IMG/VR virus record: IMGVR_UViG_3300014720_000002
Source of the DNA: a virus
Strand: one strand, 5' to 3'
DNA: 64,000 bases
In this document: positions 1 to 64,000 of the stretch, piece by piece
Layout of the letters: the number at the start of each line of letters is the position of its first letter
Numbering within the stretch: position 1 is the stretch's first letter
Notes under the pieces: model-generated
What the model saw: the letters and a program-made list of their open reading frames with translations, nothing else
Databases searched by the model: none
Told to the model about the DNA's origin: nothing
Made by a program: the position numbers and the translations under genes

Positions 1-169
1 TTTGCGCGTTGAGATTGAAATCGAAGACACGCTGGTGGCTGAAGGCGGGCAGACTCCCCGCCCAGGGCTGAGCGCCACTTGCTCGCGCTGCGACCACTGC
101 GTTGAAGTAGCCGGCGAAGGCCCTTCAGCGGAGATGGCGCTGCAGACTTTGCTGCGCCGCACCTGTCCG

Positions 170-206
170 TTGCGTGAGCAGAACCGGTATGTGACGCTGC
201 CAGATG
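170..206 (+). promoter_or_regulatory. Candidate class II (sigma70-like, near-leaderless) promoter: TTGCGT-N17-GACGCT-N5-ATG
   Basis: TTGCGT at 170-175, 17-nt spacer, GACGCT at 193-198, ATG at 204. Same geometry as 55645-55683 and 62252-62290. Confidence 0.5.
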
Positions 207-692
207 AGCGAATGGATTGAACCTCGGTCCCGCGCCTGCTACATTGGCCCCATGTTCAAATGCGCAGCAGTAGGACAAGACAGCCTGGGCGAAGCTGCCG
301 GTATCTTGCGCGACATCTACAACGAGAATCCGAGCTACTGGCCGCACGGCCTGTCAGTCGGTCACTTTGACGGCGGGCTGTGGCTGGTTCGTGAGAAGTC
401 TTCCAGCGCTCCGGTAGGTTTCGTCGGTTGGCAGGAGCGGCCTGAGCGTTCGGCGAGCGGCCTCCGCAAGATAGGCTACTATTCCATCGGAGTGCTGCCA
501 GCCTATCGAGGCAACGGCTTTGCGCGCGAGGCGGTGGGCAAGCTACTGAGCTTTAAGTCCGCCGCTGTGGACGAGGTCAGGGCGCTGATCAAGCAGCACA
601 ATCTGCCGTCGTTGCGGCTGGCCGCCAGCCTGGCTGTGCCCGTGGTTAAACTTGCCAGCGCTGCTCCAGCAGGTAAGGTAGCCCGGCGATGA
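204..692 (+). CDS. GNAT-family N-acetyltransferase
   Basis: PVGFVGW...IGYYSIGVLPAYRGNGFAREAV (GNAT motif A, R-G-x-G-x-A) and HNLPSLRLAASL (motif B). Confidence 0.85.
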   Translation: MSEWIEPRSRACYIGPMFKCAAVGQDSLGEAAGILRDIYNENPSYWPHGLSVGHFDGGLWLVREKSSSAPVGFVGWQERPERSASGLRKIGYYSIGVLPAYRGNGFAREAVGKLLSFKSAAVDEVRALIKQHNLPSLRLAASLAVPVVKLASAAPAGKVARR

Positions 693-2161
693 GCAGCCTG
701 AACTACATCCCTTGGCTGGCCGGCGGTGTCGGCCTGGCTGCGTTGGAGAACAAGCTCATTGCAGAGGAGATTCCTGACCCGCTGAAGACGGTCAACCTGG
801 GTGTTGGGGCTGTGACCGGATTTCTGGGTGCTAACCCGACCACGCGGACGGCGGCGCTTAATAGTCTTCCGTTCAAGCAGCTAGGTCTGTTCGGTGTCGG
901 CGCCATGGACAAGTTTCGCCGCCAGCAGCAGTCGTTGGTGGATACCAACCTGACGACGGCCAACATCAACAAGGACACGGCGCGGTTGCATCAAGATGAC
1001 GCCGGTAATCGCAAGGCGATGGCTTTGGCCTTTTTGCTGCCGGCTTTGGTGGGTAGCGGGGCGCTGGCTTACTACGCCTACAACAAGGGGCAGCGGTCTT
1101 CGCCGGGATCTCGGTTTCAGACTGTGGACAGCAAGGGCGCTCCCAAGGGGCGTCGGCGGGTGAAGATCGAGGTGCCGGCGTCGGCCTTGCCGGATGAATT
1201 TTTCTCGTCTTTGATCAACGTGGACGACAATTCCAAGGCGTTCACCCGGGTGCAGGAGAAGAGCGAAGCTCCAGTGCGCAAGCGTGCTTCCGCTGACCGT
1301 TCTATTCCCGGCATGGTTTGGGACACAGCACAGGAGTTCACTGGACTACCTTCGGTGACGCGCTCGCTACGGGAGGCAGGGCAGGCCACTGCGCAAGGCG
1401 TGGCTGGCAACTACGACGAGGCTGGTCGTTATGGTTTGGCCTCGGCGGGTAATCTGGCCATTGGGGCGCTTGGTGCGCAGACCATGCCTTGGCTGCTGGG
1501 CAAGATGCTGACGCAGAAGCGGCTGGCTGACTGGCGCAACTCCCGCAAATTTTCACCGTCGGGATTTTTGGACCCCAAGTTGCCGCACATCGGCAACTGG
1601 ATCTGGCGCCATTCGTTCGGCAATCAGTTGTCACCGCAGCAGGCCAAGGCGCGCAAGGCCATGTCGGCTACCAGCATGGCGGCCGGCGGTAAAGCCGTTG
1701 ACATGCGTGGCGCGTTGGACCGTGCCCGGGACATCAAGTTTCGTTACGATCCCCGCCGGTTTGCGTGGAGTAATCCCGCGGCGGCAAAACCGTATTCCCT
1801 GGGTAGCGTGTTCAATCGACTGCTGACGGAGTCGCCAGGGGGAGCCAGCACCGGCATTCTTGGGCGTGCCGCCGACATCGGACGCTACGGGGCCAACCGC
1901 GCGGTCAATGCCGCCTACTGGACGCACCAGCTTGCCCGGCGCAATCCGATGGCGTCGTTGTTCGCGCTTGGCCTGCCTTTGTCTGGGCTTGGGTCCATCA
2001 AGGACGACGACAATTTGAACGCGGCCCGCGCAGCCGGCGCGGCCAATTCTTTCTTCACGGCGCCCAGCCGCAACGGTCGGCCGGTGAGCCAGACCTTGGA
2101 CTCCATCCTCGGTTTGATCGGCGGCAACCAGCCGCATCCGGTGGTCGGACAGCTTCGTTGA
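689..2161 (+). CDS. Hypothetical 490-aa Ala/Gly-rich protein with hydrophobic segments; possibly virion-associated
   Basis: Long ORF overlapping the GNAT stop (ATGA junction); hydrophobic stretches such as ALAFLLPALVGSGALAYY; no recognisable family. Confidence 0.6.
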   Translation: MSSLNYIPWLAGGVGLAALENKLIAEEIPDPLKTVNLGVGAVTGFLGANPTTRTAALNSLPFKQLGLFGVGAMDKFRRQQQSLVDTNLTTANINKDTARLHQDDAGNRKAMALAFLLPALVGSGALAYYAYNKGQRSSPGSRFQTVDSKGAPKGRRRVKIEVPASALPDEFFSSLINVDDNSKAFTRVQEKSEAPVRKRASADRSIPGMVWDTAQEFTGLPSVTRSLREAGQATAQGVAGNYDEAGRYGLASAGNLAIGALGAQTMPWLLGKMLTQKRLADWRNSRKFSPSGFLDPKLPHIGNWIWRHSFGNQLSPQQAKARKAMSATSMAAGGKAVDMRGALDRARDIKFRYDPRRFAWSNPAAAKPYSLGSVFNRLLTESPGGASTGILGRAADIGRYGANRAVNAAYWTHQLARRNPMASLFALGLPLSGLGSIKDDDNLNAARAAGAANSFFTAPSRNGRPVSQTLDSILGLIGGNQPHPVVGQLR

Positions 2162-2167
2162 ATTCCG

Positions 2168-3220
2168 ATGAGGGTAATTACCATGACCGGGTGGCGGCGC
2201 CCGGAGCTTACGAATGCCGTGCTTGATTCCCTGGCCCAGTGCTGCGGCTCAGACCGTTACGAGGTCTTGTTGCATCTTGAGCCAGGGCACGAGGCTGAGA
2301 TTTTGAAGGTGGTCGGCAAACCGCGTCCGTTTGTGGTGCACACGTCCGTCAACAAGACTGTGCTTGGCATTTCTACCAACACGCTGGCGGCGTTGGAGCA
2401 CGGTTTTGCCCGGTCAGAGTTTGTGGTCCACCTGGAGGATGACTCATTGCTGCTACCCAATGCCCTGCGGTTCTTCGAGTGGTTCGACGATCGTCGGGCT
2501 TTGCGGGAGGTGCATCGGCTGGCGACTCTGTCGGCTTATTCGACGCACCAGGGATTGAACCATGACACTGCTGCACCCGACGAGGTGTTTGTGCAGCGCT
2601 GGTTCAGTTGCTCTGCCTGGGCCACCTGGCGTGATACCTGGCAGGCCATGAAGCGTAGCTGGGGCGGCGACGCGCGCGGTTTTGCCCGCCACGTCTGCGG
2701 CTTTCAACTGCTGCACGACCTTCACCAGGCATATCCTGGCCAGTCCTTGTGCAAGAACATAGGCTTTGGGGCTGCTGGTTCGGTCAACGCCGGGCAAGGC
2801 TTTACGATGCCGGGTCAGGTCTGCGACCACGTCGCGGTGCCTCGTGACTACTGGATCAGCCGTCTGCCATCAACGGCGCGGCCTAGCTTCATGGACGCGG
2901 ACGTGACGCCGGCTGAAGCAGCCGTGGCTTTGCACTGGATTGCCTCCAGCATGCCGGATGGCGGTTGGAGGTATCCGGGTTCAGTGCGGGGGCGCCCGTG
3001 GACTGCGCTTGGGGTGCTGCCTTCTGACGTTGGGCCGCTATTGCTGGACGACAGCATCGCGTGTCCGATGGATGCCAGCATGGCGTTGCTGGAGACTTGG
3101 CCTACCGTGGTGGTGGTATGCGGGACAGGCTGGCCGGCGGTGTTGGTGGAACGCGGCTACCGACTGGAGTTCGAGCATTTGAACGAAGGTGCAGGAGTGC
3201 GGAAGTTTGTGCGGCAATGA
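2168..3220 (+). CDS. GT-A fold glycosyltransferase (GT2-like)
   Basis: N-terminal ITMTGWRRPEL, FVVHLEDDSLL (DxD-type motif), AWATWRDTW, SLCKNIG. Confidence 0.75.
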   Translation: MRVITMTGWRRPELTNAVLDSLAQCCGSDRYEVLLHLEPGHEAEILKVVGKPRPFVVHTSVNKTVLGISTNTLAALEHGFARSEFVVHLEDDSLLLPNALRFFEWFDDRRALREVHRLATLSAYSTHQGLNHDTAAPDEVFVQRWFSCSAWATWRDTWQAMKRSWGGDARGFARHVCGFQLLHDLHQAYPGQSLCKNIGFGAAGSVNAGQGFTMPGQVCDHVAVPRDYWISRLPSTARPSFMDADVTPAEAAVALHWIASSMPDGGWRYPGSVRGRPWTALGVLPSDVGPLLLDDSIACPMDASMALLETWPTVVVVCGTGWPAVLVERGYRLEFEHLNEGAGVRKFVRQ

Positions 3221-3472
3221 AGGAGCATAATCTGGCGGACCTGAGGTCTGCCCTGAAGGCGTCGGGTGTGTCGGCCAGGGATCGCGGCACGGTCTTGGAG
3301 TTCAAGTTCTCCCGGAATTTCGTGAGGCAGTTGGAACTGTTTGCTCCTGGGTGTGGCAGCCGGACCCATGTTCCTGGCACGAATGGCGGACAGATGGAGT
3401 GTGGCGCCTGGCTGACTTGGATGGACGGAACTCGCATCCAGCAGTTCTGTGGTTACTGTGAGTCTCAACTGA

Positions 3473-4132
3473 ATGCACCTGCAGTCGTTTGTTTATCGCA
3501 ATGTCCGGTTTCGCAGCAAGGTAATGGCCGAGATGGCCTGGTGGTTGGACCGGTTTGAACTGGGCTGGGCTTATGAGCCCGAAACTTTGGTTGATGGGCC
3601 GGTCTCGGTGACGCCCGACTTCTGGCTTCCCGACATCCAGACGCTGGTGTTTGTGCAGACCCGTGTGCTGCCCAGCGACCACTGGGAGGCCAGCATGCGC
3701 ATGGTGGGGACGCTTGGCCGTCGGACCGTGTTTCTGGAAATGGACCGGCACGTCGTTGGACCGATGGAGGACATCCCCGATCCAGCGCGCCTGGTGACCT
3801 GCCTCGACGGGTTGTTCAAAGTTGAACCAAACACGGACTGCACCTTCGCCGAGCCGGGTCAGGGTTGGTTCTGGCACAGCCGCTTTGCCCAGTCCGTTTC
3901 GCACATCAAGCAGTTGGCCAGCGGCGCGCATGTGCTGCTGATTCGATGCACCGTGTGCGGCGTGGTGCATTGGACGCATCGGGCGGGCGACATGCTCTGT
4001 CCCCGGTGTCAGTTGGGCAATTCCAGCAAACCTGAGCGCTGGCAGAAGCACATCATTCCCGCGCTGCATCTTCGGACGATGGCTGAGGTGCACCGGCTGG
4101 TTGAACAGGCCCGCAGTTTTTCCGGCGCGTGA
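3473..4132 (+). CDS. PD-(D/E)XK nuclease-like protein, catalytic motif possibly degenerate
   Basis: YRNVRFRSKVMAEMAWWLD...WAYEPE...TPDFWLPD matches the common phage RFRS...YEPE...PDFWLP pattern; FVQT sits where E-x-K is expected. Confidence 0.6.
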   Translation: MHLQSFVYRNVRFRSKVMAEMAWWLDRFELGWAYEPETLVDGPVSVTPDFWLPDIQTLVFVQTRVLPSDHWEASMRMVGTLGRRTVFLEMDRHVVGPMEDIPDPARLVTCLDGLFKVEPNTDCTFAEPGQGWFWHSRFAQSVSHIKQLASGAHVLLIRCTVCGVVHWTHRAGDMLCPRCQLGNSSKPERWQKHIIPALHLRTMAEVHRLVEQARSFSGA

Positions 4133-7100
4133 CGCCGGCGTTAGCCGAGCCAGCCGGTGGGAAGTGGTTTGCCCCACCGGCTGGCTTTCAGCGGCTCGAC
4201 AAACCGTCCGAGGTGGTGTGTCATGTGGACATGCCGACTGCAATCCAGACGCCCCGGCGGGCAGTGGTCCGTGGTAGCACGCTGACCGAGGCCGACGATA
4301 CCGACGTAGAGTTTGAACTGGACAGTCCTGATCAGTTCTTCGGCTCCCACATCGGCCTCATCCCATTGCGTTCCGCGGTGGCTGGTCCGCGGCTGTTCTA
4401 CGGTGCACGGTTCTACAACCAGGCTCTTCCTTTGCCGCAGGCTGAAGCTCCGCTCGTGCAGGCGCTGGCCGACAAGGATGAGCAGGGCCGTTCGTTCGAT
4501 GAGATTCTCGGCAAGGCGGCAGGCGCTAGGCTGGCCAAGGCTGACGGCGTGGTTCGGGACGTGACGCCTGACTGGATTGAACTGGAGCTTTCAGACGGCA
4601 AACGTGAGCAGGTCGAGCTTTACAACAAGCTGCCGTTCAACCGCAAGACCAGCCTGACCAATACCCCGGTGGTGAAGCCCGGCGATCAAGTGCGCTCAGG
4701 ACAGGTGCTGGCCAAGTCAAACTTCACGGATGCAGAAGGCCGGCTGGCGATGGGGTTGAACGCGCGCATTGGGCTGGTGCCCTACCTTGGCAAGTCCATG
4801 GATGATGCCGTGGTGGTGAGCGATGCGTTCGCACGCCGGCTTTCCAGCGAGCACCTCTACGGCTACGACCTGGACAACCGCAATGGCATCAAGTTCGGCA
4901 AGGCCCATTATGCCGGCATCTTCCCTGGACGTTTCATCAAGGACCAGTTGGAGAAGCTGGATGATGACGGGGTGGTGCGTCCTGGCATGCTGGTGCAGCC
5001 TGGCGATCCGCTCATCCTGGCTACCCGGCCTCGCGTAGTGTCCAGCACGTCCGCCCAGCTTGGTTTGCTCAGCAAGCACATGAAGAACGCGCGCACCAAT
5101 GCCGCTTTGCTGTGGGATCACGACGAACCAGGGACAGTGACCGATGTGGTCCGCCTGCCCGACGGTTCGGCCAAGGTCAACGTGCAAGTCATTGAGCCTA
5201 CGCGACTTGGCGATAAGATCGTAATGCGATCCGGGCAAAAAGGGATAATTTCCGAGATCCTCCCTGACGACCAGATGCCACGCACGGCTGACGGCCATCC
5301 GTTGGAGGTTCTGCTCAATCCGCTGGGCATCCCCTCGCGGGTGAACAACTCGCTGGTTTATGAGCTTCTGCTCGGCAAGGCGGCACGCAAGAGCGGCAAG
5401 CCGTTCAAGCTGCCGGCGTTCCTGCCGGAAGGTCAGCAGTGGGACAAGATCGTTGAGCAGCATTTGAAGGATGCTGGGCTGACTGACACTGAGGAGGTCT
5501 ATGACCCCAAGTTTGGGCGCAAGCTGGAGCGGCCGGTGACGGTGGGCGATGGTTACGTGCTCAAGCTTCATCACACGTCAGCATCTAAGATTTCTACTCG
5601 CGGACAAGGGAGCTACACTTGTTTTGATGATATTACTGAAGTGTGCACGCGTCGAGGCTGGGTGGCGTGGCCGGATGTAACAGCCGACGATGAGTTCGCG
5701 ACTGCAGATGACGGCAAGCTTGTGTTCAGTAGGGCCAGCCGTATCACAAAAGAGTTTTACTCTGGAGAATTGGTAGGGTTTGAGGGACGGTATTTGGATT
5801 GGCTTGTGACTCCGAACCATAACCTTTTGGTCAAGTTCAGAAAGCCATCTAGTCGATTGCGTATGGAGCGCGCTGATGCGCTGTTCGGTAGGTCGTTCTA
5901 CGTGCCTCAGTTTGGGTTTGCTGAGTTGCATGGTAGAAATCCTCGGCGTTTTGTTTTGTCCGGTCGCGTAATTAGAGACACTCTTGGTAGGGTGTATAAC
6001 ACTCCTGGGTTTGAGTGCGAGTTTGAAGACTTTGCTGATTTTGCGGGATGGTGGTTGTCCGAAGGCGAGGTTCGTTTGACTGAAGGCAGAGTTAAGTTAT
6101 ACCAGTCAGAGAAAGCCAATCCTGCAAAGTTCCAACAGATTGAGTCGCTTTTGAAGCGGCTAGGCGTGGCCTTCAACGCTATCCGAAGGAATGGGGTGGG
6201 TGTAGGATGGCAGTTCGCCAATAAATCATTGGCTTTTTTTCTGGCTAGTGAATTCGGGTCTGGTTCTGTCAATAAGAAGATACCAGAGTTTATGCTTTCG
6301 GCGGGTTTGTCGGCGCGTCGTAGAATGTATTCCAGCATGATGCTAGGCGACGGGACTGCCGATTCATCCGGTATGGATGTGTGCTACAACACCTGCTCCA
6401 AGAGACTGGCTGATGATTTTCAGCGGCTGTGCATTGGGCTTGGGTTTGGGTCAGTGATAAGTTATAGACCGGCTACTACTAGTAGTGCTATTAGAGGCAG
6501 AGTAGTTCATTCTGGACCTATATGGCGTTGTGGTGTCAGCCTTCGTAGGAAGTTTGCCTTGGTCGAGAATTACAGCAATCGACCCACAAGGCATTATCGC
6601 CAGCACTATGAGGGATTTGTTTATTGCGCTACTATTCCTGTAACCGGCTTGTTGCTAGTCCGCAGAAATGGTAAGCCTATGTGGTCTGGTAATTCAAACG
6701 AGCAACCCGCCCACGGCGGCGGCGAAACGGCTCAGGCCAAGCGGTTGTCTGGACTGGAGTCGCGCGCTTTGATCTCGTCGGGGGCCTACAACGTCCTGCG
6801 CGAAGGAGCTACGCTGCGGGGCCAGCGCAACGACGAGTATTGGCGTCAACTGCACATGGGCCTTCAACCCCGGGACCCAGGTCGTCCGTTCATGTTCTCG
6901 AAGTTCCTGGCCATGCTGTCCGGTGCCGGCTATCTGGCGCGCAAGCTGCCCAAGGACCGGTATCGGCTTCAGTTCATGACCGATCGTGATCTGGATGGGT
7001 TGAATCCAACGGAATTGTCCAACGGTGAGATAGTTGACATCGGCACGTTCGAGCCGGTAAAGGGCGGTCTGTTCGATCCGTCCATCACTGGCCGGCAAAG

Positions 7101-7296
7101 CTGGGGTGCCATCAGGCTGCCCCAGCCCATGCCGAATCCGGCAGCCGAGGATGTGATCAGAAAGCTGCTCGGGTTGACACAGAAAGAGTTTCGTTCGGTG
7201 CTGTCCGGCGAGATGGAGTTGCCGGTAGAGACGCTGCAGAGACTGAGACATGAACAACAAGGAGTTGGACGCGGCAGTGCTGGAAGCGGTGGATAA
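4129..7296 (+). CDS. rpoB: RNA polymerase beta subunit, C-terminal half (from about E. coli residue 660), with an intein, fused to the beta-prime N-terminal segment
   Basis: LIPLRSAVAGPRLFYGARFYNQALP (cf. [25 protein letters not shown]), GDKIVMRSGQKGIIS (GDKMAGRHGNKGVIS), NPLGIPSRVN, YVLKLHH, then GEIVDIGTFEPVKGGLFDPSITG...WGAIRL (beta-prime GEV...DGLF...IFG...MGHIEL). The exact start codon is uncertain. Confidence 0.92.
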   Translation: MTPALAEPAGGKWFAPPAGFQRLDKPSEVVCHVDMPTAIQTPRRAVVRGSTLTEADDTDVEFELDSPDQFFGSHIGLIPLRSAVAGPRLFYGARFYNQALPLPQAEAPLVQALADKDEQGRSFDEILGKAAGARLAKADGVVRDVTPDWIELELSDGKREQVELYNKLPFNRKTSLTNTPVVKPGDQVRSGQVLAKSNFTDAEGRLAMGLNARIGLVPYLGKSMDDAVVVSDAFARRLSSEHLYGYDLDNRNGIKFGKAHYAGIFPGRFIKDQLEKLDDDGVVRPGMLVQPGDPLILATRPRVVSSTSAQLGLLSKHMKNARTNAALLWDHDEPGTVTDVVRLPDGSAKVNVQVIEPTRLGDKIVMRSGQKGIISEILPDDQMPRTADGHPLEVLLNPLGIPSRVNNSLVYELLLGKAARKSGKPFKLPAFLPEGQQWDKIVEQHLKDAGLTDTEEVYDPKFGRKLERPVTVGDGYVLKLHHTSASKISTRGQGSYTCFDDITEVCTRRGWVAWPDVTADDEFATADDGKLVFSRASRITKEFYSGELVGFEGRYLDWLVTPNHNLLVKFRKPSSRLRMERADALFGRSFYVPQFGFAELHGRNPRRFVLSGRVIRDTLGRVYNTPGFECEFEDFADFAGWWLSEGEVRLTEGRVKLYQSEKANPAKFQQIESLLKRLGVAFNAIRRNGVGVGWQFANKSLAFFLASEFGSGSVNKKIPEFMLSAGLSARRRMYSSMMLGDGTADSSGMDVCYNTCSKRLADDFQRLCIGLGFGSVISYRPATTSSAIRGRVVHSGPIWRCGVSLRRKFALVENYSNRPTRHYRQHYEGFVYCATIPVTGLLLVRRNGKPMWSGNSNEQPAHGGGETAQAKRLSGLESRALISSGAYNVLREGATLRGQRNDEYWRQLHMGLQPRDPGRPFMFSKFLAMLSGAGYLARKLPKDRYRLQFMTDRDLDGLNPTELSNGEIVDIGTFEPVKGGLFDPSITGRQSWGAIRLPQPMPNPAAEDVIRKLLGLTQKEFRSVLSGEMELPVETLQRLRHEQQGVGRGSAGSGG
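5620..6693 (+). mobile_element. Intein with LAGLIDADG homing endonuclease (358 aa)
   Basis: Begins CFDDITEV, block B VTPNHNL, LAGLIDADG-like FAGWWLSEG and MMLGDG, ends VYCATIP...VRRNGKPMWSGN followed by Ser(+1). Clearly AT-richer than its flanks. Confidence 0.93.
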
Positions 7297-7690
7297 CGGC
7301 CACGTTGCCCTGAAGCAGTTGAAGGAAAGGTTGGCGGAGGTGTTTAGGAACGACAAAGACATCGGCAAGCCATCGTTTGGTGGGCGCGTAGATATGAGGA
7401 TCGACGCGCTGGTTCAACGCGACCTGTTGCGTCGATTTGGCAAAGATCGATTCAAGCCCACTGGGCGGCGTAGCTGGGAGGTTCACGTCTATGCTCGCCA
7501 GCATTCGGTCGATCCGATTGCCAAGTGGTTGATTGAAGATCGAACTGAGCGAGAGGCGCGCAAGGAGGCTGAGGCTGACATACGCCGGGAGTATCCTGCC
7601 GCTGAGGATTGGACGTTGAACGAAAGACCATGGAGCTTATGCAGATTACCCCGATCCAAGGTTTCAAAGCCATCACAGCCGTCTCGTTGA
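7250..7690 (+). CDS. Hypothetical protein, possible winged-helix DNA-binding domain
   Basis: Helical N-terminus ELDAAVLEAV...LKQLKERLAEVF...RIDALVQRDLLRR; overlaps the rpoB tail. Confidence 0.4.
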   Translation: MNNKELDAAVLEAVDNGHVALKQLKERLAEVFRNDKDIGKPSFGGRVDMRIDALVQRDLLRRFGKDRFKPTGRRSWEVHVYARQHSVDPIAKWLIEDRTEREARKEAEADIRREYPAAEDWTLNERPWSLCRLPRSKVSKPSQPSR

Positions 7691-8160
7691 ACGGCTGCAT
7701 CGGCAAGGATGGGCGACTACCGTGGCATTTGCCGGAAGACCTGCAGTGGTTCAAGGAAACCACCCTGGGTGGAACCCTGGTGATGGGCCGCAAGACCTAC
7801 GACTCGGTTGGCTGCCTGCCTGGTCGTGGGCTGGTGGTCGTCAGCCGTTCTGCGGTGGTCGCCAACTGCTGCGCTTTCGATGTTCCGCCTGCGCACTTGA
7901 TCGAGCATGTGCGAACGCTGACCAGCGGAGGGCACCGGCTGTGGTTGTGCGGTGGTGCCCAGACTTATCGGGAGTTCTTGCCGTGGTGTGAGGAGCTTTA
8001 CGTGACACTGGTGCGGCAGATGGTGGATGGCGACGCCTTCTTTCCGCCCGTCAGTGCACGCGAGTTCCGGGTGCAGGAGGTGCTGCGGGACACGCCCGAG
8101 CTTCAGATTGTGAGGATGAGGAACGCAGCTTTGTTTGGTGACCATGGCCTACGAGATTGA
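7630..8160 (+). CDS. folA: Dihydrofolate reductase
   Basis: AVSLNGCIGKDGRLPWHLPEDLQWFKETTLGGTLVMGRKTYDS...LPGR; CGGAQTY; DGDAFFP. Confidence 0.96.
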   Translation: MELMQITPIQGFKAITAVSLNGCIGKDGRLPWHLPEDLQWFKETTLGGTLVMGRKTYDSVGCLPGRGLVVVSRSAVVANCCAFDVPPAHLIEHVRTLTSGGHRLWLCGGAQTYREFLPWCEELYVTLVRQMVDGDAFFPPVSAREFRVQEVLRDTPELQIVRMRNAALFGDHGLRD

Positions 8161-9132
8161 AGTGTTGGATGGAGACGGTTGGACGGTGCAGATGCTGCTA
8201 TACCTGCGGCTGAATAAAAGCCGATTCTGGGTGCATGAGATGCGGCGGTTTCCGCGTGGCAAAAGGTCGGTGGTGTCGCTGCACAAGATCCGACTGAAGC
8301 ATTCCAAGGGCTACTGCGGCAATCATCCCGGCGCGTGCGCGTTGACGGGTGATGCTGCTCCGCATCGCCGGGGCAACTGGCTTGAGGGTGCTGATTGGGT
8401 GGCGTTTCACGACATGGTCAATGATATGCTGGATGCCGCGAAGGTGCAGGCCAACGTGCATTCGGCGGGTCGGCGGTTTTGGATCCGTCGCGGCAATCAG
8501 CGCCGTGTCCGGTTCTGGGGGCGCAATCTGCTCACGCGCGCGGCAGAGTTCTTTCCAGACGAGCCGGACAGTTACGTGGTCAATGTAGGTGGCAGTGGAC
8601 TGCGCAGCGTATTTCCTCCAGGAACTCCTGGCATCCCAGAATGGCGGGTGGAAGCCGAACAGATGCAACCTTATGTCGAATTGTTCAGAGCCGGTGTGCA
8701 TTGAGCCGGCGCGGTGGAGCAAGGACCATTGGTCCTGCTTGCTGTTCCTGGAGACGGTCATCGTCGATCATCGCGGCACGTTTTCAGACCGGCTGCGCAT
8801 GAGCATGCGAACTAACCCGGAGACGCATCCGGCGTATGGTTACTGGCTGCACGATGCGCCACGTTGGCGGGCTGAGTGGGGCACTCGTGTGTTCTACAGC
8901 GATGTGGGAACCAACCTGGTTCGCCTGGACGCGCATGATGACTGGGATTGCCTGGAAGACATGGAGTCATCCGGTTTGCTGGTGAACCGTGGTTCTGCCA
9001 TGAATCCGGCGCTGCGTCTGACTGACCGAGGGGTTCGTTTGCACGGCATGGCAAGGACGCATCGTGCCGATGGCAAGAAGTTGGTGGACTTCCGGATTTC
9101 TCCGGAGACGTGGGAAGGTCTGGTGCGAATTT

Positions 9133-10056
9133 ATGATCAAGCAGAACGCGGGGTTTAAGCATAAGCTCTCCAAGGAGGCTGTGGATGCGCTGTTCAAGCC
9201 GTGTCCGGTCTGTGCGGCACGGGCGCACTTGCATGTGCAGCGTGGGCGTCCGCTTGGCTGCCGTTGTGCCGATCAGGGCGATCTTTTGACGGCGCTGTAT
9301 CGGCTGGCAGTGCCGGACTTCGACCGGTTTGAGAAGCTGCCCGGGTATCCGGTCGTCAATCTGGCCACTGGCGACTACTTGATGCGGGCCTGGGTGCGTC
9401 GGGATCAGCGCCTGTCTCCGGACGTGATGGCGGGCGGCGCCTGGATGAACAGCGGGTTCTCGTCCCGCGAGCGCGTAGAGGTCACCGGCACGCTGCTGGA
9501 CTTCGAGGTGTGGTTGCCAGAGTCGATGGTGATGTCGGCGCCGACGCCATCGGAAGTCGAGCCGACTCAGTCAGCCGTGACCATCGTGCCCGAACCTTTG
9601 AATCAGTTGCCAGTAACCATGACGACCAACCCGCAAGGTCAGATTGAAGCAGTTGTCATCGGACACGGCTTATCGCCTGTCCTCGCTGATCAGCTACAGG
9701 AATTGTTCCGCATGCAGCGCCTGCTGAACCAGCGCATCGGCGTCAACACGGACTCGATGACGGAAGAGGAGAAGACCAAGTGGCTCCTGAACTACACCCG
9801 CGCCATGCAGCAGGAGATGGCCGAACTGACCGACAGCGTCCCGTGGAAGTGGTGGGCCAAATACCAGAAGTTCGACGAGCAGAACGCGCGCGTGGAGGTT
9901 GTTGACCTGTTCCACTTCCTCATCAGCATGGCGCAGGTGCTTGGGATGAGCGCGGACGACGTCTTCGCCGTCTACGTAAAGAAGAACGCGGTCAACTTCC
10001 AGCGCCAGGAGTCAGGCTACACGCAGAAGGACGCGAACGATTCCAAGCACATCTGA
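9133..10056 (+). CDS. dut: Unknown N-terminal domain fused to a dimeric (all-alpha) dUTPase (domain about 9688-10056)
   Basis: LFRMQRLLNQRI...AMQQEMAELTDSVPWKWW...NARVEVVDLFHFLIS...YVKKNAVNFQRQESGY is the dUTPase_2 / MazG-superfamily signature. Confidence 0.9.
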   Translation: MIKQNAGFKHKLSKEAVDALFKPCPVCAARAHLHVQRGRPLGCRCADQGDLLTALYRLAVPDFDRFEKLPGYPVVNLATGDYLMRAWVRRDQRLSPDVMAGGAWMNSGFSSRERVEVTGTLLDFEVWLPESMVMSAPTPSEVEPTQSAVTIVPEPLNQLPVTMTTNPQGQIEAVVIGHGLSPVLADQLQELFRMQRLLNQRIGVNTDSMTEEEKTKWLLNYTRAMQQEMAELTDSVPWKWWAKYQKFDEQNARVEVVDLFHFLISMAQVLGMSADDVFAVYVKKNAVNFQRQESGYTQKDANDSKHI

Positions 10057-10442
10057 TGAGCGACTGGGTTCTGGAGATGCGGCTGCGGTTGGCTGGCGAT
10101 CCCGTGCAGATGCGGGAGCCGTTGCTGGCCGCAGCCGGCGATCCATGCAGCTTGCTGAATGGCTGGGAGGACATGTCGGCGTCGGTTGTGTCCCAGAGCA
10201 AGTGTGACATCGAGTTCAAGCTGGCGCAGTGCGGCATGCCCGAGACGGCCATCGCCCACAGTGCCCGGCTGGCCAGGCAGTTCTCCAGCACCAAGGTGAC
10301 GCTGTATTGGCTGGCCGTTGAGCAATGCACGGTCGGACGGGTGATGTTTCGCCACGGCCAGCAGCAACTCAACGAGCTGTTCGCGGTGACCAGGAAGTTC
10401 CGCAGGATGACCAAAGCCTGGTTTCAAGTGGACCTGAGTCCT

Positions 10443-10796
10443 TCAGTTCAAAGCTAGGTCTGGATCTTCACCACCTCGCCGGTGTGCCCAAGGCTGTTGT
10501 GGTAGTTTTGGGTTGCGCGGCTGGTTGAGTGGATCAGACAGCATCGGCACGGTCTGTCCGGCCAGATGATGGTCACAGTCTGGCAGGAATGCGATCTGCC
10601 CGTCTTTGATCCAGGCGTGGCACCGAGGGTTGGCTGGCAGCAGCAGTGACGGGCTGACTGTTGGCCGCTCAAGATCACCGTTCCAGGTCCAAATCCCTCC
10701 GGTGATGGGGTTGGGCTTGGTCACCCAGATGCCATGCAACTCCCGGCAGCCTGGACAGTGGAACACCAGAACATCGGAAACTATCGACAATACCAT
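10443..10796 (-). CDS. DUF6527-like small Cys/His protein; the only credible minus-strand gene I recognised
   Basis: FHCPGCRELHGI...WTWNGDLERPTVSPSLL...RCHAWIKDGQIAFLPDCDHHLAGQTVPM. Confidence 0.7.
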   Translation of the reverse strand: MVLSIVSDVLVFHCPGCRELHGIWVTKPNPITGGIWTWNGDLERPTVSPSLLLPANPRCHAWIKDGQIAFLPDCDHHLAGQTVPMLSDPLNQPRNPKLPQQPWAHRRGGEDPDLALN

Positions 10797-13386
10797 GCCT
10801 GATAATGACAGAGGCGCTGAGCCAGCGAAAGACGAGGATGACGACGGTAAGCTGGAATGCTGCGAGTGCGGCAAGACGATAACCGAGGCCGAGGATGTCT
10901 CCAGCTTCTGCGGGTCTATCTGCGAAGAATGTGCGCCCAAGCACGCGCGCCAGTGCGGCGTGTGCTGTAGTGATTTTCTGTCGCGGGGGTTGGTGGAAGA
11001 GGACGACCTGAAAGAATCAGTCAACGAACAAACATGAGCGCTACCACGACGGTGGATCTGGCCAAGGTCAGCTACGCCACATTCTTCTTCGAGACTGCGG
11101 ACGGTCAGTGTCGCGCGAAGCGCAGGCCGGCCAGCATGACCGTGCATGGTCGGCCTGTGGCTGAGCACGAGCCGGCGTTCCGGCTGGACAGTCATCCCGA
11201 CGAGACGGTCGGCCAGCGGGCCGTCCGGCTTGGTCTGGTGGACCGGTGGATTCCGGTGGTGGTCCTGCGCATCTCCAGTGCGGACAAGCTCAGGTTCACC
11301 GGTGAGCGCGCCGAGAAGCTGTGGGATGCCTGGAACGCCCGGGTGTTCGGTGGAGGTCGAAAGGCGTCCCGTGGCTGACGGCGCTTTGTCTGCGGCTCTG
11401 CGCGTGGCGTTCGAGTCCTGGATTTCGCAGATGCCTTACGAGCGGTCGGTGGACCGCTGGCCGGACAACGAAATTGAATTTGCCTGGCCTGGTCAATACA
11501 AGGACATCTCGGTGCAACTGGCCTGGGAGGCCTGGCAGGAAGGAAGAAAACTGTGAATAAACTACACAACGATCTCGACACGGTGGACCGGGCCATGTCG
11601 TTTCAAACGGTGGCTTTTGTGCGCCGCGGCATGCTGCATCGGCGCGGCTTTGGTCTGGACGCGGTCAAGGACTTGTGGGACTGGGTCAGTGATTTCACAT
11701 CCACCGCCGCCGAAGGGCAGTTGGCCAACTGCATTGCGGTGTCTGAGTTGTTGAAGATCGAAGAGGACGACTGCTCGCCGGATGCCGCCAATCTTGCCCG
11801 GATGATCGGCATCATGGCCAAGGTGGGCGGGGCTGAGTCGGTTACCTTTGAACAGTGAGCATGGAAATTCTGCATATCCTTAAAGCGCCGGGTCAGCCGG
11901 TAGTTCGGCTCGCCGGTTTGACTGGTGACAAGTCGGGACCTCCGATCGGTGTCGATGTGGAGATCGGAGGTTATGGGCCAGTCATCGTGCTGCCGTTGAA
12001 GCAGCCTGAAGATCCGCACGGCACGGCCCAGGTAGTGGTGGACTACTTCAACGGCGGTCTTCAGGCACTGATCTATGACTCTCCGTGTGACGAGCAGGCG
12101 GTGGCCATACGTTACAAGGACGATGGCACCATTGCTGAGATTGCGGTTCGGTCCGATCTGCTGGGCAAGGTCATCAATAACGAGCGCGTGAGTGCATGGC
12201 AGGAGGCGCGCGACAAAGGAAAGGCAAGCTGATGGCTGCGCGCACTTACGACGTGGTGCACTTTGCCTACTGCGGTATGTCCATTCCGTTGCTGGAGGAT
12301 GTGGACTACGAGTCGGCCCGGGAACGGTTCAAGCAGAGGATTGGCTATTTCCGGCGTCAGTTTGGTGGCGAGGTGGTGCACCGTGGCCGCAGTGAGGCCG
12401 AACTCTGCGAGCCTGAACAGTGCATGATGGTGCCGGATGCCTGCGGCACGCTGAAGATTGTCCGGCATGGAGAATGGAGCGCCTGATGCCAAAGCAAGTA
12501 GCGCTGGTTTTGACGGAAGAGCAAGTGCGTGACCTGGCTGACTGGCTGGCGTTTTGCCGGCGCAGGGTCGAGGCCGATCAGTCGCATACTTGCATGCTGA
12601 ATTGTTTCAAGTCTTCGCTTGGACCGCTGCAGGATGTGGTTGGTTGTGCGGTCACCAAGCTGGTTGAATCATGAGCGCAGATTCCTCTAAAGCAGTGTTT
12701 TACGGTCCGGAACGGTTGTTCGACCTGGAAGTCTTTCGGACGTTGCCCGAAGATCAGCGCACTGCTGTGTTTATGCTGATTCAGCAGCGCAGCCAGCAGT
12801 TGCGGCTACAACGGTGGAGCCAGGTGTCGGAGGACGTGCTTCATGCCGCGCTGAACATCTACCGGGCTGACGCTGGCGGATGTGTTCCAGACGATGAGAT
12901 TGGTGACGATGTGAACAAGGCGGTCGAGACCAAGTTCTACGACTTCATGCACGTCGTCCGCGATCTGGCGGAGTGGAAACTTCGCCGCCGGCGTTACCGT
13001 CCGGCGTTAAACATCATCGTCTGGCCGTCCTACGAGGACAGCACCGTGTCAATCATCTACGACCAGGACAAGCCGCTGTTCTACCTATGGCACTGTCAGA
13101 AAGCATGGACGTTCAATTTCTCGACCACTGAGGAGGTGGCCGTAGAACTGCTGCGCCTCGCCGGCAACGTCGAGCGCAGCTATGCCCGGTTAAGTAAGGT
13201 GCGTCGCAGTTTGCCGAGGCTCTTCTCGGCGACTTCGGCGATGTAGCTCCCTGGGAAAACCATCATGCAAGCTAACCATCAAACGGCAGGGTGTGGAGTG
13301 ATGAATGTGCGACGTTGAGCGTCCGACAGGCAAGATTTACGGGTGATATTTGGACCGGCCCCGCAGGGGCCAGGTTCTTTAGCTGT

Positions 13387-13740
13387 ATGCCGAAAGAAAG
13401 TTTTGCGGAGACGCTGCATCTGTCCACCAGCAAGATGCTGATGGATCTGGCACGCGAGAATGAGGAAGGCGCCATCATCCTGGATGGGCTTGATGCTGCC
13501 GTGCTGGGGGTGGTTTCCAGATGCGGTCAGGCGCCGTGCCTGCTGTATTCCTCCGAGCGCATCGTGCGCATCCTGATGGAACGGGACGGCATGACTCGCG
13601 AGGACGCGGAGGAGTTCTTCGACTTCAACACCGCTGGAGCCTATATGGGAGAGCGCACGCCGCTTTTCCTGCATGATATTGAGTGCCCTGCGTTGCTGCG
13701 CTGGACCAACGAGAACGAAACTGAAAATGCCAAAAATTAA
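13387..13740 (+). CDS. Conserved phage hypothetical protein
   Basis: DGLDAAVLG...ILMERDGMTREDAEEFFDFNTAGAYMGERTPLF, a pattern I recognise from many phage genomes. Confidence 0.7.
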   Translation: MPKESFAETLHLSTSKMLMDLARENEEGAIILDGLDAAVLGVVSRCGQAPCLLYSSERIVRILMERDGMTREDAEEFFDFNTAGAYMGERTPLFLHDIECPALLRWTNENETENAKN

Positions 13741-14642
13741 GAAGCGGTATTCTCCAGCCCCAGTGCCTGAACTTCGCACAGTGGCGTTCATCCGGAGTGA
13801 CCATAGTTATCCCGATGGCGTTGAAACGCTTGCCTTGCTACAGGTCCGCACACACGTCACCAGCCGGGATGAACTTGCCGTTCGATTGCGCGAGGCTGTG
13901 CACCAGTGGACGCTCTGCACGGAGCTTGGTGCGCGGGTGCGCAAGGAGAGTTCAGAAGACACCAACATCGGGGATCTTGCCAGCTACGACGTGCTGGATG
14001 TCCGCCGGTGCTGGACCGATTGCTGGATGAGCAGGGCTTGACTGAGGTGCGTCTGCTGGCGGTGTTTGATGACGGGCCTTCGCTGCCCTACGACATGCTG
14101 CTGATTCGCCCTACCGAAGATGAAAAGTGATCCTGTTGTTTGGCTGCTCGCGCTGACTGGTCTCGTCTGCCTGTTCCATCTGCTCCAGCATGGGCCTCGT
14201 TCGACTTCTGAGGCTGTGCAGTCGGGATTTAGATGGGCCGGGTTGTTGGGGATCGCTCTGGTGCTGGCCGCACTTGGTGTGGCCTCGTTGGCGGTGCTGC
14301 TCTGCGCACTGCTTGCTGGAGCGGTCCTGCTGGTGGCGCTGCTGGTGCTAGTCCTGCTGACCTGCATCTGCATGCTGCCTGTGTTTCTGCTGGGTAGCGT
14401 GTTGGTGGTTGGATCAATGGAGTTGTTACCATGAGCAAGAAATCTGGAAAGAGACGGCGGCTGACGGACAAGCAGTATGCCGCCTCTGGCGGTTCCATCT
14501 GCCCGTCATGCCGGACGGAGAACCAGCTTACGGCCGGCAGGCATGAGGCTGATGGCGATCGGATTGAGTTCGAGGTGTGCTGTGAAAAGTGCGGCTTCGA
14601 CTTCTTCGACATCTACCAACTGGTTGGCTACAGGAAGGCGGA

Positions 14643-15371
14643 ATGAAGCGCGCAGCATTTACACCCGACCAAGTCGCCCGGCTGATTGACAAGCCTGGCC
14701 GACGCAAGAACAAGCTGGAGGCGGTGTATCGGCTCAAGCTGTCGGACGAGGACTACCGGGAGGAGTTGGAGGCCGAGATTTATCGGGATCCGCTGGCCCG
14801 AGGCTTGGCGTTTGAGCAGGAGATTGCTGCGCACTTCCCCGCTGACCGTGGTGCCGAGGTGCCTGATGAGGGCGCCTGGGTGCTGGTGAAGCACGCGCCC
14901 AGAGTCGGCTTTCCGACGGGGAAATCGTTCCAACCTCCGCCACTCTCGATCTGGTTTGCCTTGGCGGAGTGGCGACCGTCAGCACGGATGCGCGGAACCG
15001 CCTTCCGGCATCTGGCCCGCATCCTGACCCCGGAAGGGGAGATGTGCCTGGAGCCGCACGAGTATGTGGTGTTCAAGAGTGGTCTGAGCAATCTGCTTGG
15101 CGTTGACGACGACAATCAGGTGCGGATCCACTATCTGAGCGGCGATGCCGCCATCGATGAGGACAAGCTTTTCTATCTTCAGTCGCGTGGCATTCCCCGC
15201 AGCCGTGCCGTGCTGATGCTGGTGGATCATGTGCGCAACCAGAACTGGTGCTGGTTTTCGCTGCCCATCGAGTATGCCCAGATGTTTGGGTTTGATCGGG
15301 CTCCGCGTGGTATTGCTGAGCGTCGCCCGGCTGAGCTTGCCCCAGAAGAGGAGGAACTGACACATGCCTGA
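14643..15371 (+). CDS. Hypothetical protein carrying a SufB/SufD C-terminal-like motif
   Basis: IDEDKLFYLQSRGIPRSRAVLMLV matches the SufBD C-terminal IDEEQLFYL.SRGI...A..LL motif; the rest of the protein is unlike SufBD. Confidence 0.6.
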   Translation: MKRAAFTPDQVARLIDKPGRRKNKLEAVYRLKLSDEDYREELEAEIYRDPLARGLAFEQEIAAHFPADRGAEVPDEGAWVLVKHAPRVGFPTGKSFQPPPLSIWFALAEWRPSARMRGTAFRHLARILTPEGEMCLEPHEYVVFKSGLSNLLGVDDDNQVRIHYLSGDAAIDEDKLFYLQSRGIPRSRAVLMLVDHVRNQNWCWFSLPIEYAQMFGFDRAPRGIAERRPAELAPEEEELTHA

Positions 15372-16013
15372 GAAAACGAACAAGCCTGCGCCTGGCTGGT
15401 CGGTGCTGCTGGTGCCGACGGAAGATGCCGAGCTTTTGATGGAGACGCTGAGCATGGACGCCAAGTCCCGTCATTTCGACCGTGAGCTTCGGCTGAAGAT
15501 CGAGAAGTCCTTGGACCAGGTAACTGAGTTCGAGGTCGCGCACGAGCAGGCGATGGCGGTTCAGACGCTGCTTCTACCCATCGTGCGCGGTGCATCCAGC
15601 CATGAAAGTTAGTTACCGACAACCGTTGTCCAACGTCCGCGCTTTGCTGTTGATGTGGTCGTTGATCATCATTCAGGGGCTGATTATCGCCAGCTTCGGT
15701 CTGGGCGTTCCGGTGTCCGCCTTGCTTGGTGGCATTGTCGGAGGTTTGACCGCCTGGCTGACTGCCGATTGGTGGCGTCGCGGGGTGCCTGTGTTCCGGC
15801 TGTTCGACGGCGCTCTTGTGCCTGACGTGTCGATGGTTGTGGATAACGGGCAGGCGTCCAAGCACGACCTTAACCGGTCTGCGCTGATGTGGGACTACGA
15901 GCGCACGCTGGCCGGATTGAACTCGCTGGTGATGGTGAGTTGGACGGAATGGGCATGCGCCGCCACGATCCAGTCTTCCCGGTCGGCGCTGCCTGAGGCC
16001 GGTCGGACGGCCA

Positions 16014-16760
16014 GTGTTGATGCACTGCTTTGGGAGATTCGGAGCAAGTTTGTTGAACTGTATGGAAGAGAGCCCATTATTGCCTGGGTCCGCCGGTGAC
16101 GGCTATGCCGCGCTGGCGGACGAGTGGATGGTGATTGGCGACGGAAAGCGGTTCAACTTTCTGGACCCCAAGCCGGAGGACATCAACATTGCGGACATTG
16201 TTCGCGGGCTGTCCAAGCTGTGCCGGTATTGCGGTCAATGCAACGGCTTCTACAGCGTGGCCCAGCATAGTGTGCTGGTGGCCAAGTGCGTGCCGGCGAA
16301 GTTCAAGCTGGAGGCGCTGCTGCATGACGCCGCGGAGGCCTACCTGGGTGACATCATCCAACCGGTGAAGCGGTTCCTTCCGGAGTTCCGTCGGATGGAG
16401 CATCATGTCTGGAAGGCCATTGCCGCTGCCTTTGAACTGCCGGAGCAGACGTCACCCGAGGTGAAGGAGGCCGACCGGCGGATGATGGTGACCGAGAAGC
16501 GGTCGCTGTTTCCGGCCCTTACTCCGGTGTGGCAGTTGGAGAAGCAGGGGGTCGTGCCTTATCCCGCGCTGCGGATTGTCGGACTCTCGCATGAATCCGC
16601 ACGCGAAGGTTTCCTGCTGTCATTCCACACGTATGTCCGGCTGCAGAAGGCGTTTCGGGACGGTCGTGTGTCTGTGTGCGACCGCTGCACCGAACTTGCG
16701 GTCGAGGATGCTACCGGCGTCTGTTTCAGCCAGGTTTGCCTTCCTTACGACAAAAGATGA
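16014..16760 (+). CDS. HD-domain phosphohydrolase, YfbR-like deoxynucleotidase family; true start probably 16128
   Basis: INIADIVRGLSKLCRYCGQ...FYSVAQHSVLV...ALLHDAAEAYLGDI..PVK...VKEADRRM. Confidence 0.88.
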   Translation: MLMHCFGRFGASLLNCMEESPLLPGSAGDGYAALADEWMVIGDGKRFNFLDPKPEDINIADIVRGLSKLCRYCGQCNGFYSVAQHSVLVAKCVPAKFKLEALLHDAAEAYLGDIIQPVKRFLPEFRRMEHHVWKAIAAAFELPEQTSPEVKEADRRMMVTEKRSLFPALTPVWQLEKQGVVPYPALRIVGLSHESAREGFLLSFHTYVRLQKAFRDGRVSVCDRCTELAVEDATGVCFSQVCLPYDKR

Positions 16761-18383
16761 GTGCTCAAATCGAGATGCCTGAATACTACCGGGCGCCGCT
16801 GACGGAGCGGGACGAAATAACGGCCTGGTTGCTGGATTACAACGCTCGGTCTTGGGACCGGCGAGGTGGTTTTGGCTACGAGGCGCAGCCGTTCTCCAAG
16901 GCAGGCTTCTCCCGCGGACCTTGGCTGTTCTGCTTCAACGTAAAGGTGCGCGCACATCTGGACTGGAGTCACGCTGGACTGCTGACCAGCGCGGTGCAGG
17001 CGGGTCACCTTGACCGTAAAACGGCGACCGATGCGCATTGGCTGTCCGAGACCGAACAGCGGCTGACCGATACGTCGGATGACGCCTTGTGGGATGCTGG
17101 CATTGAGGACAGCCGGGACGTGTTCTGCGGCCGGGACGGCAAGCCGGACGACGACGGCTACTCCATGCTCTGGGATGGCACACACGTCGATACCCGGTTT
17201 GCCTTTCTCGGCAGGTCCGGCGGCTGGCTGGCGCTGACCGGTTTTGAAGGCCACCGGCTGGCTGGAGATGCGGAGGAGGTGCTGGCTGAAATGTCGGATG
17301 AGTGTTTGCGGCGGCTGTATGCCTTTTTGGTGATGCTGCAGCACGACCTGGTCGGTGACCTACCCTCCCGGATGGTTCACGCAGCGGCGGCGTTTCACTT
17401 CTTCCACAATATCTGTGGCGACATCTGCCGGACGGAGGACTTGGTTGGAGCAGGAATCTGAGGTATGGAAGCTACTGAGATACTTAACAGTTATCTGAAC
17501 GTGGCGGAACCAGTTGCCCGGCGTTTGCTGGAGCTTGCCCGAGCCCAGGCTCACACTGACGCAGCGTGTAAGCAGGCGGCGGCTGAACTGGAAGTTTATC
17601 TGGAACGGTTCGACAATGACCGGTTGGTTCGCGATGCGGCCATCCGTGAACTGGCGGAGTCTAACTTGCCGCTGGCTGATGGTGAACTAGAGATGGACCC
17701 CAACGCTGTGGTCAGCGAAGGCGACGACAATGGTGCCTATGTCATGACGTGGTCGTGGGTGTCGTTTGCGGACACTGCCTTGGACAAGGAAAAAGACTAA
17801 TGAACGGACACGTATTTAGGGAAGTGCATGGTGTCATGGTGCAGGAGTTTGATCCTGTGTCGTGCCGGGTGGTGGGTATGCGGTTTCAGCCGGACGACGG
17901 CGAACATCGCTCGCTGGATGCCGTGTTTGACGAGATTGGGTTTGATGCTTCGGTGGACCAGCGCAGCCGCAAGGCGCTGCTGGCGCAGGACCTGCGCAAT
18001 CTGTTCATTCCGCGGCTGGTGGCCCAGACGGAGCGCAGCATGGTATGGCAGATCGACGAGCACATGGTCATGGTCGGACGGATAACCGCCACGGCTGACC
18101 GCAAGGCACAGGTGTTGCACGACGCTGCGCTCATCCCTGCGGCCGACTGGGAAGATCTCGGCTGGCCGGACGGACGCAAGCTGGATGCCTGGTGCAAAAA
18201 GAGATTCAAGCCGGCCAAGCCATGAGTGCTCAGACTATCTTTGAAGCGCATCGCCGCGAGTGTCCACTGACGGATGCCGAGGCGGTGGATGTGCTGTTGG
18301 AATACATCGACAACCAGGAGTCGCCCGAGGGGTTTTCCGACTTCCTGGACAATCGACCGCCGGACTGATGTCATGCGTTAGCC

Positions 18384-19256
18384 ATGAACCAACCGATACT
18401 CGTTGTCCGCACTGATACCGGCACCAACCCGTCGTCGCTGTTCTCCTGGTCGGCTGAACAGGCGGGGCTGCCGGCATGGAACCGGCTGTCAGCCACGCCA
18501 TCCGTATTGCTGGACCATCTCAAGGCACAGGTCCTGCCGGATCTGTCGGACGATGACGTCCTGGTATGTCTGGATGGCACCAGCAGCCTCTGCGTGCGCC
18601 GCCTCTACGCCCCGGACGCGTTCGCCAAGCGGCTGCATCAGACGATGGATGAACTGTCGGCCGATGTGCTGCTGGCCTCCTGCGTCAACTGCTATCCAGC
18701 CACAGCCAAGCTGATGGCCGTCTGTGACCGCAGCTTCGGCAAGTTGAAGCGCAACCGGTATCCTTCGGCAGATGGCTGGGCTGCCCGGGTTGGGGCGTTT
18801 CGGCGGCTGGTGCGCCGGCACGGAGCCCAGTCGCTGATGTCTGAGCGCTGGTGGGCGGAGGTGATCGAGGTGAACTGGGGCAATTACGGAAACCAGCCCC
18901 GGATCGTCATCGATCATGACTGCCATTTGTTTCAGCCGCTGGACGACATGGTGTTGGACCTGGCGCCAGCCCCATTCTCGTTGCTGAACAGCCGCACGGG
19001 CGCGCAGCCGATGTTCCTGCAGCGGACGGGGGTGGCCAGCCTCGGGCCATGGATGGAGATGATCTGGCCGACTGGGCCTGGCAAACCGTGGGAGCGCTTT
19101 CTCGGTGAATATGAGAAGCAGCGCTACGACGTGGTGCTGGATTCGGGCGAGATGTTACTGGACCTGTGGCCGAATGCCGGGCTGTTCGTGGATCATTCCG
19201 CGCAGGATCGGACGGTTGTGGGTGAACGGGTGGTTTGGTTGCGTCCCAGAACATGA
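18384..19256 (+). CDS. PLOD (procollagen galactosyltransferase)-like glycosyltransferase domain, divergent
   Basis: DDDVLVCLDG...ADVLLASCVNCYP...RYPSADGWAARVGAF...IVIDHDCHLFQPL parallels the PLOD GT pattern (VLFSAE.NCWP, YLNSG, LD...IFQ.L). Confidence 0.55.
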   Translation: MNQPILVVRTDTGTNPSSLFSWSAEQAGLPAWNRLSATPSVLLDHLKAQVLPDLSDDDVLVCLDGTSSLCVRRLYAPDAFAKRLHQTMDELSADVLLASCVNCYPATAKLMAVCDRSFGKLKRNRYPSADGWAARVGAFRRLVRRHGAQSLMSERWWAEVIEVNWGNYGNQPRIVIDHDCHLFQPLDDMVLDLAPAPFSLLNSRTGAQPMFLQRTGVASLGPWMEMIWPTGPGKPWERFLGEYEKQRYDVVLDSGEMLLDLWPNAGLFVDHSAQDRTVVGERVVWLRPRT

Positions 19257-22226
19257 ATGCCGACCGAGGAAGGTCCACTGAGTTCGGCGCCTGCAACGGG
19301 TGCCGGACGCACCTCACTGCGCATGGAGTGGCGCCGCACGCCGTCACCCAGTTTTCTTTCAGCGATGGTTCGCTGCTGGGGCTGTGCGATGCGTGCTGCG
19401 AGCAGCTTCGTAACCTGATTGATGAGCAAACAAGAGCTAGAAATAAAACACCTGAGGCGGAAGCTCCGGCTCGCCAGAAGTGCTTTGTCGTTCGCGGCCG
19501 ACTATCCGGCCAACAGCAACAGCGAGCCGGACGTGATGGGCGAGGCGGTTGACCGGATCAGCCAGCAGGCTGTCTCGTGCCTGGCGGCCTGGGCTTGCCT
19601 GGACCGCCAGCATCGTCGAAAGTCTGCCAAGCATGGCTAAAGCCGTCATACCCGGATTTGCGACAACTTCGCTGTTCACGCCAACGGTGCTGCGCTTTGT
19701 GCGTGACCGTGCGATGGACTACCCGCGGCGGTCCCAGCGGCAGGTGGTCAACATGGTTCGACCACTGGCCCGCCGGCCTTTTGAAGAGCGCGTTGTCACC
19801 ACTGAAGATGGCCTGCCGGTGCTGCATGTCGGCCAGCAGATAGTGCTGACCAGCACGGCGGACGGGCTGAATGTGCAGGTGCTCAACCGGTATGTCCGCC
19901 AATGTCCGGATGGTCAGCGCATTCCGCTGTCGATGGACATGGCGCAGTCGCTGGATGAGTTGCAGGGCGTAATGCCGCAGGAGAATTGAGCTATGGATGT
20001 TTCCAAAATGCCGTGGCAGTTGACGCTGCTGCCGCACGAAGACTGTGCGCCGAGCGAGAAAGAGGGCTGGCCAGACTATCTGGTAGGCGGGTTGACCCTG
20101 GCCCAGGCCGCGGTCCGGTTGGACCTGCGGGTGCTGGAGCAGACCGGCAACTTCCTGTCGGCGGCTGATGACGAGTTCTTCTTGCGACTACACCGGATCC
20201 GCAACGGCAAGGACGAGTCGCCGGCATGGGACGAGGAGCGGCAGAGCGGCTGGGTGCTGAAGGTGGTGCACCGTCCAAGCACTCCCGGACACGCATGAGC
20301 CGTTCAACCAGGCCCAGCCCTCAGATGCTGGCCATGCTGCGCAGCCTGCGTGACCATGGCGATTACGGTTATCATCTGCATGGGGCAGCCCAGCATGGCG
20401 GTGCGTCAGGCACGCTGTGCGCACTAATCCATCGCGGGTGGGTGTCCAACAGCGACCGGTGCAAGCTGGCGTTGACGGAGGCAGGACTAAAGATTCTCCA
20501 GGATCATGAGCAGAAAAGTCGAACTGGTGCTTGAAGTGAAGTTGGTGGTGGAGGTGGATGAAGGAGTTTCGATGCAGACGGTGGTGGATGAGTTGGACTA
20601 CGAGTTCAACAACCCCGACTCCGGAAGTTTCAACATCGTGGACACCGAGATCCGAGACTACAAGGTGGTTGATTCCAAATGAGCAAACCGAAGAAGGTCA
20701 AGCTGGTCCCGCCGGACTTGCAGCAGTGTCAGGCGGAAAAGGCTGACGGGTCGTTCATGACGCTGGGACCGGTTCGCCGGGAACGGTGCAAGAACGTGCC
20801 CGTGGTGGTGGCCAAGGAACGCAAGCCTGGCGCGGATGGTCAGCGGGGCAGTATGTCGCTGTGCACTGAGTGCCGGCAGGTCTGCATCGACAGGCTTGGA
20901 AAGGGCTACGCCTCGTTCACCAAGATCAACCGCATCAAGGTATCCAGCCGAAGGTTCTACCGCAGCCGGTTCTGGGTGGAGATCCTGTCCGAGGAGCCAC
21001 TCCCGGACGTGTCGCTGCGCACGCTGATGGATGACTGCGAGAATGGTCCTTACAGCGGCGACAGCGGGCATAGCAAGACGGAAGAGATCGATGGGCCAAA
21101 AGCTGCCAGGTTGCTGCTGAAGCAGGGCAGCGATCCTGGGTTCTTCATGCTGACCAACAAGGGCGAGGACACGGAGGAATAACATGCCAGACGAGCAGAT
21201 TATCAAGCTGGGCACGCGCCAGAAGAATGCGCTGCTGTGGGTGGCTGGACGGACGTCAGCCGCCAAGGTGACACCGTCGTCGCTGCAAGACCTGGTCCGG
21301 CTGAAGCTGATCGAGCGGGATGGCAGCGCACGCAGCGTGGCATTCAAGCTGACCACCACAGGCCAGACGTGGCTGGACCAACACGCACCATGAGCCACAC
21401 CGATCCCGGCAGCTTGCCGCGTGATGTCCGGGTCAAGCTCCTGCAAATTCGCGCAGCGCTGCTGCAGAACGACATGCACGAAGCGCAGCACCTGCTTTAT
21501 TCAATCGCAGACCCTGAGTTCCGCAGCATTGAGGCGTGGGAACGCCTGTCGGACGGCATAACGGAGGTGGCGCCGGCGACAACGACGGAGGCCATGGACG
21601 CCCTAGTGTATCAGATCAATCGGCTTACCCATCGTCCCATCAAGGCATGGTTGGGAGGTGTGGTGTTGATCGGCAACCTGCATTGTCTGGGAGACGAGTC
21701 TTCTGGCGGCCTTCGGTATCGCTGTGTTGAGGTCATCAACCGCGAGGGAGTGGTCCGCGATCATTTGAGTGGCTGGCACACGGAAGGTGAGATGGTGCTG
21801 GCGTTGAAGGTGGCATTGGAACACACACGGGACAAGTATGCACAGTCACGAAATAGAGAAGATGGTTGATGCCTTGAACAAGGCTGGGTTGATTGCCCCG
21901 ACTCTCGTCAATGCGATCATCACCAGTTTGGAGGAATACTGGATCGACCGCATGGCCGTGGTCTGGACTACGGAGGATGTGCACCGGCAGTTAAATCAGC
22001 GTGGGCTGGTAATGGATGACGATCGGGCGGTGCAGATCCTGGGTCAACTGCTGGATGACCATGACGCCAACCATGGCATCAACTGGAACACCATCGACTT
22101 CGCCCTGCCATCGGCAGACGACGAGGCTGTCCGCAAGCTCACCCCAGCACAGAAGCAGGCGGTGGAGAATGGCCACTGGTATCTGCTGGTGCCCAAAGGC
22201 AAGCGCCGGTTCTGCGAAAAGCGCGC

Positions 22227-22254
22227 GTAACACCAGACCAGTCCGTGTCATAAG
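22227..22254 (+). promoter_or_regulatory. Class I promoter GTAAC-N18-ATAAG
   Basis: One of five copies with identical 18-nt spacing; sits at a gene end, followed by hairpins. Confidence 0.7.
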
Positions 22255-22259
22255 TCTTT

Positions 22260-22350
22260 GGGAGACGTCCTCTCCCATTTAACCAGACAGTGAACGCGGC
22301 TTGTTGGCCGCAGCCCGCCCCGGACTTGATCGGTCTGGGGCGGGCCTTTT
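22260..22350 (+). ncRNA. Candidate ~90-nt three-hairpin small RNA ending in an intrinsic terminator
   Basis: GGGAGA-cgtcc-TCTCCC (22260-22276), GCGGC-ttgttg-GCCGC (22296-22311), 13-bp stem 22313-22345 followed by CTTTT; lies just after a class I promoter, and I see no convincing ORF here. Confidence 0.4.
22313..22350 (+). terminator. Rho-independent terminator
   Basis: GCCCGCCCCGGAC / GTCTGGGGCGGGC stem (one G-U pair) followed by CTTTT. Confidence 0.75.
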
Positions 22351-23530
22351 CATGTCCTGGCTGCAGGCCCGTCACCAGGGCCTGGTCCAACCGGGTTATC
22401 CGGAAGCGTGGGAGGCGCCGCCTGCATGGCGGCATCACTGCACATGGCAAAATCCCTGAACCTCGACAAGAAGAAGACCCAACGCATCCTGCCGGCGAGT
22501 GATCCGGTGGACTTCAGCAGCTTGTCGCCCGACGAGGCGATGATGTTGAAGGAGGAGTTGGCCATCGCTACCTCATCGGTGGACCCAAGACACCTGTGGT
22601 TCGCCGCCCAGGAGCAGTCCGGCCCACTGCCCCGTTCGGCGGTGGCACCCACAAAGGAAGGCGACCGCGCGCTGCGGTTGCAACTCTACATCGTCCGGCA
22701 CGGCGGCCAGGCGAAGCCGGTCGTCAAGGACACGGCGTTCGGCATGCTGACGGCCGCTTCGGCTGTGCTCGGGTTTAACCGGGCCTAAACCATCATCCTC
22801 CCGTGGGCTGCCAGCGACAGCCCACGGGAGGTATCCAACTGCTGCCGAATTTTATGCCCGATACTCCCGATGAACCAGTGCTGTGTCCGTTCTGCTGCGG
22901 GGACAAGCTTTTCGTGTGCGTTCAGTGGACCGCCGTAAGCGAACAAGATCCCCACCACAGCGAGGCACTGACCGAGCATCAATGTCGTGATTGTGCACGG
23001 TCGTTCTGGGTGTGACACACCTCATTCACGAGCACCCCTGCAGCCAAAAACGAGCAGGGTGGCGAAAACTTGAAAACCCCACCAAGGGCGCGGCTGCTCA
23101 AATTTAACCATGTCTGCATCACCGTTCACTGAAGAAGAGTTGCAGTTCATCTGCCAGGCTGGCTGGGCCTGCCTCATCAGCAGCCCAGGTGCCATGCCTA
23201 ACCCGATTGCCCGGTTGACGCCGGAGGCGCATACCGCGCTGGCACGCAAGCTGGAGTTGGCACTGGGCAAGGGCAAGCCAGGCGCGGTGCACCTGAAACC
23301 GGATGGCTGGTATTTCTGGGACGAGACAGGTGCGCATGCCCTGGGGCCGTTCGCCACCAGCGACGAGGCGGCGCACATGCTGAAGCGCTACGCTGACAGC
23401 CTTTGACACTTTACCCAGCGTGGCCGCCTATCACCGGCGCGCTGGGTCAACTAACAAACAGTGATGGCTGGCGAAGGAGTCTCCGCTGGACGGGCGAATG
23501 CCAAGCAGTGCTCCAAAACAAACAAACGGT

Positions 23531-24391
23531 ATGATGAAAGAGAACAAGATGGTGATCGCGGTCACGTTGACCGCACCCCTGCTGGGCGGGCTGCCCTTCA
23601 GCGACATTGCGCAGGACCACCTGCGCGTCAAGACGGAGAAGGAGAACAAGAAGGACCTCTCCAACCTGGAGCCTCGCGTCGCGGAGGAACTGGCCGTCGC
23701 TGCTGCCCAGGCCGAGCAGCGCCGGTTGCAACTCCTGGCCGCTGGGCTGGACGCCGAAGAGGCGCGCGGCACCACCGGGTTTGCCCGTGACGACATGGGC
23801 TTGTTCGTGTGGGACTATTGGTTCCGTGGCTTCATCAAGGAAGCCCTGGAGACGGTGATCGAGTGCGGCTGTGCACCCGCCGGCTTCAACCCCTGGAACC
23901 GCAAGAAGAAGGTCGATCAGTTGATCTTCGTGGAGCCGCGGCGCATCTATCTGCGCAAGCCGTCAGCGGAGCGCACGGCGTCATCGTCCACGGTCTGGAC
24001 CGAATCCCCCGGTTTCAACACCCGGCCGATCCGGACGGAGGATCAGCGCACTGGCGCCCAGCGCACGGCCATCGCGCGCAGCGAGGAAGTGCCGGAAGGC
24101 ACCTGGTTCGTGGCCGAGTTGGTGTATCTTGGGCCGGAGGAGGTCAAGGTCAGCAAGAGCGGCAAGTCGCAACCGATCGTGACCAAGGAGTTGATCGCAG
24201 ACATCCTCACCTACGGCCGCCGAAAGGGTCTCGGTCAGTGGCGGTCTGGTGGCTGGGGCACGTTCGACTGGCAGGAGTTGCCGGACAACAAGCTGGTGAT
24301 CAAGGCGTCCCGTGGTGTCGCCTCCGTGCCCAAGCAGGGCATCCACATCGAATGCACTCCCGGCTGTCCCCAGCCGGCCGTTGCGGTCTAG
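23531..24391 (+). CDS. Orphan Cas7-like RAMP protein (candidate Vipr-type guide-RNA-binding effector)
   Basis: RAMP architecture: N-terminal IAVTLTAPLLGG, GTTGFARD..GLFVWDYWFRGFIKEA, DQLIFVEPRRI, RPIR...RTAIARSEEVPEGTWF, and a C-terminal glycine-rich loop YGRRKGLGQWRSGGWGTF. A/C-rich leader AAAACAAACAAACGGT before ATG 23531. Confidence 0.85.
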   Translation: MMKENKMVIAVTLTAPLLGGLPFSDIAQDHLRVKTEKENKKDLSNLEPRVAEELAVAAAQAEQRRLQLLAAGLDAEEARGTTGFARDDMGLFVWDYWFRGFIKEALETVIECGCAPAGFNPWNRKKKVDQLIFVEPRRIYLRKPSAERTASSSTVWTESPGFNTRPIRTEDQRTGAQRTAIARSEEVPEGTWFVAELVYLGPEEVKVSKSGKSQPIVTKELIADILTYGRRKGLGQWRSGGWGTFDWQELPDNKLVIKASRGVASVPKQGIHIECTPGCPQPAVAV

Positions 24392-24407
24392 TTGTCGAGC
24401 ACAGCAC

Positions 24408-24442
24408 CCAGCCGGCCGGAGCATTTGCTTCCGGCCGGCTGG
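24408..24442 (+). terminator. Perfect 13-bp hairpin just downstream of the RAMP gene (terminator or processing site)
   Basis: CCAGCCGGCCGGA-gcatttgct-TCCGGCCGGCTGG; no U-tract follows. Confidence 0.5.
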
Positions 24443-25192
24443 TCTGCTAGTCTGAGCACATGCAAAACGACATTGGTCTCCCTACTGTAGTCCTGGCTGT
24501 GCTGGTGGTGGTCCAACTCTTGTGGATTGTCCGGCAGACGGACTTCGGCAAGCTGGTCAAGCGCAGCAATCAACTGCCCAAGTTCGGCGCCAACCCGGAC
24601 TATCATTGGGTGCAGATTCGGCGTGAGGGCGGCGCGGCCTGGCTGGCGCTGACTGACGTGGAACTCGACACTGCCATCAAACGGGCCGAGGCCAACGACG
24701 AAGATCGACCATGACCAAACAACAGGCCGCGCGCGTGCGGCAACTGATCCGGGCCTTGCGCTCGGGCAAATTCAAGCAGTGCCGAAACCGGCTTCGCTCT
24801 GTGAGGGGTGACCGGTTTTGTGCTTCTGGGGTGGCTTGCGAGCTTTATTCCCGGAACATGAAAGGCACGGACGGAGTCTGGCAGATGTCGGAGGATGGTG
24901 ATGAGCAGGAGTTTCAATCTGGGCCACAGTCGAACTGCCAGACGCTGCCGTATCTGGTGCGGCAGTGGTTAGGCTTCCCCGATGACACCCAGGCTTTCAT
25001 CGGGGCTGCGTTCGTGCATGAGTGGAATCTGGATCCGAATCTTGATGTGGAACGGGTTGGCTTGGAGTTGCTGAACGATGGCGTTCGACAGAGTGCTGGA
25101 TTTTCCAAAAGTCACCGCGGCATGAACTTCAAGCAGATCGCCTGTGTGCTGGAGCGCTGGCTTCGCCACCAGCCCATTTCGGACTGACTCCT

Positions 25193-25396
25193 ATGCTCAC
25201 GCTTACTGATAAGTCTCCCTGCCCTGTGCAAGGCAAGCATCACAACAAGCCAATGGAGAAGGTGCCGGCGGATTATCTGGACTGGCTTGTGGGACAGCCC
25301 TGGTGCCGGAGCAAGTATCCGGAGGTGGACGACTACGTGACGCGCAACCGCAAGGCGCTCGACATGGAGTTGCGGCAGATGGGCAAGCTGGACTGA
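25193..25396 (+). CDS. DUF3820-like small protein
   Basis: PVQGKHHNKPMEKVPADYLDWL fits the P(F)GK(Y)KG...VP..YL.W pattern. Confidence 0.6.
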   Translation: MLTLTDKSPCPVQGKHHNKPMEKVPADYLDWLVGQPWCRSKYPEVDDYVTRNRKALDMELRQMGKLD

Positions 25397-28340
25397 CGCA
25401 TGAACATCAACACCAATCTCTACGACGGCTACGAGGTGCATCCCTGCCGGCTCGTGATGAAGAACGGCACGGTTGTCGCCCGAGGCTCCACCTGGCAACC
25501 CCGGCTGGACCGGTGGATCGCGGTGGAGGTCAACCACGAGCAAGACCAGCATCCGGAGCACACCTGGTTCTGGTGCCTGTATGGGCACGGGTTCAGCGGC
25601 GGGCTGACGGACATCGCAGACGCGCCAACCAAGGACGAAGTCCTGTCGATAGCCAGCTACCTGAACGAGCACAAGCTGCTGCCGCCCTATGCGCGTCTGC
25701 TGTCTGCTGGCGACTTCTCGGCGCTGTTCCGCTACTCCCGGGTGGTGGTTCATCCGTTCAAGCTGGCGAAGCGTGGTGGCAGTTCCATCTACTTCAAGCG
25801 GGGCATGCACGTCCGGCACGGGATGCCGTCGGAGGCCACGGTCTGTGCGCCTGACGACAAGCATCTGTTCGCCTACGGCTTGTATGGTGTGCTGAGTGAG
25901 GGCGAGTGGCTTCAGGGTCGCCGACCGTCCGGAACGGCTGGTCCTTCAGAGTCTCTGGTCGATGACCGAGGAAAGGAAGAGCACCTGCTGGACTTCGCCA
26001 CTGCCGATGAAGCCGAACGTGCGGCCTGCTATGTGGCGACGCATGGCGTCCTTCCACCCATCCTCAAATGGCTGCGTTGAACTCGGCGGGCCTGGTCGAT
26101 GTGTTTGAGATGTTGCTGGCCGTCAGCCGGTTGCTTCCGGAGGGGCATCAACTGGACTTTGCGGTTTCTCCGCATTGCATCCATCTGCACCTGATCGGCA
26201 GGGCTGGAGAGGATGTGGCGACGAACCTGCATGAACTGGACGGACGTCCAGAACAGGTTCAGGAAATGCAGGACAGCCTGGCCGGACTGCTGCGCAAAGT
26301 GGCGGCACCAGAAAAGCTGAGCCCGCAGTCTGGCCTGCAGTCAGTGATGGCTGGTCTGCAGGCTTGGGTGGACGACGACAAACTGCCGGCTGCGTTCCGG
26401 CACAAGGCCGGGCTGATGCTGGCTGGAGTGAGAGAACTGAATGCTAAATCTTGAAAAGGATGAACACCGGCTGTGGGAACTGGCCGCGGCGTTTGCTGCT
26501 GCCAACGCAGGCGCTGGCGCAGCCTGTCAGATAGCGGATGAACTGGTGCTCGCGTTTCGCGCCCGGCGGCAGCACTCCGTAGGTCACTCGGGTCCGCCAC
26601 CTGCAGGCAGGCCGGCACCGGCGGCTCCGCCCCAGTCTGCGCGACAGCCTGAACCAACCGCTCCGCCAGTCTGGAAAGGCCCTAGCAACGATCCGCCGGT
26701 CAAGGCGGCTCCGTTGCCGGGTGCTGCTGCGCCCAAGCCATCGGCGCGTCGCGGCAAAGCGTTGGCGGACATGTCCATCAACGAAAAGCTGGCTGAATTA
26801 CAGCGGCTGCAGGCCAGGTTCACCGAGTCACCCACTAGCCTTAACCCGGAGGAGATGCAGGACATGGTGGTCTTGACGAATGACGAACTGCTGAAACGCA
26901 TCACTCCCGCCCATGCCTAAAGCTGCGCCGTTGATGACGGCCAAGTCCAGCCCGCTGCGACGTAGTCTCAACCAACTGGCCAGGAAGTTTTACCAGGCGC
27001 ATGGCTACACAGTGTCGTCAGAGTATGACTTCGAGCGCGCGGTGCATCCGCAAGAGGCCGGGATGTGGAGCTTGGCGGTAATTGCCCACGAGCATTTCAC
27101 TGGCGATACGCCGGACCCTGGAGAACTGGAGGACCTACCATGATCGATGTGTTTGACCTGACAGGTTTGGATCCGACAGTGACGCCACGGGAGCACGCGC
27201 TGCTGGACAAGCTGGACCGTGCGGAAGCGTCGCTGGTTGACTTGCTGCAGTTCATCCAGGCGCAGACCGACTTGCCCGATGGGCTGGCGGCGCAGGTGCG
27301 CGAGGATCTGGCGGCCATAAAAGTGTCGCTGCACGAGTCCGGATTCAACTACCAGCACTATCCGGAACTGCGGGACGAACTGCCCGTCTATTCGATGACG
27401 GACCAGCCGCCTACCTGCCCCAAGTGCGGGACCAGGATCAAGGTCTGGCTGCAGGGGGAAACTGGAAATAAGCAGGTGGTGAAGTGCCGTCCGTGCAACT
27501 TCATCTACCGGCTGGAGGAAGACGAAGACGATCATGATTAAGCTTAGGAAAGGTGACAAGGTGGTGTGGTGGGACGGAGAGCCAGGACATCTCGGCACGC
27601 GGCATTACGGACGGGTGGAACGGACGAAGCTGAAGAACAAGAACGGCGTGCCATTGGACTTCACGGCGGTGTTCCCGCGTCCTGGTGGCAAGCTGCACAA
27701 GCGGTTCAGCCAGCTTGACCGCGACACGGTGCTGCTGCTGGCGCCCCGTAGCGAGTGGGCCTCGTTCCTTACGTTCAAGCTGCCGGAACATGTCGAGGTG
27801 GCCAGGATTCCCGGCTGTGCGCAGCCGACTTACGGGCTCTTCAACATGAACGTGGCCGGGGTTGGCTGGTCGCAGTTGCACGGGGTCATGCGGTCTGAGC
27901 AGGAGATCCCGCTGGAGTTCTGGCGCCACGGCAGGACCAAGCGCGATCTGGATTGGTGTCTTCGTGCCGGCGAGAGCGAGGTAAAGCTCGACTGGCCCTG
28001 GCCCATCAATGGCGCCATTGCGGCAGCGCTGAAGGGAGTGGACATACATGAGTGACCGCCTGTTCGCCTACTATCTGGTAACAGTGTCGGAGGCTGGCGA
28101 TGTCCTGGAGCGTGGGTTCAGCAGTCCGCACGACGATCTGGCGCAGCGGCCGTATTCTGACGACTGCCCGGTCGTGGTCTGCTCAAATCAGGCGGTGCGG
28201 CGGGTGGACAGCAGGGCAGAACTGGACATGCCGCCCTGTCTAAACCCTGATTGCGGCAGGTCCATTTCCTATTTTGCCTGTGACCGCTGCGACATGTGTG
28301 GCGAGAAAGTGCTGCCGCTGGGGTCGGTCTTGGTTGTCCC

Positions 28341-28688
28341 ATGAAGCCGCCTTGCCATGCCTGCAGGGCGGTCTGCTGCAGGGACACGGGTGCTTGGCCG
28401 TTTGCCTGCGTGCTGAGCAGCCGTGATCTGCGGCAGCCGCATCTCCGCTCGGTGGCGGTGTGGCCCGCCGGCGGCAGCTTGGCGGTGCTGCCTTACAAGC
28501 ACGGTCGCTGCGTGTTTCTGAACCCGAAGACCAACCTGTGCCGGACTTACGCCGACAGACCGGAGGCCTGCCGTGACTTCGACTGCACGCAGTGCATTCC
28601 GGAGGGAGCGTTCCTGAAGACCAACCCTAAGGTGATCGACCTGATTGAAAATGAGCGACGAAAAGCTAAACCCAGAACAGGTCCGTGA
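28341..28688 (+). CDS. YkgJ-family cysteine-cluster (CxxCxxCC) protein
   Basis: PCHACRAVCC...GRCVFLNPKTNLCRTYADRPEACRDFDC. Confidence 0.8.
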   Translation: MKPPCHACRAVCCRDTGAWPFACVLSSRDLRQPHLRSVAVWPAGGSLAVLPYKHGRCVFLNPKTNLCRTYADRPEACRDFDCTQCIPEGAFLKTNPKVIDLIENERRKAKPRTGP

Positions 28689-31600
28689 GGCCATCCTGTC
28701 CGAGATGGCCCGGACGTTCTTTGTCACCGCCTACGCGGACGCGTGGGACAACAAGGAGCTTCCACCAACTGCACCTCACGCAGGGCCTGGCGACGAGTGG
28801 TTCGCTTGCGCTCCCGAGGAGACACCCCGCGCTGCGAGGGTGCTGGCTGAAAGCCTGGTGACGGCCATCGAGACACATGACGATGTGAAGGTGGAGGAGG
28901 TCTTTCAGCGCAACGCGGACCTGACCGAAGGCCATCTGAGCGAACCCACTCCGGACAGCTTCGGGTATTGCCTGGCCATGGAGTGCCTTGGGCATGGCGT
29001 TGGCTGGGGTGATGACCATCCGGAGCACAACCTCAACCTGCCGTATCTGGAGTGCTGGCTGGAGATCAGCATTCCGCCTTTGCCGATCACTGTGCGCAGT
29101 GACTGGATACTTCTGGACTCTCTGGAGGGTGGTCCTCTTTGGCTGACTATCGACCACACTGGCCACCGGTTCTTCGGCGATGAGGGCGTTCCGCCGCCGT
29201 TTCAGACTGTCTGCCGACCAGCCACCAAGCCATGATCCACATCGAAGTCATGGTTGAATCGCACCCGACGCTGATCTGCTGCCTTCACCGGCTGCCTGAT
29301 GGCGATCTGTTCAAACGCAAATACATCGGATACGGGCGGCGGGCCGCGGTGGCGCAGTTTCGTCGGGAAGTGCGGGAAGAACTGAGAAAGTTGAAAGCAT
29401 GAGCAATCCATTGGTCGAGAAGTTGAACGAGCAGGTGAAGTCGCTGTGCCAGTGCTGCCAAGACCGGCTGTGCGACATCGCCAGGCACGAGTCGGCCGTC
29501 AGACTGTGGCGGGACGAGTTTTGGCCAGGCACCCGGCTGGACACTGTGCGCGAACGGCTCCGTGAGGCGTTTGTTGGCATGGACCTGCGGCAGGGCACGC
29601 CCTATTTCCGGCTGCATGGTCGCCCAGTCATCAAATCGCCTGTCGAGCATCTGCCGGTGGCTCAGCTTACGGGTAGCCTGGCCGACACGCTGATATGGCT
29701 GGAGTTCCGCAAAAGTCAGCGGGACAAGCGGCAGGTCGCTGAAGCGGCTGCCATGCGGCGTGGCATCATTAGCCGGGAGCGGGATTGGCGGCGGCTGCCG
29801 CTGGCCATCCGCACGGCGGCAGCCGCCATCATTGAGGAACAAGAACATGCCACTGGCTAAGAAGTGCTGGCGCGCTCGGGTGCGCGAGATCTACGACAGT
29901 CCCGAGGAGTTGGAGGCGTATGACCGCAACTACCGCATCTGTGCCCGGCTGGGATTCTTAGATGTGGCTGAACTGTGGGAGACCAACCCTAAGATCGAAG
30001 GTTCGGTTTATCCTGCTGACTTGCGCGTGGTGCCTTCGCCAGACGCCAAGCGACAGCCGGTAAAGGTGCAGATCGAGCCGGAAGGTGCCGCGGGTCCGTA
30101 TCTGGTTGGGCTGTTGCCGAAGTCGATGAGCGGGGTGTCGGCGCGGGATATTGTGTTCCGGGTCAAGACGCGCAAGGACGACGGCTTCAAGATTCTCCAG
30201 GTGCTTACGGAGGGTCGTTGGCGTCCGGTGTGGGCCTGCAATCCGACATTCTTCAAGCAGCACTTCCGAGCAGTCAAATGAGCAGAAAAACTCACAGGCA
30301 GGACGCGTGGCGTGCGCATGAGGAGATGGCGGCGGCGCTGGCCAATGACATTGCCGAGGGGATCGATAATGGCGAGTCACGCAGGAAGCTGCGACAGGCC
30401 GTCACCTACTTCGCCATGAAGGCACATTACGAGCAGCAGGCCCGTCTGCTGGTTGAGAGCCGGCTGAAGGTCATGACACTCGGGTTGGAGTTGATGCAGT
30501 CGGTGGTGGTTAGATAAACGAAGTAAAACCATGTCAGAATACGATGTAGAAGTGACCCGCACGGCGGCTGAAACAAAGACGTTTCGCGTGATGGCCGAGG
30601 ACGCCGAAGCGGCCAAGGACAAGGCCGTGGAAGCCGCGGCCAACACGGTATTCAACAACCCCGGATGTCCGACCTACGAGGCGCTGCTTCCTTACCGTGT
30701 CTTGGGCCATCAAAAGTAGCATGAGCGAAACGACCAAGTTCAAAATGGAGTGCCTGGCCGAGAATGCGGCGCTGTTCCTGGAATGGCTACGCACGCGCGG
30801 CGGGCTGGCGATCTGGGAGAGTGCTGACTTTGGCCGGGCTGGTGAGTCTTGGACAACACCTGCCCGGACGGTCTGCGGAAAGGTCATGCAGAAGCCGTAT
30901 TGGTTCTGCAAATCCGAGCCGAAGCAGATCGTTGCAGATCCGGCCGAGGTGGGCGTGTTCACGGCGGCGCTGTTCAAGGAGTTTCCGGTGCGGTTGCGTG
31001 CTGCCCGAGGTGGATTGGTGTTCAAGCTGCAGGACTCCAGCCAGCGCAGCCTGGACCGGGTCATGCAGTCGTGTCGCAACAAGCATCCCGGTTGTGAGGT
31101 GTATTGGGAACGTGGCGGCATCGAAATAACGGATCGGCCGGCCATGCGTGTCTATTACGTCACCGGCGTGAGGCCATTGCTGGAATGGGCGGCAGAGAAA
31201 GGATTGTGACTTATGAGAATTCGATTGAGCCAGCAACATGGAGTCGCTCCGATGCTGACCTGCTGCCAGTTGTGCGGCGGGGATACGAACGAGTTGCTGT
31301 TGTTGGGCGCCAGTGCTGACAAGGTGTGTCGGGAGACGTTCGGCCAGTCTTATAGCGGCAGCAGTTGCCAGCGCATTCCGCACGGCATCTGCGACAAGTG
31401 CAAGGCGATGCTGGACGGCGGCGCTGCGTGCTACATCTGCCCTGAGCGCCAGGCTATCCTGATGTTCTCCGCGGAGTGCGTCAGCCGCAACGGCTGGCCC
31501 GGCGCTGGCAAGGTCTCCCGGCTTCGGCCTGAAGACATGGCGAAGCTGCAGGCGATGGTGGCTGAAGCGCCGGCACCTGGTGTCGAGCATGCAGCATGAA

Positions 31601-32323
31601 GACTACCGCAGAACGGTTCGCGGCCTTGTCGGGTCTGATTCATGGACGCGTGGGCAAGACGTCGGCAGGGCTGGGTCTGGTTGACTATCCGGTTATCGAA
31701 CTGGAGATGGAGCGCGACGATCAGCCGCAATTTCCATCACGTTACGTGATCTTTGCCCTGCGGCTGGATGATCGACGGGTCTGTTACGAGGTCACACCCA
31801 TGCTTAAACCCGAGCATGGAGATGCCAGCCAGGATGTCTGGCGTTCGGCGCGCGAGCACCAGCGGTTTTGCCGGATCGTCCGCGGCTGGCGTGACTGGCT
31901 GCGTCCCCGGCTGCGCAAGCTCGGTCTGCGGCTTGGGAGACGGGTCGAGAGTGTCTATTTAACATGAACAATAGCTTGATGGATCTGGCCCGCCGCCGGG
32001 CTTGGGTTTGGCTGCCGGTTTTCCTGGCGGCAGTGCTGATAAACCCGTTTCTCCACGCAGGCCACCCCTGGAAAGGGCGCAGGGAAAGCCTGGATAGCTG
32101 GCGTGAGTATGGCACTGAACTAGCCCTCGGCTTTGCGCTGATCTTCTGGTGGTGCGCACTGCTGAGCCTGGCGTGCATCATCAAGATACTCGCGGTCCGC
32201 GCTGGACAATGACTTTCGGCGCCCCTGCACGGGTGCCGGTAAATACGCGGCAGTCACCTGGCCGCAACTAGGGCGATAAAGCCCGATGGTGAGGAAAGCC
32301 ACCCGCTGGGGAGCAATCATCAC

Positions 32324-32524
32324 ATGGCAAGAAAACACAAGGGATCGGTTCGTCACAACAGCGTGGTAGCGGCCTACAAGTTCACGCCGCCACCGCGCAG
32401 CACCACCCCGCCGGCCGTCATTGCGCCGTCGCATCTGATTTCGGCGCATGCCGACATCAAGGGTATCACCTTCCGCAGCCTCGGGCGCGGCGGGGTTATC
32501 CGTTCGCAGACCCAGGCCTGGTAG
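32324..32524 (+). CDS. Small basic protein with a structured leader, followed by a hairpin
   Basis: MARKHKGSVRHNS..., 66 aa; hairpin-rich leader at 32210-32323 and a 12-bp stem at 32538-32577. Confidence 0.45.
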   Translation: MARKHKGSVRHNSVVAAYKFTPPPRSTTPPAVIAPSHLISAHADIKGITFRSLGRGGVIRSQTQAW

Positions 32525-32796
32525 GCCGCAACCATCAACGGCTGCCCGGGATCGCGCTGGCGGTTCCGGGCAGCCGTCTTTATGTTCAAGATCGAGCACT
32601 TTTTTCTGAGCGGCTGGGAGGATGCTGGTTGGATTGAGACGGGTGCGGATGATGCGGATCGCCCGTCGCGATTTGCGACTTTGGAGGCGGCCAACCAGGC
32701 CATCGACGAGTTTATCGCCGACAGCGTGGCTGCCCATGCTGCAGGGGATTTATCCGCTGCTTACGACCGCGCGGAGTTCCGGGCGGTTACTGTTGA

Positions 32797-33720
32797 ATGA
32801 GCTACCCAATTTTAGATTTTACCTCGCCTGGTCCAGGGCTTGAGCCAGACGCCGACCGGTCGTCGTTGATGATCGTGCCAGGTCCCACGGACCTGGTGCT
32901 CTACCACTGGAAGGACTTTGATCATAAGGCACCGCGCGACCGCAGTATTTCGCCCATGACTTGGGCGGAGTTCATGGACTTTTGCCAGGAACGCTGCGAT
33001 CTGCCTTACCAGTGCGTCGATACGGTGTGCTTCAGCGGCGGCAAGCTGCTGGTGGATGCCTGGTGTGACAACTACAAGTGGGGCCGGGCACGCTCCCGCT
33101 ACACGCGCGGACTGGTGCCCATGCTGACGCGTGTGTGCGACGCCGGTCTGATTGATCGAAGTCGGACCCCGGTGTGTCTGGGTAACTGGGCTAATGGCGA
33201 GGCGTATGAGCCGCTGGGAACACTGGCCGAGATCGTGGATGACTTGATGTCAGCCCGGACGATGGTGCTGTGGCACGGCACCACTTCCCTTAACGCCAAG
33301 CGGATCGCCAAGCAGGGGTTCAAGCTGGATACGGTCAGCCTCAACAAGAGCAAGAAAGAAGCGATCTACTTTTCTGCCTCGGCATTCCGGGCCAGCTATT
33401 TTGCCCGTGATGCGGTGGTGCGGCAGCGCAAGCTGTTGAAGAAGGAAGCGCCGGCTGATTGGAGCAAGCAGAAGCTGGCGGCTATCGAGCCCTGCGTGAT
33501 TCGGTGTCTGTTCGATCGTGCTGAGGTGCTGCCGCATCTGCTGCCGGATGACGACTGGTTATCGCTGGCCAGTCATGAGGGAATTGACCCAGGTCGTGGG
33601 TTTGCCAGCCTGGCTGAGTTCGGACAGGTGGCTATGCGGGAAGTGCCAGAACACAGTCGGGACATCTGGATGTTGGACAAGCTCAGCCACGACCGAGGAG
33701 AAATCCGGAATGAAGATTAA
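32797..33720 (+). CDS. Protein with a C-terminal ADP-ribosyltransferase (PARP/ART-like) domain
   Basis: VLWHGTT...IAKQGF...AIYFSASAFRASYFA is the H-G-T / Y-F-S / Y-A core of H-Y-E clade ARTs. Confidence 0.65.
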   Translation: MSYPILDFTSPGPGLEPDADRSSLMIVPGPTDLVLYHWKDFDHKAPRDRSISPMTWAEFMDFCQERCDLPYQCVDTVCFSGGKLLVDAWCDNYKWGRARSRYTRGLVPMLTRVCDAGLIDRSRTPVCLGNWANGEAYEPLGTLAEIVDDLMSARTMVLWHGTTSLNAKRIAKQGFKLDTVSLNKSKKEAIYFSASAFRASYFARDAVVRQRKLLKKEAPADWSKQKLAAIEPCVIRCLFDRAEVLPHLLPDDDWLSLASHEGIDPGRGFASLAEFGQVAMREVPEHSRDIWMLDKLSHDRGEIRNED

Positions 33721-34228
33721 GTTCGCCGACATAGCCAACGGCACGCGGGTGACGGTCACTAACGAACCATGGGGCGCCGATGAGGAAGTGATGCCCAAGG
33801 TGGAGGTGTCTGGCGTGCTGGTCCTGGCTGATCCGAGAGATTCGTCTGACTCGCACTTTGTCCGGGTGAAGGAGGATGGGGACGGCGTGTCCGGGGTGAG
33901 CTTCAACTCTGATGATGTGCGGGAGGTGGAGGTGCTACCTAGCGGTAGAATCGTGGTGTCGCTTCAATTCACATGAACGGATTCATCGTGGTGGTCCGGC
34001 CGTATGACGATCTGGCGCTGCTGCCGGACCTCTGGCTGGTGCATGGTCTGGCTACGAAGCAGCGCCAGGCCAAGTTTGAGCAGGCGTTCAACTCAGCCCT
34101 GGCGAAGTGCAAGCAGCGCGACCCGGACGAGTGGAACATCGACGATGTCCGGCGTGAACTGCAGGGCTCGCGGCGCTGGGAAATAACAACGCTGGAGACA
34201 GGCGTTTCAGTGACCTACTGAGACTGGC

Positions 34229-34564
34229 ATGCCCAACGAGTTTATCTACAACATGGCTACTAAAGTCGTGGCGCGGGTGTGGACGTTCGTCTCGGACTCC
34301 AACCCCGACAAGGAATACGAGACGCTCCAATACACGGACGCCTCTACGTCCTGCAACTGCCCAGGCTGGACCCGTCGGGTGACCGCTGACGGCCAGCGCA
34401 CCTGCAAGCATACCCGGCTGGTGGACCAGGGGCGTGCCGACGCGGTGGCGGTGTCGTCGCAGAACTATCAGGCGGTGAACCGACCGACCCCATCGGCAGC
34501 CAAACCCAAGAGCAAGAAGGCCGAAGGGTTCAGTGAACCAGGCAAGCGGGAGTTTGTGTTGTGA
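34229..34564 (+). CDS. SWIM zinc-finger protein
   Basis: SCNCPGW...TCKHTRLV (CxC...CKH). Confidence 0.8.
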   Translation: MPNEFIYNMATKVVARVWTFVSDSNPDKEYETLQYTDASTSCNCPGWTRRVTADGQRTCKHTRLVDQGRADAVAVSSQNYQAVNRPTPSAAKPKSKKAEGFSEPGKREFVL

Positions 34565-37533
34565 AACTGACCGAAGCACAAGAGCGCTGGCTGGCCGCGC
34601 TGGAGAGCGAACAGTATGCGCAATACACCGGCGCTCTTTGTCGTGTGGATGATGATGACTCCCGCAGCTATTGCTGCCTGGGCGTGGCTGAGATGTCGCT
34701 CGGGACCGAGACGGCCGGCCCGGTGGTGAGTGACGGTAAAAGGGTCATGTCGTTCTTGTCGCGTGACGAGGACGGCGATGTGGAGGATTCGGCACGATGT
34801 GCTGTGTTGTCTGAGTCTGTGTGTCGGCTCGGGTTGAGGTCTCCGACAGGGGAGATAGCACGGGAACACAAGGACGCATTTGACGCCGCGTTGCTGCGCC
34901 ACAGTCCTGACCTGCCGTTCAAGGAGCTAAAGCTGGCGGGTTGCCTGGCCAGTCTAAACGACAAGGTAAGGCCTCCGTTCAAAACCATCGCAGCGGCCAT
35001 CCGTGAGGTTCCCGAAGCAGTGTTTGAAGTATGCTAAAACCAAGTTTGTTCTACACCCGGCAGCCGCACGACGCGGTGATGTCGTCGAATGAGGCCCAGG
35101 TAACGGCCAGGCTGTGCATGAAGTGGCTGATGGAGCAGGGCGATCGCTGGCAGAAGATTCCTCTGCTGTTGATCAACCGCTTTTACCAGGAGGCTGGCGG
35201 CGACCGTAAGCTGTCGATGGATGAGCGGAAGGAGTTTCGCCGCTGGTGCGCCAGTCCCTGGCGGGCCATGGCGTTCTCGCCGGTTTGGTTGAACCTTGGA
35301 CTGGACAAGCTGAGCGTCTTCTTCGCGGCAGCACAGCCAGACGAGCTTCAGGCGTTCCTGGAGTTCCGCCGGCAAGGACTGCATCTGGTCGAGGTGGCCG
35401 AATTGGCCCGGCTGGCGCTGGCGGACGGTGACATGTTCGACAGCGCGGCGGATCAGATGGACTTGTCTGACGCCTACATGAAGAAGGTGCAGACTGGTCT
35501 GCATTACTTCTGCGGTCCCGACCATGGACGCCCCTACCGTTAAGGAACTGCTGCCGGTCATCACGGCGTTTGCCAACCGGCAGCCGATTCAGTTCCGCGA
35601 GCGCAAGACGGATGGCCTGGCCAAGCCGGGCCAGTGGGTTGATGTGAATCCCGACACCACGCAGTTCAGGCTGACGGAGTATGATCTGCTGGTGAGGGAC
35701 TGGAGGGTTAAACCTCAATGAGCAGAAAGCGCAGTCCAGCGAATAAACGTCGGCCGCGTGAGCAGGCGTTCAAGGTGGTGTGGGAGCTAGACCTGGTTAT
35801 GGCGCGGACCCCGCGCGCCGCCGCCGAACAGGCGTTCAAGATCATCCAGGAGCCGGGCACGGAGTGCACGGTGTTCCAGGTGCGCGATCAGTCGGGCAAA
35901 GTGCACGACATCGATCTGTCGGTTGCGGAAGAAGATACAAGCAAATGAACAATCCGAACGAAGCAGAAAAATCTGGGGCCAAGATGCTGGCCGACATCCA
36001 GGTCTGGTTGAAGGCGACCGGGATCGATGCCGCGATGGCGCTTATCGATCTGGTCCGGCGCGGAGAGATCGGTTCGTCCACGGCGGTTGATCCTGAGCAT
36101 GGCACCGTGTTTTTGCTGGCCATGGCGCCAGCGAACCGGCTCGGCTCGCTGGCAGGCATGCCGACCGGGATCCCGGGTGACACCCTGATTCCGATGCCGG
36201 TGGCGCAGCTACTCACGGGCGAACAGGCGCAACAGGTTTCTCAGGCCGGTGCCTCTGGCCGCATGGTGCTCTTCGATGCCACCGCGGCTACCCGCCAGCC
36301 CGCGGCGAATGAGCCGCCTGCGCCGTTCAGCAGCGAGCAGACGCAGGACTGGCGTTACGAGGTGGCCAACGGTGACACTGTGCTGGGTCTTTCGGAGTGG
36401 TGTGCCCATCAGCGGGAGAGCCGTGTCGCAGACAACGCCCAGCCAACGAATGAGCAAACCAAGTCCGGACAGCCGTGAGCAGATGCAGGAGGTCATGGTC
36501 AGGATGCAGGTTTCCCTGACCGTGCCGGCTCGGCTGTCCACCGACGAAGTTCGCCGGCTGGTGCAGCGGGGGCTGAACGGAATGTTTCCGGCTTACCACC
36601 GCCACTACCACCGGACGCAGTTCGCCGAGGAGGCCGACATCTACCGTCCGGAGACGGCCCACACGCGCTGGCACGAGGTGTTCCAGGCGGCAGAAGCAGG
36701 CCAGGACTGTTCGCTTACCCTGACGGAGGCCCTGGAGGCCCTGCGTCGTCCGCTGTCGATTACGGCCGCAGAGTGGCCAGCCGGCACGTCTTTGACGGAT
36801 GCCTGCCGCAAGGTGGAGAATCAACGGCTGCAGATGTGGCAGCATGTCATGGACACGCTGGGCGAGGCGCTGCCGTCGGTCTGGGAAACCATGCCGGGTG
36901 AGGCGGCGCGCTGCGTGTTTGTGGGCACCATGCAAGAGGTCAAGGAGTTCCTGGCAGGGCTTACTCCCCGAGAGGGAGCAAAGTTGGAGATCAGGCACAA
37001 AGGGACAGCGTAACATGAGCAAACCAACAGTCAGGTCGGTGAAGATGTGGGCGCCGGTTATCTGGAACGGCAAGAAGCGCGAGCCGGACTTCTCCACGCT
37101 CAGCCGCCGGCGCAAGGACGCCGAGCAGGTCAGCAATTATCCGCCGGTCCAGGTGGTGGTGCAGTGGGACGGCAAGATCGGCGGCTCCAGCTTCGTCACC
37201 CGGGTGATCTGGGTGCATCAGGTCGAGCTTGCCTTTGCCGGCGGCGAGAAGTTCCTGGGTATTGAGGCGGTGTGTCGCGGGCCGGTTGACCTGGGTCGCG
37301 GGGTCGCGGGGTCAAGGGGCTGATGGTGCGCAGTCCCATTACCGGCCAGGAGTATGTGGTCGAGGCTTCGGCGGGCGGCCTCGTCGGCACTTCTGTGGCT
37401 GTCATCAAGGCGGCTCTGGCGGGATGCAGCCGGGCTGAGGTCAAGGCGCAGCTTGCCAAAGGCCGGGAGCAGTTGCAGCGGGTCAGCCTGGCCGGCACGC
37501 CGGAGTTTTGGTGGGCGGTGGAGAAGATCGTTG

Positions 37534-37955
37534 GGTGATGGCGAGGCAGCGGCAGGTTCTGTTGCTCATTGGTAAGGTCCGTTAATGTCCGGCGCTGTGG
37601 AGTAAAGTGACGGTGAGGCTGGGCTGGGTCACGCATGGTGTTGGTATCGTCCCGATAGGTTACGTTCAGCAAGGTAGCGTGAAGGTGCAGCGCCGGTATG
37701 TCGGCGCCTGGTTTGATCTGGTCTTGCGCAGGTGGTGATCCGTAGCGTCAGGTGAAGTTTCGTCCGGGTGTGGCTCGTCAATGTCGCGCACTGTTCAGCG
37801 AAGGCACTGTGGATCTGGGCCTCGTTCTGTGGCGGTGTTGTGTTGTCCCGTGAGGTTTCGTATTGGTGCGGTAATGCACGCCTCGGCGCAGTGCCGGCAG
37901 GCTACGGTTAGGCCGGGCAATACAAGGCAACGCTTAGCAAAGGTTCAGCAACGCA
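37534..37955 (+). repeat. Degenerate NGY-NN pentamer array A (candidate VIPR-like guide RNA array)
   Basis: 81 pentamers from 37540, 69 exactly NGY. Units of 31,41,31,41,11,36,36,36,31,31,31,46 nt each start with GGY. Fills the gap from a stop codon (37536-38) to the next ATG (37956). Confidence 0.85.
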
Positions 37956-40900
37956 ATGAGCATATTCAATCCCAACGCACTCCCAGACCGGTCACCGATG
38001 GCCGCCATCCGGCCTGAGCACTGGCCGGAAACGCTGGCCGAGTTGTCCTGCCATGACGTGGTCGTGAACTCGGTGCTGCAGGCCAGCGGCCCGCATTATG
38101 CAAACCTGTCGGAGCAGGAATCACTGCGGCTGATGGTGGTGCTGATGGCGCAGCGGCATCAGCATGTGCTGGCGGAAGCCATAACGCAGGAATTCAAACG
38201 TGCTCCGCAGCCAATCGTGCTACCCCACAAACGAGATGATCAGAAAGTTCGGTGAAGGACTCAGCACCCGGCGCGAGACGCACGAGGAACTGGGCGGCGG
38301 CTACGGACCAGACAAGCACAAACCGCTGGTGGCGGAGTTCATCGCCAACGACCAGGTGCAGATCTGGCCCAAGCGTTCCAGCCGCAAAGTGCAGATCGGC
38401 CTGCTGGATCTCTACGCCATTATCGTGCGCAAGAACGCCAACCTGGCCACCCTGGAGAAGGCGCGGGATCGGAAAGCTAAAAAGGAGAGCCAGCGAAAGG
38501 CGCGGCAGATTGCCGCCGCGGATCGACGGCTGCGCAAGGCGGCCAAAACAAACCTATGTTGAGTGAACAAGAGCGGCTGTGCTACCGGTCGCTGAAGGAA
38601 GGCGAAATCATCCAGCATGGTGATTTGGAGCTTGGTGGCGGTGAGCACGACCACTGGACGCCCGTCCTTCATCGGATCGGAAGCCCAGCCCCAGCGCCGG
38701 AATATCCGGCCCACAGCAAGTTCCTGCGACGCATCCTGTGCGCCTGGAAAGCCGACGATGACGGTGTCCTGCATGCCGCCTGCGGACAGGCGTATTGCTT
38801 CGAGCACGAGTTCACCGTTGGTGGTGCCTACCAGTTCTGCCCAGGATGTGGAAAACCCATTCGCCTATGCCCACCAACCTTGATCCCGGAAAGCGAGAGT
38901 TGAAGCGCACCCAGCGCACCAAGCCATGCCACGACTGCCCGTTTGCCAAGCACACGGCACCTGGTGCGTTGGGCGGTTCCACCCCTGAGGTGTATATGGG
39001 GCAGATCCAGGGTCCGTTCTGGCTGCCCTGTCACAACAGCAGCGGCTACGAGGAAAGCCGACGCGACCCGGGACATGAGCAGTGCGCGGGTGCTGCCATC
39101 TTCCGGGCTAATACGGGGCTGGAGCAGTTGATGCCTTCGGCCTTGCTGCATCTGCCTGCGGATGACAGCCAGGTGTTCCGAGGACCGGTGGAGTTCCTGC
39201 AGCACCATCTGGGCTTTACGCCGGAGCAGGTGCTGGCCTGGTTTCGCGCCAACCCGCCACAGAAGCTGCTGCAGGACGAGCTTGCCAAACAGGAAGCACA
39301 GGTGATGTTGCTGCCCAAGAAACCATGAGCGACCTCAAAACCTACGGCAAAGGCACCCGGGTCATGTGCGACCACCATTTCAGCGGCAAGCCGCGCGGCG
39401 TGGTGGTGGCCGTGCTGGAGCCTGGGCGGGGTAGCAGTGCCACGGAAGGCCGGATTCAGGTTCGGCTGACTGAGACGGTTGGGCCTTGGAAGAAAGGCGA
39501 GCTTCGGGAACTGCCGGCCTGGCTGGCGGTGCCACTGGCTCAGCTTCGTCCGCCGCGCGCTGGCGAGTTTTTCACCCGCGTCCTCACCGACTATCAATGG
39601 GCATGAAACAACTGAGCGACCTACAGCCGGAGCCATCCGTGGTGGATGCCAAGGTGGATGAGGTGCTCATGCCTGGCCAACTGAGCCAGGCGGAAGTGAA
39701 GCAGGCCGCCGACAAGGCGGGTCGTGACAAGCTGCGCGTCCAGGGTGCGGCGATACGGATGATTTTCAGTGGCCTTGGTCCGACGAACGACTGGTTTTCT
39801 CATTATGACTGACCGAAAGTTTTACTACCGGGAGTTTCTCATCCGGGTTGTCTCACCTGAGCCGGTGGATTCCATTGATGCGCTGCAGCGGGTGCTGAAC
39901 GATGAGCAGATGGGTGTCTGGTGCTCGCGCGAGCCTCAGCCCGCCCGTATGCTGGACGGCAAACAGACGGCTGACGAATTGAAGCAGATGGGGGCCACGC
40001 CACCGCTCTTCGACCTCGACGACGCCGGCAACGATCTCGATCCGGACGAGTGAACACCATTTTCGATGTTTATCGCCATGGCGCCAACCTCGGTTGGTCG
40101 GCTGACCAGGTGGTGACGGAGGTGCAGCGGCGGTTTAAGGCTGGCACCAAGCTGGGCGCCAACCATCTGCGCAAGCAGTATGCCGACACGGTGATGATGG
40201 ACCGGATCCAACTGCTGGCCATGTGCAAGGACCTGCGGGCCGTGTTGCACAGCTTCAGCCCGGACGGTCGTCCGCATGTGCCGTCGCTGGAAGATCCAGC
40301 CTGGCCGATGGTGCCGGCGGCGCTGCAGTCCAGCGCGGAACTGATTCAGAAACTAACCCCGACCGAAAATGAGTGATCCGATTGAGCATGCCGTGGCCGG
40401 ACTGTTACAGAAGGCCATCGACGAAGGCACCAAGGAAGCGACCCATGCTGCGGTGGAGATGATGTCGGCGGCCTGTGGTTACCTGCTGCCCCGGGTTTCT
40501 TCCGTGGACGTGAACTTGAAGAACGGGCATGCGCGCATCGAGTTTCATTCTCCATGGCGGTCGCTCAACCGCAAGCCGTTGCCGAAGACGCAGCAGCGGG
40601 TGGCTTTACTGAAGGTGCGGCTTGCCCTGACCAGGTATTTCCGGCTGTTCCCACAGTCTGCCGTGCCTCCGATCTCGGTGGTCAACTGCCCGACCTGTAT
40701 CGGCCGAGCGCCCATCAAATGTGCGGAAATGGCCTGGCAGGAGTGGCGTCAGCGGTGCACCAAGGTGGTGCAGGACGCCATCGACCAGAAGGGCTGGGTG
40801 GCTGGCTCGCTGGATGTGGACAAGGCCCATGGGCGGCGGGTGGAGATTCACGGCTATCTGATCGACGCCAAGACCGCCAAGCCGGTGAGCGCCGTCGAAT

Positions 40901-43900
40901 GGGAGGCGTTTGCGCAGATGTTCGATGCTGCGCTGTTGGGACCGGACCAGCAGAAGATCCAGGTGGTGCGGTGCCAGAAGTGTGCCAGGAAGTCCGCGGC
41001 TATCATGAATGGCATCGAGCAGGCCGATCGTCCGTCTCCGGACGCGCAGGATAGTTGTGGTAGCCAGAGTTTCGCCGCATGAAGGGGCTGCATCGCTGGA
41101 TCCGGCATGTGGTGGTGCGCCAGCCGGAGATGAAGCAACAGCAGAGGTTTCCTGGACGCGGCGGGTTCAGGCTGCTGGCTGACGCCCTGCTGTTCATCGA
41201 AGCACACGCTCCGCTCTGGAAGCTGGATTACGCGCCGCCAGGGGTGGAGTCGATCGGCAGCCCAGCCTATTTACCAGGCTTCAGCTATTGTCCCGGTCGT
41301 GCGTTGTCGGAGGTGCAGCGGGAGCTTGATTACATGCTGGCCTGGCGGCATCCGGCTGGGTCGATCAGCCGATGGGGTGTGGTGTCAACGGACCATGCGC
41401 GACTGACGAACCTGGCCGACGAACTGCACATGCTATTCCCGCATCTGGTGCACCGGGTGGTGGAGGTCCCAGAGTTGGCGGAAGTCCCGTGGAGTTCCTG
41501 GGACGAGCCAGTGAACGGCACGCATCCGCTGTGGAAGCTGCCGCAGGTTCCGCTGGGAATTCAAGTTGTGCTGGGCGGACGCTGGATGAAGCACTCCGTG
41601 CCGGTGCCTACGCCGGCAGGGGCGGATGCGCAGACGGGTGAGTTGGGTGAGCGAAGCATGATTCTATGATGAGTGAACCGTTGGCGGAAGGTCATCTGAG
41701 ACTGAGAGACAGGGAGGGCTGTGACCACGGAGTGCTGGAGGATCTGTTCAGCCGCATCTCCCGGCATCTGCTGAAGCAGAACGCCAAGGCCAAGAACGAC
41801 AAGGGCGCCTGCCGGTATTTTCAGCCCGACACCGGGCGCAAGTGTGCGGTGGGCTGCCTCATCCGGCCGGACACCTACGTGGAGACCATTGAGGGCTGCG
41901 AAGTGGACAGCGATGAAGTTCGTCAGGTGCTGGAACACTCTGGCGTGAGTGTCGCCCATCGGGCGGTTCGTGATCTGCTGATCCTGCTGCAGCGGGTGCA
42001 CGATCACGAGGATGTCGAGGACTGGGCGCATGTGCTGACGCACATGGCCAAGGAAAACGGATTTGAAATGCCATGCCTAAAGAACTGACTTACGGCGATC
42101 TGCTCAGCCAGACCGGCACCGCGGGTCCGCGGCCGTTCCTGCACTGCCCAGCGTGCGATACGCGCTACTCGGCCAACGCGGCCGACTACTGGGATCGCGA
42201 CAAGTGCGAGGTCATCCGCTGTTGGCGCTGTGAAGAGCCGTTGCTGCGGGTCCGAGAGGAAACCAGACTGGTGGAGACTTGAGCATGAACTTGCATATCG
42301 ACGCGGAAGATCTGGTCAGTGCGTTTGGACGGCAGTTGCTGGGTGTCCGGGTGTTTGTCCTTGAACCCCGGGGCGAGGTGCCTGCTGGTTGGGCCACGAT
42401 CCGGCAAGTTGTGCCTGACAAAGAGGAGCCAACCATCGTGCTGCAGGTGACCCAGGACAACTACGGGTCGATCGGTGTTTTTGACAACGAGCGGCTGATG
42501 GTCCCCATCAAGAAGGGGAAACGGCCAGGACAGTTCCAACTGTTGCATGCCGTGCCGTCCAAGCGTAAAGCCCGAAAAGCATGAAGCCAAAATTCTACAC
42601 CCCGCCGAAGTTCGAGTGGGACGGCCCTTATGACGGAGGCAAAAGCCCGCGCTGGTGCTGCCAGCACAAGGAACTGCGAGGGTTGGATGTGGTCGAGCCG
42701 CTGGGGAACAACAAAGGCTGTCTGCTGGTCTATTTCCGAAACGACCACCTGCAGGACTTGTTTGGCGAAGGCACAGGCGGTTCTACGCTGCTGGATGGAG
42801 ACCAGTTCAAGGACAAGGACGAGCTTGCGGGGTTCGCCCTGCGGCTGGTCCGCTGGCACGCCAAGGCGGTGGAGAAGGTGCCGGTGCCGACCGAGGTCAA
42901 GGCGCTGGTGGGCCGAATCCGCCACGAACTGCACGCGCAGGCGCAGAAGCTGCGCGAGCAGTGCGTCTATCACGAGATCCTGCGCCAGGCTGTGGACCGC
43001 GTGCTGCCGACCGTCGGGCTGGAGCCTTACGACGAACCAGGAGACCTGGCCGCCAATCTAATCCGCAAGCTCAACGAGTTCGTCCTGCCCTGCGATCCGC
43101 CCAAGTCGCCGCCCTTCTTCAGCGAGGGCAAGCTCTACGACCTGCTCGGCAAGACTGATGCCCGGGATGTGCTCAGCCTGATCGCCGAGGTGAAGCGCCG
43201 ACTGGACCCGGTGAGAGGTGCGCTATGAAAGGCAAGCACAAGGACCGTCAGCCGGACACCATCCGGGCGGAGATCAAGCGCTGGGAAGATTACCTGGCGC
43301 AGCGCCTTCAGCAGCAGGTGGCCCGCGATGAGGAGTTGAAGCGCCTGCGGATGGAGGAAGAGCAGGTGAACAAGGAATGGCGGGCCAGGCAGGCCGAGTT
43401 TCGTGCTGCAGGCAGCCGGCGGTTTCAGTTACTGCAGGAGTTGGTCCGCCGGGACAACGCAGCAGTGCTGGAAAAGCTGACCGGATTGCGGAGCCAGCTT
43501 GCCCTGTCTGAGCGGGTGGCGGAAGGGTCACCACGGGTGCAGGCGTTCATCAAGGTCATCTCTCGCGGCATCGACTGGAGCGGGCGGTGGGTCTGTGTCT
43601 GGGAACAGGGTGACTTCTGCATACTCACCAAGCGCACCGGGTCGGTGTTCGCCGGCATCGGCTGTCGGGCCGTGGCGCCGGCCCTGCATGGACTCTACGA
43701 CCTGCGGAGGCTGGACCAGCCTGCTGACCACGGTGGTATCGCTGTTGGTCAGGCGCTGGAGCGGAAGTGCTGTCTGGCCAAGCAGGAGGGCGGTCGCCTG
43801 ACTCCGACCATGAAGCAGGAGTGGATCAAGGTGGCGGAAAGGAGTGCGTGAGCATGGCAAAACCAACCATCTATCAAAAGGCCGTGGGCAAGTGCCCCGT

Positions 43901-45208
43901 CTGCGGCCGGTATCCAACCTGGTTCAACGACGTGCCGCTGACGGCCTTCTGCTGGGGACCGACCAAGGGCAGGCGCAACCACGAGAACCGCGAGGCCAGG
44001 TGCATCGTTCCCGGAAAGGCGCAGCCTTATGGGCGTGGTCCGAGGAAGGCGGTGTGGGCAGTGCAAGCAGCAATATGGATAAAGAAATCGAAGCAAGCTT
44101 CCACCAGCAGATCGAAGCGTTCCGTCAGTGTCGGACGAGGTTGATCGACTACAAGGCGCAGGTGTTTCCCAGGGAGCAGCCGGTGCAGGTGAACTGTGCA
44201 CGGTATCAGGGCACGGCCATTGTCATCCTGGACGCGGAGTGTCCGCCTGACATGCTGGCGGTGGGTCTGCCCAATGGAAACCACCACTGGTATCCGTTGG
44301 AGGCATGCACGCCGGCGAATTGGCCTGACCCCGAGCCGCCGGTCAGCGCGGGGACGGCGCTGTTGAAGTTCGGCGCACCGCCGGCTCGCCTACTCACCCG
44401 ACCAATCATCTCGGTGGATCGCCGCACGGGCAAGCTGGGAATCTTTGACGAGTTCGACCTGATCTGGGGTTTCCGGGCGTTCGAGGACGAGGCGCATGCC
44501 GTAGAGATGGCCAAGCTCTGGCTCAAGTCCTTCTGCAACCTGGATCCGGAGGTGGTGCATCCCAACGTGACCAAGATGAAAGTGAACTGATGACCAAAAT
44601 GCCGTTGGTAGTTCCGCGCATGCCGCTGGATGACGCCAAGCCCGACGGTTACATGGAGAGTCTTGACGACTGGATCAAGGCCAACCTGGAGGCGGTGAAG
44701 TGGTTCTTGGAGAACGCCACCGCGGTTAGCACGACTATGTCACCGGCCGTGCGCCTGGTGGTCATCCATTACCACTCCAAACCCGACCGTGCTGGTAACG
44801 TCTATTGGGCGTTCCGCTGCATCGAGCCGAGCACGGGTGGAATGGTGGAGGGCCGGCACGGCGGCGGCGACCCGAACCTGACCCAGGCGCTCTGGCGCAT
44901 GGCTGATGACAACTCTCCCGGCAGCAAGGTGCTGAGGATTCCAAAGGAACTGGGCATCCGTCAGTTTGCCCGGATGATCGACGAACCTGGCTGCGACATG
45001 GCCGGCACGTCCGGCGGTCAGATCTTGGACTACATCTCCAGCCGGATGCCGGCTGGCTTCTTGGAAAGGTTCAGAGCATGACGGACAAGGAAGAAATCGA
45101 ACGGTGGTTGGCCACGCTGCCCGACGGCATGCCGGTGGGTGTCGATGAAGGCGGCCTGACGCTGGTGGCAGAGGATGGGTCGTATTTGGAAGTCGGAGGA
45201 ATATCAGG

Positions 45209-45973
45209 ATGAGCACTCCAAAATGGGTGGCGCCCGCCGGCAGCCAGGAAGGGTATCAGGTGGCCCGGACCAAATTCGTAGCCCACGCACTGCTGGCCGA
45301 GTTCGTGTTACAGAAAGCGCAGCAGGAAGATCGGCCGCTTGAGGTGCTGTCATTTCCCGGCACGTCTTTTCAGTGGGAGCACATGCTGCATGCGGCATCG
45401 TCCGGAGAGATCCGGCTGACCGGGCTTGAGTCCAATCCGAAGGTGTTTCTGAAAGGCGAAACCAAGCTGGAGGCGCTGCAGATGCCGATGCGCTACATCC
45501 ACACTACGGACCTGAACTTCTGGAAGCAGGAAGGCGCGCAGAAGGACGTGGTGTGGCTGGACTACTGCGGACCGTGGTCCAAGCTCAAGATGGCCTCGGT
45601 CAAGGCCATGATAGCCAATCGGCGGCTACGTCACGGCCAGACCGGACCCTTGCTGGCCGTTACGCTCATGGATGGGATGGACTTCCAGACCATCGGCGAA
45701 CTGATGTTGCTGGCCAACACGAAGACCCGGCGATTCAAGGCCCGAGTGGGCGGGATACCGAAGTGGATTGACCAGGTGGCGCGCGAGCATGGCGGCGCGG
45801 CGGAGTTGAAGTTTCTGCTGCATTATCGTGATGGTTTGCGCAAGGCCACGCCCATGCTGACGTTCGTGCTTCAGTTGCACGACCGGCCGAAGAAATTCGA
45901 TGTTTGGAATGCTGCCACGATGGATCTTCTACAGGATCGCCTGACCGCCATCATCAACCGAATAGGAAGGTAG
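45209..45973 (+). CDS. Possible class I SAM-dependent methyltransferase-like protein
   Basis: LEVLSFPG...IRLTGLESN...DVVWLDYCG resemble motifs I, II and IV of Rossmann-fold methyltransferases. Confidence 0.5.
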   Translation: MSTPKWVAPAGSQEGYQVARTKFVAHALLAEFVLQKAQQEDRPLEVLSFPGTSFQWEHMLHAASSGEIRLTGLESNPKVFLKGETKLEALQMPMRYIHTTDLNFWKQEGAQKDVVWLDYCGPWSKLKMASVKAMIANRRLRHGQTGPLLAVTLMDGMDFQTIGELMLLANTKTRRFKARVGGIPKWIDQVAREHGGAAELKFLLHYRDGLRKATPMLTFVLQLHDRPKKFDVWNAATMDLLQDRLTAIINRIGR

Positions 45974-48373
45974 CTGCATGAACTACATCTCGGACGGGAC
46001 AGTGATCGATCAGCGCACCTACGACGGGCTGTGTGACATCTTCAACCGGGTGGCGAGCCATCTGCTGAAGCAGGCCCGGCGAGCCGTTGCGCACTCGGCC
46101 ACGGGCGGGATGGGCTGCCGCTATCGGTTGTGCGACGGACGGGCCTGCGCGGTCGGTTGTCTCATCACCGATCAGAATTATCATGACGGGCTGGAGCGCA
46201 AGAATTCCGATGACCCGCTGGTTGTTTCCGCCGTGACGGCCAGCCTCGGCCGGTCGCTCACCAAGCATGAGCAGCAGTTGCTGGAAGCGCTGCAGCATGT
46301 GCATGACATCGACCTGGCGACCTGGGGCGATGATTCCGGCATCCCAGCTTGGTCGATCGTGGCGTCGCTGAACCGGGTGGCGCACCGGTTTGACCTGCCT
46401 GGACTACCGAAACCCAAAGACGCACCAGCCGGCGTATGAGCACTCCGAGACTGGAAATTCGGCAGCTTGGTCTGACGCACGTCACCCAAAGCTGCCCGTG
46501 GGGCCTCTACAGCCGTCACGGGCATCGACTGCTGTGCTCGGACGGACAGGTGCGCGCCGCCACTCTCGCCTCTACCCCGGACACGTTCTTCAGCGTGCCG
46601 GCGTCGGTGCGGGTGAAGGGCAAGACTGTCTCGGGCTACATGACGGTTGAGGAGGCTGGTGGCGGCAAGCTGCGTGCCTACGTGTTCCGCCATCATACGG
46701 CTCACCGGGACAAGCTGCCGGCCTGGCCTGACCGGTTCACTCCGGAGCATGAGAGGCTGGTGAACAGTGTGATTACGCATGATCAATCAAAAGGAACTGA
46801 CCGCGCTGGTCGCTGAGGGGGCGACGCTGCTGGCGGTGTATCGGTTGCGGGAGGATGGCGATGGCGATTTCATCGCCTTGTTCGACATCGAGAACTGCGC
46901 GGAGCGGTTCGCCGACAATACCGGCGACGGTGCGGCTGTGTTGGCTGCCGTTGTTCAGGCCGGCCTTGCGGACGACGGCGAGGAAGCCGTGTGGGTCTGC
47001 TTCCAACGGATGGCTGATGTGGTGGACATTCTGGAGGGAGCCCAGGAACGGTGGGAAGCTCAACGTGAAAAGCCGCACAACCCCGTGCCGTGAATGTCCC
47101 TGGCGCCGAGCTTCGGCGCCAGGATGGCTGGGTAGCGAGCAGACGCCGGAGGAGTGGGTGAAGACAGCGCATGGTGAGGTGACCGTGGAATGCCACACGG
47201 AAGCGCCCAAGCTGTGTGCTGGCATCGCCATTTACCGCACCAACGTCGCCAAGAAACTTCGCAACGCCAGCGTGCCCATCCTGTCCGGCGATAAGTCTAA
47301 GGTGTTTGCTACGCCGGCGGAGTTCATCCAACACCACCGGTCTGGTGTGGTCAGCAGTGAGATCAAAACATGAGCAAACTTGATGCAGCGGTCGAAGAAG
47401 TGCAGCGCGCTTTGGAAGGGTTCACCGAGGACTGCTTGACCAATCATCCGGAACAACGGGTGGAACTGGAGGCGGCCTGGTTGCTTATCCGGCGTCGGCT
47501 GTTGCGCCTTCCCTCAGATGGGTTGCGATGTGGGGAGCGGTTGTATCTGGATGGCAATCTGCATGCGGTCTGCACTCAGCCAGGAGGGGTTGAGCACACG
47601 CATCACGATCTGGACGCTCAGCAGGCCATCGCGGCAGGGCTGGCCCGTCCGGCCTCGGACACAGATCGGCCGCATGCGCCAAGTGAGGTGCAGAACCAGC
47701 AGGTGGCTGAGTGGCCTTGGCAGGATGCCGGGGTGCATCCATTCTCTCCGCATGAACTTGGCCTGAGGGATAGCGAGGGCGCGCAAGACTGGATCAGCAA
47801 TGATGAGTTGGTAGGGTTGTCGGAGGCCCGCCCTGGCGGCATCATCGGCTACATTCATCGACTGCACGCCGACCGGATTGCCGGTCTTTTGAACCTGGCC
47901 GGGATGGTGGTTGAGAACGAACATGATTAACATGGTGGAACACATTCGGGCAGACCGGCGGTTGACTGCCCAGGCCAAGGTCAGTCAATTCTCTTGATCT
48001 ACATGACCACCGAGGAACTCTTCGACGCGGTGGCGCCCATCGCCATCTACCACTGCACGGACGTGCGGTTCCAGCAGCGGGCCAAGGTTGGCCTGCGCAA
48101 GCTGAAGGCTGCCGGAGTGCAGCTTCCGGACGAACCGCTGGATGATTTGGCTGACTGGGCCAAGGACGAGCACGACCGGCTGTTCATTGAGATCGTCAGC
48201 GATCTCGCCCCGGAGTGGACCTGGGATTACGACCGCTGGGGTGCCAAGGCATGGAAAGATGAACGCGGCGCGCTGGTGTTCGCCGGTGACGCGCACGATC
48301 AGTTTCCTTGGTATGAGACGGCGGCTCTGCTGAAGGAGCGGGTGCTGGAGCATCAACTGGAGGGAGCGACGGC

Positions 48374-49030
48374 GTGAACGACGAGCAACTGATCAGTTTG
48401 ATGGACAAGGTCGCGGAGGATCACGCCAGCCGAGGGCAGACCTACGCCGGCGGACCCTATCGCAAGCACCTGGAGGATGTGGAGCGCCTGCTGAGGACCG
48501 CCTGTAACGTCGCCTGGGTGGAAGAGGAGTCGGTCGGCGCTTTGCTTGCCGCCGGCATCCTGCACGACTGGTTCGAGGACTGCTTTGACGGGTCGCACAA
48601 GTTCTCACACTGGCGCCTGACCGGAACGCTGATTGACTGGCAGGGTGAGTTTGGCGTGCCAGCCGTCAGCCTGATGATGGCGCTGCGCTGCTCCGATCCG
48701 CCCGGCATGTCGCGACGTGAGGCCAAACGGGCTATCTTGCCGGTTATCGTGGCCTGCGAAGGTGCCCGGGCAGTCAAGCTGGCTGATCGGATGGCGAATC
48801 TGGAGCAGAGCATTGCTGACCGCAATCGAAAGCATCTGGAACGCTACATTGAAGAGGCTAGGCAGTTAGCGCCGGTGGCGGACCAGCTTGAGACTCCGGT
48901 TGATGCAGTGCAGGAGACTCGACACTACGCCCCGGTGCGAGACTACTTGGCTGGTTGCTATGCGGATGTCCTGGCTCGGGCCGCCGAGAGTTTTCATACT
49001 CTGCGCGGCCCGACCAATGCGGTGAAGTGA
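48374..49030 (+). CDS. RelA/SpoT-type HD-domain (p)ppGpp hydrolase-like protein (small alarmone hydrolase-like)
   Basis: H..GQTYAGGPYRKHL..V...AAGILHDWFEDC...EFG...RAVKLADRMANL. Confidence 0.78.
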   Translation: MNDEQLISLMDKVAEDHASRGQTYAGGPYRKHLEDVERLLRTACNVAWVEEESVGALLAAGILHDWFEDCFDGSHKFSHWRLTGTLIDWQGEFGVPAVSLMMALRCSDPPGMSRREAKRAILPVIVACEGARAVKLADRMANLEQSIADRNRKHLERYIEEARQLAPVADQLETPVDAVQETRHYAPVRDYLAGCYADVLARAAESFHTLRGPTNAVK

Positions 49031-49376
49031 CGGTATTGGAACGCTTAGCCGCGTGCCGCCATGCCTAGCACAGGCTACGTGCGGTCCGGTCAGGTCTCGT
49101 AATGGTAAAGTGACGCAAAGTCGGGCTTCGTCGAGCGATGGCCGGGTGTGGTCAAGCAGGGTGTGGTGGTTCAAAGTTAAGGTGTCGCGTCGCCTAGTCA
49201 GGTCACGCGCCGGCAATGGATGGTGCCGTCCGGTTTAGCAGCGCAGCGGCATAGTGACGAAAAGGCCTGTAACGTGAAGCACAGGTAAGGTGCCGTGAGG
49301 CATGGTGAGGTCTGGCACAGGTAAAGCAGAGTCACGCGGGGTCCGGTTCAGGCGAGGATAGGTGGAGTCACGCAGC
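49021..49376 (+). repeat. Degenerate NGY-NN pentamer array B (candidate VIPR-like guide RNA array)
   Basis: 69 pentamers, 68 with central G, 63 exactly NGY. Units of 11,41,31,36,41,31,36,36,36,31,26 nt, all starting with GGY. Ends directly at ATG 49377. Confidence 0.9.
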
Positions 49377-50708
49377 ATGCAGATTCGATTGAAAGAACGC
49401 TGGCAGGCGTGGGTGGAGGTGTGGACCGCCATCCGCGCCTGCCATGCCGGCAGGAACGAGAAGCTGGAGGTGCGGCGCACCGGACAGGTCTGGGACGTCG
49501 GTGCCAGACAGTATCGCGAGCGGCTGGAGTTCCGGGCCGCCGACAACCCCGGCTGGGAAGGCTACAACCGCTCCCGGAACCTGCTGGCGACGAAGGTGCC
49601 GCGCCTGTCCAAGGCGCTGGAAAAGTTGAAGTGGATATGAGCAAGAAGACGATGACCCTGGTGGTCGAGATCGAGTATGATGGGTTGGAAGGACCGTTCC
49701 GACCTGCCCTGGTGAACAAGCTCAAGGACCGGCTGCACGCCATGGTTGAGCGCGAGGCTGGCGAGGGCGGGCTGTCGCCGGACGATGGCAGTGTGGCCGT
49801 GGCAAGCTGGGACGCCCGGGTGGCTGATGGGCCGCTCACGCTGCTGAACCCGGCGCAGGTGCGCGATCTCAGCAAGCTGCTGGATTACACTGAGGCGGAT
49901 GAAGAGCGACACTACGAGGAGAGCAAACCCTGCCGCAACCACATCTGGCATTCGATTCGCCGGCTGAGGAAAGCTACACCCGAACCATGAACCTTTACTC
50001 ATTCGGAGCCGCGGCCAGGGAAGGCGCCTGCCGAGCAACCTGGGACCCTAAGCACAGCAACTTCGTGATGCACATCTGGCAGAAGGGTAAGCCGACGCCC
50101 ATCGCCACCTGCCGGGATACCACGCAGGAGAAGTGCGAGGCGGCGGCGCGGCAGGTCAAGGAGGCGCTGGAGCTTCAGGCGCGGCTGGAGTCGCCGGAGT
50201 TCAGCGCCGCGCTTAGGCTTGCCCTGGAGGGCACGCTGACTACCCGGCTGCGTTCGGTGCACGGGCTGGACCCGTTCTCACGGAAGCGCACCAAGCGCGC
50301 GGCTGAGTTGGAAGTCGAGTTCTTGGTTGGCGCCATGAGCGCCATCAACGCGACGTTTCCTGGGCGTGACTCCGAACTCAGCAGCAAGGTGCCGGTTTAT
50401 TGGCCCATGTGCCTTATGAGTGGGCGCTCGGTGCTGCAGTCCGCGAAGAAGTCATGAAGCCACTATATTACTACGTCCTCATCGACAGTGAAACCTTGGC
50501 GCGGTTGCAAGCACGGGTTGCCACCAGGTTCCGATTCCACGGGCGCATCCAGGTATTTCGGATCGAGCGCAACCAGGTGATCAAGGCAGAGAGTCTCTGC
50601 ATCCAGTGCCCAGACCAGTTGTCCGCTGAAGTGCGGGATGATCTGCTCAGCTTTGTGGCTGGTTTCGTTGAGGGGGCCGACCTGCAGTCATCGACCGCCC
50701 ACCTGGGT

Positions 50709-50736
50709 GTAACGGAGCCGTCGGTTGTGACATAAG
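50709..50736 (+). promoter_or_regulatory. Class I promoter GTAAC-N18-ATAAG
   Basis: Exact 18-nt spacing; followed by a structured leader and ATG at 50800. Confidence 0.7.
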
Positions 50737-51194
50737 ATGGTGAAGGAAGAGCTTCCTTTACCGGCAGTGTTGCCGGGCAACCATCAACGAAAGCCAAGTA
50801 TGAAAGCACTGTGGAACCACCTGAGAATCGATCAACGTGCCGCCCTGGCCACTGCCTTTGGCGTGGTCTTGATCGTGGCCATCGGCCTGCTGCTCGCCCG
50901 TTACGGCGTGCCGGGCAGCCAGAATGCCGGGATCGTCCGGCTGTCGGTTGAACTGCCGCCGGGTCAGTCCCGTGCGGAGATCCTCCTGCCGGGCGGCTCG
51001 TCCGGTAGCTGGGACGAGATCCAGCAGATGATCAGCAGCATCCGCATCACGCGGAATGACGGCAGCACGCGGGACTTCAGTCCCCATCAGTTCGACAAGC
51101 TCAGCCAGGAGACACACGCGTTCCGGGAGGTCACGTTAATCACGACCAACCACGCCAGGATCACTTTGGCCAGGCAACCTTGAACGCAGCGAAC

Positions 51195-51250
51195 GGCCCG
51201 CTGCCGGTCCAGTAGGATCGGCAGCGGGCCGGTTATCCAATCCTTTAGTT
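51195..51250 (+). terminator. 16-bp hairpin followed by CCTTTAG
   Basis: GGCCCGCTGCCGGTCC-agta-GGATCGGCAGCGGGCC (one G-U pair), then TCCTTTAGTT at 51241. Confidence 0.6.
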
Positions 51251-52012
51251 TATGGGTGTGCATCAGCGTAAATTCGGGAAGGAGAATCCTCTCAAGTTCG
51301 ATTGCGTCACGTTCATGACGCTGGCGACCAGGCATCGCTTTCGCGAGGTAAGCGGCTGGTTTCCGCAGGAGGAAGAAACCTACCGTCTGCCGGCTGAACT
51401 GCAGTTGGCCAACTGGTATGGTAATGCGCCGCAGCAACCGGATCAGGCGGCCATGCAGCATGATGAGTCGGCTGACCTGGACGCGCTGGCCGATGTTACT
51501 CGACCGTTCGGCTCCGAGCGGTGGCATGACTTTGATCGTCTGCCATTGGCAGAGCGGTTGGAGGCTCTGAAGCTGTTCTACGATGATCTCACCTGCGACC
51601 TGCAGTCGCTGCGGCAGAGATTCAAACCGGAGGAGGTAGAGAACTACACCGGCCCTGACAGTCCTGCTGCTGAGTTGAAAAAGCTGGTCCGTTACCGGCA
51701 ACGTGTGGCGCGAAAAATCGAGCGCGTGCGCCGCACGATCGACAAGCAGGAAAAGCTACGGCTGCAGATGCAGGCGTCGCGCGACCGCCTACGGATTGTT
51801 TGGGAGAGGTCGGACCGCGCTAAGGAGGAAAAGCAGGCGTCGGCGAAATGGCAGCGTCAGTTGGAGTTGCTGACCTATCTCGCCGAGGCCAAGGCGAAGA
51901 GCGATCACTACGCCAACAAATCCCGGAGGCACAGCCCGCAGGCTGCCATGGCTGATCGTGGAAGTCAGGCACTCGGCGGGTAAAACCGAGTGCCAACAAA
52001 AGTAAAAAATCT

Positions 52013-52312
52013 ATGTCAAATCCAAGCGCAACGCCGAAGCCCAAGACGCCAGCCGAGTTGTCCTGCACTGACTTGTTAGGATGCCCGTTCTGTGGTGAAC
52101 AGCCGGAATACTCGCCAGCCGCCAAAGACCCAAACAACCCGCCGTATGGCTGGCCACACACGCTAAACCACAACTGCAAAATCATCGGAAGGCAAATCTG
52201 CATCCGCTGCGACTACTCCAAATGTGAGGACACAAGAGCGGCGGTGACTGCCGTGTGGAACACTCGCTGGCATCCTAACCATCAATCTGCGGCGCGACAA
52301 CTGTTCGCTTAA
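52013..52312 (+). CDS. Lar-like (restriction alleviation) zinc-finger protein
   Basis: LLGCPFCGEQ...C...AAVTAVWNTR matches the CPFCG...A...WN.R pattern. Confidence 0.65.
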   Translation: MSNPSATPKPKTPAELSCTDLLGCPFCGEQPEYSPAAKDPNNPPYGWPHTLNHNCKIIGRQICIRCDYSKCEDTRAAVTAVWNTRWHPNHQSAARQLFA

Positions 52313-53404
52313 ACTATGAGTAAGTCGGAGAAGCTGAGAAAATTGGCCAACGCCGTTCGGCGTTACCGCGGCCTGCTTGGATCGCCTGGGCATGACGGCG
52401 TGGTCCGGTGGAAGCAGCCACCCATACCTTCAGCCAAGGACGATGTCCGGCGCTGGCTGGGCAGGCTGGGCCTGGATGTGGAAGCGCATCTGCGGCGTGT
52501 GGACGAGTTTCCTTCGCTGCAGCAGTTCGCGGAATGGCTGGAAGAGTTGGAGAATGGCAATGAGCACGTTGTGGCAGGAACTTCGGAAGTGGGAAAATCA
52601 TGAAAAGAAACTGGCTGATCAGGCATTACCAGGCGGCGCTGGTGTTCGCGAGCCGGACCCGCAATCGCCCCCTGTCCGACTACGTTCGACAGGAGTTGAA
52701 AAGGTGGTCGGCGGCACCGTCCTCTGGAAGCCGGTCGATCGCCTAGCGGCTAAGATGCTGGCCAAGTCGCCCTGGTGGGCGCAGCCAGTGCATGTGCCGA
52801 CACCGCCACCAGCGGCGCCGGCTGCAGTTGAGAAGGCAAAAAAGAAGAGAACACACAAGATTATGGGAGACAACGCTGTCATTGTGGAGACAGGAGACAA
52901 GCGTGCGCCACAGGATGTCCGTCCGCGGATGAACGACGCGAGCTACACGAGCGCATGCGGGCTGGAGGTGCACCGGATCAACGGGCAGGACATGATTTCG
53001 CTGGAGAGTGCGCAGACTGTCCTCTGTGCCGAGATTGCGAAAATGCCCAAGGAGACGCGACCGCTGGTTTTGGCCGCCCAGGACGCCCGACGGATCGTTA
53101 ATGAGTTGACGGACGGCATTGGCGCCGATCAGGAAAAGTTCAGGGTCAGTGCCAAGATGTTCCTGGAGGATGTCCGCCAGACCCGGTTTGCGGTGGTGCA
53201 GGAGGCCAGCGCAATGATGACGCCATTGCGCGATGTCCGCACTTTCTTCCTGGGGCCGGATTACAAGGAGCAGGTGACCAGGTTGAAGGAGTTCGTGGAA
53301 CTTTGCGAGCGGCTGCAGAAGCTCAAGGAGTCGGGTTTCCTGGATAACGTCGCGGACACCATGCTGCGACTGGCAGATCGGCCAGCCACCGGCGCCTGAT
53401 TGAA

Positions 53405-53486
53405 TGCGCTGTGGTGCTTGGAAAGGTCTCGTGCGGTCGCGTTAAGTCACGGTCCAGTGAGGGCGTGGCAAAGTCCTGCGCGGAAC
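53405..53486 (+). repeat. Short NGY-NN pentamer array D
   Basis: 16 pentamers, all with central G, 14 NGY; two 6-nt phase steps at 53451 and 53462, each followed by GGY. Starts 6 nt after the stop at 53399. Confidence 0.7.
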
Positions 53487-53529
53487 CGCACCAGTTGGGC
53501 TTCGGCCCGCTGGTGCGGTTTCCTTTAGC
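53484..53529 (+). terminator. Nested hairpin (11-bp outer stem plus GGGC-UUCG-GCCC) followed by CCTTTAGC; closes array D
   Basis: AACCGCACCAG / CTGGTGCGGTT is a perfect stem. Confidence 0.7.
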
Positions 53530-53540
53530 CATCCACTCCC

Positions 53541-53568
53541 GCAACCAAGCACGCCGCTGTGTCATAAG
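53541..53568 (+). promoter_or_regulatory. Class I promoter GCAAC-N18-ATAAG
   Basis: Exact spacing; lies upstream of the MYG1-like gene. Confidence 0.7.
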
Positions 53569-53647
53569 CCTTTGGACAGGACTGTTTCTTGTCTGGGAGC
53601 ATCCGGCCTCCAACCATTTAAGCAACTGCCGGAAGGAGAACTGTAAC

Positions 53648-54730
53648 ATGTCAAAGATCAAAGAGGCGGCGATCCTCAAAATCGTCACTCATCCCGGCCG
53701 GGCGCACCGGGATGAGTTTCTGGCCATCGCCATCGTGCTGGCCAGCCTGCCCGCCGCGCAGATGCGGCAGGTCGCCATCGAACGCCGTCAACCCAAGCGC
53801 GAGGACACCCTGGATAAGGGCGTGCTGGTGCTGGACATCGGCGGCGGTGAATTCGACCACCACCAACTGTCCCCAGAGGCGCCGGCGACCTGTGCGCTCA
53901 CCCTGGTGCTCAAGGACCTCGGGCTGCTGGAGCAGGCGCGCGAGGTCTGGTCGTGGCTGGAGTTTGTCGAGGTCATGGACAGCAAGGGACCGGGGGCGGT
54001 CGCCTCGCGCGCCGGCGTGCCCTGGGACAAGCTCTCCGGGCTGACCATGAATCCGGTCGAGATGTGGGCGCTCCATTGGTTCGCCAACAACCCGGACAAC
54101 ATGAAGGACGTGCTCAACGGCGTCGGTGCCCGGTTGTTGTCCGAGCTTGCGGACTACCGGTCGGCCCTGACCCTCCTGGACGCGCACGCCCATGTGGTGT
54201 TCGTGCGCGGGGTGGCGTTGCTCGACCTCACATTCACGAGCGACACGACCGCCGTCAACAAGTGGCGCATGCAGCACTGCCCTCACGCCAAGGGCAGCAT
54301 CATGAAGGACGACCGCGGCGGGGGCTACACGCTCTACGCCTGGCAGATGGGCGGCGGGTCCGGCTGGCTGGACTTCCGCCGGCTGGCGCATCCCGGCATC
54401 ACCTTCATCCACAATGGAGGGTTCCTGGCCAAGACGCGGATGACGGTGACGTTCCGTGAGGTTCTGGATCTGCTGACACAGGCGCTGCCGTCGGAGCCGG
54501 TCTGCCTCGGCAGCATGGTGGGCAATGGGTTCTCGGTGCAGGGAAGCTGGCAGCCGGCGCCGACAGATGACGGATCGCATTTCGTCATGGTGACGATCGG
54601 GACGGCCAAGCACGGGTGTGTGGAAGGTATGCTCTGCTTCCGCACGGAGGCGGCGCTGCGCTCGGCCATGAGCCATGTGCGCAACCGCATTGAGATCAGC
54701 CTGTCGAAGGGGGAGGTGGCCCATGCTTGA
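53648..54730 (+). CDS. MYG1-family (UPF0160) metal-dependent nuclease-like protein
   Basis: IVTHPGRAHRDEFLA...VLDIGGGEFDHHQ...DSKGP...FIHNGGFLAKT. Confidence 0.85.
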   Translation: MSKIKEAAILKIVTHPGRAHRDEFLAIAIVLASLPAAQMRQVAIERRQPKREDTLDKGVLVLDIGGGEFDHHQLSPEAPATCALTLVLKDLGLLEQAREVWSWLEFVEVMDSKGPGAVASRAGVPWDKLSGLTMNPVEMWALHWFANNPDNMKDVLNGVGARLLSELADYRSALTLLDAHAHVVFVRGVALLDLTFTSDTTAVNKWRMQHCPHAKGSIMKDDRGGGYTLYAWQMGGGSGWLDFRRLAHPGITFIHNGGFLAKTRMTVTFREVLDLLTQALPSEPVCLGSMVGNGFSVQGSWQPAPTDDGSHFVMVTIGTAKHGCVEGMLCFRTEAALRSAMSHVRNRIEISLSKGEVAHA

Positions 54731-55208
54731 AGTGCGCATGCACTGGCGCCGAGGTCATCTGCACACAGTGAAGTTCGGCAAGGGTCGGGAGAGTTCCCGG
54801 CTGGACTGGTTCGAGCCGATATTGGTCAATGCGCCGGAAGGAAAGGAGGTGAACGTATGAGCGAAAAGAGTGAGCAAGTGCTGCGGGACGCCATCGAAAA
54901 ACATGTTGGCGCACTACTTCACGCAGAGTTGCAACGGGACGAACTGCATGTCTATCTGTCCTGGGACAAAGCTAGTGGAAAAGTCACGGTTAATTGCTTC
55001 TCGACCTTGGCGCTGAACCTTCTCGATCGATCGCATAAGACCACCGTCGGCGGCTTGGACGAGTTGATCGACAGCGTGTTGGAGGGCTGCGACCGAAAGC
55101 AGGCCAAGGTTTGTCTGGACCAGATACAGGCAAGCTTGGACAAGGCTCGTGCTGGCTGGCAGAAAGTATGCGCTGAGTGGGATCGGGAACATCGACCTGC
55201 GAATCGCA

Positions 55209-55593
55209 GGTAAAGCAAAGGTGAGGCGAGGTGTAGCATCGTTGCGTGCGGTTCAGGTGTAGTGCCGTGAAGATGGGTAATGTAAAGCGCCGGCGAGGTG
55301 ATGCTTGGTGTGGTGGCATCGCGTTTGGAACAGTATTGGAGACGCGGCGCACAGCATGGTAGCGCAATGTGGTGGCGTCGTATCGAGGCGCTGAGTATTG
55401 GCCTGGCACGGCGGCGGTGGGCACCGTAAAGCTACGGCATGGTCACGTCAGGTTCAGTGCAGCACAGGTAACGCGACGCAAGGTTCGGTTTCGTGCTGTC
55501 ACGTATCGGTTTGGGTGGGTCGAGCGCTGGGCTGTCAGGCAAAGGCGAGGCGGGGTCTGGTCCGGTTTCGTTACGTCGTGCGCTGTGCCGACG
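55209..55593 (+). repeat. Degenerate NGY-NN pentamer array C (candidate VIPR-like guide RNA array)
   Basis: 75 pentamers, 74 with central G, 66 NGY. Units of 11,36,36,46,36,26,36,31,41,36 nt plus a final ~50-nt unit. The upstream TAA (55211-13) is embedded in the first pentamer. Confidence 0.9.
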
Positions 55594-55639
55594 AACACCA
55601 GTTGGGGCGCAAGCCCTGGCTGGTGTTCGTCCTTTAGCT
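55591..55639 (+). terminator. Nested hairpin (11-bp outer stem plus GGGC-GCAA-GCCC) followed by CCTTTAGCT; closes array C
   Basis: ACGAACACCAG / CTGGTGTTCGT is a perfect stem; same architecture as 53484. Confidence 0.7.
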
Positions 55640-55644
55640 ATCAG

Positions 55645-55683
55645 TTGAAACTCCCGCCGGATTGCGGCACGCTCCGCCTGATG
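55645..55683 (+). promoter_or_regulatory. Class II leaderless-type promoter TTGAAA-N17-CACGCT-N7-ATG
   Basis: Spacing identical to 62252-62290. Confidence 0.6.
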
Positions 55684-56433
55684 TCTGAGCCCCGTGTCAC
55701 CGCCATCGTCGTCAACTGGCGCCGTCCCGACAACGTCCAGCGGATTCTCCGCGCACTGCGCCAGTCGTCGGCGCGCTGCCACATCATCGTCTGCGATGTC
55801 CGGGTGGATGAGACCTATCGGAAGGACACCTTCTTTGAAGGCGCCGACGAGGTTCTCCACCTGTCCCGCAACCACGGCGGTTTCAACCGGCTGGTGCCCG
55901 CCATGCTTGTGCAGACCGAGTTCACCTACTTCCATGACGATGACCTGCTGCCCGGACCCGAGGCGCTCGCCGCCCTGATGCGTTGCGCTGACGGCATGCT
56001 GGGCATGGGCGTGCTTGGCCAGATCGGACGGGTCTATCCAGACGGGCAGTTCGGGACGGATGATGTGCTGCGCGATGAGCACGTCTGCGTGCCGGTGGAC
56101 AACGTCATCCGCGGCGCGCTCGTCCGCTCGGCACTGCTGCCCGGCGTCATGCACTTCTGGCATCGCCACGGGCGCAACTTCATCACGCCGGAGGGGTTGG
56201 TGCATGATGACCTGATGCTGAGCTTCGCGCTCCGCTCCGCCGGGCACATCAACCGGCTCACGCCCGCTGACCACCGCAACGACACCATGATCAACAGCGA
56301 GGAGTTGCCGGACCAGTATGCACTCAGCCGCCGGCCCCAGCACCGACCCGAGCGCGCCGCCATTGTGGCATGGTTCAATCAGCAGTTTCCCGGCCGGCTC
56401 ACCCCGCTGCTGCCGGCGGTCCATGTTGTATGA
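55681..56433 (+). CDS. GT-A glycosyltransferase (GT2/GT64-like)
   Basis: VTAIVVNWRRPDNV...HIIVCD...TEFTYFHDDDLLP...HDDLMLS. Confidence 0.8.
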   Translation: MSEPRVTAIVVNWRRPDNVQRILRALRQSSARCHIIVCDVRVDETYRKDTFFEGADEVLHLSRNHGGFNRLVPAMLVQTEFTYFHDDDLLPGPEALAALMRCADGMLGMGVLGQIGRVYPDGQFGTDDVLRDEHVCVPVDNVIRGALVRSALLPGVMHFWHRHGRNFITPEGLVHDDLMLSFALRSAGHINRLTPADHRNDTMINSEELPDQYALSRRPQHRPERAAIVAWFNQQFPGRLTPLLPAVHVV

Positions 56434-57188
56434 AGCCGCTCGTCAAACTAGCCCTGGCCCACTGGATGCGTGAGGACGCCCAACCTGATCCGGCGGCTGG
56501 GTTGGCGGCTTTGGCGGGTGTGTCAGCGGCCAGCCTGGCGGGTCAGCCGCTGCTGAACATTTTGAAGCGCGAGCCGGCTGGTCCGCTGAGTGTCACGCCC
56601 GAGCGCGCCACGCGCATACTGCAGGCGTTGTCGCCGGGAATTGACTTGCGGGTGGAGTCAGGTGCCGCGGCTCAGTATCGACCGACCTGGCTGGGTGGTG
56701 CGAAACCCAAAGGGACGATTCTCACTTCAGCCACCACCTCGGGAAAACTACCATTGGATGTCCTGCTCCACGAGTTGGGGCACTCTGATGTCCACGCTGG
56801 CCCCTCCCGCGCCCTACGCGCGCTGGGTCCGCTCCGCATGCTGGGTCAGGTCGGCGGGCTGGGATTTGCCGGGCTGGCACCGCTGGCCTATTTCACGGAG
56901 ATGGAAGACGGCCAGCGGGACAAGCTGATGGACTGGGCGTCCATTGCCGGCGGGACGGGCGGGACGCCGGTGCTCATAGATGAAGCCCTGGCCAGTATCA
57001 AGGCGCTCAAGCACTTCGACACGTTGGGACGGACGGGACGCCTGGGGCCGGCCTCCCGTCTGGCCGTGGCCCGAGGGCTGATGCGCAAGCGTCTGCTGGC
57101 GGCTTTCGGCACCTACGGGCTGTCCACCGCCGGCGCCGTGGCCGCTCCCCAGGTGGCCAAGTGGTGGGCGCACCGTGATCCGCAATAG
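56430..57188 (+). CDS. Putative membrane zinc metallopeptidase (HExxH)
   Basis: LLHELGH, a hydrophobic segment, IDEALASIKAL and LLAAFGTY resemble YugP/Zn_peptidase_2-like proteins. Confidence 0.65.
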   Translation: MKPLVKLALAHWMREDAQPDPAAGLAALAGVSAASLAGQPLLNILKREPAGPLSVTPERATRILQALSPGIDLRVESGAAAQYRPTWLGGAKPKGTILTSATTSGKLPLDVLLHELGHSDVHAGPSRALRALGPLRMLGQVGGLGFAGLAPLAYFTEMEDGQRDKLMDWASIAGGTGGTPVLIDEALASIKALKHFDTLGRTGRLGPASRLAVARGLMRKRLLAAFGTYGLSTAGAVAAPQVAKWWAHRDPQ

Positions 57189-57209
57189 GAGGTCTTTCCG
57201 TGCCATAAG
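57182..57209 (+). promoter_or_regulatory. Class I promoter GCAAT-N18-ATAAG
   Basis: Exact spacing; followed by two hairpins, an A-rich stretch and GTG at 57305. Confidence 0.7.
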
Positions 57210-57304
57210 GAGGTGACGGAGGTCTGTTATCTTCGTCCATCTGCCCCGGCTCGTCATGGCTGGGGGTGGTGGCATCCTGCAGTGGCAAAGAGAAAGACAA
57301 GACA

Positions 57305-58333
57305 GTGAAAGCAATCAATCAGTTGGTGGCGAAGTTGAAAGCCTGGGCCGTGGCGGTGTGCACGGACAGCAAGCTCGAACCGCGCCTGCAGACGCTGGCC
57401 AACATCGAGAGCCAATCCTGGACCGAGCTTGGCAGCCCAGATCGCGACAATGACAGCATCGACAAGCACCTGCGAGTGGTCTTCATGGCCCAGCGCACGC
57501 GCAGCCAGATGCGGGTCAACGCGCTGTTGGATTCGTTCGGCCCGCAGTTGGCCGCACTGCCGGTGATGCTGCGGACGGCCATTGAGACGTCGGCCAGCAA
57601 GAAGCCCGGTGAGGCAGCGCTCCTGCGCCGCTTCTTCGAGAGCGAGGCGGAGACGAAGGCCGCCGAGGCCGGTGTGGACATGGTCGTTGCCATGTGCAGC
57701 AAGGATGAGGACGGGCACCCACTCAACCCGGAGATTGCCGCCCTGCATTTGGAAACCCGTCGGGTGGAGGCAGAGATCAGCAAGCTGCGCGATGCCGGAT
57801 GGTATCGCGATGAGTTGAACCAGAAGCGCAAGCAACTGGCCGACATCATCGAGCAGCGCAATCGCCGTCCAGAGGCAGAGGTGCAGGACACCCAGATGCT
57901 GGTCCTGGTGCCGCACTATCTGGAGCAGCGTGCGCGGCTGGCCGAGTTGGAAGAGTCCATTGCCAAGTCCGGCGATTTCGATGTGCTGGACAAGGAAATC
58001 GCCGGGGTCATGTCGGTGGACAGCCTGCCCAAGTGGCGCGATGGGTCGGCCGACAGCCTGCAAGGGCTGGCGGACTTGATCAGCCGGATGGTGTCCTTCA
58101 GCCGCCTGACCGGCAGCGCGGCGCTCGCGGACGAGCACAACCGGCTGGCGTTGATTGCTGCCGCGTTGAACGTGCACGCCGTGGCCCAGGGATCGCCGGC
58201 GACCGGCAGCCGGTTCACCATTGCCCCGGACGGTCGGGTGGTGGGCGTGTGGTCGCTGCCGGGCGAGGTGCAGCAGGTGCTAAACCGCCCGGTCTCTCGG
58301 CTGAGTGGTGAACCGCTGCCGGAACAGGAGTAA
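57305..58333 (+). CDS. Hypothetical coiled-coil protein
   Basis: Long helical ORF with host-like C-ending codons; GTG start after an A-rich leader. Confidence 0.6.
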   Translation: MKAINQLVAKLKAWAVAVCTDSKLEPRLQTLANIESQSWTELGSPDRDNDSIDKHLRVVFMAQRTRSQMRVNALLDSFGPQLAALPVMLRTAIETSASKKPGEAALLRRFFESEAETKAAEAGVDMVVAMCSKDEDGHPLNPEIAALHLETRRVEAEISKLRDAGWYRDELNQKRKQLADIIEQRNRRPEAEVQDTQMLVLVPHYLEQRARLAELEESIAKSGDFDVLDKEIAGVMSVDSLPKWRDGSADSLQGLADLISRMVSFSRLTGSAALADEHNRLALIAAALNVHAVAQGSPATGSRFTIAPDGRVVGVWSLPGEVQQVLNRPVSRLSGEPLPEQE

Positions 58334-58666
58334 CGCCATGCGATACCATCAGATCATCCGGGAGGCTCTGAATCCTCCGCAGGGCAGAGTCACCGTGCGT
58401 TCGCTCACCCGCAGGCTGGCTGAGGCTGGCCTGCGGGTGAAGGTCTGGCGCAGAGCCAGCGCAGAAGAAGTTCGGCGCGCGTTTGAGGCGGGCGAGATCG
58501 TGTTGCTGCCGGTGTTCAAGCAGCGTCTGTTTGGGCGCAACGGCACTGGTTGGCATACCGTGAGCAAGCGTCTCGTCAGTCGGGGCTTCGTTAAACTCGA
58601 ACGCTTGGGGCTGGAGTTGAGTCTCCGGGAATGGACACCCAAAGGCACAGCCATCATCTGCGACCC

Positions 58667-59227
58667 ATGAGCATCCTGCGCGAAGTCCTGGACGACGTGG
58701 TCCAGGCATTTGGCATGACCTCGGTGCCTGACCGGCCCGAGGTCTTCGCTGGCGGTGTGCGGCTGGATGTGCCGCTGCGCTGCCAGTTGGACAGTTACTC
58801 CTGCGGCGCCCAGGCGGGCTTCACAGTCGCCCGGGCCTTGGGGAGCCGGGTTTCATACGGGCAGTTCCGGCGCAGCCTCAAGCTGTCCCGGGATGGCAGT
58901 GAGCCGGGTCAACTGGTCCGGGCACTGGTGCGGCATGGCGTCAAGGCGGACACGGTGTGCAAGCTGTCCATGGACCGCCTGCGGGACTGCATCGACCAGG
59001 GTCAGCCCGTCATCATCGGGGTGCAGAACCCCAAGGCGGATGCTGGGCACTGGGTGGTGGTCTATGGCTACGACCTGGACGCTGGCACGGTGTTCATGGG
59101 TGTCAACGGGATGCCGTGGTTCAACCGCCGGGAGTATCCCGTGCGGGAGTTCCGCAAACTGTGGGAGCCCAAGGGCTGGGGGCTGGTGTGCTCTGGCCGC
59201 CGGCGCCTGCGCTGCCGGATGAAGTGA
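58667..59227 (+). CDS. C39-like papain-fold cysteine peptidase
   Basis: QLDSYSCGAQA (catalytic Cys), PVIIGV...GHWVVVYGYD (catalytic His). Confidence 0.85.
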   Translation: MSILREVLDDVVQAFGMTSVPDRPEVFAGGVRLDVPLRCQLDSYSCGAQAGFTVARALGSRVSYGQFRRSLKLSRDGSEPGQLVRALVRHGVKADTVCKLSMDRLRDCIDQGQPVIIGVQNPKADAGHWVVVYGYDLDAGTVFMGVNGMPWFNRREYPVREFRKLWEPKGWGLVCSGRRRLRCRMK

Positions 59228-59231
59228 GCAA

Positions 59232-59283
59232 GAAGTGGGCGGGCTGGGGCGCAAGCCCTGGGCTGTCCACTTCCTTTTAGCTG
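59232..59283 (+). terminator. Nested hairpin (GGGC-GCAA-GCCC inner stem) followed by CTTTTAGCT
   Basis: GAAGTGGGCGG / CTGTCCACTTC outer stem with two G-U pairs; shares TGGGGCGCAAGCCCTGG with the 55591 element. Confidence 0.65.
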
Positions 59284-59326
59284 TCGGGTCTTGAACTGAC
59301 CGGCCTGGCTGTGCTTCACTGCGGCT

Positions 59327-61672
59327 GTGCCGACCTTGTCTCCCATGCAGAAGCTGATGGCCGCCCTGGGCACCTCGGTCCCGGAAGGTATCCTCGGTCC
59401 CCGGCTGCGCGACCTGGCGCGCGAGGGTGGGCTGGCGTTCGCGCATCCTGGTGGATGGACCGATGCCTACCGCTCCCGCAAGCGGTATGCCCCAATCTGG
59501 CGGACGGCGCAGGAACTTGGCGTGCTGCCGACCGTCACTGCTGACAAGCGCCGGCTGCGTGACTTTGCTGACGGGGCGGTGGTCAATCTCGGGACGGACA
59601 AACCGCCGTTCAAGACCACTTGGAATGCCCGTGCGCCTGACTACGCCAGAAACTGGGCCTTGTCCGACGGCTCCGTGGACAAGCTGCGTGAGGCCGAATT
59701 GTTGCACGGATTCATACCAAAGACGGAAAGCCTTCGCCGGTTCACCCGTTCTGTCAGTCTTTCTCCGGCACGACAGGCTGCGTTGAAGCAGAAGCTGGAT
59801 GCGGCATATCCCGAAGGCTGGCTCATCAAGTCGCGCGGTTATATCGGGCAGATGACATCTGACATGCCGACGGACCTGGCCGCGGCGGGCAAATGGCCGG
59901 TGTTAGACGGGCAGGCCGCCGACTGGATCGTCCAGTCCCGGCAGGACATAGGTCGGTTTGCCCAGCCGCAGGCGCAGGTTGAGCGCTGGCTGTCCAAGCG
60001 TTTCGGTGCGCGTCCGCACGGCACGCACGAATACAGGGTGCATGTGCTCAATGGTCGGGTGGTGCCTTATGCCACAAAGCACAAAGGCGGTCCGGCGCAG
60101 GGTTTTTTGGAACGCTGGATGCCGTGGAATACGGCGCGCATAAACCAGGCCGAGGCGTTGACCCAGCGGGCCGCGAACCAGCTTGGTCGCGGCGATCGTA
60201 ACAAGACTTTCTATGCTTTTGACATAGGCTTCACTAACCGAGGAAAGCCGTTTGTCATCGAGGCCAATCCTTCAGCCACTGATGGAATGTCCGGCGAGTT
60301 CGCGGACCCTCATGTTCAGGACGCCATCGCGGCGGCCATCAAGGGCCAGTTACCCAACTACGTGAAAGCGCGGCGTGGGCTGTGGGCAGGCGGCACCGGG
60401 CTGGGAGTCTATCAGGCGTTCAAGCCAGAGGATGACACCCGCCCCGCCTGGCAGCGCTGGATGGGCAAGCAGTCGAGCCGGCGCGGTGGCTGGCTGGGCG
60501 CGTTTCCAGAGTATGTCGGTCTGTTGGAGTATGTTGGTCGTCCTGGCCTGTATAAGTCGGGAGGTATGGTAACGTCTGCGCTGGCCGGAATGCTGGCCGG
60601 TCGGGGAGTTGACGTAGCCGCCACCAAACTGCTGCGCCCGCTGGTGCCGGGGTGGAATTCATGGATGCACCGTATGGGACTTGAAGCCGGCTTGACGGGC
60701 GGGACCAGGGCGTTTTTACCAAACACCAGAAGGGCTTTGGGCGCCATCTCTGGCGGCGGCACTGGGGTGGTGGATTATGAGCTTGGCAACCAGATCGGCA
60801 GCGAGGTGCGCGGACGTTACCTTAAATCGCCTGGCCTGGTGGCCCGCGACACGGCTTCCCGGCTCACCGCGGACCGCTACCTGCAGGCATTGCGGACGAA
60901 TAAGGTGCCAGGACTGGCGCGGCGAGAAGCACAGCTATTGCGTCGGTCGGCACCATCCTTCGTTCGGAGCATCGCTGCGGGAGAGGTCAGCATGACCGGA
61001 CTGACTGGTGAAAATCTGACCTCGCCGTTGCTGCGGCACGCCCGGGCCGCGTATCAACACACTGCACCTGAGTTGTTGGCGCAGGATGTGACGCAATGGA
61101 CCCGCTGGTTGCCGAAGAGGTTCAGACCGGATCCGGCAACGACGGGCATGCGGATGCAACAACATCTTTCCAAACTGACTGGACCAGATCGTCCCTGGCG
61201 GCAAGCTATCGCGGGACCGGCGGTATCGGGAGGTTTGGGAGGTTTGGGAAGTTTGGCTGAAAATCTGGGGCAGGAGTTGATTTCGGGCAGCATGGCAGGA
61301 CCAATCATTCCCAGCGTGATCGCCAGCGCCGCCGGGCATCTACCTAACACTGCCGTCAATAATGTGTTGACGGCAGGTGCGGCGGCGGGGGCGTCCAATA
61401 CACTGCAGGCATTGAAATACAAATTGATGCTAACTGGTCACCAGCAACCTCGGCCGCTGGGATGGGGCGCACGGCTGCTGGACGCGACCTTCGAGCCGAC
61501 GGCTTCAGAATTCATACGGGCTGGGCAGGATTTACGACGGCTGCAGGATTCATCGCGCAGACTGTCGGCAACCCGACAGCCGGTTCAGGCTAGGCTCCAG
61601 GCGCATTCAAATGTAGGGCAAGGATTGCAGGCCGACGCGCGTCAGCTACAGCAGGCATGGTTTAACCGGTGA
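59327..61672 (+). CDS. ATP-grasp (RimK-like) ligase domain with a long Gly/Ala-rich C-terminal extension
   Basis: WLIKSRG, WIVQ, EYRVHVLNGRVV, FYAFDIG...PFVIEANPS. Start may be GTG 59327 or ATG 59345. Confidence 0.75.
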   Translation: MPTLSPMQKLMAALGTSVPEGILGPRLRDLAREGGLAFAHPGGWTDAYRSRKRYAPIWRTAQELGVLPTVTADKRRLRDFADGAVVNLGTDKPPFKTTWNARAPDYARNWALSDGSVDKLREAELLHGFIPKTESLRRFTRSVSLSPARQAALKQKLDAAYPEGWLIKSRGYIGQMTSDMPTDLAAAGKWPVLDGQAADWIVQSRQDIGRFAQPQAQVERWLSKRFGARPHGTHEYRVHVLNGRVVPYATKHKGGPAQGFLERWMPWNTARINQAEALTQRAANQLGRGDRNKTFYAFDIGFTNRGKPFVIEANPSATDGMSGEFADPHVQDAIAAAIKGQLPNYVKARRGLWAGGTGLGVYQAFKPEDDTRPAWQRWMGKQSSRRGGWLGAFPEYVGLLEYVGRPGLYKSGGMVTSALAGMLAGRGVDVAATKLLRPLVPGWNSWMHRMGLEAGLTGGTRAFLPNTRRALGAISGGGTGVVDYELGNQIGSEVRGRYLKSPGLVARDTASRLTADRYLQALRTNKVPGLARREAQLLRRSAPSFVRSIAAGEVSMTGLTGENLTSPLLRHARAAYQHTAPELLAQDVTQWTRWLPKRFRPDPATTGMRMQQHLSKLTGPDRPWRQAIAGPAVSGGLGGLGSLAENLGQELISGSMAGPIIPSVIASAAGHLPNTAVNNVLTAGAAAGASNTLQALKYKLMLTGHQQPRPLGWGARLLDATFEPTASEFIRAGQDLRRLQDSSRRLSATRQPVQARLQAHSNVGQGLQADARQLQQAWFNR

Positions 61673-61676
61673 GCCT

Positions 61677-61704
61677 GCAACGGAAGTCGTCCGCGGGGTA
61701 TAAG
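61677..61704 (+). promoter_or_regulatory. Class I promoter GCAAC-N18-ATAAG
   Basis: Exact spacing; followed by the hairpin GAGCAGAC/GTTTGCTT. Confidence 0.65.
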
Positions 61705-61822
61705 ACTGTGAGCAGACCGTTGTTTGCTTGGTCGTCCTGTGGACGGCGTAATTCGTGGAGCATATACGTGTATGTTGAAAGCATTACTAAGCGGGATTAA
61801 CGGCGCCGTAAATGGGGCGGAG

Positions 61823-62191
61823 ATGAAACAGCAAAACGACGCCTTGCGAAAAGTATTGGAGCAAGCGATCAAGGTCGCAGTCAGCCCGGAAGCAACACCG
61901 GACGAGATGGATAAACTGAGTCAGCGGCTGGGCGTAGCTGCCTTAGCTGCGGAGGGCTTGGCCGCGCTGGAGCAACAGGAGGCCTACAGCAGGTTTAACC
62001 GGCTGGCCCGCAACTTCGACCTTCAACTGGAGGCGCTGCCGGCGCTGCTGACTGCCGCCCATGAAACCTTGCCAGCCGGAGATCCAGGCAAGGCGGTGCT
62101 GCAGTTCCTTACGGCCCGGACACCGCTGGAACTGGCGGCCGCTATACTCGCGCTCAAGAAGCTCCGGCGCGAAGAAGCTCCGGCGGTCTAG
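61823..62191 (+). CDS. Hypothetical helical protein (start may be 61772)
   Basis: ORF between a class I promoter and the 62193 hairpin. Confidence 0.55.
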   Translation: MKQQNDALRKVLEQAIKVAVSPEATPDEMDKLSQRLGVAALAAEGLAALEQQEAYSRFNRLARNFDLQLEALPALLTAAHETLPAGDPGKAVLQFLTARTPLELAAAILALKKLRREEAPAV

Positions 62192-62192
62192 C

Positions 62193-62237
62193 CAGCTAAA
62201 AGAAAGCTATCCGACGGGGGTAGTTTTCTTTTAGCTG
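62193..62237 (+). terminator. 17-bp hairpin immediately after the stop at 62191
   Basis: CAGCTAAAAGAAAGCTA / TAGTTTTCTTTTAGCTG (one G-U pair). Confidence 0.65.
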
Positions 62238-62251
62238 TTGGGTGTGTGGTG

Positions 62252-62290
62252 TTGCCATTCCGCTACCGGGCTGGCACGCTGTCCGGCATG
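62252..62290 (+). promoter_or_regulatory. Class II leaderless-type promoter TTGCCA-N17-CACGCT-N7-ATG
   Basis: Spacing identical to 55645-55683. Confidence 0.6.
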
Positions 62291-64000
62291 ATTCAAGCCA
62301 GCACCGAACCCTACGACCCCCTGCTGGACGCGAAGGCCGCCGGCATCCGCGCCGATCTGCGCGCCGCCGAGTCTACCACCAACCGGGAGCCGACCAAGGC
62401 TCAGATCCGCGCAGAAAATTACGCCAAAGGTGAGTTCAAGTGGCAGGGGTTGACGGTGCGCATCGAGAATCCCCGGGGCAGTGTGCGCAGCGGTGTCACA
62501 AAAGACGGACAGCCTTGGAGCCGAACGCTCAGGCACATTTACGGCCATCTCTGCACGAAGCGACATGGGCGCAGCGATGCGGACGGCGACGGTATCGACA
62601 TCTTTGTGGGCGATCATCCCGACAGCGCGTTGGTGGGTGTGATAGACCAGTTCATCGACGGCAAGTTCGATGAGGTAAAGTGCGTCATCGGATGCCTGGA
62701 CGCAGCCGACGCAGAACGCGTCTATCTGGCCAACTACCAGAAGAATTGGGACGGTTGCGGAGGGGTGACACTACTGACCGCCGAGCAGTTCAAGTCCTGG
62801 GCGAAGAACGGCGACACCGGCAAGCCGCTCAAGGGGCAGGACATGGCTTCGTTTCACAAGACCGCGCTGGACTTCAGCGAGGAGAGGCGCAAGCCGATTG
62901 GCTACGACGCCGACGGCAACATGGTCTGCGGTGACGGTTCAATCTTCGCTACCCGGGAGGAGATGGAAAAGCTTCGCCGACCGGCCGGCGCGCGGCTGGA
63001 CCAACTGGCTGTGCTGCCGCCAGGAATCACCGTTGAGCCAGGCAATGCGAAGGCAGCCGACGACCGCGCCTGGCATGTGGGGCGGAACACCGGCGAGATC
63101 AAGGAGGCCCGCACCGGCTTCCATCGCCCTGAGAACTTCGACCTCCTCAAGGAGCACAGCACGGAGAAGCTCAAGGTGGAGGCCGGCTGCAATGACTGGG
63201 AATCCGCCTGGACCGGCATCACCTTCACGTTCCCCGACCTGGGGCGTCAGGTCTGGGCGCACTTGACACCGCCCGCCACCTGTATCGACTCCGAGACGCC
63301 CAGCAAGGACCTGCCGCCCAGGGAGGAAATCCACGACTGGCAGGACAAGCTGGTGAAGGCATGGCTGTCTGCGGCCAAGGAACTGGCCCGCCAGGAGGAC
63401 GCCAAGCTGCATCCCGAACACTTCCTGCAGGCGGCCAAGGACACCCAGGTCAAGCAGTGGGTGGAGGCGGTGGGCGAGAACCGCATGAAGTGGGATCCGG
63501 TGAAGCAGGCATCCGTGGCGCCTCCAGCCGCCCAGCCGGAGGTCCAGGCTGGTCCGCCGCGCACCGGCCCCGAGGCCATCCTGCACGCCCTGCAGAACCT
63601 CGACCTGGACAAGCTCCGGGCTGACTCGATGGACGTGGTCCACCGCAAGCTCAAGAGCAAGCGCCCCGCTGCCGTGCAGATCCTGGGCTATCTGGAGGGT
63701 CTCAAGCGCGCCGAGATTCAGCCACACCAGTTGATGATCAGCCGGGTGCCGGTGCTGCCGCCCCAGTTCCGGCCGTTCTCTGCGGCTGGCGAGGCATTCA
63801 TCCCCGGCGATGCCAACGAGCTTTACCGCGACCTGTTCAACGTCCGGTCGGTCTATGAGCAGATGCGCGAGCGGCTGGGCGAGGAGGGGTCGCGGGCCGC
63901 GCGGCTCAACCTCTATGACGCCATGTCCGCGGTTTATGGGTTTGGCGAGCCGGTGTCCCCCAAGACGCGGGAGCGCGGGGTGACGGGGTTCCTGAAGACC
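62288..64000 (+). CDS. rpoC: InPase-like domain plus an unknown domain fused to the RNA polymerase beta-prime continuation; 3-prime partial and absent from the supplied ORF track
   Basis: Open frame from ATG 62288 to the window end (my translation). IENPRGSVRSG...PWS...YG...DGDGIDIFVG...IDQ...FDEVK...YLANYQKNWDG is the InPase of polyvalent proteins. From about 63561, TGPEAILHALQNLDLD...LMISRVPVLPPQFRP...DANELYRDL matches RpoC GAEAI..LL..DL...MIL.VLPVLPP.LRP...DLN.LYR. Confidence 0.9.
   Translation, partial: MIQASTEPYDPLLDAKAAGIRADLRAAESTTNREPTKAQIRAENYAKGEFKWQGLTVRIENPRGSVRSGVTKDGQPWSRTLRHIYGHLCTKRHGRSDADGDGIDIFVGDHPDSALVGVIDQFIDGKFDEVKCVIGCLDAADAERVYLANYQKNWDGCGGVTLLTAEQFKSWAKNGDTGKPLKGQDMASFHKTALDFSEERRKPIGYDADGNMVCGDGSIFATREEMEKLRRPAGARLDQLAVLPPGITVEPGNAKAADDRAWHVGRNTGEIKEARTGFHRPENFDLLKEHSTEKLKVEAGCNDWESAWTGITFTFPDLGRQVWAHLTPPATCIDSETPSKDLPPREEIHDWQDKLVKAWLSAAKELARQEDAKLHPEHFLQAAKDTQVKQWVEAVGENRMKWDPVKQASVAPPAAQPEVQAGPPRTGPEAILHALQNLDLDKLRADSMDVVHRKLKSKRPAAVQILGYLEGLKRAEIQPHQLMISRVPVLPPQFRPFSAAGEAFIPGDANELYRDLFNVRSVYEQMRERLGEEGSRAARLNLYDAMSAVYGFGEPVSPKTRERGVTGFLKT

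Follow-up and report, generated by a model that had tools for sequence, protein, structure and literature searches.

The two open reading frames (ORFs) that begin at positions 4129 and 62246 of the 64,000-nucleotide stretch analysed here (the window) encode parts of the two large subunits of RNA polymerase (RNAP), and lie some 55 kb apart. This raises the question of whether they belong to one enzyme and, if so, how its chain came to be divided at such an unusual point. The preliminary description saw in them a beta(C)+beta-prime(N) fusion and its adjoining beta-prime segment, split within the clamp by insertion or rearrangement of the intervening 55 kb. The window belongs to a lake-water phage that has not been cultured; its virus record spans 167.6 kb and is 86% complete, and related phages reach ~195–220 kb. 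We consider it likely that the phage has a single two-barrel multisubunit RNAP in five pieces with three inteins, which assemble non-covalently into one core. The five genes and three inteins are spread across 93 kb of the 167.6-kb record, and the parts referred to below are as follows.

Genome 5639–8302, outside the window: gene 1 (betaN1) and gene 2 (betaN2), the N-terminal half of beta, itself in two genes.
4129–7296, + strand: gene 3, betaC::beta-primeN1 (P0001), 1055 aa when read from GTG 4129.
4231–5619, + strand: beta N-extein, the flap/SBHM and second double-psi beta-barrel region, from E. coli beta ~656 onward.
5620–6693, + strand: intein 1, inside the first ORF, 358 aa, Cys1 ... SGN, with Ser at +1.
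6694–6963, + strand: beta C-extein, which comprises the clamp portion at the C-terminus of beta.
6964–7224, + strand: beta-prime N1, the probable equivalent of region A without the Cys4 zinc-binding domain, ending in ...GEMELP.
7225–7296, + strand: non-conserved 23-aa tail and stop codon, the conserved break point.
62246–64000, + strand: 5′ part of gene 4, InPase::pre-B::beta-primeN2 (P0124), which continues past the window end (genome 78787–82701, 1304 aa).
62399–62806, + strand: InPase domain, family-I pyrophosphatase-like, of the polyvalent-protein type, aa 52–187.
63098–63556, + strand: clade-specific "pre-B" domain at the beta-prime region A/B junction, aa ~285–437.
63560–64000, + strand: beta-prime N2, which starts with region B (RTGPEAIL..., aa 439) and runs along the clamp helices in the direction of the NADFDGD barrel.
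Last in order, on the same strand as the other four: gene 5, beta-primeC.

The first ORF encodes the C-terminal ~45% of RNAP beta, followed in frame by the first ~90 residues of beta-prime. Its likely true start is ATG 4231 (the equivalent of M35), as judged from the gene call of the relative P0005 (654 aa, 89% identity to P0001), and its predicted spliced product comprises ~660–697 aa. The Pfam domain RNA_pol_Rpb2_6 (PF00562) covers aa 137–497 of P0001 (9e-52), and PDB beta chains matched the beta-type barrel region with its flanking conserved motifs at 2e-53. The homology had been proposed to start near beta residue 660 and to cross the beta/beta-prime boundary without a stop. Both points hold: residues 32–280 of P0005, which lacks the intein, align in PDB to E. 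coli beta 656–902, and residues 492–925 and 926–1104 of gp206 from Salmonella phage Arash, a cultured relative (33% identity) that has the unsplit form, match in one frame in tblastn. The boundary itself was located on P0215, a relative with a continuous chain: on its AF2 model, beta chains superpose until residue ~545–560, the equivalent of the bacterial beta end, in a fold search that gave beta chains only, one per entry. The ORF 3473–4132, located upstream, matched only unnamed viral clusters in the protein atlas, and a search of the window for tRNA genes found none.

Beyond the boundary, P0001 contains GGLFD and, nine residues later, WGAIRLP. In phmmer, beta-primeN1 had no match in the PDB even at E 10; hhalign gave a weak collinear match to Salmonella RpoC 26–63 (E 0.012, 38 columns). 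We assign this segment to beta-prime region A mainly by its position in continuous relatives, as it runs uninterrupted into region B in Arash gp206, P0047 and P0215; the predicted strand pairing described below agrees with this putative assignment. Residues 946–1055 of P0001 include no Cys, and the Cys4 zinc-binding domain of bacterial-type beta-prime is absent.

The likely true start of the downstream gene is ATG 62288, again by comparison with the gene call of a relative. The 438 residues ahead of the point where beta-prime resumes are coding, and comprise the InPase domain, a linker and the clade-specific domain. PF18823 matched the InPase domain at 1.5e-37 (128.9 bits vs a cut-off of 26.8) over profile positions 2–135. 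The motifs IENPRG and D-x-D-x-x-D (DADGDGID), with acidic residues of the metal-binding type, were recognized by eye. Among solved structures, the domain was matched best by a phage portal, in its C-terminal domain (9b41_L, 2e-23). The pre-B domain was modelled by AF2 with a confident fold (block pLDDT mostly 80–97); its homologues form either the N-termini of short beta-primeN2 fragments or in-frame inserts of 132–220 aa in fused relatives. When the pre-B/region-B model was used for a fold search, all matches were generic helical hairpins aligned with the clamp helices (best Z 7.1), and are uninformative on the pre-B domain. Beta-prime homology resumes with RTGPEAIL at window position 63560, within one nucleotide of the position given in the preliminary description, and PDB alignments of beta-primeN2 begin at E. 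coli beta-prime 179 and T. thermophilus beta-prime 454. The protein also matches PF00623, and its NADFDGD motif (aa 714–720 of P0124) falls at window position 64385, just past the window end. Among the genes downstream, PHROGs identified an HNH endonuclease and a dNMP kinase and no structural proteins; we therefore do not claim that the beta-primeN2 gene lies in a structural module.

The three inteins were delimited by comparison with intein-less relatives. Intein 1, with two LAGLIDADG motifs and a LAGLIDADG_3 Pfam match, is inserted between GQGSYT and SNEQP, in a conserved region of beta near the active site; P0005 is uninterrupted at this site, GQGSYT being followed directly by SNEQPAHGGG. 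Intein 2 comes directly after NADFDGD and ends in VQD before T, with Asp in place of Asn; it is absent from P0127. Intein 3 lies in the trigger loop and is absent from P0389. LAGLIDADG_3 and Hint matches support the inteins, and the intein Pfam model PF14890, searched against the genome, matched weakly at intein 2 alone. Splicing is predicted from the sequence; among the public runs listed as containing it, none was of RNA. The preliminary description did not include the three inteins, the InPase fusion or the variable modules on the new N-terminus.

The relation between the two fragments becomes clear from relatives in which the chain is whole. The junction is continuous in Arash gp206 and P0047, and the pieces are therefore neighbouring parts of one ancestral beta::beta-prime fusion, near-adjacent as had been supposed. 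The chain is likewise continuous here in 98 cluster representatives, with gaps of <45 aa (mostly 2–6 aa), and another 23 representatives carry an insert. In 143 split-form clusters, the stop lies 2–36 aa (mode 4) after G-x-x-ELP; the split is a clean one, in the clamp between beta-prime conserved regions A and B. The fusion reported in the preliminary description is real and no local oddity: more than 1000 cluster representatives match the beta/beta-prime junction region, and by these sequence comparisons the fusion was already present in the ancestor of all phage RNAPs of the clade. On a FastTree phylogeny, midpoint-rooted and built from a biased sample, 138 split forms are among the 155 tips of a derived clade (support 0.996) that branches from within the continuous forms; with this rooting, the history may have been one fission followed by re-fusions, or several fissions. 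The distance between the two genes also varies, from 4.3 and 11.5 kb in more distant relatives to 55 kb here and 58.9 kb in another phage. The break, on the alignments, is old and common to a clade of at least 138 clusters, and a recent 55-kb insertion or rearrangement did not cause it.

The cut would lie at a surface position where large inserts specific to a lineage are tolerated. In T. thermophilus beta-prime, homology picks up again at residue 454, as against residue 163 in an insert-deletion construct; the Thermus lineage-specific domain is therefore at the same spot as the cut. We propose that the ancestor of the Arash/"mReC"-like clade had beta fused to the N-terminal half of beta-prime, with the C-terminal half separate, and that in the lineage of the phage the fused gene would have been cut three further times, giving five genes with order and strand kept. 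The three LAGLIDADG inteins would have to splice out before a core forms, and the five polypeptides would then assemble non-covalently. In the assembled core, WGAIRLPQP (fragment 3, region A) would pair with VPVLPP (fragment 4, region B), as in unbroken beta-prime. The heterodimer prediction that the preliminary description had proposed is in line with this: the model of the interface between fragments 3 and 4 reached ipSAE 0.88 vs 0.01 for the best control, a pass that denotes likeness to solved RNAPs, which resemble the fragment pair, and is not proof of binding. The partner pLDDT was at least 74, and runs agreed on at least 59% of contacts; the mark used by the tool is reached by 58 of 80 solved complexes and by 2 of 110 mismatched pairs.

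The cut would also have freed an N-terminus just upstream of the clade-specific insert domain, and to this terminus different phages would have attached different enzyme modules, InPase in the studied phage. In relatives, beta-primeN2 carries InPase, NUDIX (the commonest alternative to InPase), NUDIX+2H, DUF5661, ligase OB, DUF4269, AAA_18+glucosaminidase, LysM or SET; the N-extensions span 0–912 aa, and many relatives are without a module. In Arash virions analysed by mass spectrometry, gp206 and gp216 ranked with the most abundant proteins (PMC10585845), and the InPase domain type has been described as virion-packaged (PMC5512222). By analogy with the Arash virion proteome and from these domain associations, we suspect that virions of the phage contain its RNAP and eject it, and that the N-terminal module serves as cargo or as a helper that clears pyrophosphate.

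As cargo, the module would give the clamp cut an adaptive value, a suggestion that we put forward only tentatively. The freed N-terminus on a virion-packaged RNAP subunit would then be a swappable carrier of host-directed or entry enzymes (pyrophosphatase, NUDIX, 2H phosphoesterase, LysM/glucosaminidase, SET), co-ejected with the polymerase, and division into five small pieces would be what allows the enzyme to travel down the tail and come together again in the host cell. On this view, the enzyme would be for multisubunit RNAPs what polyvalent proteins and N4 gp50 are elsewhere, in a system spread through hundreds of uncultured ~200-kb phages. If the modules are delivered cargo, a large group of uncultured freshwater phages would have a link between transcription and the takeover of the host or the evasion of its defences.

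Instead of being an ejected effector or a packaging handle, InPase may assist catalysis by hydrolysing pyrophosphate as the polymerase to which it is tethered releases it; we regard this role as possible, though doubtful. The family-I PPase signature motifs are kept in the domain, as read by eye, and NUDIX, the commonest alternative, is likewise a pyrophosphohydrolase. Iyer et al. suggested pyrophosphate clearing among the roles of this domain type (PMC5512222), and AR9-type virion RNAPs bear a fused HD phosphohydrolase (PMC7598289). However, LysM, glucosaminidase, SET and ligase OB occur at the same position, are unrelated to pyrophosphate and fit cargo or entry better; many relatives have no module at all; and dN/dS of InPase against a relative is 0.20 (0.32 for the linker), above that of the core, where it is 0.07 for betaC::beta-primeN1, 0.10 for the beta-primeN1 tail and 0.07 for beta-primeN2.

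The single-enzyme reading itself has to be weighed against the case in which the two ORFs come from two RNAP paralogues, virion and non-virion as in phiKZ, each completed elsewhere. PhiKZ/AR9-type phages carry two scattered fragment sets (PMC7598289), and the record is 86% complete. We nevertheless reject this as improbable. The record contains one Rpb2_6 gene (PF00562) and one Rpb1_2 gene (PF00623). In tblastn, Arash gp206 and gp216 tiled the genome once, in order, without overlap or duplication, and every beta and beta-prime segment, including N-terminal beta, the fork and the trigger loop/bridge region, is present once; the N-terminal half of beta, placed outside the window in the preliminary description, was found in genes 1 and 2. 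Pfam matches to PF04565 in betaN2 and PF04998 in beta-primeC were also obtained. Moreover, in the continuous relatives the two segments lie in one chain, 2–40 aa apart. An IMG/VR search for related loci with both window proteins returned no close relative.

That the fragments are decaying remnants of an RNAP no longer used by the phage is highly improbable, and was likewise rejected. The interruptions are unusually many (four gene breaks and three inteins), the zinc-binding domain is absent, and a Sigma70_r2 search found no sigma-like factor in the 86%-complete record. Against decay, the dN/dS values of 0.07–0.10 extend across all RNAP exteins; NADFDGD, the trigger-loop motif and the conserved beta motifs are intact; no segment is missing; and hundreds of clusters keep the same fragment set.

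We also give almost no credence to an assembly chimera or mis-join, in which case the true genome would have the beta-prime segments side by side. The sequence derives from a metagenome contig, and Logan contigs break at 6475–6814, within the 4129–7296 gene, but these breaks are 30-base unitig overlaps and not joins, and contigs of 130–170x depth pass through the 7296 stop to window position 9000. An independent assembly from another sample, the ENA contig k141_906850 (196,801 bp; ~90% aa identity), has the same stop, and encodes P0005 and P0127 on one strand at a distance of 58.9 kb. The same C-terminus recurs in the 143 split-form clusters, and the 438-aa N-terminal extension of the downstream gene is itself under purifying selection. 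The layout is common to hundreds of related phages, and is therefore real biology rather than an assembly error. Covalent rejoining of the pieces into an unbroken mature subunit, whether through protein trans-splicing by a split intein or through joining of the RNA, would suit a genome with three inteins in the one RNAP, but we dismiss it as barely credible, given that the 23-aa tail after GEMELP holds no Cys/Ser-initiated Hint half, the tails of relatives are as short as 2–4 aa, the downstream protein begins with an InPase domain and not an intein C-half, and the two genes, separated by dozens of others, each start and stop independently.

The single split enzyme indicates that the RNAP core tolerates cutting and re-partitioning far past textbook cases: a natural subunit consists of the end of beta and the start of beta-prime, and the enzyme would require five polypeptides and three splicing events. 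The clamp region A/B junction emerges as a natural engineering site, at which RNAP could be split or domains inserted. The fused, split and insert-bearing clusters are natural experiments on assembly and on gene fission and fusion, and close relatives with and without inteins offer material for studies of intein homing. Annotation pipelines should not call such fragments pseudogenes or plain "beta subunit".

Among cellular enzymes, rpoB-rpoC fusions in Helicobacter and Wolbachia join the beta C-terminus to the beta-prime N-terminus, and natural splits (cyanobacterial and plastid rpoC1/rpoC2, archaeal A′/A″ and B′/B″) show that the large subunits work when split at surface sites. We know of no cellular case in which, besides the fusion, beta-prime is cut 90 residues from its start and the borders of the subunits are thereby displaced, and to our knowledge the region A/B site is not among the cellular split sites. 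The lineage-specific insert of Thermus/Deinococcus beta-prime occupies the same chain position, between regions A and B, but is in frame in an unbroken chain, whereas the phage has another insert domain and the chain is cut just before it.

Inteins in RNAP genes have been described in archaeal Mja rPol A′/A″ and eukaryotic RPB2/RPA2/RPC2 (PMC1635734). Like those, the phage inteins are of the homing-endonuclease type and occupy the most conserved, active-site-proximal positions. Unlike those, they reside in a phage, number three in one enzyme, are all missing from a ~90%-identical relative, and include one (intein 2) that ends in Asp, not Asn.

The closest cultured system is the Arash gp206/gp216 clade, with 31–34% identity over both exteins and a match that crosses the beta/beta-prime boundary. 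In both phages, beta is fused to the N-terminal half of beta-prime, and beta-prime is cut at the same place after the catalytic barrel. In contrast, Arash has an unbroken beta, a continuous region A/B junction and one protein of 1525 aa, and is without inteins and InPase. Proteins neighbouring the Arash RNAP genes, the portal included, showed no similarity to the phage genome in tblastn. Vibrio phages D69/D181/D148 and Cobetia phage Carin-5 are cultured relatives that group with Arash. The clade is probably that of the metagenomic "mReC" RNAP-encoding Caudovirales reported by Weinheimer and Aylward in 2020, who did not describe fusions, extra splits or accessory domains (PMC7481178).

In phiKZ/AR9-type phages, RNAPs consist of 4–5 polypeptides from dispersed genes, and one enzyme is virion-packaged (PMC7598289, PMC7824862). 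The studied phage shares with them the dispersed beta and beta-prime fragments, the beta-prime cut after the catalytic barrel and the lack of alpha and omega, and with AR9, where it is an HD phosphohydrolase, an extra domain fused to a fragment (PMC7598289, PMC7824862). It differs in having one enzyme rather than two, as seen in the 86%-complete record, in a sequence much closer to cellular RNAP, and in a subunit that straddles the beta/beta-prime boundary; it adds the region A/B clamp cut, the variable N-terminal modules and three inteins. Polyvalent proteins are built of several modules, InPase, NUDIX and lysozyme-like domains among them, and are described as probably packaged and injected (PMC5512222); a fusion of an RNAP with a virion protein has also been described (PMC10770324). 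The fragment of the phage resembles these proteins and the virion RNAP fusions (N4 gp50; the tape-measure-fused RNAP of P23-45) in its multi-module make-up. The survey of polyvalent proteins listed only N4-type single-subunit RNAP modules and no multisubunit beta-prime fragment (PMC5512222), whereas here the module sits on such a fragment, of an RNAP that is suspected to be packaged.

The RNA polymerase (RNAP) of this virus was encoded in five genes, all on the same strand. The N-terminal half of beta, which the preliminary description had placed outside the window, was located there as betaN1 and betaN2. The window itself corresponded to bases 16542-80541 of the 167,647-bp IMG/VR virus record (estimated completeness 86%, GC ~61%). 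Public runs containing the sequence were lake-water metagenomes, at 130-170x depth. In protein searches, the closest cultured relatives, Salmonella phage Arash and then the Vibrio phages D69/D181/D148, were merely 31-34% identical.

RNAP genes of the virus
genome ~5639-6676: betaN1, gene 1
genome 7625-8302: betaN2, gene 2, with an Rpb2 domain-3 match
window 4129-7296 (+): betaC::beta-primeN1, gene 3
window 62246 onward: InPase::pre-B::beta-primeN2, gene 4
genome 95669-98671: beta-primeC, gene 5, 1000 aa

BetaN1 and betaN2 were separated by a SleB-type cell-wall hydrolase gene (PF07486; genome 6615-7067, on the L003 stretch of the source genome) with a signal-peptide-like start, and by a 190-aa ORF of no assigned function.

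The ORF 4129-7296 (+) encoded 1055 aa and matched Rpb2 domain 6 (9e-52). Residues 32-280 of its intein-less relative P0005 aligned to E. coli beta 656-902, with the alignment extending to the bacterial beta end, in agreement with the start near beta residue 660 noted earlier. The frame stayed open for ~110 residues past the beta C-terminus, crossing the beta/beta-prime border without a stop, as had also been described. In a profile of 35 homologues, residues 951-988 aligned weakly to Salmonella RpoC 26-63 (E 0.012, 38 columns), a segment ending in GLF just ahead of the zinc-binding domain. That domain was missing from beta-primeN1, with no cysteine in aa 946-1055 of the protein (P0001), which stopped 23 aa past ...GEMELP. 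Mostly from its position in the chain, beta-primeN1 would represent region A of beta-prime.

The downstream ORF started at 62246 and left the window end; the full gene (genome 78787-82701) encoded 1304 aa. Its beta-prime homology began at RTGPEAIL (aa 439, window 63560), where homology had been said to resume (near 63561); the alignment to E. coli beta-prime started at residue 179 and extended through NADFDGD. Residues ~285-431 formed the clade-specific pre-B domain, with a confident predicted fold; it shares homology with the N-terminal parts of the shortest free-standing fragments and with 132-220-aa in-frame inserts of fused relatives (e.g. P0206, P0201). The chain break sits just ahead of this insert. 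The match of T. thermophilus beta-prime to the downstream fragment started at 454, vs 163 in a construct from which the Thermus lineage-specific domain was missing, so the break lies at a site already known to take a large insert.

The InPase domain matched PF18823 (1.5e-37), and its closest solved structure was the C-terminal domain of a phage portal (9b41_L). As reported by Iyer et al. (PMC5512222), domains of this type are typical of virion-packaged polyvalent proteins, with proposed roles in nucleotide-signal hydrolysis or pyrophosphate clearing; the RNAP modules in that survey were only N4-type, with no multisubunit beta-prime fragments. In relatives, the modules N-terminal to pre-B were InPase, NUDIX, NUDIX + 2H phosphoesterase, DUF5661, ligase OB, DUF4269, AAA_18 kinase-like + glucosaminidase, LysM and SET, and the N-terminal extension measured 0-912 aa. 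We also observed a LigD 3'-phosphoesterase domain C-terminal to beta-prime N2 in four relatives (P0155, P0163, P0164, P0180; P0155 also has ligase OB), and encoded by the next gene in another (locus L013, 4522-5489), an association that hints at a link to RNA-end repair.

The adjacency of the two pieces in the ancestral chain, proposed from the window, was borne out by relatives. Arash gp206 (1525 aa) combined beta and the N-half of beta-prime in a single protein, with the two motifs ~40 residues apart, and tblastn with gp206 and gp216 tiled the genome once, in order. In a closer relative (P0047), ...GEMDLP was followed by ~20 residues, then by ...TGPYAIQAAL..., and the chain continued unbroken to the catalytic motif.

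Arash residues and the genome bases matched by tblastn
gp206 19-288: 5681-6436
gp206 270-468: 7736-8296
gp206 492-925: 20841-22157
gp206 926-1104: 23232-23753
gp206 1139-1439: 80080-80949
gp206 1438-1524: 82432-82686
gp216 11-327: 95684-96634
gp216 346-599: 97856-98641

The 198-aa junction region, used as a query, matched 1017 cluster representatives at E<=0.001; all spanned the beta/beta-prime border, meaning that the fusion is clade-wide. Among the retrieved relatives, 148 stopped at the break in the beta-prime clamp, 98 had the junction intact, as in gp206 and P0047, and 23 had an in-frame gap of at least 100 aa at or adjoining the break, some of these beginning past the TGPEAI motif as inserts slightly downstream. 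The 143 split forms that also had the beta part ended 2-36 aa (mode 4) past G-x-x-ELP, with no intein in 80, one in 55 and two in 8. In a midpoint-rooted FastTree of a biased sample (242 sequences), split forms made up 138 of the 155 tips of one clade (support 0.996), which was nested among continuous lineages including Arash and contained two small fused or insert-bearing sub-clades. This topology is consistent with a single ancient fission and occasional later re-fusions, with the direction of change not firm; repeated fission, instead of one fission with re-fusions, is a conceivable alternative.

The preliminary description ascribed the split to insertion or rearrangement of the intervening 55 kb. 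In ENA ERZ27267695 k141_906850 (196,801 bp), both genes recurred on a single strand at a distance of 58.9 kb; in the more distant genomes GCA_029288695.1 (NUDIX module) and SRR29078152_3613, the distance was 11.5 and 4.3 kb. Since the break is older than the divergence of the large clade and the distance between the genes has drifted, an origin through this 55 kb is not supported. An assembly chimera is contradicted by the 58.9-kb layout and by high-depth contigs crossing the stop codon 7294-7296 as far as position 9000. PF00562 and PF00623 each matched a single gene in the record (86% complete), so the fragments are complementary parts of one enzyme, and two RNAP paralogues are unlikely.

The 55 kb held chiefly small ORFs of no assigned function, with a dUTPase_2 gene (window 9064-10056), a weak PARP-like match (32797-33720) and a MYG1-like exonuclease match (53411-54730); in the 196.8-kb relative, the RNAP gene was closely followed by DHFR and dUTPase_2 genes. 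A 781-aa ORF (window 59327-61672), located two genes before the InPase-beta-prime gene, gave sub-threshold ATP-grasp R2K matches (PF18299/PF14243, ~1e-4). An ORF of 219 aa (window 3473-4132), with a weak signal resembling a zinc ribbon, overlapped GTG 4129 of the RNAP gene with its end; a conserved equivalent occupied the matching position in the 196.8-kb relative, and only unnamed viral clusters were similar. Intergenic window 49021-49376, flanked by a stop codon and the following ATG, showed 5-base periodicity (G every fifth base, then mostly C/T). The window differed from the genome record at 28 single bases (e.g. 859, 6854, 7431, 9971, 63283), one of which replaces Trp by Cys at residue 346 of the InPase-beta-prime protein; at 6854 and 7431, public contigs matched the record, not the window.

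Measured against the 196.8-kb relative, dN/dS was 0.07 for betaC::beta-primeN1, 0.10 for the beta-primeN1 tail, 0.07 for beta-primeN2, 0.20 for the InPase domain and 0.32 for the linker. The RNAP catalytic motifs were intact. The heterodimer envisaged earlier was predicted from aa 858-1055 of the upstream protein and aa 430-720 of the downstream one, with a score of 0.88 vs 0.01 for the best control (partner pLDDT at least 74; at least 59% of contacts common to runs); of 80 solved complexes, 58 reached the predictor's score mark, as did 2 of 110 mismatched pairs. The top-confidence contacts paired WGAIRLPQP (aa 992-1004) with VPVLPP (aa 495-509). Because solved RNAPs have this contact within one chain, the score shows likeness to them and is no proof of binding. 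Split-intein halves were found on neither side of the break (P0001 tail, downstream N-terminus, relatives' tails), from which we infer that the fragments would assemble non-covalently. Such assembly of RNAP pieces is seen in phiKZ/AR9-type enzymes (PMC7598289). No sigma factor was found in the record (86% complete). In purified Arash virions, gp206 was the most detected protein and gp216 the fifth (PMC10585845). Together, the InPase type, the portal match, the variable modules and the Arash virion proteome suggest that the RNAP may be packaged in the virion and ejected, in which case the N-terminal module would serve as cargo or helper.

Three inteins were present in the RNAP genes, each delimited by a close relative without it and each with paired LAGLIDADG motifs.

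Inteins of the RNAP genes
window 5620-6693: intein 1, 358 aa, between GQGSYT and SNEQP, absent from P0005
genome 80947-82434 (L004 2948-4435): intein 2, 496 aa, directly after NADFDGD, absent from P0127
trigger loop, between GALN and TKHSGGG: intein 3, 385 aa, absent from P0389

Intein 2, inserted exactly behind the last Asp of NADFDGD, had Cys1 and ended in Asp (…LFVQD, then T) instead of the usual Asn, before Thr. Intein-less alleles for all three sites occurred on one related 196.8-kb contig with ~90% protein identity, which argues for recent gain or loss. RNAP-gene inteins at active-site-proximal positions have precedents in archaea and eukaryotes (PMC1635734). The InPase-beta-prime gene is followed, ~3 kb further downstream, by a free-standing HNH endonuclease gene (L004 7557-8228, genome 85556-86227), which increases the number of homing elements near the RNAP genes.

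Tailed phages that encode an RNAP have already been described as a metagenomic clade (PMC7481178). Our literature search found no description of an RNAP subunit straddling the beta/beta-prime border, of a conserved break separating region A from region B, of modular enzyme domains on the N-terminus freed by such a cut, or of three inteins in one phage RNAP. Split phage RNAPs, beta-beta-prime fusions, RNAP inteins and polyvalent proteins are already known. Beta-beta-prime fusions occur in Helicobacter and Wolbachia, split phage RNAPs in phiKZ and AR9, and in Thermus beta-prime a lineage-specific domain occupies the position at which the chain of this phage is broken.

What the first reader, a model, noticed from the sequence alone, without database searches (positions are those of the whole stretch)
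23403..24442. The RAMP gene is a self-contained cassette with no adjacent array
Seen: an upstream inverted repeat ACCCAGCG...CGCTGGGT (23413-23447), an A/C-rich leader, a downstream perfect 13-bp hairpin, and a roughly 35-aa tail after the G-rich loop. The neighbours are unrelated small ORFs. Inference: the effector acts in trans on guides made from other operons, so neighbourhood-based searches would miss the link to the arrays.
Basis: partly seen in the sequence, partly recalled or inferred. Interest (0 to 1): 0.7.

Follow-up and report, generated by a model that had tools for sequence, protein, structure and literature searches.

The report
Vipr gene detached from guide arrays
This phage gene encodes the Cas7-like protein of the recently described CRISPR-like VIPR system, but unlike nearly all of its relatives it stands alone, 13 to 31 kb from the guide-RNA arrays it most likely serves.

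Summary
The ORF at 23528-24391 (+) folds as a Cas7-type RAMP (pLDDT 87.5; best match type VII Cas7, Z 11.9). An 8-bp inverted repeat lies upstream and a perfect 13-bp hairpin downstream. The leader before the ATG is A/C-rich. About 35 residues follow the last strand after the G-rich loop. No five-base guide array lies within 13 kb.

The comparison with relatives is new. In 77 of 80 viral contigs (38 of 40 clusters at 70% identity), a co-oriented array lies within 1 kb of the homologous gene, with a median gap of 38 nt. In this record the only arrays start 13.1, 24.6, 28.9 and 30.7 kb downstream. Among six related large phages, arrays occur in the three that carry this protein family, and in none convincingly of the three that carry only a second mini-RAMP. 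No cas genes or CRISPR repeats were found.

The gene is therefore most likely the Vipr effector of a VIPR system whose guides are made at separate loci. One correction: the upstream repeat is better read as the 3' hairpin of the preceding gene.

Loading of Vipr in trans is already published for "solo" guides, so this is a new layout and not a new mechanism. Other reports of this scan already described this genome's arrays, and a distant guide unit in another genome.

The parts
23413..23447 (+). Inverted repeat / stem-loop 6 nt after the stop codon of ORF 23110-23406. It is best read as that gene's 3' hairpin, which also insulates vipr from upstream read-through.
   Evidence: dG -23.2, z -4.15. 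The same kind of hairpin follows the three neighbouring genes, at 22313-22345, 22797-22831 and 24408-24442.
23448..23527 (+). 80-nt leader with two A/C-rich tracts (23448-23460, 23511-23527) and no Shine-Dalgarno-like motif. It may act as an S1-type translation enhancer (inference).
   Evidence: 80% A+C in the 20 nt before the ATG, against 0.50 +/- 0.11 for other genes. A/C-only runs are rare in the genome.
23528..24391 (+). vipr gene: a 287-aa Cas7-like RAMP (alternative starts 23531 and 23498). It is the only member of its family in the record.
24011..24091 (+). Long beta-hairpin (residues 162-188) at the RAMP thumb position. It carries the family-invariant R166 and the near-invariant R169 and R179.
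   Evidence: Secondary structure of model m227ab3234c12; conservation in A1.
24227..24265 (+). Glycine-rich loop, G-L-G-Q-W-R-S-G-G-W-G-T-F (residues 234-246). It aligns with the G-D-W-R loop of SUSP1 Vipr.
   Evidence: residue roles from 10.64898/2026.04.26.720927.
24284..24388 (+). C-terminal tail of about 35 residues. It is predicted disordered and lineage-specific.
24408..24442 (+). Perfect 13-bp GC-rich hairpin 16 nt after the stop codon: the probable 3' end or terminator of the vipr transcript. No T-run follows it.
   Evidence: The related phage G001 has an analogous hairpin between vipr and its array.
37516..37981 (+). Guide array A (period-5 G-Y runs), 13.1 kb downstream of vipr.
48961..49437 (+). 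Guide array B, 24.6 kb downstream.
53334..53557 (+). Short array C' (weaker signal), 28.9 kb downstream. It ends in a terminator-like hairpin at 53484-53520.
55114..55666 (+). Guide array D, 30.7 kb downstream. It ends in a hairpin (55590-55631) related to the one that ends C'.

Best explanation
The ORF is the Vipr effector of a phage VIPR system (a Cas7-like protein plus vrRNAs built from five-base repeats) in an unusual, dispersed layout.

The gene sits between two strong stem-loops, the 3' hairpin of the gene before it and its own. Whether it has its own promoter is unknown. It is translated from an A/C-rich leader without a Shine-Dalgarno motif.

The protein then diffuses and polymerises, one protomer per pentamer, on vrRNAs transcribed from three to four separate arrays 13-31 kb downstream. 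The resulting filaments bind matching DNA and silence it. The likely targets are competing mobile elements, as published for VIPR.

Shown here:
- the RAMP fold and the G-loop;
- near-universal adjacency of gene and array in the protein family;
- the absence of any array near this gene;
- arrays of the family's own grammar elsewhere in the same record;
- co-occurrence of arrays with this family among related phages;
- the hairpins.

Inferred:
- assembly of protein and RNA in trans;
- termination or mRNA stabilisation at the hairpins;
- an enhancer role for the leader;
- DNA silencing.
For: Fold. The AF2 model has pLDDT 87.5 and pTM 0.83. Foldseek finds type VII Cas7 and Csm3 at E 1e-8 to 1e-6. 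In VIA-align the top 22 rows are all CRISPR RAMP subunits or effectors, mostly Cas7-type: 8yhd_A Z 11.9 (138 residues aligned, rmsd 2.8), 9g9a_D Z 10.9, 6ae2_B Z 10.5.

Family. 800 cluster representatives match at E <= 1e-3. The profile hits Csm4 and Cas7, and weakly hits SUSP1 Vipr 36pp_D (E 0.13). hhalign against the SUSP1 vipr ORF gives E 7e-5 over the G-loop.

Adjacency norm. 77 of 80 IMG/VR loci have a co-oriented period-5 array within 1 kb: 65 downstream and 12 upstream, median gap 38 nt. The background is 6 hits in 874 kb. This amounts to 38 of 40 clusters at 70% identity. In the closest relatives the array starts at the stop codon.

Own record. Arrays occur only at window 37.5, 49.0, 53.3 and 55.1 kb. 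There is one family member only.

Grammar. The own arrays (225 units) have Y at +1 in 78% of units and no second G. The relatives' arrays are the same. This fits a family G-loop of Q-W-R: it keeps the Trp and Arg that read G2 and Y3 in SUSP1, and lacks the Asp that reads G1.

Related large phages. G001 and G002 have the family gene with an array 177 nt and about 0.6-1 kb away. G003 to G005 have only the mini-RAMP, and show no array (G004, G005) or one weak hit (G003). None of 12 mini-RAMP loci has a co-oriented array within 6 kb.

Precedent. Loading of Vipr with vrRNAs in trans is experimentally documented for solo vrRNAs (10.64898/2026.10.15.759431).
Against: - There is no expression, RNA or binding data for this phage.
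- The link to published Vipr proteins by sequence is weak and confined to the G-loop. The SUSP1 Vipr structure was not in the fold libraries.
- The layout in the closest relatives (82% identical, on contigs up to 197 kb) could not be fetched, so it is unknown whether the detachment is conserved.
- No promoter-like motif is shared between the vipr leader and the DNA upstream of the arrays.
- The downstream hairpin has no T-run, so termination there is not assured.
- No vap-like accessory gene was recognised.
- The six-phage co-occurrence sample is small (3 against 3).
Confidence: 0.8

Rival explanations
1. The gene is a guide-less RAMP, or one with an unknown partner. The distant arrays are 'solo' vrRNAs that borrow or decoy the Vipr of co-infecting phages, with no functional tie to this protein.
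For: Three of the four arrays lie more than 20 kb from the gene, which is the published operational definition of 'solo'. No shared regulatory motif was found.
Against: The arrays have exactly the single-G + Y staggered grammar found next to this protein family in 78 relatives. The published solo vrRNAs sit in Vipr-null genomes, whereas this genome has an intact, conserved Vipr. Among related large phages, arrays appear only where the family gene is present.
Confidence: 0.07
2. The arrays are served by the second, 140-aa mini-RAMP near the end of the record (L083:6474-6893), alone or as a Cas5-like cap together with this protein, in the manner of a conventional multi-RAMP effector.
For: It is a distant RAMP with its own G-loop (hhalign to A1, E 1e-4), and it sits in the same genome.
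Against: None of 12 relatives of the mini-RAMP has a co-oriented array within 6 kb. Three complete related phages carry it without the A1-family gene and without convincing arrays. It lies in the replication module next to a helicase-like ORF.
Confidence: 0.04
3. The gene does have its own guide: a single short or atypical vrRNA hidden in its leader or trailer. Single-vrRNA systems exist.
For: The preprint mentions systems with a single vrRNA. The 80-nt leader holds a run of four G-at-period-5 units (read).
Against: Four units is what chance gives in 33%-G DNA. Detector density within 1 kb is 0.0. The gaps are only 80 and 68 nt, and hairpins fill much of them.
Confidence: 0.04
4. The gene is a recently acquired or decaying moron, and the hairpins mark a mobile cassette. 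Its presence in the same genome as the arrays is coincidental.
For: It lies in a 55-kb hypervariable accessory region in which it is the only gene shared with the related phage G001, and its relative position differs there.
Against: - All family-invariant residues are intact, and an 82%-identical homologue exists in other samples.
- GC and GC3 are typical of the phage.
- No flanking direct repeats or mobility genes were seen.
- Such hairpins punctuate many genes: 55 perfect stems of 9 bp or more in the genome, against 13-22 in shuffles.
Confidence: 0.05

Closest known systems
VIPR systems with staggered vrRNA arrays and YNNNG/NNNNG-type repeats (bioRxiv 10.64898/2026.04.26.720920, text and legend of fig. 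S18)
   Same: A phage-encoded single Cas7-like RAMP with a G-loop and thumb. Non-coding arrays of five-base units with a fixed G(Y) and variable remainder. A +1 register shift between successive units. No cas genes and no CRISPR repeats.
   Different: [quoted passage not shown] Here the gene has no array within 13 kb, and the arrays sit at three to four separate places among unrelated genes. No vap gene was recognised. The protein has an extra N-terminal helix and a C-terminal tail of about 35 residues.
SUSP1 VIPR, type II (Vipr + vap1 + four vrRNAs; PDB 36pp; bioRxiv 10.64898/2026.04.26.720927)
   Same: The G-loop aligns (hhalign E 7e-5). The Trp and Arg that hold G2 and Y3 are conserved. The same one-protomer-per-pentamer logic is expected.
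   Different: - Sequence similarity is confined to the G-loop.
- SUSP1 has Asp where this family has Gln, and reads GGY-NN, whereas these arrays are GY-NNN.
- SUSP1 vrRNAs flank vipr-vap1 directly (L002).
- SUSP1 Vipr ends 3 residues after the aligned G-loop region.
Solo (orphan) vrRNAs of satellites and Vipr-null phages (bioRxiv 10.64898/2026.10.15.759431)
   Same: vrRNA genes placed far from any vipr gene and loaded by a Vipr made elsewhere. This shows that trans assembly works.
   Different: Those vrRNAs sit in genomes that lack vipr and borrow the protein of another element. Here protein and guides are in one genome but at separate loci. By that paper's 20-kb rule, three of the four arrays would be scored 'solo' although the genome is Vipr-positive.
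Cas7 backbone subunits of class 1 CRISPR effectors (type VII Cas7, Csm3, Cmr4, Csf2)
   Same: The same fold: an RRM core, a thumb hairpin and a C-terminal glycine-rich loop (Z 9-12).
   Different: There are no partner subunits (Cas5, Cas6, Cas8/10, Cas11), no adaptation genes and no repeat-spacer array. The Pfam RAMPs model does not detect the protein.

Membership tests
Vipr protein / VIPR system | RAMP fold with an RRM core, a thumb and a glycine-rich loop | tested here: met
   Model pLDDT 87.5. Foldseek and VIA-align place Cas7-type RAMPs on top, with Z up to 11.9. The G-loop is at residues 234-246 and a long beta-hairpin at 162-188.
Vipr protein / VIPR system | Sequence relationship to published Vipr proteins (PSI-BLAST family seeded on X1U2U4; SUSP1 Vipr) | tested here: inconclusive
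   The A1 profile against PDB 36pp_D gives E 0.13. hhalign of A1 against the SUSP1 vipr ORF gives E 7e-5 and probability 63%, over 37 columns at the G-loop only. The PSI-BLAST set itself was not available.
Vipr protein / VIPR system | Non-CRISPR context: no cas partners and no CRISPR repeats | tested here: met
   Pfam RAMPs, Cas1, Cas5d and Cas6 find nothing in the record, with positive controls ringing. There are no CRISPR-like repeats. The record is 86% complete.
Vipr protein / VIPR system | Five-base tandem-repeat vrRNA region next to the vipr gene | tested here: not met
   For this gene, nothing lies within 13 kb. For the protein family the feature is met in 77 of 80 loci. Arrays of the same grammar exist 13-31 kb away in this record. 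The feature therefore fails only as 'adjacent', not as 'present in the genome'.
Vipr protein / VIPR system | Accessory vap gene in an operon with vipr | tested here: inconclusive
   The flanking ORFs have no Pfam match, and only PHROGs of unknown function. The 158-aa downstream ORF is DUF8296-like and unlike SUSP1 vap1. No conserved neighbour was found across relatives.
Vipr protein / VIPR system | Protein-vrRNA filament that binds DNA by a gapped code | not testable with these tools
   This needs RNA sequencing, pull-down and binding assays.
CRISPR-Cas class 1 effector (Cas7 subunit) | Works with Cas5/Cas6/large subunit on crRNA from a repeat-spacer array | tested here: not met
   No such genes or arrays are in the record. 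The only other RAMP is a 140-aa protein whose relatives occur without arrays.

The most novel reading that the evidence does not exclude
The split layout is functional and not accidental. With vipr as its own hairpin-bounded unit and guide arrays embedded in several different operons, the phage could set protein dose independently and change its guide repertoire as infection proceeds. The lineage-specific C-terminal tail and extra helix would then help a free pool of protomers load onto, or be recruited to, dispersed transcripts or a partner such as the phage's own RNA polymerase.
Probability: 0.12. Interest if true: 0.7.

Novelty: new variant of a known kind. Interest (0 to 1): 0.47.

Why it matters
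VIPR systems were catalogued by looking 10 kb to either side of vipr, and guide genes are called 'solo' when no vipr lies within 20 kb. This phage shows that one genome can hold an intact vipr and several arrays that fall outside both limits. Such surveys can therefore under-count guides of Vipr-positive phages and over-count orphan guides.

The relatives also give a graded series:
1. the array starts at the stop codon;
2. a hairpin and 177 nt separate gene and array;
3. a homing-endonuclease gene is inserted between them;
4. 13-31 kb separate them.

This series suggests how guide genes become free-standing. The family-wide pairing of a Q-W-R G-loop with single-G 'GYNNN' arrays, against D-W-R with GGY-NN in SUSP1, gives a directly testable hypothesis for how the repeat grammar is read.

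Tried and rejected
- Pfam, PHROGs and NCBIfam on the protein gave nothing. PADLOC gave only Cmr6 at E 0.034.
- Searches for close relatives with the protein itself found nothing in viral contigs or metagenome contigs. Searches with two flanking genes gave one distant locus or none. Synteny in close kin is therefore untested.
The narrower A2 worked.
- The sigma-70 promoter scan found nothing near the gene. No k-mer is shared between the vipr leader and the DNA upstream of the arrays beyond chance 8-mers.
- Strict GY x12 and Fourier period-5 scans failed because the arrays shift register every 5-9 units. Run-based detectors replaced them.
- The search for a vap gene failed: no neighbour family is conserved across relatives, apart from artefact ORFs inside arrays. 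Only one neighbour ORF, a zinc-ribbon protein in L003, has a homologue in this genome.
- The 218-aa ORF just before array B was checked as a possible second Vipr. It is not one: it has an HD-like motif and no G-loop.
- The SUSP1 Vipr structure (36pp) is in the sequence copy of the PDB but did not appear in the fold libraries, so no direct structural superposition was made.
Full report
**What is there.**
The window is part of a 167,647-bp IMG/VR virus record, 86% complete and about 61% GC. The finding covers one + strand ORF and its two flanks.

The ORF can start at ATG 23498, 23528/23531 or 23549. Homologues begin at the position of 23528/23531, and a JGI record of this same protein starts at 23531. 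I use 23528-24391, 287 aa.

Upstream, ACCCAGCG (23413-23420) pairs with CGCTGGGT (23440-23447), with extra pairs inside the loop (-23.2 kcal/mol, z -4.15). Downstream, a perfect 13-bp stem (24408-24420 / 24430-24442, loop 9) folds at -41.7 kcal/mol (z -5.7).

The 20 nt before the ATG are 80% A+C, the highest value among 82 rough gene calls (mean 0.50, sd 0.11). No Shine-Dalgarno-like motif precedes any candidate start.

**The protein is a Cas7-type RAMP.**
Curated libraries give nothing except a PADLOC Cmr6 hint at E 0.034. An exhaustive HMMER search finds 800 cluster representatives at E <= 1e-3. Most are 200-240 aa and end at query residues about 257-262.

An AlphaFold2 model built on 64 of them is confident (pLDDT 87.5, pTM 0.83). 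Only the last ~35 residues are poorly predicted.
- Foldseek puts type VII Cas7 and Csm3 on top (E 1e-8 to 1e-6).
- An independent all-against-all alignment puts CRISPR RAMP proteins, mostly Cas7-type, in the top 22 rows. The best are 8yhd_A Z 11.9 (138 aligned, rmsd 2.8), 9g9a_D Z 10.9 and 6ae2_B Z 10.5.
- The family profile hits Csm4 and Cas7 G-loops in the PDB sequence set, and weakly hits SUSP1 Vipr (36pp_D, E 0.13).
- hhalign against the SUSP1 vipr ORF aligns the G-loop at E 7e-5.

**What the family normally looks like.**
VIPR systems are a phage Cas7-like Vipr protein plus vrRNAs made of five-base repeats. They were described in 2026 preprints, which I read after earlier notes of this scan pointed to them.

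I fetched 80 IMG/VR loci encoding homologues of 27-40% identity, with up to 10 kb of flank on each side. I scanned them with a run-based detector of G at every fifth base. Strict scans fail because the arrays shift register by +1 every few units.
- 77 of 80 loci have a co-oriented array within 1 kb of the gene: 65 downstream and 12 upstream. The median gap is 38 nt and the largest 735 nt.
- The background is 6 hits in 874 kb of distant flank on the same strand, and none on the other.
- The 80 loci form 40 clusters at 70% identity, of which 38 show adjacency.
- Of the three exceptions, one has its array at about 0.6-1.0 kb and two have truncated flanks.
- In the closest relatives (L003, L005) the array starts at the stop codon and ends in a terminator-like hairpin.

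This both ties the family to VIPR and defines the norm.

**What is different here.**
With the same settings, the whole record has arrays only at these window positions, all on the + strand:

| Array | Window position | Signal |
|---|---|---|
| A | about 37.5 kb | clear |
| B | about 49.0 kb | clear |
| C' | about 53.3 kb | weaker |
| D | about 55.1 kb | clear |

Detector density within 1 kb of the gene is 0.0, and nothing passes within 13 kb. The gaps beside the gene are 80 and 68 nt and are largely filled by the hairpins. The arrays start 13.1, 24.6, 28.9 and 30.7 kb after the stop codon.

Their grammar is a single fixed G followed by a pyrimidine in 78% of 225 units. There is no enrichment of a second G. 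SUSP1 arrays, run as a control, show the published GG. Arrays next to the 78 relatives have the same single-G + Y grammar.

**Which protein serves the arrays.**
The record holds only one gene of this family (profile search at E <= 10). It also holds a 140-aa mini-RAMP near its end, distantly related (hhalign E 1e-4).

I built that protein's family and fetched 12 loci. None has a co-oriented array within 6 kb. These loci gave handles on five complete related large phages, which I read in full:

| Phage | This Vipr family | Arrays |
|---|---|---|
| G001 (204 kb) | present | one 1.2-kb array, 177 nt downstream; nothing else |
| G002 (197 kb) | present | about 0.6-1.2 kb downstream, after an HNH endonuclease gene on the other strand |
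| G003 | absent (mini-RAMP only) | one weak hit |
| G004 | absent (mini-RAMP only) | none |
| G005 | absent (mini-RAMP only) | none |

Arrays thus go with this family (3 of 3, counting this phage) and not with the mini-RAMP alone (0-1 of 3). The sample is small. Pfam models for RAMPs, Cas1, Cas5d and Cas6 find nothing in the record, and there are no CRISPR-like repeats.

**The 'cassette'.**
Perfect stems of 9 bp or more are three to four times commoner in this genome than in shuffles (55 against 13-22). Four consecutive genes around the finding each carry one shortly after the stop codon: 22313, 22797, 23413 and 24408.

The upstream inverted repeat starts 6 nt after the stop of ORF 23110-23406, so it is better read as that gene's 3' hairpin. 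The two hairpins do bracket vipr alone, so a monocistronic, insulated unit is plausible. Nothing suggests a mobile cassette.

In G001 a comparable hairpin (-31.5 kcal/mol, z -5.2) already lies between vipr and its array. In this phage lineage, protein and guides were therefore probably separate transcription units before they drifted apart.

Compared with G001, the structural and replication modules are collinear. In window 7.3-62 kb, however, vipr is the only gene with a G001 homologue, and its position relative to the RNA-polymerase pieces differs. The gene and the arrays therefore sit in a hypervariable accessory region, where insertions could easily have separated them.

**Tail and other protein features.**
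41 residues follow the G-loop Phe, against a family median of 12; 9 of 115 representatives have 40 or more. Only the 82%-identical P0001 shares this tail. Its first ~12 residues are conserved and the rest is not. The model gives the tail low confidence. G001's homologue also has a short tail. The function is unknown.

The cryo-EM preprint assigns G1 of GGY to His17 and Asp177, G2 to Arg138 and Trp178, and Y3 to Arg179 among others. By the hhalign register, Asp-Trp-Arg aligns with Gln237-Trp238-Arg239 here, all three near-invariant in the family. Keeping the G2 and Y3 readers while losing the G1 reader fits a GY-NNN grammar. This is an inference from one alignment and needs testing.

**How it most likely works.**
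- The gene is expressed on its own.
- The protein polymerises, one protomer per pentamer, on transcripts of the distant arrays.
- The filaments silence matching DNA.

Trans loading is not exotic. Satellite-encoded solo vrRNAs redirect SUSP1 Vipr experimentally (10.64898/2026.10.15.759431). What is new is a Vipr-positive genome in which every array is detached.

The published 20-kb discovery window would contain none of these arrays. The published 20-kb 'solo' rule would mislabel three of the four.

**Limits.**
- There are no RNA or protein data.
- Close relatives could not be fetched.
- No vap gene was recognised.
- No shared promoter motif was found.
- Other follow-ups of this scan have already described this genome's arrays as VIPR arrays, and a distant guide unit in another genome.

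Noticed in passing
window 38556-38903 (+): A 115-aa zinc-ribbon ORF about 0.6 kb after array A is the only gene in this genome with a homologue among the neighbours of vipr in the 80 relatives (L003:9347-9535, directly upstream of vipr there; E about 1e-6). Its ATG is preceded by CCAAAACAAAC, the same 11-mer that precedes the vipr ATG, although here the 11-mer overlaps the end of the previous ORF.
   Followed up: partly
L051:10390-10930 (-) = G002: An HNH homing-endonuclease gene sits between vipr and its arrays in a related 197-kb phage. The two arrays there each begin with the same ~30-nt leader (L051:10980 and 11322).
   Followed up: partly
window 53484-53533 and 55590-55645: Arrays C' and D end in related terminator-like hairpins (shared ACCAGTTGGG ... 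CTGGTG stem) followed by TCCTTTAGC. This suggests the array ends were duplicated.
   Followed up: partly
window 22313-24442: Four consecutive small genes each carry a strong stem-loop a few to about 80 nt after the stop codon (22313-22345, 22797-22831, 23413-23447, 24408-24442). Only the first is followed by a T-run.
   Followed up: partly
window 7300-62000: About 55 kb of small + strand ORFs between the RNA-polymerase pieces has almost no homologue in the related phages G001 and G002 (vipr, and in G002 also 47994-48377). It is a hypervariable accessory region that holds both vipr and all the arrays.
   Followed up: partly
window 48374-49030 (+): The 218-aa ORF whose stop codon abuts array B has an HD-like motif (LHDWFED) but no Pfam match.
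   Followed up: partly
genome, window coordinates about 128800-129900 (beyond the window): Coding tandem repeats with a 36-nt period (12-residue units), the only long exact repeats in the record. They are probably a collagen-like or fibre protein.
   Followed up: no
window 53411-54730 (+): A 439-aa ORF next to array C' has a weak MYG1-exonuclease (UPF0160) match at E 6e-6. The first ~150 nt of this ORF call overlap the region scored as array C', so one of the two calls needs checking.
   Followed up: no

Follow-up and report, generated by a model that had tools for sequence, protein, structure and literature searches.

The phage is large and uncultured, comes from lake water, and has a genome of 167,647 nt (167.6 kb); the stretch of 64,000 nt presented here (IMG/VR record IMGVR_UViG_3300014720_000002) is referred to as the window. 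On the plus strand, positions 23531..24391 of the window carry a vipr-like gene encoding a predicted Cas7-like RAMP of 286 aa (P0002) with a C-terminal G-loop, GLGQWRSGGWGTF. Four blocks of arrays composed of pentamers lie on the same strand, 13–31 kb downstream of this gene. All of them are co-oriented, non-coding, and intergenic, and all are situated within one 56-kb lineage-specific accessory region.

Each array opens 0–7 nt 3' of the stop codon that ends an ORF lying upstream in the same orientation. Array 1 (37540..37957, plus strand; 13 units, ∼81 pentamers) starts 1 nt past the stop codon upstream and runs as far as the ATG opening the next ORF (37956). Array 2 (49032..49376, plus strand; 10 clean units, ∼67 pentamers), the cleanest of the four, fills the gap between the stop codon at 49028–49030 and the ATG at 49377. 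The small array 3 (53400..53483, plus strand; ∼16 pentamers) is located directly past the stop codon at 53397–53399, and array 4 (55220..55590, plus strand; 10 units, ∼74 pentamers) begins 7 nt past the stop codon at 55211–55213. The arrays were detected with a phase-slip HMM with G at position 2, C or T at position 3, and a permitted slip of +1. In the window, this model called segments 37572–37958, 49018–49373, and 55221–55590, on the plus strand only, and a lenient run added an array of 84 nt at 53406–53489. No further arrays were found by the HMM on either strand of the 167,647-nt genome, the lenient run yielding besides only two ∼50-nt segments within ORFs. The arrays are not called as tandem repeats by TRF, and a spectral scan for period 5 was not used, being blunted by the register slips.

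The preliminary description had reported about 240 pentamers in four co-oriented non-coding arrays with a fixed GY scaffold, and variable positions differing in every unit, and both observations hold. The arrays are parsed into 37 units with 244 pentamers in total, each unit being 5n+1 nt long and comprising 3–10 pentamers. Position 2 of the pentamer is G in 232 of 244 cases (95%), and position 3 is C or T in 220 (90%), while all 16 dinucleotides occur at positions 4 and 5. The first position is G in 34 of the 37 pentamers that open a unit vs. 76 of 207 elsewhere, which is close to the background. The extra base of the unit is other than G in 35 of 37 units. All 36 units with at least four pentamers are unique. 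The arrays are unchanged in two independent Logan assemblies of lake-water metagenomes (129x and 175x), and runs X3 and X4 contained identical low-depth fragments only; the runs with phage sequence are DNA runs of lake-water metagenomes.

A strong hairpin is found 3' of the vipr stop codon (24408..24442, plus strand; MFE −36 kcal/mol, z −6.65), in the place where relatives have an array. Arrays 3 and 4, and only these, are each closed by one terminator-like hairpin, at 53482..53529 (MFE −34.5 kcal/mol, z −5.6) and 55590..55638 (MFE −36.9 kcal/mol, z −7.5), respectively, both on the plus strand. These two hairpins have in common CACCAGTTGGG...CTGGTG...CCTTTAGC, and within the window CCTTTAGC is confined to the two sites. 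As a feature of the family, hairpins after arrays are not significant (17 vs. 6%). Scans for sigma-70 promoters and terminators gave results at the chance level, and no Rfam families were matched in the genome.

Sequence searches with P0002 yielded no match in Pfam, PHROG, or PDB. The best Foldseek match of its AF2 model (pLDDT 76.7) is the type VII Cas7 (E 1.1e-8), and the best VIA-align match is Csm3 (9g9a_D, Z 11.7, rmsd 3.9 over 168 residues), the top 44 VIA-align matches being CRISPR RAMPs throughout. Judging by this model, P0002 has the RAMP fold with an RRM core and a G-loop. In addition, it features a helical insertion of ∼40 aa and a C-terminal extension of ∼35 aa that are common only to the three closest relatives. 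The P0002 family comprises 2,555 clusters at 50% identity, and relatives 75–86% identical to P0002 are present on short contigs. The gene is intact, and the protein retains every family-invariant residue.

As to the kinship with Vipr proposed for this protein, the family profile was compared with the Vipr of the Escherichia phage SUSP1: hhalign yields a probability of 84–88% (E 3e-6 to 8e-6), the similarity being confined to the ∼52-residue G-loop region. The family-invariant G-loop motif G-x-G-Q-W-R aligns with G-V-G-D-W-R of SUSP1, and the W-R pair is conserved. In the SUSP1 protein, W178 and R179 hold G2 and Y3 of the pentamer, and D177 holds G1 (10.64898/2026.04.26.720927). The replacement of D by Q in the G-loop would be compatible with a relaxed first base, there being one example of each.

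To characterize the link between the gene and the arrays, we considered 80 IMG/VR viral loci encoding relatives of P0002. In 59 of them, a co-oriented array with the same grammar is found at most 700 nt downstream of the gene, mostly at 6–50 nt; in six loci the array is upstream, and in three it is 2–3 kb away. Overall, an array is found within 10 kb for 68 of the 80 relatives, and 12 have none within this distance. The RAMP family and 5-nt-periodic arrays thus do occur together, as had been suggested. The relatives' arrays (1,105 interior units in 73 arrays) have GGC or GGT openings in 81%, G in 96%, and Y in 92% of cases; their units mostly consist of 4–8 pentamers, and hypervariable units occur in gene-adjacent arrays too. 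The relaxed first base and units of 5n+1 nt are the norm across the family. Among kin phages, one of which has units of 4–5 pentamers, the arrays track the vipr-like gene: the complete 204-kb genome of G002 has the gene and one adjacent array of 1.17 kb, and the 200-kb genome of G004 (98% complete) has neither the gene nor any array. From this family-wide association, we infer that the four arrays are paired with the gene at 23531 over 13–31 kb. No conserved neighbor gene was found in the 80 relatives, where methylases, SSB, DnaB, and DUF1376 were seen. No vap accessory gene was recognized adjoining vipr or the arrays in our phage, the neighbors having no Pfam match, and for the gene lying between arrays 2 and 3, relatives were found only at the domain level, with no synteny.

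The adjacent layout being the norm in relatives, it could be supposed that the arrays of this phage are relics, that is, that a formerly adjacent array was broken up and moved by rearrangement and gene insertion, and the guides are now non-functional. The hairpin occupying the expected place of the array after vipr would agree with that, as would the lineage-specific nature of the whole region, which is presumably in flux. Still, we consider this quite improbable. Decay would blur the scaffold, but it is as clean as in the relatives (95% G, 90% Y), and the GGY opening is kept in 34 of 37 units. Moreover, the vipr gene is intact with all its family-invariant residues, and the four arrays lie on the same strand right after stop codons, as adjacent arrays do.

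The genome encodes one more candidate partner for the arrays. The claim of a single RAMP gene with a G-rich loop stands for the window but not for the genome, as a minimal RAMP of 154 aa (RAMP2) is encoded elsewhere, at G000:C1:164473-164934. Its Cas7-like fold is predicted with confidence (pLDDT 93, Z 11.6), and hhalign links it as a remote homologue to the Vipr family (probability 86% over the full length); the arrays might, in principle, serve RAMP2 or both RAMPs instead of the 23531 protein alone. This is even less probable than the loss of function considered above. RAMP2 lacks the W-R pair with which the G-loop of the SUSP1 Vipr holds G2 and Y3, and it belongs to the core genes of the replication module, being located between SbcC (SbcCD) and an SF2 helicase. 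No arrays were found within 10 kb of RAMP2 relatives in seven kin loci, and neither the G-Y model nor a scan for G-only periodicity detected arrays near RAMP2. Finally, G004 has RAMP2 and no array anywhere in its 200 kb.

With the 23531 protein as the partner of the arrays, the closest known systems are VIPR (Viral Interference Programmable Repeat), CRISPR-related RNA-guided DNA silencers first described in 2026 preprints. One of these (10.64898/2026.04.26.720920) mentions repeats of the YNNNG type and staggered arrays that overlap by 1 nt, and, on comparison of the scaffolds, the consensus of the window arrays corresponds to this "related" YNNNG form. As in the staggered VIPR described there, we see a stand-alone phage RAMP, pentamers in which variable bases accompany a fixed G-Y scaffold, a 1-nt offset from each guide to the next with no intervening tail, and no cas genes or CRISPR repeats. 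Unlike in staggered VIPR as presented there, the arrays are not beside vipr but form four blocks 13–31 kb downstream, and no vap was recognized. The same source lists six vap genes for seven VIPR types (I–VII), and therefore one type may lack vap.

Similar to the type II VIPR of SUSP1 (Vipr ALH47069.1, vap1, and four vrRNAs of ∼100 nt; cryo-EM in 10.64898/2026.04.26.720927), P0002 is predicted to have the RAMP fold, and its G-loop has the conserved W-R pair. By contrast, the SUSP1 vrRNAs have 9–16 strict GGY/NN repeats, each end in a conserved structured 3' tail, and flank the gene, whereas in our phage, unlike in SUSP1 and the P. fulva clade, the units have 3–10 repeats, abut each other, are free at the first base of every pentamer but the opening one, and carry no tails. 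Hence the window units do not have the combination of 9–16 strict repeats and a 3' tail that characterizes type II vrRNAs. The proteins differ as well, in that the G1-contacting Asp is Gln here, the length is 286 aa compared to 195 aa, and the similarity is confined to the G-loop.

Class 1 CRISPR Cas7 proteins (Csm3, Cmr4, and type VII Cas7) provide the best structural matches (Z 10–11.7), with the RRM core and the glycine-rich loop. Unlike in those systems, the period is 5 nt rather than 6 nt, the sequence identity is ∼12%, and neither a repeat-spacer array nor cas genes (Cas1, Cas6, or others) are present. The lack of cas genes and CRISPR repeats noted earlier for the window extends to the 167.6-kb genome, in which we found no match to Cas1 or Cas6 and no CRISPR-like direct repeats.

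Taken together, the arrays, the RAMP with an aligned G-loop, and the gene–array linkage in relatives place the system in the published VIPR class: in line with the Cas7-like RAMP working with pentamer guide arrays that had been proposed, the phage very probably carries a VIPR system comprising a Vipr-family RAMP and four guide arrays, apparently of the "staggered array" kind. The suggestion that it forms a distinct subtype was for the most part not borne out. A relaxed first base is usual in this family and does not define a new subtype. The detached layout split four ways is real and unusual, and it is the sole unusual feature of the system; it is a difference of arrangement, not of mechanism. 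Apart from it, the system is one more example of the published class.

By analogy with SUSP1, the system could operate as follows. The arrays would code for staggered Vipr guide RNAs (vrRNAs), which would be transcribed together with the upstream ORFs, as extensions at their 3' ends, and then processed. Each unit, presumably one guide, would consist of GGYNN, NGYNN repeats, and one extra base, which sets successive units in registers one nucleotide apart. One Vipr protomer would bind each pentamer, as in the SUSP1 model carried over to this phage, sequestering the G-Y scaffold and presenting the two variable bases, which would read double-stranded DNA, skipping one base for every pentamer. Such binding would repress transcription of the target without a nuclease, the target most likely being a rival mobile element or the host. 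The guides would act in trans from four sites 13–31 kb downstream of the protein gene.

The reading code was addressed by an all-against-all guide search, in which 1,297 units were compared with 2.9 Mb of viral loci, using word-shuffled controls. Reading NN with a 1-nt skip produced 386 matches vs. 314 ± 18.6 in shuffled controls (z ∼3.9), a modest excess; this skip, the one used by SUSP1, is the only reading in excess in the P0002 family. Skips of 0, 2, and 3 nt and three-base readings gave no excess over shuffles in the same loci, and long units (at least eight pentamers) performed no better than shuffles there. The phage's own genome was matched no better than by word-shuffled controls, with skips of 0–3 nt or three-base readings; published VIPR systems are likewise without self-targets.

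A pattern scan of IMG/VR with the 18-base guide from 55544 gave no matches, and the 16-base guide from 55467 gave 32, all on AT-rich contigs and with no second guide converging. In prokaryotic genomes, the 55544 guide had eight matches in unrelated taxa and contexts, approximately the number expected by chance, with no convergence. No cross-targeting was found among the kin phages G000, G002, and G004. Overall, the search for decoded guides yielded the family-wide excess for the 1-nt skip, but no natural target of any window guide in its own genome, the 2.9 Mb of viral loci, or the IMG/VR, prokaryotic, and kin scans. Two foreign guides overlapping at window position ∼47920 were dropped, as the units were poorly parsed. 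Decoding the guides as wobble-skipped codons gave no recognizable protein motif, and the correlation of NN with codon positions 1–2 (r 0.42–0.55 in this phage, 0.13 family-wide) was too weak to use. Under the NN code, units of 4–9 pentamers specify 8–18 bases, which is little for unique targeting.

Targets not having been found, and the arrays lying apart from the gene in several transcription units, the array RNAs might be seen as decoys soaking up the Vipr of rival phages rather than as guides for the phage's own protein. This is hard to believe, as the phage retains an intact vipr of a family that normally adjoins such arrays, 36 different units would be needless for a decoy, and the adjacent arrays of relatives are equally hypervariable. 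Nor is there much reason to regard the 5-nt rhythm as a feature of DNA or mRNA unrelated to the RAMP (helical phasing, a protein-binding tract, or a translational spacer): arrays 1 and 2 do exactly fill a stop-to-ATG gap, but the rhythm is strictly strand-specific, linkage to the RAMP gene is tight across the family, and the arrays show a presence–absence pattern in kin phages.

Within the guide reading, the detached layout could be functional, forming a distributed guide regulon, with RAMP2 standing outside repeat-guided systems; we regard this joint proposal as doubtful, if conceivable. In such a regulon, each array may be the 3' end of a separate accessory transcription unit, and thus the sets of short guides produced would change in the course of infection, all being loaded in trans onto a single Vipr. 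The phage has its own RNA polymerase, and the short guides may act collectively rather than on one target each. RAMP2, as an array-less core gene of the lineage, may represent a RAMP employed outside any repeat-guided system.

The very short units raise a question of specificity that published work on type II has left unanswered. In the 2026 preprints, VIPR loci were defined by 20-kb windows around the protein gene. The phage described here demonstrates that guide arrays may be situated well beyond a gene-centered window of this size and be divided between several transcription units, and therefore surveys of this kind would miss part of the guides or take systems to be array-less. Should the arrays act in trans, this phage would be a natural example of a Vipr and its guides supplied from separate loci.

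The arrays of the window were mapped with an HMM for pentamers carrying G at position 2 and C or T at position 3, with a +1 slip of the register permitted. On the plus strand, it returned array 1 at 37572-37958, array 2 at 49018-49373, and array 4 at 55221-55590; the small array 3 (53406-53489, same strand) appeared only in a lenient run. The HMM found no array on the minus strand of the window, and over both strands of the complete genome, it found none comparable beyond these four, the lenient run adding only two segments of about 50 nt within ORFs. The preliminary description of the arrays, with about 240 pentamers, was accurate, as parsing gave 244 pentamers in 37 units. Position 2 is G in 232 of the 244 and position 3 is C or T in 220, and all sixteen dinucleotides are used at positions 4-5 (NN). 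Among the 37 unit-opening pentamers, 34 have G as first base, compared to 76 of 207 others, the latter being the background level. All units measure 5n+1 nt, with an extra base other than G in 35/37, and all 36 units of at least four pentamers differ from one another. The arrays are identical in two separate metagenome assemblies with high depth.

Upstream of each array is a co-oriented ORF, whose stop codon lies 0-7 nt before the array start. Arrays 1 and 2 continue as far as the following ATG. Very stable hairpins resembling each other close array 3 (53482-53529) and array 4 (55590-55638); they share the motifs CACCAGTTGGG, CTGGTG, and CCTTTAGC, the last found at no other site in the window. 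Paralogous terminators are one possible reading of these hairpins, an array-end element another; among the arrays of relatives, there is no general enrichment of following hairpins. Among the array-flanking ORFs, only the gene following array 3 (53648-54730; MYG1/UPF0160 family) and that following array 4 (55369-56433; family-2 glycosyltransferase) had Pfam matches, both weak.

The 286-aa protein of the vipr gene (23531-24391, plus strand) has no sequence match in Pfam, PHROG, or PDB, and in the ESM Atlas it lies next to hypothetical proteins of viruses. Its AlphaFold model, built with an alignment of 15 homologues (pLDDT 76.7), structurally matches Cas7-type RAMPs and nothing else. The top match is type VII Cas7 in Foldseek (E 1.1e-8) and Csm3 in VIA-align (Z 11.7, rmsd 3.9 over 168 residues), where rows 1-44 are all CRISPR RAMPs; at the level of the predicted fold, these matches bear out the initial call of a Cas7-like RAMP. 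The invariant C-terminal loop G-L-G-Q-W-R-S-G-G aligns to G-V-G-D-W-R-P of the characterised SUSP1 Vipr (KT454805; hhalign probability 84-88%). In the cryo-EM structure of the latter, each repeat has its G2 and Y3 held by the loop residues W178 and R179, and its G1 in contact with D177 (10.64898/2026.04.26.720927). The 23531 protein has Gln in place of this Asp, a change that, with one example on each side, would agree with the free first base.

As vipr is 13-31 kb away from the arrays, adjacency cannot link them, and we used relatives instead. A profile search yielded 2,555 clusters of relatives, mostly of about 200-220 aa; from the 505 relatives in IMG/VR, we fetched 80 loci of 20 kb. The co-occurrence check of this RAMP family with 5-nt-periodic arrays, proposed beforehand, was positive: a co-oriented array starts at most 700 nt past the gene end in 59/80 loci, usually at 6-50 nt. 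In six loci the array is just upstream of the gene, and in three it is 2-3 kb downstream. Arrays almost never occur elsewhere in these loci, and hence the flanks serve as an internal control. Twelve loci (L011, L012, L020, L033, L037, L047, L049, L055, L069, L071, L076, L078) have no array within 10 kb of the Vipr relative, and may have further detached arrays or another repeat consensus. The 73 arrays of relatives comprise 1,105 interior units, whose grammar is that of the window arrays: 81% are opened by GGC or GGT, the scaffold has 96% G and 92% Y, the first base is free outside the opening pentamer, and the length is mostly 4-8 pentamers.

Presence and absence were also compared across three kin genomes. 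In the source phage, the gene occurs with four arrays; the complete, collinear G002 (204 kb) has the gene and, directly downstream, a single 1.17-kb array of 50 units; G004 (200 kb, 98% complete) has neither the gene nor an array anywhere. Two adjacent G002 units (G002:C1:75930-75981) have the same NN words (AA AA TA GT GA) and different free first bases, a sequence pair that fits with information being carried by NN and not by the first base.

The genome encodes a second, minimal RAMP outside the window, a 154-aa ORF between SbcC and an SF2 helicase (G000:C1:164473-164934 of the source genome; L083:4474-4935). It carries the G-loop GLSPFGSKFGFGRF and belongs to a conserved family, its model is confidently Cas7-like (pLDDT 93, Z 11.6), and it is remotely homologous to the Vipr family over its full length (hhalign 86%). 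Still, kin phages carry it as a core gene within the replication module, no pentamer array lies close to it, and G004 encodes it while lacking any array; it is thus an unlikely partner of the arrays. In the source genome, its frame continues without a stop for some 140 codons beyond the conserved end and overlaps the helicase start.

According to a 2026 preprint, VIPR combines a stand-alone viral RAMP with RNAs of alternating GGY/NN pentamers, which read DNA via the NN bases, skipping one base (10.64898/2026.04.26.720920). By the matching features, vipr and the arrays very probably form a genuine VIPR system, a further member of the published class. Assignment to type II, one of seven types, was rejected: type II guides have a 3' tail each and more repeats, whereas the window units have no tails and fewer repeats, and no vap accessory gene is evident among the neighbours of vipr or the arrays. 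The relaxed first base had been proposed to mark a distinct subtype. However, units of relatives have the same freedom, and the preprint names alternative YNNNG repeats, which are NGYNN in another phase, and 'staggered arrays' with guide RNAs from positions overlapping by 1 nt (10.64898/2026.04.26.720920). Therefore, relaxed first bases and 5n+1 units define no new subtype.

By analogy with the published structure (10.64898/2026.04.26.720927), one Vipr protomer would bind each pentamer, flip the scaffold bases into the protein, and present the NN bases for gapped pairing. Seven readings of the code were compared by matching 1,297 family units to 2.9 Mb of viral loci, alongside word-shuffled controls. 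Of these, the NN reading that skips 1 nt was the only one above the shuffles (386 matches vs. 314 ± 18.6), a modest excess that disappears for long units and may be partly due to codon-like word order. The window guides have no self-targets in the phage genome, in line with the preprint (10.64898/2026.04.26.720920). No natural target was found in IMG/VR pattern scans (guides from 55544 and 55467), in one genome per prokaryote species (guide from 55544), or among kin phages. Units specify 8-18 bases in the window arrays compared to 8-10 in G002.

The source genome is a single-contig IMG/VR virus record of 167,647 bp (62% GC, CheckV 86% complete) from lake-water metagenomes. This large phage has nearly all genes on the plus strand, encodes its own multisubunit-type RNA polymerase, and has no more than a distant relationship to isolates such as Salmonella phage Arash. 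A 1,055-aa ORF (4129-7296) with RNA polymerase beta-subunit-like segments is about 33% identical to proteins of Arash and Vibrio phages D69, D181, and D148; its additional weak thymidylate-synthase-like and terminase-like PHROG matches suggest an inserted element. Comparison with G002 places vipr and all four arrays inside a single stretch of 56 kb (about 7.2-63.5 kb of the window), which has no counterpart there, about 12 kb being found in its place. Almost all small plus-strand ORFs at 7200-63500 have no Pfam or PHROG matches, and the stretch is an accessory region of small ORFs without assigned function. Of the features proposed to set this system apart, the distance from the effector stands, and the noteworthy feature is how the parts are arranged, with the guide arrays lying away from the effector gene, in four blocks across one accessory region.

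What the first reader, a model, noticed from the sequence alone, without database searches (positions are those of the whole stretch)
37534..55593. Higher-order grammar: units of 5n+1 nt that nearly always reopen with GGY
Seen: the pentamer phase slips by exactly +1 nt at intervals of 26, 31, 36, 41 or 46 nt, mostly 31-41. Every slip is NNN followed by GG(Y), with one GGA exception at 55338, although fewer than half of all triplets are GGY (30 of 69 in array B). The last triplet of a unit is often AGY. Short 11-nt units occur at the starts of B and C and inside A and D. Inference: the slip marks guide boundaries (processing or filament termination), giving guides of 5-9 steps.
Basis: partly seen in the sequence, partly recalled or inferred. 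Interest (0 to 1): 0.8.

Follow-up and report, generated by a model that had tools for sequence, protein, structure and literature searches.

The report
Register-slip punctuation in VIPR arrays
The regular one-base slips are real. They divide four guide-RNA arrays of a phage VIPR system (a CRISPR-related, RNA-guided DNA silencer described in 2026 preprints) into about 35 cassette-like guides, so this is a well-supported example of a known kind of element, not a new system.

Summary
Observation confirmed. Four non-coding NGY/NN pentamer arrays (37.5, 49.0, 53.4, 55.2 kb) lie in a 168-kb phage. All 35 slips inside them are +1 and reopen with GG (34 GGY, 1 GGA), against 38% G internally (p≈7e-12). 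Spacing is far tighter than random indels would give. The partner is a stand-alone RAMP at 23531-24391 (Csm3-like fold; G-loop homologous to SUSP1 Vipr), 13-32 kb upstream. Its homologues carry the same grammar in 105 distinct arrays (1027 of 1114 clean slips followed by G), and related arrays gain and lose units with breakpoints clustered at slips. So the slips are functional module borders, most likely guide boundaries. RNA processing there is untested, and I found no targets. The VIPR discovery preprint already mentions 'staggered' arrays and YNNNG repeats, without RNA confirmation; this scan found the same grammar on several other genomes. Open points: whether the paper's '1-nt overlap' is this +1 form or a −1 form seen with another Vipr clade, and a weak statistical hint that all three variable bases per step are read.

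The parts
23531..24391 (+). Vipr-like stand-alone RAMP (286 aa, P0002), presumed guide-binding protein acting in trans on the four arrays
   Evidence: Fold matches Csm3/Cas7 (Foldseek E 1e-7; VIA Z 11.7, rmsd 4.1, 165 aligned). G-loop aligns with SUSP1 Vipr (hhalign E 3e-4, probability 39%, 46 columns). A staggered array was found in 106 of 167 homologue loci, typically next to the gene. It is the only member of the family in the genome.
37540..37956 (+). Array A: 12 complete 5n+1 units (one of 11 nt at 37684) plus a partial 3' unit; starts right after a stop codon
   Evidence: stop codons in all six frames
49021..49375 (+). Array B: 11-nt opener, nine complete units of 31-41 nt, partial 3' unit; lies between an HD-phosphohydrolase gene and the next ATG
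53405..53481 (+).
53482..53528 (+). Terminator-like GC hairpin with UUCG loop followed by a CCTTTAG tail; the source of the only non-GG and −1 'slips'
55209..55588 (+).
55590..55637 (+). Terminator-like hairpin with GNRA loop and CCTTTAG tail, related to the one at 53482 and to hairpins at about 51190 and 59235 that follow no array

Best explanation
The four tracts are staggered VIPR guide-RNA arrays. Each is co-transcribed with the phage's small-gene operons (inferred). The RAMP encoded at 23.5 kb coats the RNA at one protomer per pentamer, gripping GY and presenting the variable bases to DNA (shown for SUSP1 Vipr; inferred here). A unit reads GGY-NN, then (NGY-NN) repeated, then one extra N. 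The extra base breaks the 5-nt register, so one filament cannot run on into the next unit. It ends there, and the next filament starts on the invariant GG, with a weak GGY-R-W preference. The array is thereby split into about 35 separate guides of 5-9 steps, most likely released by cleavage or trimming at the unprotected linker base (inferred). Each guide would direct silencing of a different site in competing phages or mobile elements (shown for type II VIPR; not shown here). The same border motif also serves as the usual breakpoint when arrays gain, lose or duplicate units (supported by comparison). The first base of internal triplets is free because this clade has Gln in place of the G1-binding Asp177 of SUSP1 Vipr (alignment shown; causal link inferred).
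For: Grammar is exact in the window and conserved across 105 arrays beside homologous genes from phages, prophages and genome bins of many phyla. RAMP fold and Vipr-type G-loop. W178 and R179 (G2/Y3 contacts in 10.64898/2026.04.26.720927) are conserved in 160-161 of 165 family members, while D177 is Q in 158. Whole-unit gain, loss and duplication; breakpoints cluster at slips. First G invariant, linker base most variable, p=0.03. No hairpin, ribozyme or Rfam family between units that could mark boundaries otherwise. The discovery preprint describes staggered arrays and YNNNG repeats.
Against: No RNA data. No decoded unit has a convincing target in the own genome, in 3.6-5 Mb of fetched loci, in IMG/VR (5 exact patterns) or in metagenomes (1 pattern, truncated). 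Five or six steps read as two bases each give only 10-12 specified bases, which is low for unique targeting. The vipr gene lies 13-32 kb from the arrays, so the pairing here rests on it being the only family member in the genome. About a quarter of breakpoints fall inside units.
Confidence: 0.75

Rival explanations
1. Filament punctuation without cleavage: the array stays one long RNA carrying several short Vipr filaments, like beads on a string, each unit acting as its own guide. The slip ends filaments, but no RNA is cut.
For: The sequence data cannot tell cleavage from mere filament termination. No nuclease gene or ribozyme is tied to the arrays, and boundary conservation beyond GG is weak.
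Against: Other VIPR array types yield separate small RNAs. The A-rich bias before GG and the R-W after it would suit a processing or nucleation signal.
Confidence: 0.13
2. The slip is only a scar of how units are acquired or recombined (a cassette border). Functional guides span more than one unit, with the extra base bulged out.
For: Short units carry few specified bases. In-register recombination preserves 5n+1 automatically, and some chimeric units exist. The across-slip junction test was inconclusive (z 1.5).
Against: The G after the slip is under strong constraint (0/82 changes; 92% family-wide), and spacing is narrow in every lineage. Neighbouring units are freely re-assorted between strains, which would break guides that span units.
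Confidence: 0.09
3. The slips are random indels in a decaying pentamer repeat.
For: None beyond the degeneracy of the triplets.
Against: All slips are +1, G follows at p≈7e-12, spacing variance is 2.1 versus 36.9, and the pattern recurs in over 1,200 slips elsewhere.
Confidence: 0.01

Closest known systems
VIPR systems with 'staggered' vrRNA arrays and YNNNG-type repeats (bioRxiv 10.64898/2026.04.26.720920, main text, methods, legends of figs S17 and S18)
   Same: Stand-alone phage RAMP; non-coding pentamer arrays with a YNNNG consensus; a one-base register shift taken as the border between successive vrRNAs; no CRISPR repeats or other cas genes.
   Different: The legend speaks of a '1 nt overlap' and I could not see the figure. 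It may show this +1 form (sharing one G of GG) or the −1 GGCa|GGY form I saw beside a different Vipr clade (L031, L146). Here four arrays are dispersed 13-32 kb from the gene, whereas most homologues have the array next to it. The paper did not confirm staggered arrays by RNA sequencing.
Type II VIPR of Escherichia phage SUSP1 and the Pseudomonas fulva prophage (10.64898/2026.04.26.720920; .720927; 10.64898/2026.10.15.759431)
   Same: RAMP fold with homologous G-loop (W, R and thumb R kept); 5-nt repeat with fixed G and pyrimidine; phage-encoded.
   Different: SUSP1 guides have 9-16 strict GGY/NN repeats, each with a structured 3' tail. Here units have 5-9 steps, the first base of internal triplets is free, there are no tails between units, Asp177 is replaced by Gln, and no vap gene was identified.
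Class 1 CRISPR crRNA arrays (Cas7/Csm3 backbones)
   Same: RAMP filament on a guide RNA; an array of many unique units that are gained and lost as modules (from own knowledge).
   Different: No direct repeat, Cas6, Cas5 or Cas1; the border is a single-base register shift; the step is 5 nt rather than 6.

Membership tests
VIPR system | Stand-alone RAMP (RRM core, thumb, G-loop) outside a CRISPR locus | tested here: met
   (Csm3/Cas7 fold); no CRISPR-like tandem array in the window; single family member in the genome
VIPR system | Sequence homology to a described Vipr | tested here: inconclusive
   Only the C-terminal helix and G-loop align with SUSP1 Vipr (hhalign probability 39%, E 3e-4); W178, R179 and often R138 are conserved in the alignment. 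X1U2U4 and the paper's type alignments were not available.
VIPR system | Non-coding pentamer repeats GGY/NN or a related consensus (NNNGG, YNNNG, NNNNG) | tested here: met
   YNNNG-type consensus; the three long arrays have stops in all six frames
VIPR system | Array genetically linked to the vipr gene | tested here: met
   Arrays found in 106 of 167 homologue loci, mostly within a few hundred bases of the gene. In this phage the link is in trans at 13-32 kb, and its closest relatives show no adjacent array on short contigs.
VIPR system | Guides decode by the one-base-skip rule to natural DNA targets | tested here: inconclusive
   No target above chance under skip 0-3 or three-base reading; the units are too short and the exact scans too few to exclude targets
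VIPR system | Accessory vap gene beside vipr | tested here: inconclusive
   Neighbouring genes are small unknowns (DUF8296 / phrog_18067); none identified as vap
VIPR system | vrRNA expressed and bound by Vipr; silences its target | not testable with these tools
Staggered vrRNA array (fig. S18) | Successive units offset by one nucleotide, the end of one marking the start of the next | tested here: met
   35 of 35 array slips are +1 and open with GG
Staggered vrRNA array (fig. S18) | Offset is a '1-nt overlap' in the same sense as the published figure | tested here: inconclusive
   Figure not visible; both +1 and −1 forms exist in nature
Type II VIPR (SUSP1) | 9-16 strict YNNGG repeats with a conserved structured 3' tail per guide | tested here: not met
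   Units of 5-9 steps, 38% G at the first triplet position internally, no tails between units (SUSP1 control)

The most novel reading that the evidence does not exclude
The +1 (5n+1) grammar is a separate architecture from the published staggered array, which may be the −1 form. It is tied to a large Vipr clade (at least 931 clusters at E≤1e-30, G-loop G-x-G-Q-W-R) that has lost the G1 contact and reads three bases per step. A unit G(GY-NNN)n would then encode a contiguous 15-27-nt target, which would explain why its guides are so short. Support is only statistical: genome-like base correlations across the GY scaffold (z 4.0-5.6, about half the positive-control effect; regression slope 0.23±0.10 after correcting for local DNA bias) and codon-like triplets in this window (p 0.003-0.03). 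Stop-codon tests were weak, and no target confirms it.
Probability: 0.2. Interest if true: 0.62.

Novelty: new member of a known kind. Interest (0 to 1): 0.3.

Why it matters
Staggered VIPR arrays were proposed but, by the discovery paper's own account, not confirmed by RNA sequencing. This phage offers very clean arrays (35 slips, all +1 and all opening with GG), and the family comparison gives statistical and evolutionary support that a single-base register shift delimits guides. If confirmed, it is a minimal way to multiplex many RNA guides from one transcript with one small protein and no repeat or processing nuclease. If the third variable base is also read, it would be a second VIPR code.

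Tried and rejected
The best hits were rejected: a 22/24 match in a soil patatin-like gene not in wobble frame, and an 18/18 low-complexity match of an L159 unit to a host ion-channel gene. Tandem Repeats Finder does not see the arrays. No Rfam match and no tRNA in the window. The arrays are not more structured than shuffles. The hairpins behind two arrays were considered as vrRNA tails and rejected as phage-wide terminators, because relatives occur away from arrays. No homologous arrays or sister phages were found via the MYG1 gene or array DNA. The family was not found in PLSDB and only in four uncultured records of INPHARED. The paper's supplement holds no locus tables.

Full report
Setting. 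The window lies in a single 167,647-bp viral contig (IMG/VR record, linear, estimated 86% complete) with dense small genes on the + strand and an RNA polymerase beta-like gene. The finding's 18-kb span contains four short non-coding tracts, not one.

Observation. A pentamer parse finds arrays at 37529-37956, 49021-49375, 53405-53521 and 55209-55588 and nothing comparable elsewhere in the genome or in shuffles. The parse is unchanged with symmetric slip penalties. There are 36 +1 slips (21 GGT, 13 GGC, GGA at 55338, AGT at 53493). The AGT and the one −1 slip fall in a terminator-like hairpin that ends the short array, so all 35 true array slips open with GG. Using a parse blind to the first base, 32 of 34 clean slips are followed by G against 37.8% internally (p=7e-12). 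Unit lengths are 26-46 nt with variance 2.1 against 36.9 for randomly placed slips. All 33 units of five or more steps are unique.

Protein partner. Its model (pLDDT 76) matches Csm3/Cas7, and its C-terminal helix and G-loop align with SUSP1 Vipr, though weakly. In 165 family members the residues that bind G2 and Y3 in SUSP1 (W178, R179) are kept, while the G1-binding D177 is Q in 158. That fits the free first base of internal triplets; H17 could not be aligned. The family is large (931 clusters at E≤1e-30).

Family test. Of 167 loci fetched around homologues, 106 hold such arrays, typically right beside the gene. In 105 non-redundant arrays, 1288 of 1487 slips are +1, and 1027 of 1114 clean +1 slips open with G against 28% internally; unit lengths peak at 26-36 nt. 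Boundaries carry a weak wider motif: A-rich before GG and R-W after it. Related gut-phage arrays differ by whole-unit insertion, loss and duplication. Of 90 breakpoints, 66 lie within one pentamer of a slip against about 33 expected if uniform; point mutations inflate this somewhat, and some chimeric units exist. Among homologous units the opening G never changed (0/82) and the extra base changed most (14/82 versus 38/439, p=0.03). The random-indel reading is refuted.

What it does. From the SUSP1 structures (one protomer per pentamer), an extra base must break a filament's register, so each unit is most simply one guide that starts on GG. Targets were sought under all skip rules in the own genome, in fetched loci, in IMG/VR and in metagenomes, without a result above chance. 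With 10-18 specified bases per unit and only six exact scans, this is weak evidence either way.

A side question is whether the free first base is read. It changes between strains at a rate like the NN bases. Removing GY gives strings whose junctions show genome-like correlations (z 4-5.6 against within-unit shuffles, about half the positive control), partly confounded by local DNA bias (slope 0.23±0.10). Window triplets are mildly codon-like, but stop-codon tests add little. I treat three-base reading as a hypothesis.

Comparison with what is known. [quoted passage not shown] The grammar here fits that description. One doubt remains: a −1 form (GGCa|GGY in strict GGY arrays) occurs beside a different Vipr clade in L031 and L146, and it is the more literal overlap; L031 carries both genes, each with its own array type. 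Earlier reports of this scan describe the same +1 punctuation on other genomes; they are not independent evidence.

Verdict. It belongs to an architecture already outlined in 2026 preprints and seen repeatedly by this scan. Local peculiarities are four arrays acting at 13-32 kb from the only vipr gene and unusually clean punctuation. New member of a known kind; interest 0.3.

Noticed in passing
L031:910-1143 and L146:10392-10627: Strict GGY arrays with −1 slips, always GGCa|GGY (units of 5n−1), next to a different Vipr clade (G-loop with E-G-R or E-W-R). L031 has this system in tandem with a Q-W-R-type vipr and its own +1 array, so the grammar seems to follow the protein clade.
   Followed up: partly
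genome C1 about 164473-164900 (outside the window): A second minimal RAMP-like gene with a G-rich C-terminal loop, not matched by the Vipr family profile and with no array nearby.
   Followed up: no
window 51190-51250, 53482-53528, 55590-55637, 59235-59280: A family of long GC hairpins followed by a CCTTT(T)AG tail, probably phage terminators; two of them end arrays.
   Followed up: partly
window 23531-24391; L298-L301: This Vipr has an N-terminal helical insertion and a C-terminal tail (286 aa versus about 210 in relatives). Its three closest relatives (75-86% identity) also lack an adjacent array, judged from two contig sets scanned and gene calls for the third, so dispersed arrays may be a lineage trait.
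   Followed up: partly
L058, L059, L143, L147 and other gut loci: Many homologous arrays use NGA as often as NGY, so the third scaffold base is H rather than Y in part of the family.
   Followed up: no
L043:6628-7153: An array downstream of vipr that scored best on the opposite strand, besides a normal one upstream; C-rich NGC arrays read almost equally well on both strands.
   Followed up: no
window 53648-54730 and 48374-49030: Genes next to the arrays encode a MYG1-like exonuclease (Pfam PF03690) and an HD phosphohydrolase; no evidence links them to the arrays.
   Followed up: no

What the first reader, a model, noticed from the sequence alone, without database searches (positions are those of the whole stretch)
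37540..55593. Possible three-letter code: removing the GY scaffold leaves unique 18-27-nt strings that often read like codons
Seen after deleting the scaffold positions: GAGTGGTGGCACATGGTT (EWWHMV, 37612), ATGGGCCTGTTGCTGCTTGCA (MGLLLLA, 37695), TACGCGCCGCAGCTCAAT (YAPQLN, 49073), AAGGCCGAGATGGAGCTGACA (KAEMELT, 49284), GAGGATTTGGTGGGCCGCTTGACAATT (EDLVGRLTI, 55292), CTGACGGGCTGGACCAAATAC (LTGWTKY, 55400), AACGACAAGTCGTTCGCTCACATC (NDKSFAHI, 55467). Six stop triplets occur in about 240, against about 11 expected if uniform, which is suggestive but not significant. Inference: the variable base before GY may record or pair with the target base that a GGY/NN code would skip, and guides may be phased to codons so that wobble changes do not allow escape. 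This would also hint at templated acquisition.
Basis: inference. Interest (0 to 1): 0.8.

Follow-up and report, generated by a model that had tools for sequence, protein, structure and literature searches.

The report
VIPR guide arrays with three-letter words
Three non-coding stretches of a lake-water phage are guide-RNA arrays of the recently described CRISPR-like VIPR system, and here three bases of each five-base repeat, not the published two, appear to carry target information; the idea that the guides generally read like codons is not supported.

Summary
The pattern is real. Three intergenic arrays (37540-37955, 49031-49376, 55214-55592, + strand) consist of units GGY + (NNN-GY)n. G is 94% conserved and Y 91%, while all three N are variable. 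This is the VIPR class (two 2026 preprints), in the 'YNNNG' and 'staggered array' forms those papers only mention. A lone Cas7-fold gene lies at 23531-24391, and its homologues elsewhere sit directly beside the same kind of array.

In-phase stops number 5 of 207 against 7.3 expected in the window, and 21 against 20.1 in 81 non-redundant guides from five related phages.

The core inference, that the base before GY carries target information, gains support from two results:
- In guides shared by five diverged phage lineages, this base changes as rarely as the two published guide bases (11 changes against 10 and 14) and four times less often than Y (46).
- One guide (37574-37611) matches, contiguously and in frame, the invariant KPNPAGKD motif of an LTD-like gene found in bacterial defence islands. 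Its third bases match the family's third codon bases better than chance (P about 0.001).

Only one target was mapped. No RNA or binding data exist. Templated acquisition is untested. I class this as a new variant of a known kind.

The parts
23531..24391 (+). vipr-like gene: a lone Cas7/RAMP-fold protein of 286 aa with the G-loop GLGQWRSGGWGTF
   Evidence: No Pfam or PHROG hit. 18 homologues. AF2 model pLDDT 76. Foldseek top hits are type VII Cas7 and Csm3, E 1e-7. The profile hits Cas7 and Csm4 G-loops in PDB sequences. hhalign to the SUSP1 Vipr G-loop gives probability 39%.
37540..37955 (+). vrRNA array A: about 12 units of GGY + (NNN-GY)n, ending at the ATG of the next gene
   Evidence: Parse. 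Syntenic arrays in related phages: L040 8625-9056 and L041 6066-6410.
37574..37611 (+). Guide with a mapped target. Triplets AAG CCG AAT CCG GCT GGA AAA GAC, between GGT heads at 37571 and 37612.
   Evidence: The contiguous decoded string hits 7 metagenome contigs, in frame, at codons 9-16 (KPNPAGKD) of an LTD-like gene. In 27 GTDB alleles, NN matches 16/16 in 16 of them. Third-base test P = 0.001. The guide is kept in L040 and L041.
37615..37639 (+). Guide GAG TGG TGG CAC ATG (GTT), shared with relative L039
   Evidence: n3 is identical at 5/5 positions, Y at only 2/5.
49031..49376 (+). vrRNA array B: about 10 units fitted between the stop codon of an HD-phosphohydrolase gene and the next ATG
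   Evidence: Syntenic arrays follow the HD gene in L036, L037, L039 and L076.
49036..49072 (+). First guide of array B (ATT AAC TTA CGC GCC CAT CTA ACA), kept in all five lineages
   Evidence: Triplets are conserved while the scaffold dinucleotides vary.
55214..55592 (+). vrRNA array D: about 10 units
55590..55640 (+). Strong hairpin with a GCAA loop, then a short T tract, closing array D. Probable terminator or 3' cap.
   Evidence: RNA fold -36.9 kcal/mol, z = -6.8. Similar hairpin sequences end the arrays in L036 and L037. The simple terminator scan did not call it.

Best explanation
The three tracts are guide-RNA (vrRNA) arrays of a phage VIPR system. Copies of a lone Cas7-like protein (Vipr, gene at 23531-24391) would line up along each guide, one copy per five-base repeat, hold the constant G-Y bases, and present the variable bases to double-stranded target DNA to silence it.

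This clade uses the 'YNNNG' repeat form in back-to-back ('staggered') arrays. Each guide runs from one GGY to the next and holds 5-9 triplets.

The difference from the published GGY/NN code is that the position corresponding to the first G of GGY is free to vary and is itself informative. Each repeat therefore contributes three letters, and the target is most likely a contiguous 15-27-bp sequence with no skipped base.

Shown here: the array anatomy; the link between arrays and the Cas7-fold gene; guide-specific conservation of the third letter; and one target match.

Inferred: that the third letter base-pairs with the target; that the RNA is made and cut at the GGY heads; and that binding silences the target. 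The one mapped target is an LTD-like gene in bacterial defence islands, so at least this guide may be aimed at a host defence-island gene rather than at a rival phage.
For: Anatomy and class:
- Pentamer parse and per-position conservation.
- Vipr homologues P0013 and P0009 sit directly beside arrays of the same form in L001 and L002.
- Cas7/Csm3 fold.
- YNNNG repeats and staggered arrays are named in bioRxiv 10.64898/2026.04.26.720920 (Methods section 20 and fig. S18 legend).

Third letter constrained:
- 154 homologous pentamer groups across five phage lineages show minimum changes of n1 10, n2 14, n3 11, G 10, Y 46. Fisher test, n3 vs Y: 3e-7.
- W against its relatives over 43 pentamers: n3 2 changes, Y 13 (P = 0.003).
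- When homology is ascertained on n1n2 alone, n3 is identical in 199 of 211 pentamers.
- Four-fold sites of the neighbouring HD gene are only 54-60% identical between W and its relatives.

Target:
- A 21-specified-base contiguous pattern from guide 37574-37611 hit 7 metagenome contigs, all at the same in-frame motif of one protein family.
- In 27 alleles found through a peptide pattern, the guide's n3 equals the majority third base at 6 of 8 positions (7 of 8 for the L040/L041 versions). P = 0.001 and 0.0003-0.0005.

Protein side:
- D177, which contacts G1 in SUSP1 Vipr (10.64898/2026.04.26.720927), aligns with an invariant Gln (Q236) here.
- H17 appears replaced by Gly/Ser/Thr/Ala. That alignment is by eye only.
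Against: - Only one of about 31 window guides has a mapped target, so the third-base match rests on 8 positions.
- No found allele matches a guide at 24 of 24 positions; the best are 23 of 24.
- Across the unbiased alleles the third base agrees at only about 48%.
- In-phase stop triplets are not depleted (21 vs 20.1). TAx triplets are TAG 11, TAA 6, TAC 9 and TAT 1. So if most guides were sense and codon-aligned, n3 could not be the codon's third base.
- n3 composition is close to the genome's own base composition.
- The vipr gene lies 13-31 kb from the arrays in this phage.
- There is no RNA, binding or structural evidence for this clade.
- The hhalign match to SUSP1 Vipr is weak (probability 39%).
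Confidence: 0.6

Rival explanations
1. Standard published VIPR rule. Only the first two bases of each triplet are read, the target's third base is skipped, and the base before GY is an unread, degenerate remnant of G1.
For: - The published experiments establish the 1-nt skip rule for type II systems.
- n3 composition resembles the genome background.
- No stop depletion.
- NN alone already matches the LTD motif 16/16 in 16 of 27 alleles, whatever their third bases.
Against: - An unread base should drift like Y or like four-fold sites (30-45% different). Instead n3 differs in about 5-7% of homologous pentamers, the same as n1 and n2.
- n3 of the mapped guide matches the allele population's third bases with P about 0.001.
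Confidence: 0.2
2. Templated acquisition without reading. Guides are copied from target DNA three bases at a time with GY inserted, so n3 records the target base but plays no part in recognition. Shared guides would be repeated independent copies.
For: It would explain identical triplets with different Y in different phages and the third-base match to the LTD gene.
Against: - No acquisition machinery was identified, and no Cas1-like or reverse-transcriptase gene was looked for systematically.
- Long collinear blocks of guides shared between relatives, up to 37 pentamers, point to descent rather than re-acquisition.
- After acquisition an unread n3 should decay, and that is not seen.
Confidence: 0.1
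3. One reading: the triplets are literal codons, with guides generally sense and in phase with target reading frames.
For: - The one mapped guide is sense and in frame.
- Compositions of n1, n2 and n3 resemble codon positions 1, 2 and 3.
- Codon-usage likelihood z = 3.2 with the phage table.
Against: - Stops 21 vs 20.1 expected; sense-open guides 62 vs 63.3; 4 guides closed in both orientations vs 5.7 expected.
- z is only 1.1 with a bacterial codon table.
Confidence: 0.12

Closest known systems
VIPR type II of Escherichia phage SUSP1 (Vipr + vap1 + vrRNAs; bioRxiv 10.64898/2026.04.26.720920, .720927, 10.64898/2026.10.15.759431)
   Same: - Phage-borne.
- A lone Cas7-like RAMP with a ...G-x-W-R...GRF G-loop.
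- Guide RNAs made of 5-nt repeats with constant G and Y.
- Target period of 3 nt.
- The mapped guide lies on an invariant protein motif, codon-aligned.
   Different: - SUSP1 has an invariant GGY and two variable bases; here only G-Y is constant and three bases vary.
- SUSP1 vrRNAs are about 100 nt with a pseudoknot tail; here guides abut each other with a GGY head and no tail.
- The arrays lie 13-31 kb from vipr instead of flanking it.
- The G1-contacting Asp is Gln here.
- The third base appears constrained rather than skipped.
VIPR systems with 'YNNNG' repeats and 'staggered' arrays (named in Methods section 20 and the fig. S18 legend of 10.64898/2026.04.26.720920)
   Same: The repeat consensus and the one-base register shift between successive guides fit both descriptions.
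   Different: The text I could read gives no decoding rule, conservation analysis or targets for this repeat form. The supplementary figures and tables were not available, so overlap with unpublished detail cannot be excluded.
Class 1 CRISPR Cas7 backbones (type III Csm3, type VII Cas7)
   Same: Same fold, and periodic interruption of a guide-target duplex by a thumb.
   Different: No repeat-spacer array and no other cas genes. The period is 5 nt in the guide rather than 6, and two guide bases are displaced per protomer.

Membership tests
VIPR | Lone RAMP (Vipr) protein with RRM core, glycine-rich loop and thumb | tested here: met
   AF2 model pLDDT 76. Foldseek top hits are type VII Cas7 and Csm3, E about 1e-7, probability 1.0. 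The profile hits Cas7 and Csm4 G-loops. The G-loop aligns to SUSP1 Vipr only weakly.
VIPR | Non-coding arrays of 5-nt repeats with a constant GGY or related consensus and hypervariable N | tested here: met
   G 94% and Y 91% conserved; the three N carry 0.02-0.09 bits. The consensus is YNNNG rather than YNNGG.
VIPR | Arrays associated with the vipr gene | tested here: inconclusive
   In the window the arrays lie 13-31 kb from the gene. In two independent homologue loci (L001, L002) arrays of the same form directly flank vipr. One homologue locus (L003) showed no array.
VIPR | NN of successive repeats match a target with a 3-nt period, usually codon-aligned | tested here: met
   For one guide only: NN 16/16 in 16 of 27 LTD-like alleles, in frame and sense. 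No other guide was mapped.
VIPR | The third target base is skipped (not read) | tested here: inconclusive
   The guide base at that position is conserved like NN and matches target third bases above chance. This speaks against skipping in this clade, but it rests on sequence inference and one target.
VIPR | vrRNAs are expressed, processed and bound by Vipr | not testable with these tools
   No RNA run was available for this sequence.
VIPR | Accessory vap gene next to vipr | not tested
   The neighbours of vipr (24460-24714 and 24711-25187) have no informative family hit; the second matches phrog_18067, of unknown function.
CRISPR-Cas | Repeat-spacer array with identical direct repeats and other cas genes | tested here: not met
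   No such tandem array. No Rfam CRISPR direct-repeat hit.

The most novel reading that the evidence does not exclude
One VIPR clade has lost recognition of the first G of GGY (SUSP1 H17 and D177 replaced) and turned that position into a third guide letter. Each protomer then reads three contiguous target bases while hiding only two guide bases. This would be a '3-of-5, no skip' code, intermediate between the published 2-of-5 VIPR code and the 5-of-6 code of class 1 CRISPR. It gives 18-24 bp of specificity from filaments of only 6-8 protomers, and at least one such guide is aimed at a gene in host defence islands.
Probability: 0.5. Interest if true: 0.75.

Novelty: new variant of a known kind. 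Interest (0 to 1): 0.62.

Why it matters
VIPR was described only in 2026, and its defining idea is a gapped code that ignores each codon's third base. If a natural clade reads that base too, three things follow:
- The code is not fixed but evolvable.
- The 'wobble-proof' rationale does not apply to all VIPRs.
- Engineered versions could gain specificity per protomer.

It would also give a concrete intermediate for the proposed path from VIPR to CRISPR backbones. Separately, the mapped target nominates an uncharacterised LTD-like small protein, found next to type I restriction-modification and Druantia genes, as something a phage may need to silence.

Tried and rejected
- Rfam and tRNA scans of the window found nothing.
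- blastn of the region against phage records: no match.
- Self-targets: no guide matches the phage's own 167-kb genome above shuffled controls.
- Exact NNx scans of IMG/VR:
  - Guides at 55292 and 55544: 0 hits.
  - Guide at 55467: 32 hits, which fall into unrelated protein families (a ~200-aa protein family of unknown function, a ~97-aa family, giant-virus ORFs) and are chance-level.
  - L001 guide: 3 out-of-frame hits.
- Contiguous scans of two conserved guides in IMG/VR: 0 hits and 1 out-of-frame hit.
- The LTD motif pattern in IMG/VR: one unrelated hit.
- The conserved first guide of array B against 401 Verrucomicrobiota genomes: 26 hits against 9 for the reversed control, but no shared protein context and third-base agreement of 3/6 or less.
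- Three guides against five LTD-carrying genomes: one chance-level hit for the first guide of array B, none for the other two.
- All 107 guides against the 34 LTD loci: only the one guide hits. A 5-triplet guide matching hsdM in six loci is within chance.
- A 'synonymous-only' pattern of n3 changes looked promising on 9 cases but vanished with the full set.
- Laying contigs of four lake runs on the region showed only the same phage and no variant arrays.
- No RNA holder was listed.
- Relatives could not be drawn for a virus record. Logan and ENA contigs are not held for whole-record pattern searches.
- The terminator scan did not call the array-D hairpin.
Full report
**What is there.** The window is one-strand, phage-like DNA with GC 0.62. 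It belongs to a single 167,647-bp contig from lake-water metagenomes. A register-aware parse of three intergenic tracts (37540-37955, 49031-49376, 55214-55592, + strand) shows about 31 units. Each unit starts with NNN-G-GY and continues with 4-8 pentamers NNN-GY, so a unit is 5n+1 nt long.

Over 194 internal pentamers, G is 94% conserved and Y 91%. The three N carry 0.02, 0.04 and 0.09 bits. The base before a unit-opening GGY avoids G (6%). No other array exists in the genome. Array D ends in a very stable GCAA-loop hairpin (-36.9 kcal/mol, z = -6.8).

**What class it is.** VIPR systems pair a lone Cas7-like protein (Vipr) with vrRNAs made of GGY/NN repeats. The NN bases pair with target DNA while every third target base, usually the codon wobble, is skipped.

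[quoted passage not shown] The window's arrays fit YNNNG and staggered.

The gene at 23531-24391 has no Pfam or PHROG hit. Its AlphaFold model (pLDDT 76) matches type VII Cas7 and Csm3 (E about 1e-7). Two of its distant homologues (33-38% identity) lie directly beside arrays of exactly this form in unrelated contigs L001 and L002. Membership in the VIPR class is therefore well supported, although here the arrays lie 13-31 kb from the gene.

I reproduce six of the seven quoted strings exactly. The seventh, at 37695, depends on an ambiguous register.

The suggested depletion of stops is not real.
- In the window there are 5 stops in 207 triplets, against 7.3 expected when the third base is permuted.
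- In L001 and L002 the counts are 8 vs 9.9 and 3 vs 4.4.
- In 81 non-redundant guides from five related phages there are 21 vs 20.1, with 62 sense-open guides against 63.3 expected. TAx triplets split as TAG 11, TAA 6, TAC 9, TAT 1, which is what composition alone gives.

So the strings do not, as a set, read like ORFs.

**Is the third letter informative? Evolutionary test.** Homologues of the HD-phosphohydrolase gene upstream of array B (59-70% identity) led to four further phage lineages with syntenic arrays: L036+L040, L037+L041, L039 and L076. Most guides differ between lineages, but some are shared.

- In 154 homologous pentamer groups, the minimum numbers of changes are n1 10, n2 14, n3 11, G 10 and Y 46. 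Fisher test for n3 against Y: 3e-7.
- For W against its relatives (43 pentamers), n3 changes 2 times and Y 13 times (P = 0.003).
- When homology is defined from n1n2 alone, n3 is identical in 199 of 211 pentamers and Y in 174.
- Four-fold degenerate sites of the adjacent HD gene are only 54-60% identical between W and these phages.

The base before GY is therefore under guide-specific constraint equal to that on the two published guide letters. An unread base would not show this.

**Is the third letter informative? Target test.** Guide 37574-37611 (AAG CCG AAT CCG GCT GGA AAA GAC) is kept in three lineages. Its contiguous decoded string, with three positions left open, hit seven metagenome contigs. 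All hits lie at codons 9-16, in frame and sense, of a ~173-aa protein whose AKPNPAGKD motif is invariant. Pfam gives a sub-threshold Lamin Tail Domain match.

Because that pattern fixed the third bases, I drew a sample unbiased for them, using the peptide pattern on GTDB genomes. This gave 27 loci, mostly Acidobacteriota and Verrucomicrobiota. NN matches 16/16 in 16 of them and 14-15/16 in the rest. The guide's third letters equal the majority third codon base at 6 of 8 positions, and at 7 of 8 for the L040/L041 versions.

Against all 65,536 possible third-letter strings weighted by the array's own n3 composition, P = 0.001 for W and 0.0003-0.0005 for the relatives. The matches include non-preferred codons (AAT, GCT, AAA), so shared codon bias does not explain them.

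The gene sits beside type I hsdM/hsdS or Druantia druA, that is, in defence islands.

**Protein side.** In SUSP1, G1 of GGY is held by H17 and D177, G2 by R138 and W178, and Y3 by R179 among others. I fetched the SUSP1 vipr gene (KT454805.2 28474-29061). hhalign places its G-loop GVGDWRPRFGRF on GLGQWRSGGxGRF of this family (probability 39%). W and R are kept, and D177 corresponds to a Gln that is invariant in all 18 homologues. By eye, H17 (PFLSH) corresponds to Gly/Ser/Thr/Ala (PLLGG). This fits loss of G1 recognition, but it is an inference from a weak alignment.

**Weighing the evidence.** The conservation result is strong and does not depend on any target. The target result is significant but rests on one guide and eight positions, and no allele found matches 24 of 24. 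The absence of stop depletion rules out the strong 'codons' reading. It is compatible with three-letter reading if targets fall in any frame or strand, because a code that reads all three bases has no reason to align with codons.

My best account is a VIPR variant with three informative letters per repeat and a contiguous target (confidence about 0.6). The published two-letter rule, with an unread third base, gets about 0.2. Recording without reading, through templated acquisition, gets about 0.1.

**What failed.** No second guide could be mapped with the scans available. No guide targets the phage itself. No RNA data exist for this phage.

This scan has met VIPR-type arrays before on other DNA, including one with 'variable triplets interleaved with GC linkers'. 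I saw no earlier test of the third letter.

Noticed in passing
L042-L075 (e.g. L059:3995-7855, L063:4001-6768): A family of ~165-175-aa LTD-like proteins with an invariant N-terminal AKPNPAGKD motif lies next to type I R-M genes (hsdS fragment, hsdM, hsdS) in Blastocatellia/Pyrinomonadaceae loci, and next to Druantia druA in an Opitutaceae locus. It has no PADLOC hit. It may be an undescribed defence-island gene.
   Followed up: partly
L036:13074-14135 and 16039-17094; L037:17442-18491: In the related phages, genes with precomputed AcrVA2-like (PF26125) hits lie directly upstream of the array that corresponds to array D. The window has a different 118-aa gene (54857-55213) in that place.
   Followed up: no
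window 37540-55600 and related arrays: Stop-like triplets, mostly TAG, are over-represented as the first triplet after a GGY head: 7 of 21 stops fall at the first position, which holds about 15% of triplets. The triplet just before a GGY head avoids G at its third base and is often ACA, ATT, TCA or AAA. This may mark a processing site.
   Followed up: partly
window 37615-37639 vs L039:7606-7636: The same guide (GAG TGG TGG CAC ATG) sits in array A of this phage but in the array after the HD gene in relative L039. Guides therefore move between arrays or are gained independently.
   Followed up: no
Five of them (41510, 41514, 44413, 44433, 44605) also differ from the contigs of the source runs. 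None lies in an array.
   Followed up: partly
MT835520.1, MT835477.1, MT839334.1, MT835513.1 (phage records): Four human-gut phage records encode distant homologues (28-32% identity) of this Vipr-like protein. I did not check them for arrays.
   Followed up: no
window 53411-54730: A 439-aa ORF has a MYG1-exonuclease-like N-terminal match (PF03690, E 6e-6). It is conserved at 63-69% identity in the related phages, just upstream of the array-D region.
   Followed up: no
P0001: An identical Vipr protein is on record on a 194,028-bp contig, longer than the 167,647-bp genome held here. The held genome may therefore be incomplete.
   Followed up: no
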